Of a stretch of 64,000 bases of DNA, positions 1 to 64,000 are shown piece by piece; position 1 is the first letter of the stretch; the number at the start of each line of letters is the position of its first letter. This DNA comes from the human T2T-CHM13v2.0 reference genome, Homo sapiens: NCBI GenBank assembly GCA_009914755.4, contig CP086569.2, positions 1-64,000 on the forward strand, read 5' to 3'. The notes below the pieces were generated by a model, which did not search any database, was not told the origin of the DNA, and saw nothing but the letters and a program-made list of their open reading frames with translations. The position numbers were made by a program, and so were the translations under genes.

Positions 1-11110: not shown

Positions 11111-11392
11111 CCCAGAGCATCCCAGCCCAGTGGAGGGCGGCACATGGCGGGAGGGCGGGAGTCTGTGTCCACTCATGGCCGAGGAGGGGAGGGCAAGTTC
11201 TGGTGGCTGGGGAGGCCTAGAGCATCACAGCCCAGTGGAGGGCTGCACATGGCAGGGGAGGGGAGAGCAAGAGTGTGCGGGCGAGGGAGGAGAGGGCAAG
11301 ACTGCGTGTCCGCTCCAGTCTCTCTTCCTCATCTTATAAAGCCACGAGTCCCATGACTGGGGACCCAACCTAATAACATTATCTAATCCTAA

Positions 11393-11791
<399 letters not shown>

Positions 11792-11805
11792 TGCCTTGTG
11801 CTTTT

Positions 11806-11935
11806 AATCCCAGCACTTTCAGAGGCCAAGGCAGGCGATCAGCTGAGGTCAGGAGTTCAAGACCAGCCTGGCCAACATGGTGAAACCCCATCTCTAATAC
11901 AAATACAAAAAAAAAACAAAAAACGTTAGCCAGGA
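11806..11935 (+). mobile_element. Left monomer of an older Alu (sense). Its first ~20 bp sit at 11457-11477, upstream of the AluY insertion.
   Basis: ggctgggcgcgatg...(AluY insert)...aatcccagcactttcagaggccaaggcaggcgatcagctgaggtcaggagttcaagaccagcctggccaacatggtgaaaccccatctctaatacaaatacaaaaaaaaaacaaaaaacgttagccagg. Confidence 0.85.
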
Positions 11936-11939
11936 ATGA

Positions 11940-12455
11940 GGCCCGGTGCTTGTAATCCTAAGGAAGGAGACCACCACTCCTCCTGCTGCCCTTCCCTTCC
12001 CCACACCGCTTCCTTAGTTTATAAAACAGGGAAAAAGGGAGAAAGCAAAAAGCTTAAAAAAAAAAAAAAACAGAAGTAAGATAAATAGCTAGATGACCTT
12101 GGCAGCACCACCCGACCCTGGTGGTTAAAATAATAATAATAATAATATTAACCCCTGACCTAAACTACTTGTGTTATCTGTAAATTCCAGACACTGTATG
12201 AGGAAGCCCTGCAAAACTTTCTGTTCTGTTATCTGATGCGTGTAGCCCCCAGTCACGTTCCCCACGCTTCCTCGATCTATCACAACCCTTTCACGTAAAC
12301 CCCTTAGAGTTGTAAACCCTTAAAAGGGCTAGGAATTTCGTTTTCGGGGAGCTTGGCTCTTCAGGCGCAAGTGTGCCGATGCTCCTGGCAGAGTAAAGCC
12401 CTTCCTTCTTTAACCCAGTGTCTGAGGAATTTTGTCTGCGGCTTGTCCTGCCACA
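11940..12455 (+). mobile_element. LTR-like element copy 2, apparently complete (~515 bp), inserted inside an older Alu.
   Basis: Begins tgtaatcctaagg... Contains (TAA)n at 12133-12153, a TATA-like cttaaaagggc, ggggagcttggctcttcagg, an AGTAAAGCCC polyA-like signal, then cttccttctttaacccagtgtctgaggaattttg...tcctgccaca ending in CA. Flanked on both sides by halves of one Alu. Confidence 0.5.
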
Positions 12456-12600
<145 letters not shown>

Positions 12601-12764
12601 TTGCCAACACATGAAATCTGGAGAACACATTCAAGCAATAGCACCATATAAATCTGTACATACCTTGCAAACACTGTAAACCTGCCGCATCTCACCTGAG
12701 ACCAACCCCCAACTGCAAAACCCAGACCTGGAATTTTCCCAGGACCAAACCCATCTATATTCTG

Positions 12765-12803
12765 TAACCCGAAATCTCAAAGCCTAACCCTAACCCTAAC
12801 CCC
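12765..12803. repeat. Interstitial telomere-like island, copy 2 (taacccgaaatctcaaagcctaaccctaaccctaaccccga).
   Basis: Same motif and position within duplicon copy 2. Confidence 0.9.
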
Positions 12804-12923
12804 GACAGTTCAGGTCCCCCCGTCCCCGTAGCTCCAGCTCAAGACAACCTGCCCCTCCGTGGGTTTGCAGGCCCTTTGGTAGGGGTTGGGAGCTGGGGGC
12901 CACACACAGCTCTCTGAGCTTAA

Positions 12924-13215
<292 letters not shown>

Positions 13216-13719
13216 AGGATCTGGAAGTTCTGGTCTCCTGTCAATATCCCTTTCTAAGATGAAATGTAGAATCCTCTAATCACCCCAGGATACCTTTTCC
13301 AGCTATATTACCCTTTCCTTTCAGCCGACTAGAGTGGAAGCTCAGCAAAGAACGGATCTATGCCTGCACACAGGCAGCTTTGAACTCACTGAGATCTATA
13401 GAAGAATTTTTTAAAATTTGCCAGAATGAAAAAGAAGTATCCTCCAGTGAGCCTCAAGGACAGCCAGGGAAGGCAGCTACTGGGACCTGCCACTGGCCAG
13501 GATTGAGAGAGTCTGAGGTGTCCATTCTCCTATGGATGGGTCACACATCAGAACTGAACCACAAACCCTTTCCTGCTCCCTTGGGACCAGGCTGCCACTC
13601 CTTCCTTCCCCTCACCTTGACCCTCCCATTCGGCCCCACCTGTCAGGATCACAAGGACCCCCAGATCAGCAGATGGGAACCGGACCAAAAAGAGAAATAG
13701 CGCTGTCCCGCCCAAAAGT

Positions 13720-15345
13720 ACCAACCCCAGACCCCCTGCTCCACCCTCCGAACCACAGGGAGACCCCATGCTCCACCCCTGAAAACCACACGCAGACCCC
13801 CGCTCCTCCTCTTAGGGCCATCCCCAGACCCCCCCTCCTACCCACGGGACCACACCCAGAACCCCCAGCTCCTCCCCTCGGGACCACCCCAGACCCCCGC
13901 TCCTCCCCTCGGGACCACCCCCAGACCCCCTGCTCCTCCTCTTAGGACCATCCCCAGACCCCCCCTTCTACCCACGGGACCACACCCAGAACCCCCCGCT
14001 CCTCCCCTCGGGACCACCCCAGACCCCCGCTCCTCCCCTCGGGACCACCCCAGACCCCCGCTCCTCCCCTCGGGACCACCCCAGACCCCCGCTCCTCCCC
14101 TCGGGACCACCCCAGACCCCCGCTCCTCCCCTCGGGACCACCCCAGACCCCCGCTCCTCCTCTTAGGACCATCCCCAGACCCCCCCTTCTACCCACGGGA
14201 CCACACCCAGAACCCCCCGCTCCTCCCCTCGGGACCACCCCAGACCCCCGCTCCTCCCCTCGGGACCACCCCAGACCCCCGCTCCTCCCCTCGGGACCAC
14301 CCCAGACCCCCGCTCCTCCCCTCGGGACCACCCCAGACCCCCGCTCCTCCCCTCGGGACCACCCCCAGACCCCCTGCTCCTCCTCTTAGGACCATCCCCA
14401 GATCCCCCCTCCTACCCACGGGACCACACCCAGAACCCCCAGCTCCTCCCCTCGGGACCACCTCAGACCCCCGCTCCTCCCCTCGGGACCACACCCAGAA
14501 CCCCCAGCTCCTCCCCTCGGGACCACACCCAGACCCCCCCTCCTACCCACGGGACCACACCCAGAACCCCCAGCTCCTCCCCTCGGGACCACCCCAGACC
14601 CCCGCTCCTCCCCTCGGGACCACCCCAGACCCCCGCTCCTCCCCTCGGGACCACCCCCAGACCCCCTGCTCCTCCTCTTAGGACCATCCCCAGACCCCCC
14701 CTCCTACCCACGGGACCACACCCAGAACCCCCAGCTCCTCCCCTCGGGACCACACCCAGACCCCCCCTCCTACCCACGGGACCACACCCAGAACCCCCAG
14801 CTCCTCCCCTCGGGACCACCCCAGACCCCCGCTCCTCCCCTCGGGACCACCCCAGACCCCCGCTCCTCCCCTCGGGACCACCCCAGACCCCCGCTCCTCC
14901 CCTCGGGACCACCCCAGACCCCCGCTCCTCCCCTCGGGACCACCCCAGACCCCCGCTCCTCCCCTCGGGACCACCCCCAGACCCCCTGCTCCTCCTCTTA
15001 GGACCATCCCCAGACCCCCCCTCCTACCCACGGGACCACACCCAGAACCCCCAGCTCCTCCCCTCGGGACCACCTCAGACCCCCGCTCCTCCCCTCGGGA
15101 CCACCCCAGACCCCCGCTCCTCCCCTCGGGACCACCCCAGACCCCCTGCTCCCATTTTCCAGACCACACCAGACGGCTTCTTCCCTCGGCACCACCCCCA
15201 GACTGCCGCTCCTCCTATCGGGACCTCCTCGGGGCCATCTCCAGACCCTCCCCCCGCTCCACCCCTCGGGTCCCTCTCGGGACCACCCTCAGACCCCCGC
15301 TCCTTCCCTCGGGATCACCTCGAGACCTCCCGCTCACCACCATCA
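13720..15345. repeat. GC-rich 31-bp minisatellite, copy-2 array (~53 units), longer and more homogeneous than the copy-1 array.
   Basis: gggaccaccccagacccccgctcctcccctc recurs with an exact 31-bp period (e.g. 14041, 14072, 14103). Sub-blocks such as cctcctcttaggaccatccccagacccccc(c)t(t)cctacccacgggaccacacccagaaccccc recur every ~220-250 bp. Confidence 0.9.
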
Positions 15346-15539
15346 TTCAGGCCGGGTAGTGGGGAGAGGCCTCTCAGGAGGGACCAGGCCACCCTCCCAG
15401 GAGTGAAGGGAGGAGGACAGAGTCACGAGCAGACCAGAAATAACCAGGGACTGACAGACAGCAGGATCGGAGAGGGACGGAAAAGGGCTAAGGGCAGGAA
15501 AAGTCCCTGAGGCTTTCTCCACCCGGAGTGCGGGGTAGG

Positions 15540-15815
15540 GAGCAGACGGAGAGTGACGGAGGGTGACGGAGAGTGACGAAAGTAGACGATGTCTGACGGA
15601 GAAGAGCCGAGCGGAGCTGAAGGGCGGCGGAGAGCGACGGAAAGTGGCGAGAATTGACGGAAAGTGACGGGGACTGACGGACAGTGACGAAGAGTCACGA
15701 AATTTATCAGAGGGCGACAAAGAGGAAAGCGAAATGGTGAGATGCAGCCGGCCGAGCCTATTCGGAGATGACGGAAAGTGACGGAGAGGAACGGGGAGTA
15801 AAGAGGGGTGACGAA
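15540..15815. repeat. Degenerate ~12-bp GTGACGGAGAG-type tandem repeat, copy 2.
   Basis: Near-identical to 10425-10700. Confidence 0.8.
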
Positions 15816-15859
15816 AAGAGCCGAAGCTGGTGGAGGCGAAGAACTGAGTGAGGGAAGAT

Positions 15860-16400
15860 AGCCGAGATTAGCGGGTGGGCTGCAGCCGGGGCAGTCGCCC
15901 GAATGGGCGGGACCCCACGGAGTTAGCGAGAGGATGCGAACAGCGGCCAGCCGGGCAGCACGCGAGCGAGGGAGGGCGTGGAGGGCCGTGGGTCCGCCTG
16001 CACTGAGGCAGGCATGGGTGGCACCGAGGTGACCCGGGTGGGAGGTGCACCGCCGCCCACTCGCAGGTTCTGCGCGGAGCCCAAGGCCGTCTTCTCCGCC
16101 CCTTTGCAGACCTCGGCGCCCAGCCTGGCCCCTGACGCCCACCCGCGGCCCCACCCAGCGCCCGGGCCCACGAGGCCGAGGAGCGGCGGAGGCTCGCGGC
16201 CCCTGGACCGCAGACCGCGTTCCCGGAGCCCGGCCGAGCCCCGAGTGGGGCCCTCGCGCGGACTGAGAGGGCGGCGGAGGGGCCACGGGGTCCTGCCCAG
16301 CCCGCATCGCGCATGCTGCTCGGGACCGGCGGCTGCCTTGGGCCAACCCTGTTCCCGCAGCGACCCCCCTACTCTTCTGACACGTTCCCATTTTGCTGAA
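15860..16400. promoter_or_regulatory. CpG island, copy 2. Extends further than copy 1 (to ~16400), through cgcatcgcgcatgctgctcgggaccggcggctgcc.
   Basis: Same sequence as 10745-11110 plus ~200 bp of additional CpG-rich sequence. Open reading frames occur on both strands here, as expected from GC-rich sequence. Confidence 0.4.
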
Positions 16401-17226
16401 GACACTTGGAGCCAGTGTCATCTTTGTGACTGTACCGTTGCGTGTTCGGGGTGCACTCTGCCGTATTCTCTTTGCAGAGCACCTAAGGAAGCAGGCGTCG
16501 TGCCTAAGAACGTGAGTGCTGCAAAAAGGGTGGTTTGTTCCAATCCAACCTTGACCGCTCCTGGCCCTCCCGCATGGGTCAAGCTCACTAAACGTCTCTG
16601 TGCCTCCATTTCCTCGGCAGAAGAACAGGGACAGTAAATGTACCCGTCTGTATGAGTGTTCAGGGCCGCCATAAGGTACCAAGACTGGAGGGCTTCACTG
16701 AAAATTATCTTCCCACAGACCTGGAGGCTGAGGTCCGAGAGCAAGGTGTTGTCAGCAGGGCTGGTTTCTCCTCTCCTCGGCTTGCGGACGCCGTCTGGTG
16801 TACGCTCATAGGGTCTTTTCACTGTGCACAAGTATCCCTATCGTCTCTTCTGTGTGTGTCCACACTTCCTCTCATGAGAACAGCAGGTTGCTTTAGGGCC
16901 CACCCTGACAGCCTCGTTCTAATACTATGAGGCCAAATACACTCACGTTCTGAGGCAGTGGGGGTTAGGGCTTCAACATCGACATCCGAGACTGGGAGAT
17001 GATAAATTCCTGTTGACGTACCCACCCGGTTTCTGGTCACTGGTTATGGCAGCCCCCAGGAAACCAGCCCACAGAAACAGCAGTCCCTCCACTTGGTTCT
17101 GATCCAGGATGAAGCCGGTGTAGACCGCCAGCGTTTGGGGAATGTGAATGCCTGATACGAAGGAATTCTTTGTGCCATATTGTTGCCTTAATGTAACTGT
17201 GAAGTTGCGTCAAAATAAACATTAAT

Positions 17227-17555
<329 letters not shown>

Positions 17556-17849
17556 TCATATATATTCTCGCCAAGGCGACACACCAGCTAATTACTGTGT
17601 CGACTCCTTTGTTTTGGGCTCGATTTTATGAACTTGGTGCAGTAACACCTGCCGTTTACCTCTGGCCTATCCAAAGCCCAGATAAGCACAGGCAACAAAA
17701 GCACAAATAGACAAATGGTCCAACTTCGAGGTTAAACATTTCTGCACAGGAAACAACAGTGGAAAGGCAAGACATGGAATAAGAGGAAATAACTGCAGAT
17801 TATATGTCTGGTACGTCGGATATTCGTCCAGCACATATAAAGAGCTCCT

Positions 17850-18163
17850 GCAACTGAACAATTGAAAAACAAGTTAACTGATTGAAAAATGAGCAAACGA
17901 CCTGAATAGATATTTCTCCAGAAAAGATATACAAGTAGCAAACAAACATGGAAGGATCCTCAACATCAGTAATCATTAGAGAAATACACATCAAAACCAC
18001 AGTGATAGCACCTCACATCCATGAAATGCTACAGTGAAACAAAAATAGTGTTAACAAGGATGTGTGGAAATTGGAGCCCTCGTGGATTGCCTGTAGGACT
18101 AGAAAATGGTGTGGCCACCGTGGAAAACACTATGGAGCCTCCTCAAAAAAGCACTAAATATCA
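17850..18163 (+). mobile_element. Old L1 (L1M/L1P-type) ORF2 3' region, fragment 1 of a single L1 that continues at 18800, 19916 and 20546.
   Basis: ...caaacatggaaggatcctcaacatcagtaatcattagagaaatacacatcaaaaccacagtgatagcacctcacatcc...ggatgtgtggaaattggagccctcgtggattgcctgtaggactagaaaatggtgtggccaccgtggaaaacactatggagcctcctcaaaaaa matches a conserved L1 ORF2 3' segment. Confidence 0.75.
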
Positions 18164-18952
<789 letters not shown>

Positions 18953-19223
18953 TCGCATTATGTTATGACACCACCACTTCTCCTGTTGTCCTTCCCACTT
19001 TCTCCCCAACCTCCCCTTTTCCCTAGTTTATAAGACAAGAGAAAAGAGAGAAAGCAAAAAGTTGGAAAGAAACAAAAGTAAGATAAATAGCTAGACGACC
19101 TTGGTGCCACCACCTGGCCCTGGTGATTAAAATAATAATAGTATTAACCGCTGACCAAAACTACTGGTGCTATCTGTAAATTCCAGACATTGTATGAGAA
19201 AGCACTGTAAAACTTTTTGTTCT

Positions 19224-19366
19224 GGCCGGGCGCGGTGGCTCACGCCTGTAATCCCAGGACTTTGGGAGGCCGAGGTGGGAGGATCATGAGGTCAGGAGAT
19301 TGAGACCATCCTGGCTAACACGGTGAAACCCCATCTCTACTAAAAATACAAAAAATTAGCTGGGTG
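19224..19366 (+). mobile_element. Partial Alu (left monomer), sense, inside LTR copy 3.
   Basis: ggccgggcgcggtggctcacgcctgtaatcccaggactttgggaggccgaggtgggaggatcatgaggtcaggagattgagaccatcctggctaacacggtgaaaccccatctctactaaaaatacaaaaaattagctgggtgcag. Confidence 0.85.
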
Positions 19367-19368
19367 CA

Positions 19369-19774
<406 letters not shown>

Positions 19775-19915
19775 TTAAAAGGGCTAGGAATTTCTTTTTC
19801 GGGGAGCTCGGCTCTTAAGACACGAGTCTGCCGAATCTCCCGGCCAAATAAAAAAACCTCTTCCTTCTTTAATCTGGTGTCTGAGGAGTTTTGACTGTGA
19901 CTCATCCTGTTACAG

Positions 19916-20265
19916 CATGACTGGAAAAAGAAAATGTGGTTCATCCATATAATGAAATATGAATCAGCCCTAAAAAGGAAGGAATGATGAGACAGGCTAC
20001 CACATGGACTCACCTGTTGTTAACAAGATAAGCCAGACAAAAAAGTGCTGTGTGATCCCACTCCTATGAGGTCTCTGGAAGAGTGGAATTCATAGAGACA
20101 GACAGTAGAATGGTGGGTGCCAGGGGCCGGGGGAATGGGGCACCCTGGTTTGATGTGGACACAGTTTCTGTTTTGTAAGATGAAGAAGTTGTAAACATCT
20201 GTTATACAACAATGCGGATATGATGAACACTGCTGAAGTGTATCCTTAAAAATACTTTAAAGGGG
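19916..20265 (+). mobile_element. L1 fragment 3 (L1 3' UTR-proximal region), resuming after the LTR-like insertion.
   Basis: catgactggaaaaagaaaatgtggttcatccatataatgaaatatgaatcagccctaaaaaggaaggaatgatg...gaattcatagagacagacagtagaatggtgggtgccaggggccgggggaatgggg...gttgtaaacatctgttatacaacaatgcggatatgatgaacactgctgaagtgtatccttaaaaatactttaaagg. Confidence 0.8.
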
Positions 20266-20612
<347 letters not shown>

Positions 20613-20613
20613 A

Positions 20614-20900
20614 AGGCTGAATGTGGTAGCTTACCCCTGTAATCCGAGCACTTTGGGAGGCCAAAGCAGGACGATTACTTGAGCTCAGAAGTGTGAGACC
20701 AGCCTGGACAACTTGGTGAGACCCCATCTCTACTAGAAATTTTTTTTTAATTGGCTGAGTGTGATGGTGTGCACCTATAATCCCCAGATACTCAGGAGGC
20801 TGAGGCAAGAGGATTGCTTGAGCCTAGGAGCGGGGGGCTGTGGTGAGCCATGATGGTACCATTGCACTCCAGCCTGGGTGACAGAGTGAGACCCTGCCTC
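20614..20900 (+). mobile_element. Older, more diverged Alu, sense, directly after the L1 3' end.
   Basis: ggctgaatgtggtagcttacccctgtaatccgagcactttgggaggccaaagcaggacgattacttgagctcagaagtgtgagaccagcctggacaacttggtgagaccccatctctactagaaattttttttt...gcactccagcctgggtgacagagtgagaccctgcctcaaaaaaaaaaaaaaa. Confidence 0.88.
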
Positions 20901-21063
20901 AAAAAAAAAAAAAAATTAAATTAAGAAAAATTTAAAAGGCCAGGCTAATGATATATTTCTTTTATTAATAAACGTGGGAACCTTAATTTAACATAATGTC
21001 AATAAACATGATTATGGTTCTTCCAAATTTGGGGTCCCTGGTGAGAGAAAAAGAATAAGATAG

Positions 21064-21372
<309 letters not shown>

Positions 21373-21824
21373 TCAGGGTGAAGAATTTGGATACTGCTTG
21401 ACTGGAGGCCACCTGGGGCCACTTCAGCTCTAGTTTCTGTGGTTTACGGCCACAGTGGTGTCTTCCCTGCAACGTTCTCGTGGGTGCCGTATTGACAAAA
21501 CATTAAAACGAGATGGGGTCCCTGCGAGACTCCCGAGGGAGGGAGCAGGAAGATCCGTGCGGCACCGCGAAGGTACAGCATGTTCTCCACAACTCTCCCA
21601 GGCCACAAAGAAAGATGAGTCAGTGGGCTCTGAATTCTCCAGCACAGACAGGGGACGAGTCAAAGGGCTCCCAATCGGACTTGAAGAGATCACGCAGGAA
21701 GTCCTGACGTTCACGGCGAGCAGGGCTCTGTGTAGGCCAACATGCCAGCACTGTGAGGATAATATTTTTTAATCCCCCGTTTCCTTGAGCGGCCCCAGAA
21801 AACTTACACACACCCTGTTCTGCA

Positions 21825-24800
21825 GACTCCTGGGAGTGTAGGTCTCATTAAGGGCAGATAGAGACCAGACTGTGCAACCTTTAGAATCTGCATTGGGCCT
21901 AGGTCTCATTGAGGGCAGGTAGAGAGCCGACTGTGCAACCTTTAGAGTCTGCATTGGGCCAAGGTCTCATTGAGGTCAGATAGAGAGCACACTGTGCAAC
22001 CTTTAGAGACTGCATTGAGCCTGGGTCTCATTGAGGACAGATAGAGAGCAGACTGTGCAACCTTTAGAGTCTGCATTGGGCCTACGTCTCATTGAGGGCA
22101 GATAGAGAACAGACGGTGCAACCTTTACAGTCTGCATTGGGCCTAGGTCTCATTGAGGGCAGGTAGAGAGCCGACTGTACAACCTTTAGAGTCTGCATTG
22201 GGCCTAGGTCTCATTGAGGGCAGATAGAGAGCAGACGGTGCAACCTTTAGAGTCTGCATTGGGCCTAGGTCTCATTGAGGACAGATAGAGAGCAGACTGT
22301 GCAACCTTTAGAGACTGCATTGAGCCTGAGTCTCATTGAGGACAGATAGAGAGCAGACTGTGCAACCATTAGAGTCTGCATTGGGCCTAGGTCTCATTGA
22401 GGGCACATAGAGAGCAGACTGTGCAACCTTTAGAGTCTGCATTGGGCCTAGGTCTCATTGAGGACAGATAGAGAGCAGACTGTGCAACCTTTAGAGTCTG
22501 CATTGGGTCTAGGGCCCATTGAGGGCAGACAGAGAGCAGACTGTGCAAACTTTAGAGTCAGCATTGGGCCTAGGTCTCATTGAAGACAGATAGAGAGCAG
22601 ACTGTGCAACCTTTAGAGTCCGAATTGGGCCTCGGTCTCATTGAGGACCGATGGAGAGCAGACTGTGCAACCTTTAGAGTCTGCATTGGGCCTGGGTCTC
22701 ACTGAGGACAAATAGAGAGCAGACTGTGCAACCTTTAGGGACTGCATTGGACCTAGGTCTCATTGAGGACAGATAGAGAGCAGACTAGGCAACCTTTAGA
22801 GTCGGCACTGGGCCTAGGTCTCATTGAGGACACATATAGAGCAGACTGTGCAACCTTTACAGTCTGCATTGGGCCTGGGTCTCATTGAGGACAGATAGAG
22901 ACCAGACTGTGCAACCTTTAGAGTCTGCATTGGGCCTAGGTCTCATTGAGGGCAGATAGAGAGCAGACTGTGCAACCTTTAGAGTCTGCACTGGGCCTAG
23001 GTCTCATTGAGGACAGATAGAGAGCAGACTGTGCAACCTTTAGAGTCTGCATTGGGCCTAGGTCTCATTGAGAGCAGATAGAGAGCATACTGTGCAACCT
23101 TTAGAGTCGGCATTGGGCCTAGGTCTCATTGAGGACAGATAGAGACCAGACTGTGCAACCTTTAGAGTCTGCATTGGGCCTAGGTCTCATTGAGGACAGA
23201 TAGAGAGCAGACTAGGCAACCATTAGAGTCGGCACTGGTCCTAGGTCTCATTGAGGACAGATATAGAGCAGACTGTGCAACCTTTAGAGTCTGCATTGTG
23301 CCTGGGTCTCATTGAGGACAGATAGAGAGCAGACTGTGCAACCTTTAGAGTCTGCACTGGGCCTAGGTCTCATTGAGGACAGATAGAGAGCAGACTGTGC
23401 AACCTCTAGAGTCTGCATTGGGCCTAGGTCTCATTGAGGGCATTTAGAGAGCAGACTGCGCAACCTTTAGAGTCTGCATTGGGCCTAGGTCTCATTGAGA
23501 GCAGATAGAGAGCACACTGTGCAACCACTAGAGTCGGCATTGGGCCTAGGTCTCATTGAGGACAGATAGAGACCAGACTGTGCAAACTTTAGAGTCTGCA
23601 TTGGGCCTAGGTCTCATTGAGGACAGATAGAGGGCAGACTGTGCAACCTTTAGAGTCTGCATTGGGCCTAGGTCTCATTGTGGACCGATACAGAGCAGAC
23701 TGTGCAACCTTTAGAGTCTGCACTGGGCCTAGGTCTCATTGAGGGCAGATAGAGAGCACACTGTGTAACCTTTAGAGTCTGCATAGGGCCTCGGTCTCAT
23801 TGAGGACCGATAGAGAGCAGACTGTGCAATCTTTAGAGTCTGCATTGGGCCTGGGTCTCATTGAAGACAGATAGAGACCAGACTGTGCAACCTTTAGAGT
23901 TTGCATTGGACCTAGGTCTCATTGAGGGCAGATAGAGAGCAAACTGTGCAACCTTTAGAGTCTGCATTGGGCCTAGGTCTCATTGAGGACAGATAGAGAG
24001 CAGACTGTGCAACCTTTAGAGTCTGCACTGGGCCTAGGTCTCTTTGAGGACAGACAGAGAGCAGACTGTGCAAACTTTAGAGTCTGCACTGGGCCTAGGT
24101 GTCATTGAGGACAGAAAGAGACCAGACTGTGCAACCTTTAGAGTCTGCATTGGGCCTAGGTCTCCTTGAGGTCAGATAGACAGCAGACTGTGCAACCTTT
24201 AGAGTCTGCATTGGGCCTAGGTCTAATTGCGGACAGATAGAGAGCAGACTATGCAACGTTTAGAGTCTGCATTGGGCCTGGGTCTCATTCAGGACAGATA
24301 GAGAGCAGACTGTGCAACCTTTAGAGTCTCTATTGGGCCTAGGTCTCATTGAGGACAGATAGAGAGCGGACTGTGCAACCTTTAGAGTCTGCATTGGGCC
24401 TAGGTCTCATTGAGGGCAGATAGAGAGCAGGCTCGGCAACCCTTAGAGTCTGCATTGGGCCTAGATCTTATTGAGGACAGATAGAGAGCATACTATGCAA
24501 CCTTTAGAGTCTGCATTGGGCCTAGGTCTCATTGAGGACACATAGAGAGCAGACTGTGCAACCTTTAGAGTCTGCATTGGGCCTATGTCTCATTGAGGAC
24601 AGTTAGAGAGCAGACTGTGCAACCTTTAGAGTCTGCATTTGGCCTAGGTCTCATTGAGGACAGAAACAGACCAGAGTGTGCAACCTTTAGAGTCAGCATT
24701 GGGCCTAGGTCTCATTGAGGACAGATAGAGAGCAGACTGTAGAAACTTTATAGTCTGCATTGGGCCTAGGTCTCATTGAGGTCAGATAGAGAGCAGACTG

Positions 24801-27800
24801 TGCAAGCTTTAGCGTCTGCACTTGGCCTAGGTCTCATTGAGGACAGATAGAGAGCAGACTGTGCAAACTCTAGAGTCTGCATTGGGCCTAGGTCTCATTG
24901 AGGGCAGATAGAGACCAGACTATGCAACGTTTAGAGTCTGCATTGGGCCTAGGTCTCATTGAGGGCAGTTAGAGAGCAGACTGTGCAACCTTTAGAGTCT
25001 GCATTGGGCCTAGGTCTCATTGAGAGCAGATAGAGAGCACACTGTGCCAACTTTAGAGTCGGCATTGGGCCTAGGTCTCATTGAGGACAGATAGAGACCG
25101 GACTGTGCAACCTTTAGAGTCTGCATTGGGCCTACGTCTCATTGAGGACAGATAGAGAGCAGACTAGGCAACCATTAGAGTCGGCACTGGTCCTAGGTCT
25201 CATTGAGGACAGATATAGAGCAGACTGTGCAACCTTTAGAGTCTGCATTGGGCCTGGGTCTCATTGAGGACAGATAGCGACCAGACTGTGCAACCTTTAG
25301 AGTCTGCATTGGGCTTAGGTCTCATTGAGGGCAGTTAGAGAGCAGACTGTGCAACCTTTAGAGTCTGCATTGGGCCTAGGTCTCATTGAGAGCAGATAGA
25401 GAGCACACTGTGCAACCTCTAGAGTCGGCATTGGGCCTAGGTCTCATTGAGGACAGATAGAGACCAGACTGTTGAAACTTTAGAGTCTGCATTGGGCCTA
25501 GGTCTCATTGAGGACAGATAGAGGGCAGACTGTGCAACCTTTAGAGTCTACAATGGGCCTAGGTATCAGTGAGGACAAATAGAGAGGAGACTGTGCAACC
25601 TTTAGAGTCTGCACTGGCCCTAGGTCTCTTTGAGGACAGACAGAGAGCAGAATGTGCAAACTTTAGAGTCTGCACTGGGCCTAGGTCTCATTGAGGACAG
25701 ATAGAGACCAGACTGTGCAACCTTTAGAGTCTGCATTGGGCCTAGGTCTCCTTGAGGTCAGACAGACAGCAGACTCTGCAACCTTTAGAGTCTGCATTGG
25801 GCCTAGGTCTAATTGCGGACAGATAGACAGCAGACTGTGCAACGTTTAGAGTCTGCATTGGGCCTAGGTCTAATTGCGGACAGATAGAGAGCAGACTATG
25901 CAACGTTTAGAGTCTGCATTGGGCCTGGGTCTCATTGAGGACAGATAGAGAGCAGACTGTGCAACCTTTAGGGTCTCTATTGGGCCTAGGTCTCATTGAG
26001 GACAGATAGGGAGCGGACTGTGCAACCTTTAGAGTCTGCATTGGGCCTAGGTCTCATTGAGGGCAGATAGAGAGCAGGCTCGGCAACCCTTAGAGTCTGC
26101 ATTGGGCCTAGATATCATTGAGGACAGATAGAGAGCATGCTATGCAACCTTTAGAGTCTGCACTGGGCCTAGGTCTCATTGAGGACACATAGAGAGCAGA
26201 CTGTGCAACCTTTAGAGTCTGCATTGGGCCTATGTCTCATTGAGGACAGTTAGAGAGCAGACTGTGCAACCTTTAGAGTCTGCATTTGGCCTAGGTCTCA
26301 TTGAGGACAGAAAGAGACCAGAGTGTGCAAACTTTAGAGTCTGCATTGGGCCTAGGTCTCATTGAGGACAGATAGAGAGCAGACTGTAGAACCTTTATAG
26401 TCTGCATTGGGCCTAGGTCTCATTGAGGTCAGATAGAGAGCAGACTGTGCAAGCTTTAGAGTCTGCACTTGTCCTAGGTCTCATTGAGGACAGATAGAGA
26501 ACAGACTGTGCAACCTTTAGAGTCTGCATTGGGCCTAGGTCTCATTGAGGGCAGTTAGAGAGCAGACTGTGCAAACTTTAGAGTCTGCATTGGGCCTAGG
26601 TCTCATTGAGAGCAGATAGAGAGCACACTGTGCAAACTCTAGAGTCGGCATTGGGCCTAGGTCTCATTGAGGACAGATAGAGACCAGACTGTGCAAACTT
26701 TAGAGTCTGCATTGGGCCTAGGTCTCATTGAGGACAGATAGAGGGCAGACTGTGCAACCTTTAGAGTCTGCATTGGGCCTAGGTCTCATTGAGGACAGAT
26801 AGAGAGCAGACTTTGCAAACTTTAGAGTCTGCACTGGGCCTAGGTCTCATTGAGGGCATATAGAGACCATACTGTGCAAACTTTAGAGTCTGCATTGGGT
26901 CTAGGTCTCACTGAGGAGAGATAGAGAGCAGACTTTGCAAACTTCAGAGTCTGCATTAGGTCTAGGTCTCACTGAGGACTGATAGAGAGCAGACTATGCA
27001 ACTTTAGAGTCTGCCTGGCCCTAGGTCTCATTGAGGACAGATAGAGAGCAGACTGCGCAAACTTTAGAGTCTGCATTGGGCCTAGGTCTCACTGAGGACA
27101 GATAGAGAGCACACTGTGTAACCTTTAGAGTTTGCAAAGGGCCTCGGTCTCATTGAGGACCGATAGAGAGCAGACTGTGCAACCTTTAGAGTCTGCATTG
27201 GGCCTGGGTCTCATTGAGGAAAAACAGAGAGCAGACTGTGCAACCTTTAGAGTCTGCATTGGGCCTAGGTCTCATTGAGGGCAGATAGAGAGCAGACTGT
27301 GCAACCTTTAGAGTCTGCACTAGGGCTAGGTCTCATCGAGGACAGATAGAGAGCAGACTGTGCAACATTTAGAGTCTGCATTGGACCTAGGTCTCACTGA
27401 GGACAGATAGAGAGCAGACTATGCAAACTTTACAGTCTGCACTGGGCCTAGGTCTCATTGAGGACAGATAGAGAGCAGACTGTGCAACCTTTACAGTCTG
27501 CATTGGGCCTGGGTCTCATTCAGGAGAGATAGAGACCAGAATGTGCAACCTTTAGAGTTTGCATTGGGCCTAGGTCTCTTGAGAGCAGATAGAGAGCAGA
27601 CTGTGCAACCTTTACAGTCTGCATTGGGCCTAGGTCTCATTGAGGGCCGATAGAGAGCAGACTGTGGAAACTTTAGAGTCTGCACTGGGCCTAGGTCTGA
27701 TTGAGGACACATAGAGAGCAGACTGTGCAACCTTTAGAGTCTGCATTTGGCCTAGGTCTCATTGAGGACAGATGGAGAGCACACTGTGCAACCTTTAGAG

Positions 27801-30800
27801 TCCGCATTGGGCCTAGGTCTCATTGAGGACAGATAGAGACCAGACTGTGCAACCTTTAGAGTTTGCATTGGGCCTAGGTCTCATTGAGGGCAGATAGAGA
27901 GCAGACTGTGCAACCTTTAGAGTCTGCATTGGGCCTAGGTCTCATTGAGGACCGATAGAGAGCAGACTGTGCAACCTTTAGACTCTGCATTGGGCCTGGG
28001 TCTCATTGAGGACAAATAGAGAACAGACTGTGCAACCTTTAGAGTCTGCATTGGGCCTAGGTATCAGTGAGGACAGATAGAGAGGAGACTGTGCAACCTT
28101 TAGAGTCTGCACTGGGCCTAGGTCTCTTTGAGGACAGACAGAGAGCAGACTGTGCAAACTTTAGAGTCTGCACTGGGCCTAGGTGTCATTGAGGACAGAT
28201 AGAGACCAGACTGTGCAACCTTTAGAGTCTGCATTGGGCCTAGGTCTCCTTGAGGTCAGATAGACAGCAGAATCTGCAACCTTTAGAGTCTGCATTGGGC
28301 CTAGGTCTAATTGCGGACAGATAGACAGCAGACTGTGCAACGTTTAGAGTCTGCATTGGGCCTAGGTCTAATTGCGGACAGATAGAGAGCAGACTATGCA
28401 ACGTTTAGAGTCTGCATTGGGCCTGGGTCTCATTGAGGACAGATAGAGAGCAGACTGTGCAACCTTTAGAGTCTCTATTGGGCCTAGGTCTCATTGAGGA
28501 CAGATAGGGAGAGGACTGTGCAACCTTTAGAGTCTGCATTGGGCCTAGGTCTCATTGAGGGCAGATAGAGAGCAGGCTCGGGAACCCTTAGAGTCTGCAT
28601 TGGGCCTAGATCTCATTGAGGACAGATAGAGAGCATACTATGCAACCTTTAGAGTCTGCACTGGGCCTAGGTCTCATTGAGGACACATAGAGAGCAGACT
28701 GTGCAACCTTTAGAGTCTGCATTGGGCCTATGTCTCATTGAGGACAGTTAGAGAGCAGGCTGTGCAACCTTTACAGTCTGCATTTGGCCTAGGTCTCATT
28801 GAGGACAGAAAGAGACCAGAGTGCGCAAACTTTAGAGTCTGCATTGGGCCTAGGTCTCATTGAGGACAGATAGAGAGCAGACTGTAGAACCTTTATAGTC
28901 TGCATTGGGCCTAGGTCTCATTGAGGTCAGATAGAGAGCAGACTGTGCAAGCTTTAGAGTCTGCACTTGGCCTAGGTCTCATTGAGGACAGATAGAGAAC
29001 AGACTGTGCAACCTTTAGAGTCTGCATTGGGCCTAGGTCTCATTGAGGGCAGTTAGAGAGCAGACTGTGCAACCTTTAGAGTCTGCATTGGGCCTAGGTC
29101 TCATTGAGAGCAGATAGAGAGCACACTGTGCAACCTCTAGAGTCGGCATTGGGCCTAGGTCTCATTGAGGACAGATAGAGACTAGACTGTGCAAACTTTA
29201 GAGTCTGCATTGGGCCTAGGTCTCATTGAGGACAGATAGAGGGCAGACTGTGCAACCTTTAGAGTCTGCATTGAGCCTAGGTCTCATTGAGGACAGATAG
29301 AGAGCAGACTGTGCAACCTTTCGAGTCTGCACTGGGCCTAGGTCTCATTGAGGGCATATAGAGACCATACTGTGCAAACTTTAGAGTCTGCATTGGGTCT
29401 AGGTCTCACTGAGGAGAGATAGAGAGCAGACTTTGCAAACTTTAGAGTCTGCATTAGGTCTAGGTCTCACTGAGGACTGATAGAGAGCAGACTATGCAAC
29501 TTTAGAGTCTGCACTGGCCCTAGGTCTCATTGAGGACAGATAGAGAGCAGACTGCGCAAACTTTAGAGTCTGCATTGGGTCTAGGTCTCATTGAGGACAG
29601 ATAGAGAGCACACTGTGTAACCTTTAGAGTCTGCATAGAGCCTCGGTCTCATTGAGGACCGATAGAGAGCAGACTGAGCAACCTTTAGAATCTGCATTGG
29701 GCCTAGGTCTCATTGAGGGCAGGTAGAGAGCCGACTGTGCAACCTTTAGAGTCTGCATTGGGCCAAGGTCTCATTGAGGTCAGATAGAGAGCACACTGTG
29801 CAACCTTTAGAGACTGCATTGAGCCTGGGTCTCATTGAGGACAGATAGAGAGCAGACTGTGCAACCTTTAGAGTCTGCATTGGGCCTAGGTCTCATTGAG
29901 GGCACATAGAGAGCAGACTGCACAACCTTTAGAGTCTGCATTGGGCCTACGTCTCATTGAGGGCAGATAGAGAACAGACGGTGCAACCTTTACAGTCTGC
30001 ATTGGGCCTAGGTCTCAATGAGGGCAGGTAGAGAGCCGACTGTACAACCTTTAGAGTCTGCATTGGGCCTAGGTCTCATTGAGGGCAGATAGAGAGCAGA
30101 CGGTGCAACCTTTAGAGTCTGCATTGGGCCTAGGTCTCATTGAGGACAGATAGAGAGCAGACTGTGCAAACTTTAGAGACTGCATTGAGCCTGAGTCTCA
30201 TTGAGGACAGATAGAGAGCAGACTGTGCAACCATTAGAGTCTGCATTGGGCCTAGGTCTCATTGAGGGCACATAGAGAGCAGACTGTGCAACCTTTAGAG
30301 TCTGCATTGGGCCTAGGTCTCATTGAGGACAGATAGAGAGCAGACTGTGCAACCTTTAGAGTCTGCATTGGGTCTAGGGCTCATTGAGGGCAGACAGAGA
30401 GCAGACTGTGCAAACTTTAGAGTCTGCATTGGGCCTAGGTCTCATTGAAGACAGATAGAGAGCAGACTGTGCAACCTTTAGAGTCCGAATTGGGCCTCGG
30501 TCTCATTGAGGACCGATGGAGAGCAGACTGTGCAACCTTTAGAGTCTGCATTGGGCCTGGGTCTCACTGAGGACAAATAGAGAGCAGACTGTGCAACCTT
30601 TAGGGACTGCATTGGACCTAGGTCTCATTGAGGACAGATAGAGAGCAGACTAGGCAACCTTTAGAGTCGGCACTGGGCCTAGGTCTCATTGAGGACACAT
30701 ATAGAGCAGACTGTGCAACCTTTACAGTCTGCATTGGGCCTGGGTCTCATTGAGGACAGATAGAGACCAGACTGTGCAACCTTTAGAGTCTGCATTGGGC

Positions 30801-33800
30801 CTAGGTCTCATTGAGGGCAGATAGAGAGCAGACTGTGCAACCTTTAGAGTCTGCACTGGGCCTAGGTCTCATTGAGGACAGATAGAGAGCAGACTGTGCA
30901 ACCTTTAGAGTCTGCATTGGGCCTAGGTCTCATTGAGAGCAGATAGAGAGCATACTGTGCAACCTTTAGAGTCGGCATTGGGCCTAGGTCTCATTGAGGA
31001 CAGATAGAGACCAGACTGTGCAACCTTTAGAGTCTGCATTGGGCCTAGGTCTCATTGAGGACAGATAGAGAGCAGACTAGGCAACCATTAGAGTCGGCAC
31101 TGGTCCTAGGTCTCATTGAGGACAGATATAGAGCAGACTGTGCAACCTTTAGAGTCTGCATTGTGCCTGGGTCTCATTGAGGACAGATAGAGAGCAGACT
31201 GTGCAACCTTTAGAGTCTGCACTGGGCCTAGGTCTCATTGAGGACAGATAGAGAGCAGACTGTGCAACCTCTAGAGTCTGCATTGGGCCTAGGTCTCATT
31301 GAGGGCATTTAGAGAGCAGACTGCGCAACCTTTAGAGTCTGCATTGGGCCTAGGTCTCATTGAGAGCAGATAGAGAGCACACTGTGCAACCTCTAGAGTC
31401 GGCATTGGGCCTAGGTCTCATTGAGGACAGATAGAGACCAGACTGTGCAAACTTTAGAGTCTGCATTGGGCCTAGGTCTCATTGAGGACAGATAGAGGGC
31501 AGACTGTGCAACCTTTAGAGTCTGCATTGGGCCTAGGTCTCATTATGGACCGATACAGAGCAGACTGTGCAACCTTTAGAGTCTGCACTGGGCCTAGGTC
31601 TCATTGAGAGCAGATAGAGAGCACACTGTGCAAACTTTAGAGTCGGCATTGGGCCTAGGTCTCATTGAGGACAGATAGAGACCGGACTGTGCAACCTTTA
31701 GAGTCTGCATTGGGCCTACGTCTCATTGAGGACAGATAGAGAGCAGACTAGGCAACCATTAGAGTCGGCACTGGTCCTAGGTCTCATTGAGGACAGATAT
31801 AGAGCAGACTGTGCAACCTTTAGAGTCTGCATTGGGCCTGGGTCTCATTGAGGACAGATAGCGACCAGACTGTGCAACCTTTAGAGTCTGCATTGGGCTT
31901 AGGTCTCATTGAGGGCAGTTAGAGAGCAGACTGTGCAACCTTTAGAGTCTGCATTGGGCCTAGGTCTCATTGAGAGCAGATAGAGAGCACACTGTGCAAC
32001 CTCTAGAGTCGGCATTGGGCCTAGGTCTCATTGAGGACAGATAGAGACCAGACTGTTGAAACTTTAGAGTCTGCATTGGGCCTAGGTCTCATTGAGGACA
32101 GATAGAGGGCAGACTGTGCAACCTTTAGAGTCTACAATGGGCCTAGGTATCAGTGAGGACAAATAGAGAGGAGACTGTGCAACCTTTAGAGTCTGCACTG
32201 GCCCTAGGTCTCTTTGAGGACAGACAGAGAGCAGAATGTGCAAACTTTAGAGTCTGCACTGGGCCTAGGTGTCATTGAGGACAGATAGAGACCAGACTGT
32301 GCAACCTTTAGAGTCTGCATTGGGCCTAGGTCTCCTTGAGGTCAGACAGACAGCAGACTCTGCAACCTTTAGAGTCTGCATTGGGCCTAGGTCTAATTGC
32401 GGACAGATAGACAGCAGACTGTGCAACGTTTAGAGTCTGCATTGGGCCTAGGTCTAATTGCGGACAGATAGAGAGCAGACTATGCAACGTTTAGAGTCTG
32501 CATTGGGCCTGGGTCTCATTGAGGACAGATAGAGAGCAGACTGTGCAACCTTTAGGGTCTCTATTGGGCCTAGGTCTCATTGAGGACAGATAGGGAGCGG
32601 ACTGTGCAACCTTTAGAGTCTGCATTGGGCCTAGGTCTCATTGAGGGCAGATAGAGAGCAGGCTCGGCAACCCTTAGAGTCTGCATTGGGCCTAGATATC
32701 ATTGAGGACAGATAGAGAGCATGCTATGCAACCTTTAGAGTCTGCACTGGGCCTAGGTCTCATTGAGGACACATAGAGAGCAGACTGTGCAACCTTTAGA
32801 GTCTGCATTGGGCCTATGTCTCATTGAGGACAGTTAGAGAGCAGACTGTGCAACCTTTAGAGTCTGCATTTGGCCTAGGTCTCATTGAGGACAGAAAGAG
32901 ACCAGAGTGTGCAAACTTTAGAGTCTGCATTGGGCCTAGGTCTCATTGAGGACAGATAGAGAGCAGACTGTAGAACCTTTATAGTCTGCATTGGGCCTAG
33001 GTCTCATTGAGGTCAGATAGAGAGCAGACTGTGCAAGCTTTAGAGTCTGCACTTGTCCTAGGTCTCATTGAGGACAGATAGAGAACAGACTGTGCAACCT
33101 TTAGAGTCTGCATTGGGCCTAGGTCTCATTGAGGGCAGTTAGAGAGCAGACTGTGCAAACTTTAGAGTCTGCATTGGGCCTAGGTCTCATTGAGAGCAGA
33201 TAGAGAGCACACTGTGCAAACTCTAGAGTCGGCATTGGGCCTAGGTCTCATTGAGGACAGATAGAGACCAGACTGTGCAAACTTTAGAGTCTGCATTGGG
33301 CCTAGGTCTCATTGAGGACAGATAGAGGGCAGACTGTGCAACCTTTAGAGTCTGCATTGGGCCTAGGTCTCATTGAGGACAGATAGAGAGCAGACTTTGC
33401 AAACTTTAGAGTCTGCACTGGGCCTAGGTCTCATTGAGGGCATATAGAGACCATACTGTGCAAACTTTAGAGTCTGCATTGGGTCTAGGTCTCACTGAGG
33501 AGAGATAGAGAGCAGACTTTGCAAACTTCAGAGTCTGCATTAGGTCTAGGTCTCACTGAGGACTGATAGAGAGCAGACTATGCAACTTTAGAGTCTGCCT
33601 GGCCCTAGGTCTCATTGAGGACAGATAGAGAGCAGACTGCGCAAACTTTAGAGTCTGCATTGGGCCTAGGTCTCACTGAGGACAGATAGAGAGCACACTG
33701 TGTAACCTTTAGAGTTTGCATAGGGCCTCGGTCTCATTGAGGACCGATAGAGAGCAGACTGTGCAACCTTTAGAGTCTGCATTGGGCCTGGGTCTCATTG

Positions 33801-36800
33801 AGGAAAAATGGAGAGCCGACTGTGCAACCTTTAGAGTCTGCATTGGGCCTAGGTCTCATTGAGGGCAGATAGAGAGCAGACTGTGCAACCTTTAGAGTCT
33901 GCACTAGGGCTAGGTCTCATCGAGGACAGATAGAGAGCAGACTGTGCAACATTTAGAGTCTGCATTGGACCTAGGTCTCACTGAGGACAGATAGAGAGCA
34001 GACTATGCAAACTTTACAGTCTGCACTGGGCCTAGGTCTCATTGAGGACAGATAGAGAGCAGACTGTGCAACCTTTACAGTCTGCATTGGGCCTGGGTCT
34101 CATTCAGGAGAGATAGAGACCAGAATGTGCAACCTTTAGAGTTTGCATTGGGCCTAGGTCTCTTGAGAGCAGATAGAGAGCAGACTGTGCAACCTTTACA
34201 GTCTGCATTGGGCCTAGGTCTCATTGAGGGCCGATAGAGAGCAGACTGTGCAAACTTTAGAGTCTGCACTGGGCCTAGGTCTGATTGAGGACACATAGAG
34301 AGCAGACTGTGCAACCTTTAGAGTCTGCATTTGGCCTAGGTCTCATTGAGGACAGATGGAGAGCACACTGTGCAACCTTTAGAGTCCGCATTGGGCCTAG
34401 GTCTCATTGAGGACAGATAGAGACCAGACTGTGCAACCTTTAGAGTTTGCATTGGGCCTAGGTCTCATTGAGGGCAGATAGAGAGCAGACTGTGCAACCT
34501 TTAGAGTCTGCATTGGGCCTAGGTCTCATTGAGGACCGATAGAGAGCAGACTGTGCAACCTTTAGACTCTGCATTGGGCCTGGGTCTCATTGAGGACAAA
34601 TAGAGAACAGACTGTGCAACCTTTAGAGTCTGCATTGGGCCTAGGTATCAGTGAGGACAGATAGAGAGGAGACTGTGCAACCTTTAGAGTCTGCACTGGG
34701 CCTAGGTCTCTTTGAGGACAGACAGAGAGCAGACTGTGCAAACTTTAGAGTCTGCACTGGGCCTAGGTGTCATTGAGGACAGATAGAGACCAGACTGTGC
34801 AACCTTTAGAGTCTGCATTGGGCCTAGGTCTCCTTGAGGTCAGATAGACAGCAGAATCTGCAACCTTTAGAGTCTGCATTGGGCCTAGGTCTAATTGCGG
34901 ACAGATAGACAGCAGACTGTGCAACGTTTAGAGTCTGCATTGGGCCTAGGTCTAATTGCGGACAGATAGAGAGCAGACTATGCAACGTTTAGAGTCTGCA
35001 TTGGGCCTGGGTCTCATTGAGGACAGATAGAGAGCAGACTGTGCAACCTTTAGAGTCTCTATTGGGCCTAGGTCTCATTGAGGACAGATAGGGAGAGGAC
35101 TGTGCAACCTTTAGAGTCTGCATTGGGCCTAGGTCTCATTGAGGGCAGATAGAGAGCAGGCTCGGGAACCCTTAGAGTCTGCATTGGGCCTAGATCTCAT
35201 TGAGGACAGATAGAGAGCATACTATGCAACCTTTAGAGTCTGCACTGGGCCTAGGTCTCATTGAGGACACATAGAGAGCAGACTGTGCAACCTTTAGAGT
35301 CTGCATTGGGCCTATGTCTCATTGAGGACAGTTAGAGAGCAGGCTGTGCAACCTTTACAGTCTGCATTTGGCCTAGGTCTCATTGAGGACAGAAAGAGAC
35401 CAGAGTGCGCAAACTTTAGAGTCTGCATTGGGCCTAGGTCTCATTGAGGACAGATAGAGAGCAGACTGTAGAACCTTTATAGTCTGCATTGGGCCTAGGT
35501 CTCTTTGAGGTCAGATAGAGAGCAGACTGTGCAAGCTTTAGAGTCTGCACTTTGCCTAGGTCTCATTGAGGACAGATAGAGAACAGACTGTGCAACCTTT
35601 AGAGTCTGCATTGGGCCTAGGTCTCATTGAGGGCAGTTAGAGAGCAGACTGTGCAACCTTTAGAGTCTGCATTGGGCCTAGGTCTCATTGAGAGCAGATA
35701 GAGAGCACACTGTGCAACCTCTAGAGTCGGCATTGGGCCTAGGTCTCATTGAGGACAGATAGAGACCAGACTGTGCAAACTTTAGAGTCTGCATTGGGCC
35801 TAGGTCTCATTGAGGACAGATAGAGGGCAGACTGTGCAACCTTTAGAGTCTGCATTGAGCCTAGGTCTCATTGAGGACAGATAGAGAGCAGACTGTGCAA
35901 CCTTTCGAGTCTGCACTGGGCCTAGGTCTCATTGAGGGCATATAGAGACCATACTGTGCAAACTTTAGAGTCTGCATTGGGTCTAGGTCTCACTGAGGAG
36001 AGATAGAGAGCAGACTTTGCAAACTTTAGAGTCTGCATTAGGTCTAGGTCTCACTGAGGACTGATAGAGAGCAGACTATGCAACTTTAGAGTCTGCACTG
36101 GCCCTAGGTCTCATTGAGGACAGATAGAGAGCAGACTGCGCAAACTTTAGAGTCTGCATTGGGTCTAGGTCTCATTGAGGACAGATAGAGAGCACACTGT
36201 GTAACCTTTAGAGTCTGCATAGAGCCTCGGTCTCATTGAGGACCGATAGAGAGCAGACTGTGCAACCTTTAGAATCTGCATTGGGCCTAGGTCTCATTGA
36301 GGGCAGGTAGAGAGCCGACTGTGCAACCTTTAGAGTCTGCATTGGGCCAAGGTCTCATTGAGGTCAGATAGAGAGCACACTGTGCAACCTTTAGAGACTG
36401 CATTGAGCCTGGGTCTCATTGAGGACAGATAGAGAGCAGACTGTGCAACCTTTAGAGTCTGCATTGGGCCTAGGTCTCATTGAGGGCACATAGAGAGCAG
36501 ACTGCACAACCTTTAGAGTCTGCATTGGGCCTACGTCTCATTGAGGGCAGATAGAGAACAGACGGTGCAACCTTTACAGTCTGCATTGGGCCTAGGTCTC
36601 AATGAGGGCAGGTAGAGAGCCGACTGTACAACCTTTAGAGTCTGCATTGGGCCTAGGTCTCATTGAGGGCAGATAGAGAGCAGACGGTGCAACCTTTAGA
36701 GTCTGCATTGGGCCTAGGTCTCATTGAGGACAGATAGAGAGCAGACTGTGCAACCTTTAGAGACTGCATTGAGCCTGAGTCTCATTGAGGACAGATAGAG

Positions 36801-39800
36801 AGCAGACTGTGCAACCATTAGAGTCTGCATTGGGCCTAGGTCTCATTGAGGGCACATAGAGAGCAGACTGTGCAACCTTTAGAGTCTGCATTGGGCCTAG
36901 GTCTCATTGAGGACAGATAGAGAGCAGACTGTGCAACCTTTAGAGTCTGCATTGGGTCTAGGGCTCATTGAGGGCAGACAGAGAGCAGACTGTGCAAACT
37001 TTAGAGTCTGCATTGGGCCTAGGTCTCATTGAAGACAGATAGAGAGCAGACTGTGCAACCTTTAGAGTCCGAATTGGGCCTCGGTCTCATTGAGGACCGA
37101 TGGAGAGCAGACTGTGCAACCTTTAGAGTCTGCATTGGGCCTGGGTCTCACTGAGGACAAATAGAGAGCAGACTGTGCAACCTTTAGGGACTGCATTGGA
37201 CCTAGGTCTCATTGAGGACAGATAGAGAGCAGACTAGGCAACCTTTAGAGTCGGCACTGGGCCTAGGTCTCATTGAGGACACATATAGAGCAGACTGTGC
37301 AACCTTTACAGTCTGCATTGGGCCTGGGTCTCATTGAGGACAGATAGAGACCAGACTGTGCAAACTTTAGAGTCTGCATTGGGCCTAGGTCTCATTGAGG
37401 GCAGATAGAGAGCAGACTGTGCAACCTTTAGAGTCTGCACTGGGCCTAGGTCTCATTGAGGACAGATAGAGAGCAGACTGTGCAACCTTTAGAGTCTGCA
37501 TTGGGCCTAGGTCTCATTGAGAGCAGATAGAGAGCATACTGTGCAACCTTTAGAGTCGGCATTGGGCCTAGGTCTCATTCAGGACAGATAGAGAGCAGAC
37601 TAGGCAACCATTAGAGTCGGCACTGGTCCTAGGTCTCATTGAGGACAGATATAGAGCAGACTGTGCAACCTTTAGAGTCTGCATTGTGCCTGGGTCTCAT
37701 TGAGGACAGATAGAGAGCAGAGTGAGCAACCTTTAGAGTCTGCACTGGGCCTAGGTCTCATTGAGGACAGATAGAGAGCAGACTGTGCAACCTCTAGAGT
37801 CTGCATTGGGCCTAGGTCTCATTGAGGGCATTTAGAGAGCAGACTGCGCAACCTTTAGAGTCTGCATTGGGCCTAGGTCTCATTGAGAGCAGATAGAGAG
37901 CACACTGTGCAACCTCTAGAGTCGGCATTGGGCCTAGGTCTCATTGAGGACAGATAGAGACCAGACTGTGCAAACTTTAGAGTTTGCATTGGACCTAGGT
38001 CTCATTGAGGGCAGATAGAGAGCAAACTGTGCAACCTTTAGAGTCTGCATTGGGCCTAGGTCTCATTGAGGACAGATAGAGAGCAGACTGTGCAACCTTT
38101 AGAGTCTGCACTGGGCCTAGGTCTCTTTGAGGACAGACAGAGAGCAGACTGTGCAAACTTTAGAGTCTGCACTGGGCCTAGGTGTCATTGAGGACAGAAA
38201 GAGACCAGACTGTGCAACCTTTAGAGTCTGCATTGGGCCTAGGTCTCCTTGAGGTCAGATAGACAGCAGACTGTGCAACCTTTAGAGTCTGCATTGGGCC
38301 TAGGTCTAATTGCGGACAGATAGAGAGCAGACTATGCAACGTTTAGAGTCTGCATTGGGCCTGGGTCTCATTCAGGACAGATAGAGAGCAGACTGTGCAA
38401 CCTTTAGAGTCTCTATTGGGCCTAGGTCTCATTGAGGACAGATAGAGAGCGGACTGTGCAACCTTTAGAGTCTGCATTGGGCCTAGGTCTCATTGAGGGC
38501 AGATAGAGAGCAGGCTCGGCAACCCTTAGAGTCTGCATTGGGCCTAGATCTTATTGAGGACAGATAGAGAGCATACTATGCAACCTTTAGAGTCTGCATT
38601 GGGCCTAGGTCTCATTGAGGACACATAGAGAGCAGACTGTGCAACCTTTAGAGTCTGCATTGGGCCTATGTCTCATTGAGGACAGTTAGAGAGCAGACTG
38701 TGCAACCTTTAGAGTCTGCATTTGGCCTAGGTCTCATTGAGGACAGAAACAGACCAGAGTGTGCAACCTTTAGAGTCAGCATTGGGCCTAGGTCTCATTG
38801 AGGACAGATAGAGAGCAGACTGTAGAAACTTTATAGTCTGCATTGGGCCTAGGTCTCATTGAGGTCAGATAGAGAGCAGACGGTGCAAGCTTTAGAGTCT
38901 GCACTTGGCCTAGGTCTCATTGAGGACAGATAGAGAGCAGACTGTGCAAACTCTAGAGTCTGCATTGGGCCTAGGTCTCATTGAGGGCAGATAGAGACCA
39001 GACTATGCAACGTTTAGAGTCTGCATTGGGCCTAGGTCTCATTGAGGGCAGTTAGAGAGCAGACTGTGCAACCTTTAGAGTCTGCATTGGGCCTAGGTCT
39101 CATTGAGAGCAGATAGAGAGCACACTGTGCAAACTTTAGAGTCGGCATTGGGCCTAGGTCTCATTGAGGACAGATAGAGACCGGACTGTGCAACCTTTAG
39201 AGTCTGCATTGGGCCTACGTGTCATTGAGGACAGATAGAGAGCAGACTAGGCAACCATTAGAGTCGGCACTGGTCCTAGGTCTCATTGAGGACAGATATA
39301 GAGCAGACTGTGCAACCTTTAGAGTCTGCATTGGGCCTGGGTCTCATTGAGGACAGATAGCGACCAGACTGTGCAACCTTTAGAGTCTGCATTGGGCTTA
39401 GGTCTCATTGAGGGCAGTTAGAGAGCAGACTGTGCAACCTTTAGAGTCTGCATTGGGCCTAGGTCTCATTGAGAGCAGATAGAGAGCACACTGTGCAACC
39501 TCTAGAGTCGGCATTGGGCCTAGGTCTCATTGAGGACAGATAGAGACCAGACTGTTGAAACTTTAGAGTCTGCATTGGGCCTAGGTCTCATTGAGGACAG
39601 ATAGAGGGCAGACTGTGCAACCTTTAGAGTCTACAATGGGCCTAGGTATCAGTGAGGACAAATAGAGAGGAGACTGTGCAACCTTTAGAGTCTGCACTGG
39701 CCCTAGGTCTCTTTGAGGACAGACAGAGAGCAGAATGTGCAAACTTTAGAGTCTGCACTGGGCCTAGGTGTCATTGAGGACAGATAGAGACCAGACTGTG

Positions 39801-42800
39801 CAACCTTTAGAGTCTGCATTGGGCCTAGGTCTCCTTGAGGTCAGACAGACAGCAGACTCTGCAACCTTTAGAGTCTGCATTGGGCCTAGGTCTAATTGCG
39901 GACAGATAGACAGCAGACTGTGCAACGTTTAGAGTCTGCATTGGGCCTAGGTCTAATTGCGGACAGATAGAGAGCAGACTATGCAACGTTTAGAGTCTGC
40001 ATTGGGCCTGGGTCTCATTGAGGACAGATAGAGAGCAGACTGTGCAACCTTTAGGGTCTCTATTGGGCCTAGGTCTCATTGAGGACAGATAGGGAGCGGA
40101 CTGTGCAACCTTTAGAGTCTGCATTGGGCCTAGGTCTCATTGAGGGCAGATAGAGAGCAGGCTCGGCAACCCTTAGAGTCTGCATTGGGCCTAGATATCA
40201 TTGAGGACAGATAGAGAGCATGCTATGCAACCTTTAGAGTCTGCACTGGGCCTAGGTCTCATTGAGGACACATAGAGAGCAGACTGTGCAACCTTTAGAG
40301 TCTGCATTGGGCCTATGTCTCATTGAGGACAGTTAGAGAGCAGACTGTGCAACCTTTAGAGTCTGCATTTGGCCTAGGTCTCATTGAGGACAGAAAGAGA
40401 CCAGAGTGTGCAAACTTTAGAGTCTGCATTGGGCCTAGGTCTCATTGAGGACAGATAGAGAGCAGACTGTAGAACCTTTATAGTCTGCATTGGGCCTAGG
40501 TCTCATTGAGGTCAGATAGAGAGCAGACTGTGCAAGCTTTAGAGTCTGCACTTGTCCTAGGTCTCATTGAGGACAGATAGAGAACAGACTGTGCAACCTT
40601 TAGAGTCTGCATTGGGCCTAGGTCTCATTGAGGGCAGTTAGAGAGCAGACTGTGCAAACTTTAGAGTCTGCATTGGGCCTAGGTCTCATTGAGAGCAGAT
40701 AGAGAGCACACTGTGCAAACTCTAGAGTCGGCATTGGGCCTAGGTCTCATTGAGGACAGATAGAGACCAGACTGTGCAAACTTTAGAGTCTGCATTGGGC
40801 CTAGGTCTCATTGAGGACAGATAGAGGGCAGACTGTGCAACCTTTAGAGTCTGCATTGGGCCTAGGTCTCATTGAGGACAGATAGAGAGCAGACTTTGCA
40901 AACTTTAGAGTCTGCACTGGGCCTAGGTCTCATTGAGGGCATATAGAGACCATACTGTGCAAACTTTAGAGTCTGCATTGGGTCTAGGTCTCACTGAGGA
41001 GAGATAGAGAGCAGACTTTGCAAACTTCAGAGTCTGCATTAGGTCTAGGTCTCACTGAGGACTGATAGAGAGCAGACTATGCAACTTTAGAGTCTGCCTG
41101 GCCCTAGGTCTCATTGAGGACAGATAGAGAGCAGACTGCGCAAACTTTAGAGTCTGCATTGGGCCTAGGTCTCACTGAGGACAGATAGAGAGCACACTGT
41201 GTAACCTTTAGAGTTTGCATAGGGCCTCGGTCTCATTGAGGACCGATAGAGAGCAGACTGTGCAACCTTTAGAGTCTGCATTGGGCCTGGGTCTCATTGA
41301 GGAAAAATAGAGAGCAGACTGTGCAACCTTTAGAGTCTGCATTGGGCCTAGGTCTCATTGAGGGCAGATAGAGAGCAGACTGTGCAACCTTTAGAGTCTG
41401 CACTAGGGCTAGGTCTCATCGAGGACAGATAGAGAGCAGACTGTGCAACATTTAGAGTCTGCATTGGACCTAGGTCTCACTGAGGACAGATAGAGAGCAG
41501 ACTATGCAAACTTTACAGTCTGCACTGGGCCTAGGTCTCATTGAGGACAGATAGAGAGCAGACTGTGCAACCTTTACAGTCTGCATTGGGCCTGGGTCTC
41601 ATTCAGGAGAGATAGAGACCAGAATGTGCAACCTTTAGAGTTTGCATTGGGCCTAGGTCTCTTGAGAGCAGATAGAGAGCAGACTGTGCAACCTTTACAG
41701 TCTGCATTGGGCCTAGGTCTCATTGAGGGCCGATAGAGAGCAGACTGTGCAAACTTTAGAGTCTGCACTGGGCCTAGGTCTGATTGAGGACACATAGAGA
41801 GCAGACTGTGCAACCTTTAGAGTCTGCATTTGGCCTAGGTCTCATTGAGGACAGATGGAGAGCACACTGTGCAACCTTTAGAGTCCGCATTGGGCCTAGG
41901 TCTCATTGAGGACAGATAGAGACCAGACTGTGCAACCTTTAGAGTTTGCATTGGGCCTAGGTCTCATTGAGGGCAGATAGAGAGCAGACTGTGCAACCTT
42001 TAGAGTCTGCATTGGGCCTAGGTCTCATTGAGGACCGATAGAGAGCAGACTGTGCAACCTTTAGACTCTGCATTGGGCCTGGGTCTCATTGAGGACAAAT
42101 AGAGAACAGACTGTGCAACCTTTAGAGTCTGCATTGGGCCTAGGTATCAGTGAGGACAGATAGAGAGGAGACTGTGCAACCTTTAGAGTCTGCACTGGGC
42201 CTAGGTCTCTTTGAGGACAGACAGAGAGCAGACTGTGCAAACTTTAGAGTCTGCACTGGGCCTAGGTGTCATTGAGGACAGATAGAGACCAGACTGTGCA
42301 ACCTTTAGAGTCTGCATTGGGCCTAGGTCTCCTTGAGGTCAGATAGACAGCAGAATCTGCAACCTTTAGAGTCTGCATTGGGCCTAGGTCTAATTGCGGA
42401 CAGATAGACAGCAGACTGTGCAACGTTTAGAGTCTGCATTGGGCCTAGGTCTAATTGCGGACAGATAGAGAGCAGACTATGCAACGTTTAGAGTCTGCAT
42501 TGGGCCTGGGTCTCATTGAGGACAGATAGAGAGCAGACTGTGCAACCTTTAGAGTCTCTATTGGGCCTAGGTCTCATTGAGGACAGATAGGGAGAGGACT
42601 GTGCAACCTTTAGAGTCTGCATTGGGCCTAGGTCTCATTGAGGGCAGATAGAGAGCAGGCTCGGGAACCCTTAGAGTCTGCATTGGGCCTAGATCTCATT
42701 GAGGACAGATAGAGAGCATACTATGCAACCTTTAGAGTCTGCACTGGGCCTAGGTCTCATTGAGGACACATAGAGAGCAGACTGTGCAAGCTTTAGAGTC

Positions 42801-45800
42801 TGCATTGGGCCTATGTCTCATTGAGGACAGTTAGAGAGCAGGCTGTGCAACCTTTACAGTCTGCATTTGGCCTAGGTCTCATTGAGGACAGAAAGAGACC
42901 AGAGTGCGCAAACTTTAGAGTCTGCATTGGGCCTAGGTCTCATTGAGGACAGATAGAGAGCAGACTGTAGAACCTTTATAGTCTGCATTGGGCCTAGGTC
43001 TCATTGAGGTCAGATAGAGAGCAGACTGTGCAAGCTTTAGAGTCTGCACTTGGCCTAGGTCTCATTGAGGACAGATAGAGAACAGACTGTGCAACCTTTA
43101 GAGTCTGCATTGGGCCTAGGTCTCATTGAGGGCAGTTAGAGAGCAGACTGTGCAACCTTTAGAGTCTGCATTGGGCCTAGGTCTCATTGAGAGCAGATAG
43201 AGAGCACACTGTGCAACCTCTAGAGTCGGCATTGGGCCTAGGTCTCATTGAGGACAGATAGAGACCAGACTGTGCAAACTTTAGAGTCTGCATTGGGCCT
43301 AGGTCTCATTGAGGACAGATAGAGGGCAGACTGTGCAACCTTTAGAGTCTGCATTGAGCCTAGGTCTCATTGAGGACAGATAGAGAGCAGACTGTGCAAC
43401 CTTTCGAGTCTGCACTGGGCCTAGGTCTCATTGAGGGCATATAGAGACCATACTGTGCAAACTTTAGAGTCTGCATTGGGTCTAGGTCTCACTGAGGAGA
43501 GATAGAGAGCAGACTTTGCAAACTTTAGAGTCTGCATTAGGTCTAGGTCTCACTGAGGACTGATAGAGAGCAGACTATGCAACTTTAGAGTCTGCACTGG
43601 CCCTAGGTCTCATTGAGGACAGATAGAGAGCAGACTGCGCAAACTTTAGAGTCTGCATTGGGTCTAGGTCTCATTGAGGACAGATAGAGAGCACACTGTG
43701 TAACCTTTAGAGTCTGCATAGAGCCTCGGTCTCATTGAGGACCGATAGAGAGCAGACTGTGCCACCTTTAGAGTCTGCATTGGGCCTGGGTCTCACTGAG
43801 GAGAAATAGAGAGCAGACTGTGCAACCTTTAGAGTCTGCATTGGGCCTAGGTCTCATTGAGGACAGATGGAGAGCAGACTGTGCAACCTTTAGAGTCTGC
43901 ATTGGGCCTAGGTCTCATTGAGGGCAGATAGAGAGCAGACTGTGCAACCTTTAGAGTCTGCATTGGGCCTAGGTCTCATTGAGAGCAGATAGAGAGCATA
44001 CTGTGCAACCTTTAGAGTCGGCATTGGGCCTAGGTCTCATTGAGGACAGATAGAGACCAGACTGTGCAACCTTTAGAGTCTGCATTGGGCCTAGGTCTCA
44101 TTGAGGACAGATAGAGAGCAGACTATGCAACCATTAGAGTCGACACTGGTCCTAGGTCTCATTGAGGACAGATATAGAGCAGACTGTGCAACCTTTAGAG
44201 TCTGCATTGTGCCTGGGTCTCATTGAGGACAGATAGAGAGCAGACTAGGCAACCATTAGAGTCGACACTGGTCCTAGGTCTAATTGAGGACAGATATAGT
44301 GCAGACTGTGCAACCTTTAGAGTCTGCATTGGGCCTGGGTCTTATTGAGGACAGATAGAGACCAGACTGTGCAACCTTTAGAGTCTGCACTGGGCCTAGG
44401 TCTCATTGAGGACAGATAGAGGGCAGACTGTGCAACCTTTAGAGTCTGCATTGGGCCTAGGTCTCATTGAGGACAGATAGAGAGCAGACTGTGCAACCTT
44501 TAGAGTCTGCACTGGGCCTAGGTCTCATTGAGGGCAGATAGAGACCATACTGTGCAACCTTTAGAATCTGCATTGGGTCTAGGTCTCACTGAGGAGAGAT
44601 AGAGAGCAGACTTTGCAAACTTTAGAGTCTGCATTGGGTCTAGGTCTCACTGAGGACTGATAGAGAGCAGACTATGCAACCTTTAGAGTCTGCACTGGCA
44701 CTAGGTCTCATTGAGGACAGATACAGAGCAGACTGCGCAAACTTTAGAGTCTGCATTGGGCCTAGGTCTCATTGAGGACAGATAGAGAGCACACTGTGTA
44801 ACCTTTAGAGTCTGCATAGGGCCTCGGTCTCTATGAGGACCGATAGAGAGCAGACTGTGCAACCTTTAGAGTCTGCATTGGGCCTGGGTCTCATTGAGGA
44901 CAAATAGAGAGCAGACTGTGCAACCTTTAGAGTCTGCATTGGGCCTAGGTCTCATTGAGGAGAGATGGAGAGCAGACTGTGCAACCTTTAGAGTCTGCAT
45001 TGGGCCTAGGTCTCATTGAGAGCAGATAGAGAGCAGAGTGTGCAACCTTTAGAGTCTGCATTGGGCCTAGGTCTCATTGAGGGCAGATAGAGACCAGACT
45101 GTGCAACCTTTAGAGTCTGCATTGGGCCTAGGTCTCATTGAGAGCAGATAGAGAGCAGACTGTGCAACCTTTAGAGTCTGCATTGAGCCTAGGTCTCATT
45201 GAGGAGAGATAGAGAGCAGACTGTGCAACCTTTAGAGTCTGCATTGGGCCTAGGTCTCATTGAGGACAGATGGAGAGCACACTGTGCAACCTTTAGAGTC
45301 CGCATTGGGCCTAGGTGTCATTGAGGACAGATAGAGACCAGACTGTGCAACCTTTAGAGTCTGCATTGGGCCTAGGTCTCCTTGAGGTCAGATAGACAGC
45401 AGACTCTGCAACCTTTAGAGTCTGCATTGGGCCTAGGTCTAATTGCGGACAGATAGACAGCAGACTGTGCAACGTTTAGAGTCTGCATTGGGCCTAGGTC
45501 TAATTGCGGACAGATAGAGAGCAGACTATGCAACGTTTAGAGTCTGCATTGGGCCTGGGTCTCATTGAGGACAGATAGAGAGCAGACTGTGCAACCTTTA
45601 GAGTCTCTATTGGGCCTAGGTCTCATTGAGGACAGATAGGGAGCGGACTGTGCAACCTTTAGAGTCTGCATTGGGCCTAGGTCTCATTGACGGCAGACAG
45701 AGAGCAGGCTCGGCAACCCTTAGAGTCTGCATTGGGCCTAGATCTCATTGAGGACAGATAGAGAGCATACTATGCAACCTTTAGAGTCTGCACTGGGCTT

Positions 45801-48800
45801 AGTTCTCATTGAGGAAACATAGAGAGCAGACTGTGCAACCTTTAGAGTCTGCATTAGGCCTATGTCTCATTGAGGACAGTTAGAGAGCAGACTGTGCTAC
45901 CTTTAGAGTCTGCATTTGGCCTAGGTCTCATTGAGTACAGAAAGAGACCAGAGTGTGCAACCTTTAGAGTCTGCATTGGGCCTGGGTCTCATTGAGGACA
46001 GATAGAGAGGAGACTGTAGAACCTTTATAGTCTGCATTGGGCCTAGGTCTCATTGAGGTCAGATAGGGAGCAGACTGGGCAAGCTTTAGAGTCTGCACTT
46101 GGCCTAGGTCTCATTGAGGACAGATAGAGAACAGACTGTGCAACCTTTAGAGTCTGCATTGGGCCTAGGTCTCATTGAGGGCAGTTAGAGAGCAGACTGT
46201 GCAACCTTTAGAGTCTGCATTGGGCCTAGGTCTCATTGAGAGCAGATAGAGAGCACACTGTGCAACCTCTAGAGTCGGCATTGGGCCTAGGTCTCATTGA
46301 GGACAGATAGAGACCAGACTGTGCAAACTTTAGAGTCTGCATTGGGCCTAGGTCTCATTGAGGACAGATACAGGGCAGACTGTGCAACCTTTAGAGTCTG
46401 CATTGGGCCTAGGTCTCATTGAGGTCAGATAGAGAGCAGACTGTGCAACCTTTAGAGTCTGCACTGGGCCTAGGTCTCATTGAGGGCAGATAGAGACCAT
46501 ACTGTGCAACCTTTAGAGTCTGCATTGGGTCTAGGTCTCACTGAGGAGAGATAGAGAGCAGACTTTGCAAACTTTAGAGTCTGCATTAGGTCTAGGTCTC
46601 ACTGAGGACTGATAGAGAGCAGATTATGCAACCTTTAGAGTCTGCACTGGCCCTAGGTCTCATTGAGGACAGATAGAGAGCAGACTGCGCAAACTTTAGA
46701 GTCTGCATTGGGCCTAGGTCTCATTGAGGACAGATAGAGAGCACACTGTGTAACCTTTAGAGTCTGCATAGGGCCTCGGTCTCATTGAGGACCGATAGAG
46801 AGCAGACTGTGCCACCTTTAGAGTCTGCATTGGGCCTGGGTCTCATTGAGGAGAAATAGAGAGCAGACTGTGCAACCTTTAGAGTCTGCATTGGGCCTAG
46901 GTCTCATTGAGGACAGATGGAGAGCAGACTGTGCAACCTTTAGAGTCTGCATTGGGCCTAGGTCTCATTGAGGGCACATAGAGAGCAGACTGTGCAACCT
47001 TTAGAGTCTGCATTGGGCCTAGGTCTCATTGAGAGAAGATAGAGAGCATACAGTGCAACCTTTAGAGTCGGCATTGGGCCTAGGTCTCATTGAGGGCACA
47101 TAGAGAGCAGACTGTGCAACCTTTAGAGTCTGCATTGGGCCTAGGTCTCATTGAGAGAAGATAGAGAGCATACAGTGCAACCTTTAGAGTCGGCATTGGG
47201 CCTAGGTCTCATTGAGGACAGATAGAGACCAGACTGTGAAACCTTTAGAGTCTGCATTGGGCCTAGGTCTCATTGAGGACAGATAGAGAGCAGAGTAGGC
47301 AACCATTAGAGTCGGCACTGGTCCTAGGTCTCATTGAGGACAGATATAGAGCAGACTGTGCAACCTTTAGAGTCTGCATTGGGCCTGGGTCTCATTGAGG
47401 ACAGATAGAGAGCAGACTGTGCAACCTTTAGAGGCTGCACTGGGCCTAGGTCTCATTGAGGACAGATAGAGGGCAGACTGTGCAACCTTTAGAGTCTGCA
47501 TTGGGCCTAGGTCTCATTGAGGACCGATAGAGAGCAGACTGTGCAACCTTTAGAGTCTGCACTGGGCCTAGGTCTCATTGAGGGCAGATAGAGACCATAC
47601 TGTGCAACCTTTAGAGTCTGCATTGGGCCTAGGTCTCACTGAGGAGAGATAGAGAGCACACTGTGTAACCTTTAGAGACTGCATAGGGCCTCGGTCTCAT
47701 TGAGGACCGATAGAGAGCAGACTGTGCCACCTTTAGAGTCTGCATTGGGCCTGGGTCTCATTGAGGACAAATAGAGAGCAGACTGTGCAACCTTTAGAGT
47801 CTGCATTGGGCCTAGGTCTCATTGAGGACAGATGGAGAGCAGACTGTGCAACCTATAGAGTCTGCATTGGGCCTAGGTCTCATTGAGGACAGATGGAAAG
47901 CAGACTGTGCAACCTTTAGAGTCTGCATTGGACCTAGGTCTCATTGAGGACAGATAGAGAGCAGACTATGCAAACTTTAGAGGCTGGACTGAGCCTAGGT
48001 CTCATTGAGGACAGATAGAGAGCAGACTGTGCAACCTTTACAGTCTGCATTGGGCCTGGGCCTCATTCAGGACAGATAGAGACCAGACTGCGCAACCTTT
48101 AGAGTCTGCATTGGGCCTAGGTCTCATTGAGAGTAGATAGAGAGCAGACTGTGCAACCTTTAGAGTCTACATTGGGCCTAGGTCTCATTGAGGGCAGATA
48201 GAGAGCAGACTGTGCAACCTTTAGAGTCTGCACTTGGCCTAGGTCTCATTGAGGACACATAGAGAGCAGACTGTGCAACCTTTAGAGTCTGCATTGGGCC
48301 TAGGTCTCATTGAGGGCAGATAGAGAGCAGACTGTGCAAACTTTAGAGTTTGCATTGGGCCTAGGTCTCATTGAGGAGAGATAGAGAGCAGACTGTGCAA
48401 CCTTTAGAGTCTGCATTGGGCCTAGGTCTCATTGAGGACAGATGGAGAGCACACTGTGCAACCTTTAGAGTCCGCATTGGGCCTAGGTCTCATTGAGGAC
48501 AGATAGAGACCAGACTGTGCAACCTTTAGTGTTTGCATTGGGCCTAGGTCTCATTGAGGGCAGATAGAGAGCAGAATGTGCAACCCTTAGAGTCTGCATT
48601 GGGCCTAGGTCTCATTGAGGACAGATAGAGAGCAGACTGTGCAACCTTTAGAGTCTGCACTGGGCCTAGGTCTCTTTGAGGACAGACAGAGAGCAGACTG
48701 TGCAAACTTTAGAGTCTGCACTGGGCCTAGGTCTCATTGAGGACACATAGAGAGCAGACTGTGCAACCTTTAGAGTCTGCATTGGGCCTATGTCTCATTG

Positions 48801-51800
48801 AGGACAGTTAGAGAGCAGACTGTGCAAACTTTAGAGTCTGCATTTGGCCTACGTCTCATTGAGGACAAAAAGAGACCAGAGTGTGCAACCTTTAGAGTCG
48901 GCATTGGGACTCGGTCTCATTGAGGACAGATAGAGAGCAGACTGTAGAACCTTCATAGTCTGCATTGGGCCTAGGTCTCATTGAGGTCAGATAGAGAGCA
49001 GACTGTGCAAGCTTTAGAGTCTGCACTTGGCCTAGGTCTCATTGAGGACAGATAGAGAGCAGACTGTGCAAACTTTAGAGTCTGCATTGGGCCTAGGTCT
49101 CATTGAGGGCAGATAGAGACCAGACTATGCAACGTTTAGAGTCTGCATTGGGCCTAGGTGTCATTGAGGGCAGTTAGAGAGCAGACTGTGCAACCTTTAG
49201 AATCTGCATTGGGCCTAGGTCTCATTGAGAGCAGATAGAGAGCACACTGTGCAAACTTTAGAGTCGGCATTGGGCCTAGGTCTCATTGAGGACAGATAGA
49301 GACCGGACTGTGCAACCTTTAGAGTCTGCATTGGGCCTAGGTCTCATTGAGGACAGATAGAGAGCACACTAGGCAACCATTAGAGTCCGCACTGGTCCTA
49401 GGTCTCATTGAGGACAGATATAGAGCAGACTGTGCAACCTTTAGAGTCTGCATTGGGCCTGGGTCTCATTGAGGACAGATAGCGACCAGACTGTACAACC
49501 TTTAGAGTCTGCATTGGGCTTAGGTCTCATTGAGGGCAGTTAGAGAGCAGACTGTGCAACCTTTAGAGTCTGCATTGGGCCTAGGTCTCATTGAGAGCAG
49601 ATAGAGAGCACACTGTGCAACCTCTAGAGTCGGCATTGGGCCTAGGTCTCATTGAGGACAGATAGAGACCAGACTGTTGAAACTTTAGAGGCTGCATTGG
49701 GCCTAGGTCTCATTGAGGACAGATAGAGGGCAGACTGTGCAACCTTTAGAGTCTGCAATGGACCTAGGTCTCATTGAGGACAGATACGGAGCAGACTGTG
49801 CAAACTTTAAAGTCTGCACTGAGCCTAGGTCTCATTGAGGGCAGATAGAGACCAGACTGTGCAACCTTTAGAGTCTGCATTGGGTCTAGGTCTCACTGAG
49901 GCGAGATAGAGAGCAGACTTTGCAAACTTTAGAGTCTCCATTGGGTCTAGGTCTCACTGAGGACTGATAGGAGCAGACTATGCAACCTTTAGAGTCTGCA
50001 CTGGCCCTAGGTCTCATTGAGGACAGATAGAGAGCAGACTGCGCAAACTTTAGAGTCTGCATTGGGCCTAGGTCTCACTGAGGACAGATAGAGAGCACAC
50101 TGTGTAACCTTTAGAGTCTGCATAGAGCCTCGGTCTCATTGAGGACAGATAGAGAGCAGACTGTGCAACCTTTAGAGTCTCTATTGGGCCTAGATCTCAT
50201 TGAGGACAGATAGGGAGCGGACTGTGCAACCTTTAGAGTCTGCATTGGGCCTAGGTCTCATTGAGGGCAGATAGAGAGCAGGCTCGGCAACCCTTAGAGT
50301 CTGCATTGGGCCTAGATCTTATTGAGGACAGATAGTGAGCATACTATGCAACCTTGAGAGTCTGCACTGGGCCTAGGTCTCATTGAGGACACATAGAGAG
50401 CAGACTGTGCAACCTTTAGAGTCTGCATTGGGCCTATGTCTCATTGAGGACAGTTAGAGAGCAGACTGTGCAACCTTTAGAGTCTGCATTTGGCCTAGGT
50501 CTCATTGAGGACAGAAAGAGACCAGAGTGTGCAACCTTTAGAGTTTGCATTGGGCCTAGGTCTCATTGAGGACAGATAGAGAGCAGACTGTAGAACCTTT
50601 ATAGTCTGCATTGGGCCTAGGTCTCATTGAGGTCAGATAGAGAGCAGACTGTGCAAGCTTTAGAGTCTACACTTGGCCTAGGTCTCATTGAGGACAGATA
50701 GAGAACAGACTGTGCAAACTTTAGAGTCTGCATTGGGCCTAGGTCTCATTGAGGGCAGTTAGAGAGCAGACTGTGCAACCTTTAGAGTCTGCATTGGGCC
50801 TAGGTCTCATTGAGAGCAGATAGAGAGCACACTGTGCAACCTCTAGAGTCGGCATTGGGCCTAGGTCTCATTGAGGACAGATAGAGACCAGACTGTGCAA
50901 ACTTTAGAGTCTGCATTGGGCCTAGGTCTCATTGAGGACAGATAGAGGGCAGACTGTGCAACGTTTAGAGTCTGCATTGGGCCTAGGTCTCATTGAGGAC
51001 AGATAGAGAGCAGACTGTGAAACCTTTAGAGTCTGCACTGGGCCTAGGTCTCATTGAGGGCAGACAGAGACCATACTGTGCAACCTTTAGAGTCTGCATT
51101 GGGTCTAGGTCTCACTGAGGAGAGATAGAGAGCAGACTTTGCAAACTTTAGAGTCTACATTAGGTCTACGTCTCACTGAGGACTGATAGAGAGCAGACTA
51201 TGCAACCTTTAGAGTCTGCACTGGCCCTAGGTCTCATTGAGGACACATAGAGAGCAGACTGCGCAAACTTTAGAGTTTGCATTGGGCCTAGGTCTCACTG
51301 AGGACAGATAGAGAGCACACTGTGTAACCTTTAGAGTCTGCGTAGGGCCTCGGTCTCATTGAGGACCGATAGAGAGCAGACTGTGCCACCTTTAGAGTCT
51401 GCATTGGGCCTGGGTCTCATGGAGGAGAAATAGAGAGCAGACTGTGCAACCTTTAGAGTCTGCATTGGGCCTAGGTCTCATTGAGGACAGATGGAGAGCA
51501 GACTGTGCAACCTTTAGAGTCTGCATTGGGTCTATGTCTCATTGAGGGCAGATAGAGACCAGACTGTGCAACCTTTAGAGTTTGCATTGGGCCTAGGTCT
51601 CATTGAGGGCAGATAGAGAGCAGACTGTGCCACCTTTAGAGTCTACATTGGGCCTAGGTCTCATTGAGGACAGATAGAGAGCAGACTGTGCAACCTTTAT
51701 AGTCTGCACTGGGCCTAGGTCTCTTTGAGGACAGACAGAGAGCAGACTGTGCAAACTTTAGAGTCTGCACTGGGCCTAGGTGTCATTGAGGACAGATAGA

Positions 51801-54800
51801 GACCAGACTGTGCAACCTTTAGAGTCTGCATTGGGCCTAGGTCTCCTTGAGGTCAGATAGGCAGCAGACTGTGCAACCTTTAGAGTCTGCATTGGGTCTA
51901 GGTCTAATTGCGGACAGATGGAGAGCAGACTATGCAAAGTTTACAGTCTGCATTGGGCCTGGGTCTCATTGAGGACAGATAGAGAGCAGACTGTGCAACC
52001 TTTAGAGTCTCTATTGGGCCTAGGTCTCATTGAGGACAGATAGAGAGCAGACTGTGCAACCTTTAGAGTCTGCATTGGGCCTAGGTCTCATTGAGGGCAG
52101 ATAGAGAGCAGGCTCGGCAACCCTTAGAGTCTGCGTTGGGCTTAGATCTCATTGAGGACAGATAGAGAGCATACTATGCAACCTTTAGAGTCTGCACTGG
52201 GCCTAGGTCTCATTGAGGACACATAGAGAGCAGACTGTGGAACCTTTAGAGTCTGCATTGGGCCTATGTCTCAATGAGGACAGTTAGAGAGCAGACTGTG
52301 CAACCTTTAGAGTCTGCATTGGGCCTAGGTCTCATTGAGGACAGATAGAGAGCAGACTGTAGAACCTTTATAGTCTGCATTGGGCCTAGGTCTCATTGAG
52401 GTCAGATAGAGAGCAGACTGTGCAAGCTTTAGAGTCTGCACTTGGCCTAGGTCTCATTGAGGACAGATAGAGAGCAGACTGTGCAACCTTTAGAGTCTGC
52501 ATTGGGCCTAGGTCTTATTGAGGGCAGATAGAGACCAGACTATGCAACGTTTAGAGTCTGCATTGGGCCTAGGTGTCATTGAGGGCAGTTAGAGAGCAGA
52601 CTGTGCAACCTTTAGAATCTGCATTGGGCCTAGGTCTCATTGAGAGCAGATAGAGAGCACACTGTGCAAACTTTAGAGTCGGCATTGGGCCTAGGTCTCA
52701 TTGAGGACAGATAGAGACCGGACTGTGCAACCTTTAGAGTCTGCATTGGGCCTAGGTCTCATTGAGGACAGATAGAGAGCACACTAGGCAACCATTAGAG
52801 TCCGCACTGGTCCTAGGTCTCATTGAGGACAGATATAGAGCAGACTGTGCAACCTTTAGAGTCTGCATTGGGCCTGGGTCTCATTGAGGACAGATAGCGA
52901 CCAGACTGTACAACCTTTAGAGTCTGCATTGGGCTTAGGTCTCATTGAGGGCAGTTAGAGAGCAGACTGTGCAACCTTTAGAGTCTGCATTGGGCCTAGG
53001 TCTCATTGAGAGCAGATAGAGAGCACACTGTGCAACCTCTAGAGTCGGCATTGGGCCTAGGTCTCATTGAGGACAGATAGAGACCAGACTGTTGAAACTT
53101 TAGAGGCTGCATTGGGCCTAGGTCTCATTGAGGACAGATAGAGGGCAGACTGTGCAACCTTTAGAGTCTGCAATGGACCTAGGTCTCATTGAGGACAGAT
53201 ACGGAGCAGACTGTGCAAACTTTAAAGTCTGCACTGAGCCTAGGTCTCATTGAGGGCAGATAGAGACCAGACTGTGCAACCTTTAGAGTCTGCATTGGGT
53301 CTAGGTCTCACTGAGGCGAGATAGAGAGCAGACTTTGCAAACTTTAGAGTCTCCATTGGGTCTAGGTCTCACTGAGGACTGATAGGAGCAGACTATGCAA
53401 CCTTTAGAGTCTGCACTGGCCCTAGGTCTCATTGAGGACAGATAGAGAGCAGACTGCGCAAACTTTAGAGTCTGCATTGGGCCTAGGTCTCACTGAGGAC
53501 AGATAGAGAGCACACTGTGTAACCTTTAGAGTCTGCATAGAGCCTCGGTCTCATTGAGGACAGATAGAGAGCAGACTGTGCAACCTTTAGAGTCTCTATT
53601 GGGCCTAGATCTCATTGAGGACAGATAGGGAGCGGACTGTGCAACCTTTAGAGTCTGCATTGGGCCTAGGTCTCATTGAGGGCAGATAGAGAGCAGGCTC
53701 GGCAACCCTTAGAGTCTGCATTGGGCCTAGATCTTATTGAGGACAGATAGTGAGCATACTATGCAACCTTGAGAGTCTGCACTGGGCCTAGGTCTCATTG
53801 AGGACACATAGAGAGCAGACTGTGCAACCTTTAGAGTCTGCATTGGGCCTATGTCTCATTGAGGACAGTTAGAGAGCAGACTGTGCAACCTTTAGAGTCT
53901 GCATTTGGCCTAGGTCTCATTGAGGACAGAAAGAGACCAGAGTGTGCAACCTTTAGAGTTTGCATTGGGCCTAGGTCTCATTGAGGACAGATAGAGAGCA
54001 GACTGTAGAACCTTTATAGTCTGCATTGGGCCTAGGTCTCATTGAGGTCAGATAGAGAGCAGACTGTGCAAGCTTTAGAGTCTACACTTGGCCTAGGTCT
54101 CATTGAGGACAGATAGAGAACAGACTGTGCAAACTTTAGAGTCTGCATTGGGCCTAGGTCTCATTGAGGGCAGTTAGAGAGCAGACTGTGCAACCTTTAG
54201 AGTCTGCATTGGGCCTAGGTCTCATTGAGAGCAGATAGAGAGCACACTGTGCAACCTCTAGAGTCGGCATTGGGCCTAGGTCTCATTGAGGACAGATAGA
54301 GACCAGACTGTGCAAACTTTAGAGTCTGCATTGGGCCTAGGTCTCATTGAGGACAGATAGAGGGCAGACTGTGCAACGTTTAGAGTCTGCATTGGGCCTA
54401 GGTCTCATTGAGGACAGATAGAGAGCAGACTGTGAAACCTTTAGAGTCTGCACTGGGCCTAGGTCTCATTGAGGGCAGACAGAGACCATACTGTGCAACC
54501 TTTAGAGTCTGCATTGGGTCTAGGTCTCACTGAGGAGAGATAGAGAGCAGACTTTGCAAACTTTAGAGTCTACATTAGGTCTACGTCTCACTGAGGACTG
54601 ATAGAGAGCAGACTATGCAACCTTTAGAGTCTGCACTGGCCCTAGGTCTCATTGAGGACACATAGAGAGCAGACTGCGCAAACTTTAGAGTTTGCATTGG
54701 GCCTAGGTCTCACTGAGGACAGATAGAGAGCACACTGTGTAACCTTTAGAGTCTGCGTAGGGCCTCGGTCTCATTGAGGACCGATAGAGAGCAGACTGTG

Positions 54801-57800
54801 CCACCTTTAGAGTCTGCATTGGGCCTGGGTCTCATGGAGGAGAAATAGAGAGCAGACTGTGCAACCTTTAGAGTCTGCATTGGGCCTAGGTCTCATTGAG
54901 GACAGATGGAGAGCAGACTGTGCAACCTTTAGAGTCTGCATTGGGTCTATGTCTCATTGAGGGCAGATAGAGACCAGACTGTGCAACCTTTAGAGTTTGC
55001 ATTGGGCCTAGGTCTCATTGAGGGCAGATAGAGAGCAGACTGTGCCACCTTTAGAGTCTACATTGGGCCTAGGTCTCATTGAGGACAGATAGAGAGCAGA
55101 CTGTGCAACCTTTATAGTCTGCACTGGGCCTAGGTCTCTTTGAGGACAGACAGAGAGCAGACTGTGCAAACTTTAGAGTCTGCACTGGGCCTAGGTGTCA
55201 TTGAGGACAGATAGAGACCAGACTGTGCAACCTTTAGAGTCTGCATTGGGCCTAGGTCTCCTTGAGGTCAGATAGGCAGCAGACTGTGCAACCTTTAGAG
55301 TCTGCATTGGGTCTAGGTCTAATTGCGGACAGATGGAGAGCAGACTATGCAAAGTTTACAGTCTGCATTGGGCCTGGGTCTCATTGAGGACAGATAGAGA
55401 GCAGACTGTGCAACCTTTAGAGTCTCTATTGGGCCTAGGTCTCATTGAGGACAGATAGAGAGCAGACTGTGCAACCTTTAGAGTCTGCATTGGGCCTAGG
55501 TCTCATTGAGGGCAGATAGAGAGCAGGCTCGGCAACCCTTAGAGTCTGCGTTGGGCTTAGATCTCATTGAGGACAGATAGAGAGCATACTATGCAACCTT
55601 TAGAGTCTGCACTGGGCCTAGGTCTCATTGAGGACACATAGAGAGCAGACTGTGGAACCTTTAGAGTCTGCATTGGGCCTATGTCTCAATGAGGACAGTT
55701 AGAGAGCAGACTGTGCAACCTTTAGAGTCTGCATTGGGCCTAGGTCTCATTGAGGACAGATAGAGAGCAGACTGTAGAACCTTTATAGTCTGCATTGGGC
55801 CTAGGTCTCATTGAGGTCAGATAGAGAGCAGACTGTGCAAGCTTTAGAGTCTGCACTTGGCCTAGGTCTCATTGAGGACAGATAGAGAGCAGACTGTGCA
55901 ACCTTTAGAGTCTGCATTGGGCCTAGGTCTTATTGAGGGCAGATAGAGACCAGACTATGCAACGTTTAGAGTCTGCATTGGGCCTAGGTGTCATTGAGGG
56001 CAGTTAGAGAGCAGACTGTGCTACCTTTAGAGTCTGCATTAGGCCTAGGTCTCATTGAGAGCAGATAGAGAGCACACTGTGCAAACTTTAGAGTCGGCAT
56101 TGGGCCTAGGTCTCATTGAGGACAGATAGAGACCGGACTGTGCAACCTTTAGAGTCTGCATTGGGCCTAGGTCTCATTGAGGACAGATAAAGAGCAGACT
56201 AGGCAACCATTAGAGTCGGCACTGGTCCTAAGTCTCATTGAGGACAGATATAGAGGAGACTGTGTAACCTTTAGAGTCTGCATTGGGCCTGGGTCTCATT
56301 GAGGACAGATAGCGACCAGACTGTGCAACCTTTAGAGTCTGCATTGGGTCTAGGTCTCATTGAGGGCAGTTAGAGAGCAGACTGTGCCACCTTTAGAGTC
56401 TGCATTGGGCCTAGGTCTCATCGACAGCAGATAGAGAGCACACTGTGCAACCTCTAGAGTCGGCATTGGGCCTAGGTCTCATTGAGGACAGATAGAGACC
56501 AGACTGTTAAAACTTTAGAGTCTGCATTGGGCCTAGGTCTAATTGAGGACAGATAGAGGGCAGACTGTGCAACCTTTAGAGTCTGCATTGGGCCTAGGTC
56601 TCATTGAGGGCAGATAGAGAGCAGGCTCGGGAACCCTTAGAGTCTGCATTGGGCCTAGATCTCATTGAGGACAGATAGAGAGCATACTATGCAACCTTTA
56701 GAGTCTGCATTGGGCCTAGGTCTCATTGAGAGCACATAGAGAGCAGACTGTGCAACCTTTAGAGTCTGCATTGGGCCTATGTCTCATTGAGGACAGTTAG
56801 AGAGCAGGCTGTGCAACCTTTACAGTCTGCATTTGGCCTAGGTCTCATTGAGGACAGAAAGAGACCAGAGTGCGCAAACTTTAGAGTCTGCATTGGGCCT
56901 AGGTCTCATTGAGGACAGATAGAGAGCAGACTGTAGAACCTTTATAGTCTGCATTGGGCCTAGGTCTCATTGAGGTCAGATAGAGAGCAGACTGTGCAAG
57001 CTTTAGAGTCTGCACTTGGCCTAGGTCTCATTGAGGACAGATAGAGAACAGACTGTGCAACCTTTAGAGTCTGCATTGGGCCTAGGTCTCATTGAGGGCA
57101 GTTAGAGAGCAGACTGTGCAACCTTTAGAGTCTGCATTGGGCCTAGGTCTCATTGAGAGCAGATAGAGAGCACACTGTGCAACCTCTAGAGTCGGCATTG
57201 GGCCTAGGTCTCATTGAGGACAGATAGAGACCAGACTGTGCAAACTTTAGAGTCTGCATTGGGCCTAGGTCTCATTGAGGACAGATAGAGGGCAGACTGT
57301 GCAACCTTTAGAGTCTGCATTGAGCCTAGGTCTCATTGAGGACAGATAGAGAGCAGACTGTGCAACCTTTCGAGTCTGCACTGGGCCTAGGTCTCATTGA
57401 GGGCATATAGAGACCATACTGTGCAAACTTTAGAGTCTGCATTGGGTCTAGGTCTCACTGAGGAGAGATAGAGAGCAGACTTTGCAAACTTTAGAGTCTG
57501 CATTAGGTCTAGGTCTCACTGAGGACTGATAGAGAGCAGACTATGCAACTTTAGAGTCTGCACTGGCCCTAGGTCTCATTGAGGACAGATAGAGAGCAGA
57601 CTGCGCAAACTTTAGAGTCTGCATTGGGTCTAGGTCTCATTGAGGACAGATAGAGAGCACACTGTGTAACCTTTAGAGTCTGCATAGAGCCTCGGTCTCA
57701 TTGAGGACCGATAGAGAGCAGACTGTGCCACCTTTAGAGTCTGCATTGGGCCTGGGTCTCACTGAGGAGAAATAGAGAGCAGACTGTGCAACCTTTAGAG

Positions 57801-60800
57801 TCTGCATTGGGCCTAGGTCTCATTGAGGACAGATGGAGAGCAGACTGTGCAACCTTTAGAGTCTGCATTGGGCCTAGGTCTCATTGAGGGCAGATAGAGA
57901 GCAGACTGTGCAACCTTTAGAGTCTGCATTGGGCCTAGGTCTCATTGAGAGCAGATAGAGAGCATACTGTGCAACCTTTAGAGTCGGCATTGGGCCTAGG
58001 TCTCATTGAGGACAGATAGAGACCAGACTGTGCAACCTTTAGAGTCTGCATTGGGCCTAGGTCTCATTGAGGACAGATAGAGAGCAGACTATGCAACCAT
58101 TAGAGTCGACACTGGTCCTAGGTCTCATTGAGGACAGATATAGAGCAGACTGTGCAACCTTTAGAGTCTGCATTGTGCATGGGTCTCATTGAGGACAGAT
58201 AGAGAGCAGACTAGGCAACCATTAGAGTCGACACTGGTCCTAGGTCTAATTGAGGACAGATATAGTGCAGACTGTGCAACCTTTAGAGTCTGCATTGGGC
58301 CTGGGTCTCATTGAGGACAGATAGAGACCAGACTGTGCAACCTTTAGAGTCTGCACTGGGCCTAGGTCTCATTGAGGACAGATAGAGGGCAGACTGTGCA
58401 ACCTTTAGAGTCTGCATTGGGCCTAGGTCTCATTGAGGACAGATAGAGAGCAGACTGTGCAACCTTTAGAGTCTGCACTGGGCCTAGGTCTCATTGAGGG
58501 CAGATAGAGACCATACTGTGCAACCTTTAGAATCTGCATTGGGTCTAGGTCTCACTGAGGAGAGATAGAGAGCAGACTTTGCAAACTTTAGAGTCTGCAT
58601 TGGGTCTAGGTCTCACTGAGGACTGATAGAGAGCAGACTATGCAACCTTTAGAGTCTGCACTGGCACTAGGTCTCATTGAGGACAGATACAGAGCAGACT
58701 GCGCAAACTTTAGAGTCTGCATTGGGCCTAGGTCTCATTGAGGACAGATAGAGAGCACACTGTGTAACCTTTAGAGTCTGCATAGGGCCTCGGTCTCTAT
58801 GAGGACCGATAGAGAGCAGACTGTGCAACCTTTAGAGTCTGCATTGGGCCTGGGTCTCATTGAGGACAAATAGAGAGCAGACTGTGCAACCTTTAGAGTC
58901 TGCATTGGGCCTAGGTCTCATTGAGGAGAGATGGAGAGCAGACTGTGCAACCTTTAGAGTCTGCATTGGGCCTAGGTCTCATTGAGAGCAGATAGAGAGC
59001 AGAGTGTGCAACCTTTAGAGTCTGCATTGGGCCTAGGTCTCATTGAGGGCAGATAGAGACCAGACTGTGCAACCTTTAGAGTCTGCATTGGGCCTAGGTC
59101 TCATTGAGAGCAGATAGAGAGCAGACTGTGCAACCTTTAGAGTCTGCATTGAGCCTAGGTCTCATTGAGGAGAGATAGAGAGCAGACTGTGCAACCTTTA
59201 GAGTCTGCATTGGGCCTAGGTCTCATTGAGGACAGATGGAGAGCACACTGTGCAACCTTTAGAGTCCGCATTGGGCCTAGGTGTCATTGAGGACAGATAG
59301 AGACCAGACTGTGCAACCTTTAGAGTCTGCATTGGGCCTAGGTCTCCTTGAGGTCAGATAGACAGCAGACTCTGCAACCTTTAGAGTCTGCATTGGGCCT
59401 AGGTCTAATTGCGGACAGATAGACAGCAGACTGTGCAACGTTTAGAGTCTGCATTGGGCCTAGGTCTAATTGCGGACAGATAGAGAGCAGACTATGCAAC
59501 GTTTAGAGTCTGCATTGGGCCTGGGTCTCATTGAGGACAGATAGAGAGCAGACTGTGCAACCTTTAGAGTCTCTATTGGGCCTAGGTCTCATTGAGGACA
59601 GATAGGGAGCGGACTGTGCAACCTTTAGAGTCTGCATTGGGCCTAGGTCTCATTGACGGCAGACAGAGAGCAGGCTCGGCAACCCTTAGAGTCTGCATTG
59701 GGCCTAGATCTCATTGAGGACAGATAGAGAGCATACTATGCAACCTTTAGAGTCTGCACTGGGCTTAGTTCTCATTGAGGAAACATAGAGAGCAGACTGT
59801 GCAACCTTTAGAGTCTGCATTAGGCCTATGTCTCATTGAGGACAGTTAGAGAGCAGACTGTGCTACCTTTAGAGTCTGCATTTGGCCTAGGTCTCATTGA
59901 GTACAGAAAGAGACCAGAGTGTGCAACCTTTAGAGTCTGCATTGGGCCTGGGTCTCATTGAGGACAGATAGAGAGGAGACTGTAGAACCTTTATAGTCTG
60001 CATTGGGCCTAGGTCTCATTGAGGTCAGATAGGGAGCAGACTGGGCAAGCTTTAGAGTCTGCACTTGGCCTAGGTCTCATTGAGGACAGATAGAGAACAG
60101 ACTGTGCAACCTTTAGAGTCTGCATTGGGCCTAGGTCTCATTGAGGGCAGTTAGAGAGCAGACTGTGCAACCTTTAGAGTCTGCATTGGGCCTAGGTCTC
60201 ATTGAGAGCAGATAGAGAGCACACTGTGCAACCTCTAGAGTCGGCATTGGGCCTAGGTCTCATTGAGGACAGATAGAGACCAGACTGTGCAAACTTTAGA
60301 GTCTGCATTGGGCCTAGGTCTCATTGAGGACAGATACAGGGCAGACTGTGCAACCTTTAGAGTCTGCATTGGGCCTAGGTCTCATTGAGGTCAGATAGAG
60401 AGCAGACTGTGCAACCTTTAGAGTCTGCACTGGGCCTAGGTCTCATTGAGGGCAGATAGAGACCATACTGTGCAACCTTTAGAGTCTGCATTGGGTCTAG
60501 GTCTCACTGAGGAGAGATAGAGAGCAGACTTTGCAAACTTTAGAGTCTGCATTAGGTCTAGGTCTCACTGAGGACTGATAGAGAGCAGATTATGCAACCT
60601 TTAGAGTCTGCACTGGCCCTAGGTCTCATTGAGGACAGATAGAGAGCAGACTGCGCAAACTTTAGAGTCTGCATTGGGCCTAGGTCTCATTGAGGACAGA
60701 TAGAGAGCACACTGTGTAACCTTTAGAGTCTGCATAGGGCCTCGGTCTCATTGAGGACCGATAGAGAGCAGACTGTGCCACCTTTAGAGTCTGCATTGGG

Positions 60801-63800
60801 CCTGGGTCTCATTGAGGAGAAATAGAGAGCAGACTGTGCAACCTTTAGAGTCTGCATTGGGCCTAGGTCTCATTGAGGACAGATGGAGAGCAGACTGTGC
60901 AACCTTTAGAGTCTGCATTGGGCCTAGGTCTCATTGAGGGCACATAGAGAGCAGACTGTGCAACCTTTAGAGTCTGCATTGGGCCTAGGTCTCATTGAGA
61001 GAAGATAGAGAGCATACAGTGCAACCTTTAGAGTCGGCATTGGGCCTAGGTCTCATTGAGGACAGATAGAGACCAGACTGTGAAACCTTTAGAGTCTGCA
61101 TTGGGCCTAGGTCTCATTGAGGACAGATAGAGAGCAGAGTAGGCAACCATTAGAGTCGGCACTGGTCCTAGGTCTCATTGAGGACAGATATAGAGCAGAC
61201 TGTGCAACCTTTAGAGTCTGCATTGGGCCTGGGTCTCATTGAGGACAGATAGAGAGCAGACTGTGCAACCTTTAGAGGCTGCACTGGGCCTAGGTCTCAT
61301 TGAGGACAGATAGAGGGCAGACTGTGCAACCTTTAGAGTCTGCATTGGGCCTAGGTCTCATTGAGGACCGATAGAGAGCAGACTGTGCAACCTTTAGAGT
61401 CTGCACTGGGCCTAGGTCTCATTGAGGGCAGATAGAGACCATACTGTGCAACCTTTAGAGTCTGCATTGGGCCTAGGTCTCACTGAGGAGAGATAGAGAG
61501 CACACTGTGTAACCTTTAGAGACTGCATAGGGCCTCGGTCTCATTGAGGACCGATAGAGAGCAGACTGTGCCACCTTTAGAGTCTGCATTGGGCCTGGGT
61601 CTCATTGAGGACAAATAGAGAGCAGACTGTGCAACCTTTAGAGTCTGCATTGGGCCTAGGTCTCATTGAGGACAGATGGAGAGCAGACTGTGCAACCTAT
61701 AGAGTCTGCATTGGGCCTAGGTCTCATTGAGGACAGATGGAAAGCAGACTGTGCAACCTTTAGAGTCTGCATTGGACCTAGGTCTCATTGAGGACAGATA
61801 GAGAGCAGACTATGCAAACTTTAGAGGCTGGACTGAGCCTAGGTCTCATTGAGGACAGATAGAGAGCAGACTGTGCAACCTTTACAGTCTGCATTGGGCC
61901 TGGGCCTCATTCAGGACAGATAGAGACCAGACTGCGCAACCTTTAGAGTCTGCATTGGGCCTAGGTCTCATTGAGAGTAGATAGAGAGCAGACTGTGCAA
62001 CCTTTAGAGTCTACATTGGGCCTAGGTCTCATTGAGGGCAGATAGAGAGCAGACTGTGCAACCTTTAGAGTCTGCACTTGGCCTAGGTCTCATTGAGGAC
62101 ACATAGAGAGCAGACTGTGCAACCTTTAGAGTCTGCATTGGGCCTAGGTCTCGTTGAGGGCAGATAGAGAGCAGACTGTGCAAACTTTAGAGTTTGCATT
62201 GGGCCTAGGTCTCATTGAGGAGAGATAGAGAGCAGACTGTGCAACCTTTAGAGTCTGCATTGGGCCTAGGTCTCATTGAGGACAGATGGAGAGCACACTG
62301 TGCAACCTTTAGAGTCCGCATTGGGCCTAGGTCTCATTGAGGACAGATAGAGACCAGACTGTGCAACCTTTAGTGTTTGCATTGGGCCTAGGTCTCATTG
62401 AGGGCAGATAGAGAGCAGAATGTGCAACCCTTAGAGTCTGCATTGGGCCTAGGTCTCATTGAGGACAGATAGAGAGCAGACTGTGCAACCTTTAGAGTCT
62501 GCACTGGGCCTAGGTCTCTTTGAGGACAGACAGAGAGCAGACTGTGCAAACTTTAGAGTCTGCACTGGGCCTAGGTCTCATTGAGGACACATAGAGAGCA
62601 GACTGTGCAACCTTTAGAGTCTGCATTGGGCCTATGTCTCATTGAGGACAGTTAGAGAGCAGACTGTGCAAACTTTAGAGTCTGCATTTGGCCTACGTCT
62701 CATTGAGGACAAAAAGAGACCAGAGTGTGCAACCTTTAGAGTCGGCATTGGGACTCGGTCTCATTGAGGACAGATAGAGAGCAGACTGTAGAACCTTCAT
62801 AGTCTGCATTGGGCCTAGGTCTCATTGAGGTCAGATAGAGAGCAGACTGTGCAAGCTTTAGAGTCTGCACTTGGCCTAGGTCTCATTGAGGACAGATAGA
62901 GAGCAGACTGTGCAAACTTTAGAGTCTGCATTGGGCCTAGGTCTCATTGAGGGCAGATAGAGACCAGACTATGCAACGTTTAGAGTCTGCATTGGGCCTA
63001 GGTGTCATTGAGGGCAGTTAGAGAGCAGACTGTGCAACCTTTAGAATCTGCATTGGGCCTAGGTCTCATTGAGAGCAGATAGAGAGCACACTGTGCAAAC
63101 TTTAGAGTCGGCATTGGGCCTAGGTCTCATTGAGGACAGATAGAGACCGGACTGTGCAACCTTTAGAGTCTGCATTGGGCCTAGGTCTCATTGAGGACAG
63201 ATAGAGAGCACACTAGGCAACCATTAGAGTCCGCACTGGTCCTAGGTCTCATTGAGGACAGATATAGAGCAGACTGTGCAACCTTTAGAGTCTGCATTGG
63301 GCCTGGGTCTCATTGAGGACAGATAGCGACCAGACTGTACAACCTTTAGAGTCTGCATTGGGCTTAGGTCTCATTGAGGGCAGTTAGAGAGCAGACTGTG
63401 CAACCTTTAGAGTCTGCATTGGGCCTAGGTCTCATTGAGAGCAGATAGAGAGCACACTGTGCAACCTCTAGAGTCGGCATTGGGCCTAGGTCTCATTGAG
63501 GACAGATAGAGACCAGACTGTTGAAACTTTAGAGGCTGCATTGGGCCTAGGTCTCATTGAGGACAGATAGAGGGCAGACTGTGCAACCTTTAGAGTCTGC
63601 AATGGACCTAGGTCTCATTGAGGACAGATACGGAGCAGACTGTGCAAACTTTAAAGTCTGCACTGAGCCTAGGTCTCATTGAGGGCAGATAGAGACCAGA
63701 CTGTGCAACCTTTAGAGTCTGCATTGGGTCTAGGTCTCACTGAGGCGAGATAGAGAGCAGACTTTGCAAACTTTAGAGTCTCCATTGGGTCTAGGTCTCA

Positions 63801-64000
63801 CTGAGGACTGACAGGAGCAGACTATGCAACCTTTAGAGTCTGCACTGGCCCTAGGTCTCATTGAGGACAGATAGAGAGCAGACTGCGCAAACTTTAGAGT
63901 CTGCATTGGGCCTAGGTCTCACTGAGGACAGATAGAGAGCACACTGTGTAACCTTTAGAGTCTGCATAGAGCCTCGGTCTCATTGAGGACAGATAGAGAG
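21825..64000. repeat. Large satellite array with 61-bp monomer. Consensus GCCTAGGTCTCATTGAGGACAGATAGAGAGCAGACTGTGCAACCTTTAGAGTCTGCATTGG. About 690 monomers, more than 42 kb, extending beyond the window end. A 61-bp pseudoautosomal tandem repeat is on record (DXYS20, as I recall).
   Basis: Period 61 measured directly (e.g. 22446 to 22507). Monomers differ at a limited set of positions (ggacag/gggcag/gagcag, agagagc/agagacc, gcaacc/gcaaac, cattggg/cactggg, occasional CpG variants such as gaccgat and gtcggca). Higher-order repeats: exact 240-bp blocks recur at 27491, 34075 and 41574 (offsets 6584 and 7499 bp). Marker ctaattgcggaca recurs at 2.5-5 kb spacings in the first half and at ~13.96 kb spacing in the second half. 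Confidence 0.97.

What the first reader, a model, noticed from the sequence alone, without database searches (positions are those of the whole stretch)
21825..64000. More than 42 kb array of a 61-bp satellite beginning ~16 kb inside the telomere and running off the window
About 690 monomers of GCCTAGGTCTCATTGAGGACAGATAGAGAGCAGACTGTGCAACCTTTAGAGTCTGCATTGG are present. This satellite bears no resemblance to the telomere-associated 61-bp TERRA repeat, to alpha satellite, or to the GC-rich minisatellite upstream. It is moderately GC-balanced with sparse CpGs that appear as monomer variants (gaccgat, gtcggca, caacgttt, aattgcgg), which are useful as methylation and variant markers. The array starts abruptly after an Alu cluster with a degenerate first unit (~21825-21848). 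Its true length, proximal boundary and any flanking genes lie outside the window. A 61-bp pseudoautosomal tandem repeat is on record (DXYS20, as I recall). If this array is that locus, its full base-level higher-order organisation may not have been described. The 79-aa ORFs at 27491, 34075 and 41574 are artefacts of the repeat.
Basis: partly seen in the sequence, partly recalled or inferred. Interest (0 to 1): 0.7.

Follow-up and report, generated by a model that had tools for sequence, protein, structure and literature searches.

The report
Known 61-bp pseudoautosomal tandem array
This is a real, more than 42 kb non-coding array of a 61-bp repeat about 16 kb inside the human Xp/Yp (PAR1) telomere, almost certainly the long-known hypervariable locus DXYS20; it is an ordinary, already catalogued repeat.

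Summary
Tandem Repeats Finder reports one period-61 array at 21839..64000 (691.4 copies) that runs off the window.

The window is the human Xp/Yp chromosome end. It has 5.66 kb of (TAACCC)n, followed by exact matches to the XpYp-specific STELA primers XpYpB2 and XpYpE2. The PAR1 placement is therefore supported by sequence. The name DXYS20 (Page et al. 1987) fits the unit length and position, but no held paper let me verify it.

There is no regular higher-order repeat: neighbouring monomers are no more alike than random pairs (about 89.5%). Instead, about 290 founder monomers were copied in register as nested blocks. An older tier is 97-98% identical and a younger tier, with blocks of 3-6 kb, is 99.8-99.95% identical.

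I found no gene, Rfam family, conserved hairpin, PRDM9 13-mer, CTCF core, minisatellite core or G4 motif. The consensus has no CpG (observed/expected 0.11). The three 79-aa ORFs are one accident copied three times.

Best reading: a neutral satellite that changes by in-register unequal exchange. Already known; low interest.

The parts
21839..64000 (.). 61-bp tandem array: 691 monomers plus a 27-bp partial unit. It runs off the window, so its proximal end is not seen.
   Evidence: TRF; monomer decomposition; per-position profile
21839..29947 (.). Founder stretch, monomers 0-132. It holds the template for most later blocks. It also contains an older internal duplication of a 27-monomer module at 41-monomer spacing, about 98.1-98.4% identical (monomers 61-87 vs 102-128).
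   Evidence: block map; older tier
29948..37568 (.). Second copy of the large unit: monomers 133-159 match 4-30, 160-240 match 52-132, and 241-257 match 4-20. Identity is 99.6-99.8%.
37996..43725 (.). Third copy: monomers 265-358 match 34-127 at 99.83% (10 differences in 5734 bp).
43726..52386 (.). Second founder stretch (monomers 359-500). It is the template of the roughly 14 kb repeat seen again at 57692-63973.
52387..55984 (.). Tandem 56-monomer duplication: monomers 501-559 match 445-503 at 99.94% (2 differences in 3599 bp).
56595..63973 (.). Second copy of the roughly 14 kb unit: monomers 570-587 match 110-127, 588-642 match 359-413, and 643-690 match 416-463. Identity is 99.87-99.93%. 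It continues beyond the window.
21360..21838 (.). Distal junction: 479 bp of single-copy, non-Alu sequence. Its similarity to the monomer is at chance level.
21066..21359 (+). Last Alu of a cluster of seven Alu-like copies spanning 17231-21359.
1..5659 (+). Telomere tract, (TAACCC)n, 942 units at 99% matches.
5659..5678 (+). Exact match to the XpYp-specific primer XpYpB2, abutting the telomere. Used as a locus anchor.
   Evidence: primer sequence in PMC4686832
6048..6066 (-). Exact match to the STELA primer XpYpE2, pointing towards the telomere. Used as a locus anchor.
   Evidence: primer sequence in PMC4686832
27491..27730 (-). 79-aa ORF artefact. Further copies lie at 34075-34314 and 41574-41813. 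Each spans a 60-bp monomer carrying the same 1-bp deletion.

Best explanation
This is a non-coding, long tandem array (a minisatellite-type unit at satellite scale) in the most distal part of human PAR1. It is very probably the hypervariable 61-bp locus DXYS20. It encodes no protein or structured RNA, and it carries none of the four sequence motifs I scanned for.

The array changes mechanically. Misaligned but in-register homologous exchange, between sister chromatids or between X/Y or X/X homologues, together with replication-associated duplication, copies or deletes runs of tens to hundreds of monomers. The visible 42 kb was built this way, in at least three tiers:
- old, diverged monomers, about 89.5% identical in pairs;
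- a module of about 25-38 monomers re-used at 41- or 50-monomer spacing, 97-98% identical;
- young blocks of 3-6 kb, 99.8-99.95% identical, at offsets of 3.4-14 kb.

CpG loss implies that the array has long been methylated in the germ line.

Shown here: the anatomy, the Xp/Yp location, and the absence of coding, RNA-family or motif signals. Inferred: the exchange mechanism, the methylation history and functional neutrality. From memory: the locus name.
For: **Array and register**
- The array is real and strongly periodic.
- 678 of 691 monomers are exactly 61 bp. The 13 short monomers have only five distinct sequences, which I read as about four independent 1-bp deletions propagated by block copying. 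None lies at a block boundary, and there are no insertions, so every duplication kept the 61-bp phase.

**No regular HOR**
- Mean monomer identity at lags 1-40 is 0.892-0.898, against an overall mean of 0.895. The peaks lie at lags 231, 229, 108, 123, 41 and 56, above every one of 200 order shuffles.

**Block structure**
- 667 of 691 monomers lie in duplicated segments of at least 8 monomers.
- Collapsing duplicates of at least 99.5% identity leaves 290 founder positions, present 1-4 times each.
- The older tier is 97-98% identical. There are 98 diagonal segments, against 0 in each of five shuffled controls.

**No function-like signal**
- The only ORFs of at least 60 aa that lie wholly within the array are three copies of one 79-aa accident, with no Pfam hit. 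Two further ORFs of 61-63 aa sit at the distal junction.
- No Rfam family in the whole window.
- The 7-bp inverted repeat in the consensus folds no better than shuffles (z = -0.8). It is intact in only 341 of 691 monomers and shows 0 compensatory changes.
- Zero matches to the PRDM9 13-mer, CTCF core, minisatellite core or G4 pattern.
- Every monomer position but one varies.
- CpG observed/expected is 0.11, against 0.49 in the flank.

**Location**
- Telomere tract plus exact XpYp STELA primer matches.
Against: - Neutrality is an inference from absence of signals. A protein could recognise the 61-mer without matching any motif I scanned.
- The near-perfect conservation of the 61-bp length, and one invariant position (A39), could reflect constraint rather than only in-register exchange.
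- The array sits where a meiotic role is conceivable: the distal PAR, like mouse mo-2.
- Hypervariability between haplotypes could not be tested, because the public collections available here hold no copy.
- The DXYS20 name rests on recollection.
Confidence: 0.85

Rival explanations
1. The array is a cis-acting meiotic platform and the human counterpart of the mouse mo-2 minisatellite. It would concentrate the pro-DSB factors REC114, MEI4, MEI1, ANKRD31 and IHO1, and remodel the PAR axis, so that the obligate X-Y crossover forms.
For: - In mouse, a roughly 20 kb tandem array (mo-2) in the PAR recruits these proteins in proportion to copy number.
- This array is also a tandem array of tens of kb in the distal PAR, close to the telomere.
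- The ape sex-chromosome paper raises the same idea for other PAR-flanking satellites.
Against: - There is no experimental link for humans in the held literature.
- mo-2 is a 31-bp GC-rich unit. This unit is 61 bp, 49% GC and CpG-poor.
- Human PAR1 crossovers are reported to be positioned by PRDM9 (PMC4102438). The array has no PRDM9 13-mer.
- The GC-rich 31-33-bp minisatellites nearer the telomere (9016-10200 and 13724-15225) resemble mo-2 more in unit length and composition than this array does.
Confidence: 0.06
2. The array is a chromatin or regulatory element. It would act as a heterochromatin buffer or boundary between the telomere/TERRA region and the PAR1 genes, or as a source of a repeat-derived non-coding RNA.
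For: - It lies between the telomere-proximal CpG-rich minisatellites and the rest of PAR1.
- CpG depletion is compatible with long-term methylation.
Against: - No CTCF core motif.
- No Rfam family.
- No conserved secondary structure.
- No expression or chromatin data can be obtained with these tools.
Confidence: 0.05
3. The multi-kb near-identical blocks are wholly or partly an assembly artefact, either false duplication or collapse within a difficult repeat.
For: - Blocks that are 99.8-99.95% identical over 3-6 kb are the kind of structure assemblers can mis-join.
- PAR1 is reported as hard to assemble.
Against: - The copies differ at specific sites that are shared consistently among three-way copies.
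- The phase is kept throughout.
- A 5.66 kb telomere tract and an intact subtelomere indicate a T2T-grade assembly.
- The older 97-98% tier cannot be an assembly artefact.
Confidence: 0.04
4. The array encodes a repetitive protein, with the 79-aa ORFs as candidates.
For: Three nearly identical 79-aa ORFs lie on the minus strand.
Against: - 61 is not a multiple of 3, so a reading frame passes through all three phases every 183 bp and meets the stop triplets present in the consensus on both strands.
- The only ORFs of at least 60 aa that lie wholly within the 42 kb array are these three, and they are copies of one duplicated block. Each spans the same 1-bp-deleted monomer.
- TTG start codon, no Pfam hit, and no identical product on record.
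Confidence: 0.005

Closest known systems
DXYS20, the hypervariable pseudoautosomal locus of Page et al. 1987 (Genomics 1:243-256). The paper's existence is confirmed; its content is from memory.
   Same: 61-bp tandem unit; distal PAR1 close to the Xp/Yp telomere; long array.
   Different: Nothing is known to differ. Sequence identity with the published repeat could not be checked. What is added here is only the base-level block map of one haplotype.
Mouse mo-2 minisatellite (PAR and the distal ends of chr4, 9 and 13)
   Same: Tandem array of tens of kb in the distal pseudoautosomal region.
   Different: mo-2 has a 31-bp GC-rich unit and is also present on autosome ends. Its function (RMMAI recruitment) is shown experimentally in mouse. 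Here the unit is 61 bp, 49% GC and CpG-poor, with no functional data.
Alpha-satellite-type arrays with regular higher-order repeats (e.g. DXZ1)
   Same: Diverged monomers (about 90% pairwise identity) overlaid by much more similar long-range copies.
   Different: There is no fixed HOR period. Copies occur at irregular offsets (41, 50, 56, 108, 123 and 227-231 monomers) and only 2-4 times each. The array is not centromeric and not AT-rich.
Classical GC-rich hypervariable minisatellites, including the neighbouring 31-33-bp Xp/Yp arrays (DXYS14-type, from memory)
   Same: Unit length is in the minisatellite range. The location is subtelomeric and highly recombining. Internal variant repeats would suit MVR-type mapping.
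   Different: Not GC-rich. No GGGCAGGANG core, no PRDM9 13-mer and no G4 potential. The array is more than 42 kb, beyond the usual minisatellite size.
Subtelomeric 61-29-37 repeats of TERRA promoters
   Same: Coincidence of a 61-bp unit near a telomere.
   Different: Those repeats are CpG-island elements close to the telomere tract (own knowledge). This array is 16 kb away, with CpG observed/expected of 0.11. Direct sequence comparison was not possible.

Membership tests
DXYS20 (pseudoautosomal 61-bp VNTR) | Tandem repeat unit of 61 bp | tested here: met
   TRF period 61; 678 of 691 monomers are exactly 61 bp.
DXYS20 (pseudoautosomal 61-bp VNTR) | Located in distal PAR1 near the Xp/Yp telomere | tested here: met
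   Telomere tract at 1-5659. XpYpB2 and XpYpE2 primers match exactly at 5659-5678 and 6048-6066.
DXYS20 (pseudoautosomal 61-bp VNTR) | Sequence identity with the published DXYS20 / pDP230 repeat | not testable with these tools
   The paper is not held. No held paper mentions DXYS20 or the monomer sequence.
DXYS20 (pseudoautosomal 61-bp VNTR) | Length hypervariability between haplotypes | not testable with these tools
   No other copy was found in the genome, metagenome or viral contig collections.
Satellite with regular higher-order repeat | A fixed multi-monomer period at which identity rises far above neighbouring-monomer identity along the whole array | tested here: not met
   Lags 1-40 are flat at about 0.895. 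Elevated lags are irregular, and each applies to only part of the array.
Classical GC-rich hypervariable minisatellite | GC-rich unit containing the minisatellite core (GGGCAGGANG) or a PRDM9-type motif | tested here: not met
   GC is 49%. There are 0 matches to the core and 0 to CCNCCNTNNCCNC.
mo-2-like meiotic DSB platform | Tandem array of tens of kb in the distal PAR | tested here: met
mo-2-like meiotic DSB platform | 31-bp GC-rich unit | tested here: not met
   The unit is 61 bp and 49% GC. mo-2 is described as a 31-bp GC-rich repeat.
mo-2-like meiotic DSB platform | Accumulation of REC114/MEI4/ANKRD31 and axis remodelling in spermatocytes | not testable with these tools
   Needs cytology or ChIP.
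TERRA-promoter 61-29-37 repeats | CpG-island character and position close to the telomere tract | tested here: not met
   CpG observed/expected is 0.11 and the consensus has no CpG. The array lies 16.2 kb from the telomere.
TERRA-promoter 61-29-37 repeats | Sequence similarity to the 61-bp TERRA repeat | not tested
Protein-coding or structured-RNA gene | Open frame with homologues, or an RNA family or conserved base-pairing | tested here: not met

The most novel reading that the evidence does not exclude
The 61-bp array, alone or together with the neighbouring GC-rich 31-33-bp minisatellites, is the human functional equivalent of mouse mo-2. It would be a copy-number-dependent cis platform that nucleates REC114/MEI4/ANKRD31 assemblies at the tip of PAR1 and so helps to guarantee the obligate X-Y crossover. 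Array-length polymorphism would then be a heritable modifier of XY nondisjunction risk.
Probability: 0.05. Interest if true: 0.8.

Novelty: already known. Interest (0 to 1): 0.15.

Why it matters
As it stands, the finding matters little. The locus has been a mapped pseudoautosomal marker since the 1980s, and complete assemblies already contain it.

Two practical points remain:
- The block map shows that the array is not a simple HOR. It is made of about 290 founder monomers re-used 2-4 times. This gives many internal variant markers, including CpG-bearing ones, for phasing, for validating PAR1 assemblies and for measuring unequal exchange in pedigrees.
- If array length or structure turned out to influence meiotic break formation in PAR1, as mo-2 does in mouse, it would bear on the origin of paternal XY nondisjunction. 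Nothing here supports that beyond position.

Tried and rejected
- **Short HOR or nucleosome-scale period** (3 x 61 = 183 bp). No rise of identity at lags 1-40 monomers, and no consistent short-lag pattern in the 12 major variants.
- **Hairpin or cruciform.** The 7-bp inverted repeat GCAGACT..AGTCTGC (positions 27-33 and 47-53) folds no better than shuffles. It is intact in 341 of 691 monomers, shows 0 compensatory changes, and its stem columns vary as much as the others.
- **Coding.** The only ORFs of at least 60 aa that lie wholly in the array are three copies of one accident, with no Pfam hit and no identical product on record.
- **RNA families.** None in the window at gathering thresholds.
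- **Motifs.** No PRDM9-A 13-mer, CTCF core, minisatellite core or G4 pattern in the array.
- **Origin from flanking sequence or the neighbouring minisatellites.** Only chance 9-mers.
- **Related sequences elsewhere, to find other haplotypes or the proximal junction.** Zero exact matches to the commonest 20-mer in genome contigs, metagenome contigs and viral contigs, and zero to the commonest 24-mer in metagenome contigs. These collections are microbial, so this says nothing about primates.
- **Literature.** 'DXYS20' matched only DXYS201. 'pseudoautosomal' plus '61-bp' gave nothing. The monomer sequence strings gave nothing. The '61-bp tandem repeat' hits are the hTERT VNTR and a 4q HERV-H duplication, both unrelated. 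Page et al. 1987 is not held.
Full report
**1. The observation**

Tandem Repeats Finder reports one array of period 61 from 21839 to the end of the window. It has 691.4 copies, 89% matches between adjacent copies, 0% indels and score 67301.

I cut the array into units by fitting the consensus along the sequence.
- There are 691 complete monomers plus a 27-base partial unit at position 64000.
- 678 monomers are exactly 61 bp, ten are 60 bp and three are 59 bp.
- The mean is 3.5 edits from the consensus (94.2% identity), uniform along the array.
- Only seven monomers equal the consensus.
- There are 231 distinct monomer sequences.
- Only position 39 is invariant; every other position varies.

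Base identity at lag 61 is 0.88, against about 0.20 at off-register lags. Composition is flat, with GC 0.49 and GC skew +0.17 throughout. The array is real and runs off the window.

**2. Details of the finding that need correcting**

- The 338 bp upstream of 21839 has only chance-level similarity to the monomer: local score 14, against a shuffled mean of 15.2. A blastn-short search found only 9-mers. The array therefore begins at 21839. The first unit, 21839-21899, has four edits, and the proposed degenerate unit at 21825-21848 is not supported.
- The last Alu ends at 21359, and 479 bp of single-copy sequence follow it. Seven Alu-like copies lie between 17231 and 21359.
- The CpG statements hold. 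The consensus has no CpG. The array has 275 CpGs (observed/expected 0.11, against 0.49 in the flank) in 224 monomers. The four named variants occur 26, 50, 26 and 20 times.
- The monomer is unrelated to the upstream 31-, 33- and 64-bp repeats.

**3. Where the window comes from**

The window opens with 5659 bp of (TAACCC)n. Two oligonucleotides that I recalled as the XpYp-specific STELA primers match exactly and uniquely.
- XpYpB2 matches at 5659-5678 on the plus strand, abutting the telomere.
- XpYpE2 matches at 6048-6066 on the minus strand, pointing at the telomere from about 400 bp away.

The chance expectation is 0.01 matches for each. The primer names and sequences are printed in PMC4686832. 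The window is therefore the human Xp/Yp end, and the array is in the most distal part of PAR1, 16.2 kb from the telomere.

The name DXYS20 could not be verified. No held paper mentions it. Page et al. 1987 is not held, although its citation is confirmed in a reference list. I put the name at about 0.75-0.8.

The T2T repeat papers say that new satellite arrays were annotated in PAR1. Repeats in PAR1 have therefore already been surveyed in complete assemblies, although I cannot show that this array is one of those annotated.

**4. Internal organisation**

There is no regular higher-order repeat. Mean monomer identity at lags 1-40 is 0.892-0.898, indistinguishable from the mean of all pairs (0.895). 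None of the twelve common variants shows a consistent short period.

Identity does rise at lags of 231, 229, 108, 123, 41 and 56 monomers. These peaks exceed every one of 200 order shuffles.

A monomer-level dot plot shows long diagonal segments:

| Monomers (first copy) | Monomers (second copy) | Length (monomers) | Differences / bp |
|---|---|---|---|
| 52-149 | 160-257 | 98 | 13 / 5978 |
| 34-127 | 265-358 | 94 | 10 / 5734 |
| 160-235 | 283-358 | 76 | 6 / 4636 |
| 341-413 | 570-642 | 73 | 6 / 4453 |
| 445-503 | 501-559 | 59 | 2 / 3599 |
| 414-463 | 641-690 | 50 | 2 / 3050 |

- 667 of 691 monomers lie in duplicated segments of at least 8 monomers.
- Collapsing duplicates of at least 99.5% identity leaves 290 founder positions. 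Of these, 24 are single, 152 double, 93 triple and 21 quadruple.
- The resulting block map has about three copies of a unit of 108-123 monomers in the first half. The second half has two copies of a unit of about 228 monomers, with an internal 56-monomer tandem duplication.
- Beneath this lies an older tier: a module of about 25-38 monomers recurring at 41- or 50-monomer spacing, 97-98.3% identical. There are 98 segments, against none in five shuffled-order controls.

The 13 short monomers have only five distinct sequences, which I read as about four independent 1-bp deletions carried along by the blocks. None is at a block boundary, and there are no insertions. All duplications therefore preserved the 61-bp phase.

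Taking a genome-average mutation rate of about 1.2e-8 per base per generation (own knowledge, and probably too low for PAR1), divergences of 0.06-0.2% correspond to the order of 10^4-10^5 generations. This is a rough inference only.

**5. Tests for a sequence-encoded function**

- **ORFs.** The only ORFs of at least 60 aa wholly inside the array are the three 79-aa ORFs on the minus strand. They differ by one residue. They lie 108 and 123 monomers apart, which are the block offsets. Each spans the same 60-bp monomer, at 27571, 34155 and 41654. Because 61 is not divisible by 3, a frame meets every stop triplet of the monomer once per 183 bp. These ORFs are one accident copied three times. They have no Pfam match and no identical product on record.
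- **RNA.** No Rfam family reaches its gathering threshold anywhere in the window.
- **Secondary structure.** The consensus contains a 7-bp inverted repeat (positions 27-33 and 47-53). Folding is no better than shuffles (z = -0.8 and -0.6). The stem is intact in 341 of 691 monomers, there are no compensatory changes, and the stem columns vary as much as the rest.
- **Motifs.** The array has no match to the PRDM9 13-mer CCNCCNTNNCCNC, the CTCF core, the minisatellite core or a G-quadruplex pattern. The telomere and the GC-rich flank have many G4 matches.

**6. Explanation**

The best-supported reading is a functionally neutral tandem array. It expands, contracts and homogenises by in-register unequal exchange and block duplication, in a region with very high male recombination. 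It has long been methylated, hence the CpG loss.

The anatomy and the location are shown. The mechanism and the neutrality are inferred.

The main alternative worth naming is a mo-2-like meiotic platform. In mouse, a roughly 20 kb array of a 31-bp GC-rich minisatellite in the PAR recruits REC114, MEI4, ANKRD31 and partner proteins in proportion to copy number. The ape sex-chromosome paper floats the same idea for other PAR-flanking satellites. The only shared features here are position and size. The unit length and composition differ, human PAR1 crossovers are reported to be PRDM9-directed, and the array lacks the motif. I give this reading about 5%.

A chromatin-boundary or non-coding-RNA role, and an assembly artefact behind the block pattern, each get a few per cent.

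**7. Comparison and verdict**

- The array meets the two testable defining features of DXYS20: the unit length and the distal PAR1 position.
- It fails the tests for a regular HOR satellite, a classical GC-rich minisatellite, a TERRA-promoter repeat and a gene.
- It is an already known locus.
- Related sequences could not be obtained. The commonest 20-mer has no exact match in the genome, metagenome or viral contig collections, and the commonest 24-mer has none in the metagenome collection. Those collections are microbial.
- Interest is low (0.15).

Noticed in passing
window 7940-10440 and 11990-15550 (third, older partial copy about 18998-19852): The Xp/Yp subtelomere contains a tandem segmental duplication of about 4-5 kb, 94-100% identical in its unique parts. 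Each copy carries a GC-rich 31-33-bp minisatellite (9016-10200 and 13724-15225) followed by a (GACGGAGAGT)n tract (10431-10585 and 15545-15699). The 31-bp array is probably the classical DXYS14 minisatellite (from memory).
   Followed up: partly
window 9636-10200: The 33-bp minisatellite has its own 221-bp higher-order period: 2.6 copies at 95% identity.
   Followed up: no
window 6076-6310: A 64-bp repeat (3.7 copies, 79% matches) lies immediately proximal to the XpYpE2 primer site, within 700 bp of the telomere.
   Followed up: no
window 1-5659: The telomere tract has 942 TAACCC units at 99% matches. This indicates a telomere-to-telomere-grade assembly. Variant repeats at the proximal end were not examined.
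   Followed up: no
window 14001-16000: This is the most GC-rich part of the window (GC 0.69). The flank as a whole (5660-21838) has 45 G4-pattern matches on the minus strand, so the G-rich strand is the same as that of the telomere.
   Followed up: no
window 21839-64000: Substitutions relative to the consensus are more often transversions than transitions: 1345 against 1072 cells, and 84 against 50 variant types. This is unusual for human DNA. It is probably inflated by block amplification of a few variants such as G27C, C40A and T51G.
   Followed up: partly
window 21620-21954: Two short minus-strand ORFs (63 and 61 aa) lie at the array's distal junction: 21620-21811 ends just before it and 21769-21954 spans it. 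The 63-aa ORF was scanned and has no Pfam hit; the 61-aa ORF was not scanned. Both are most likely chance.
   Followed up: partly
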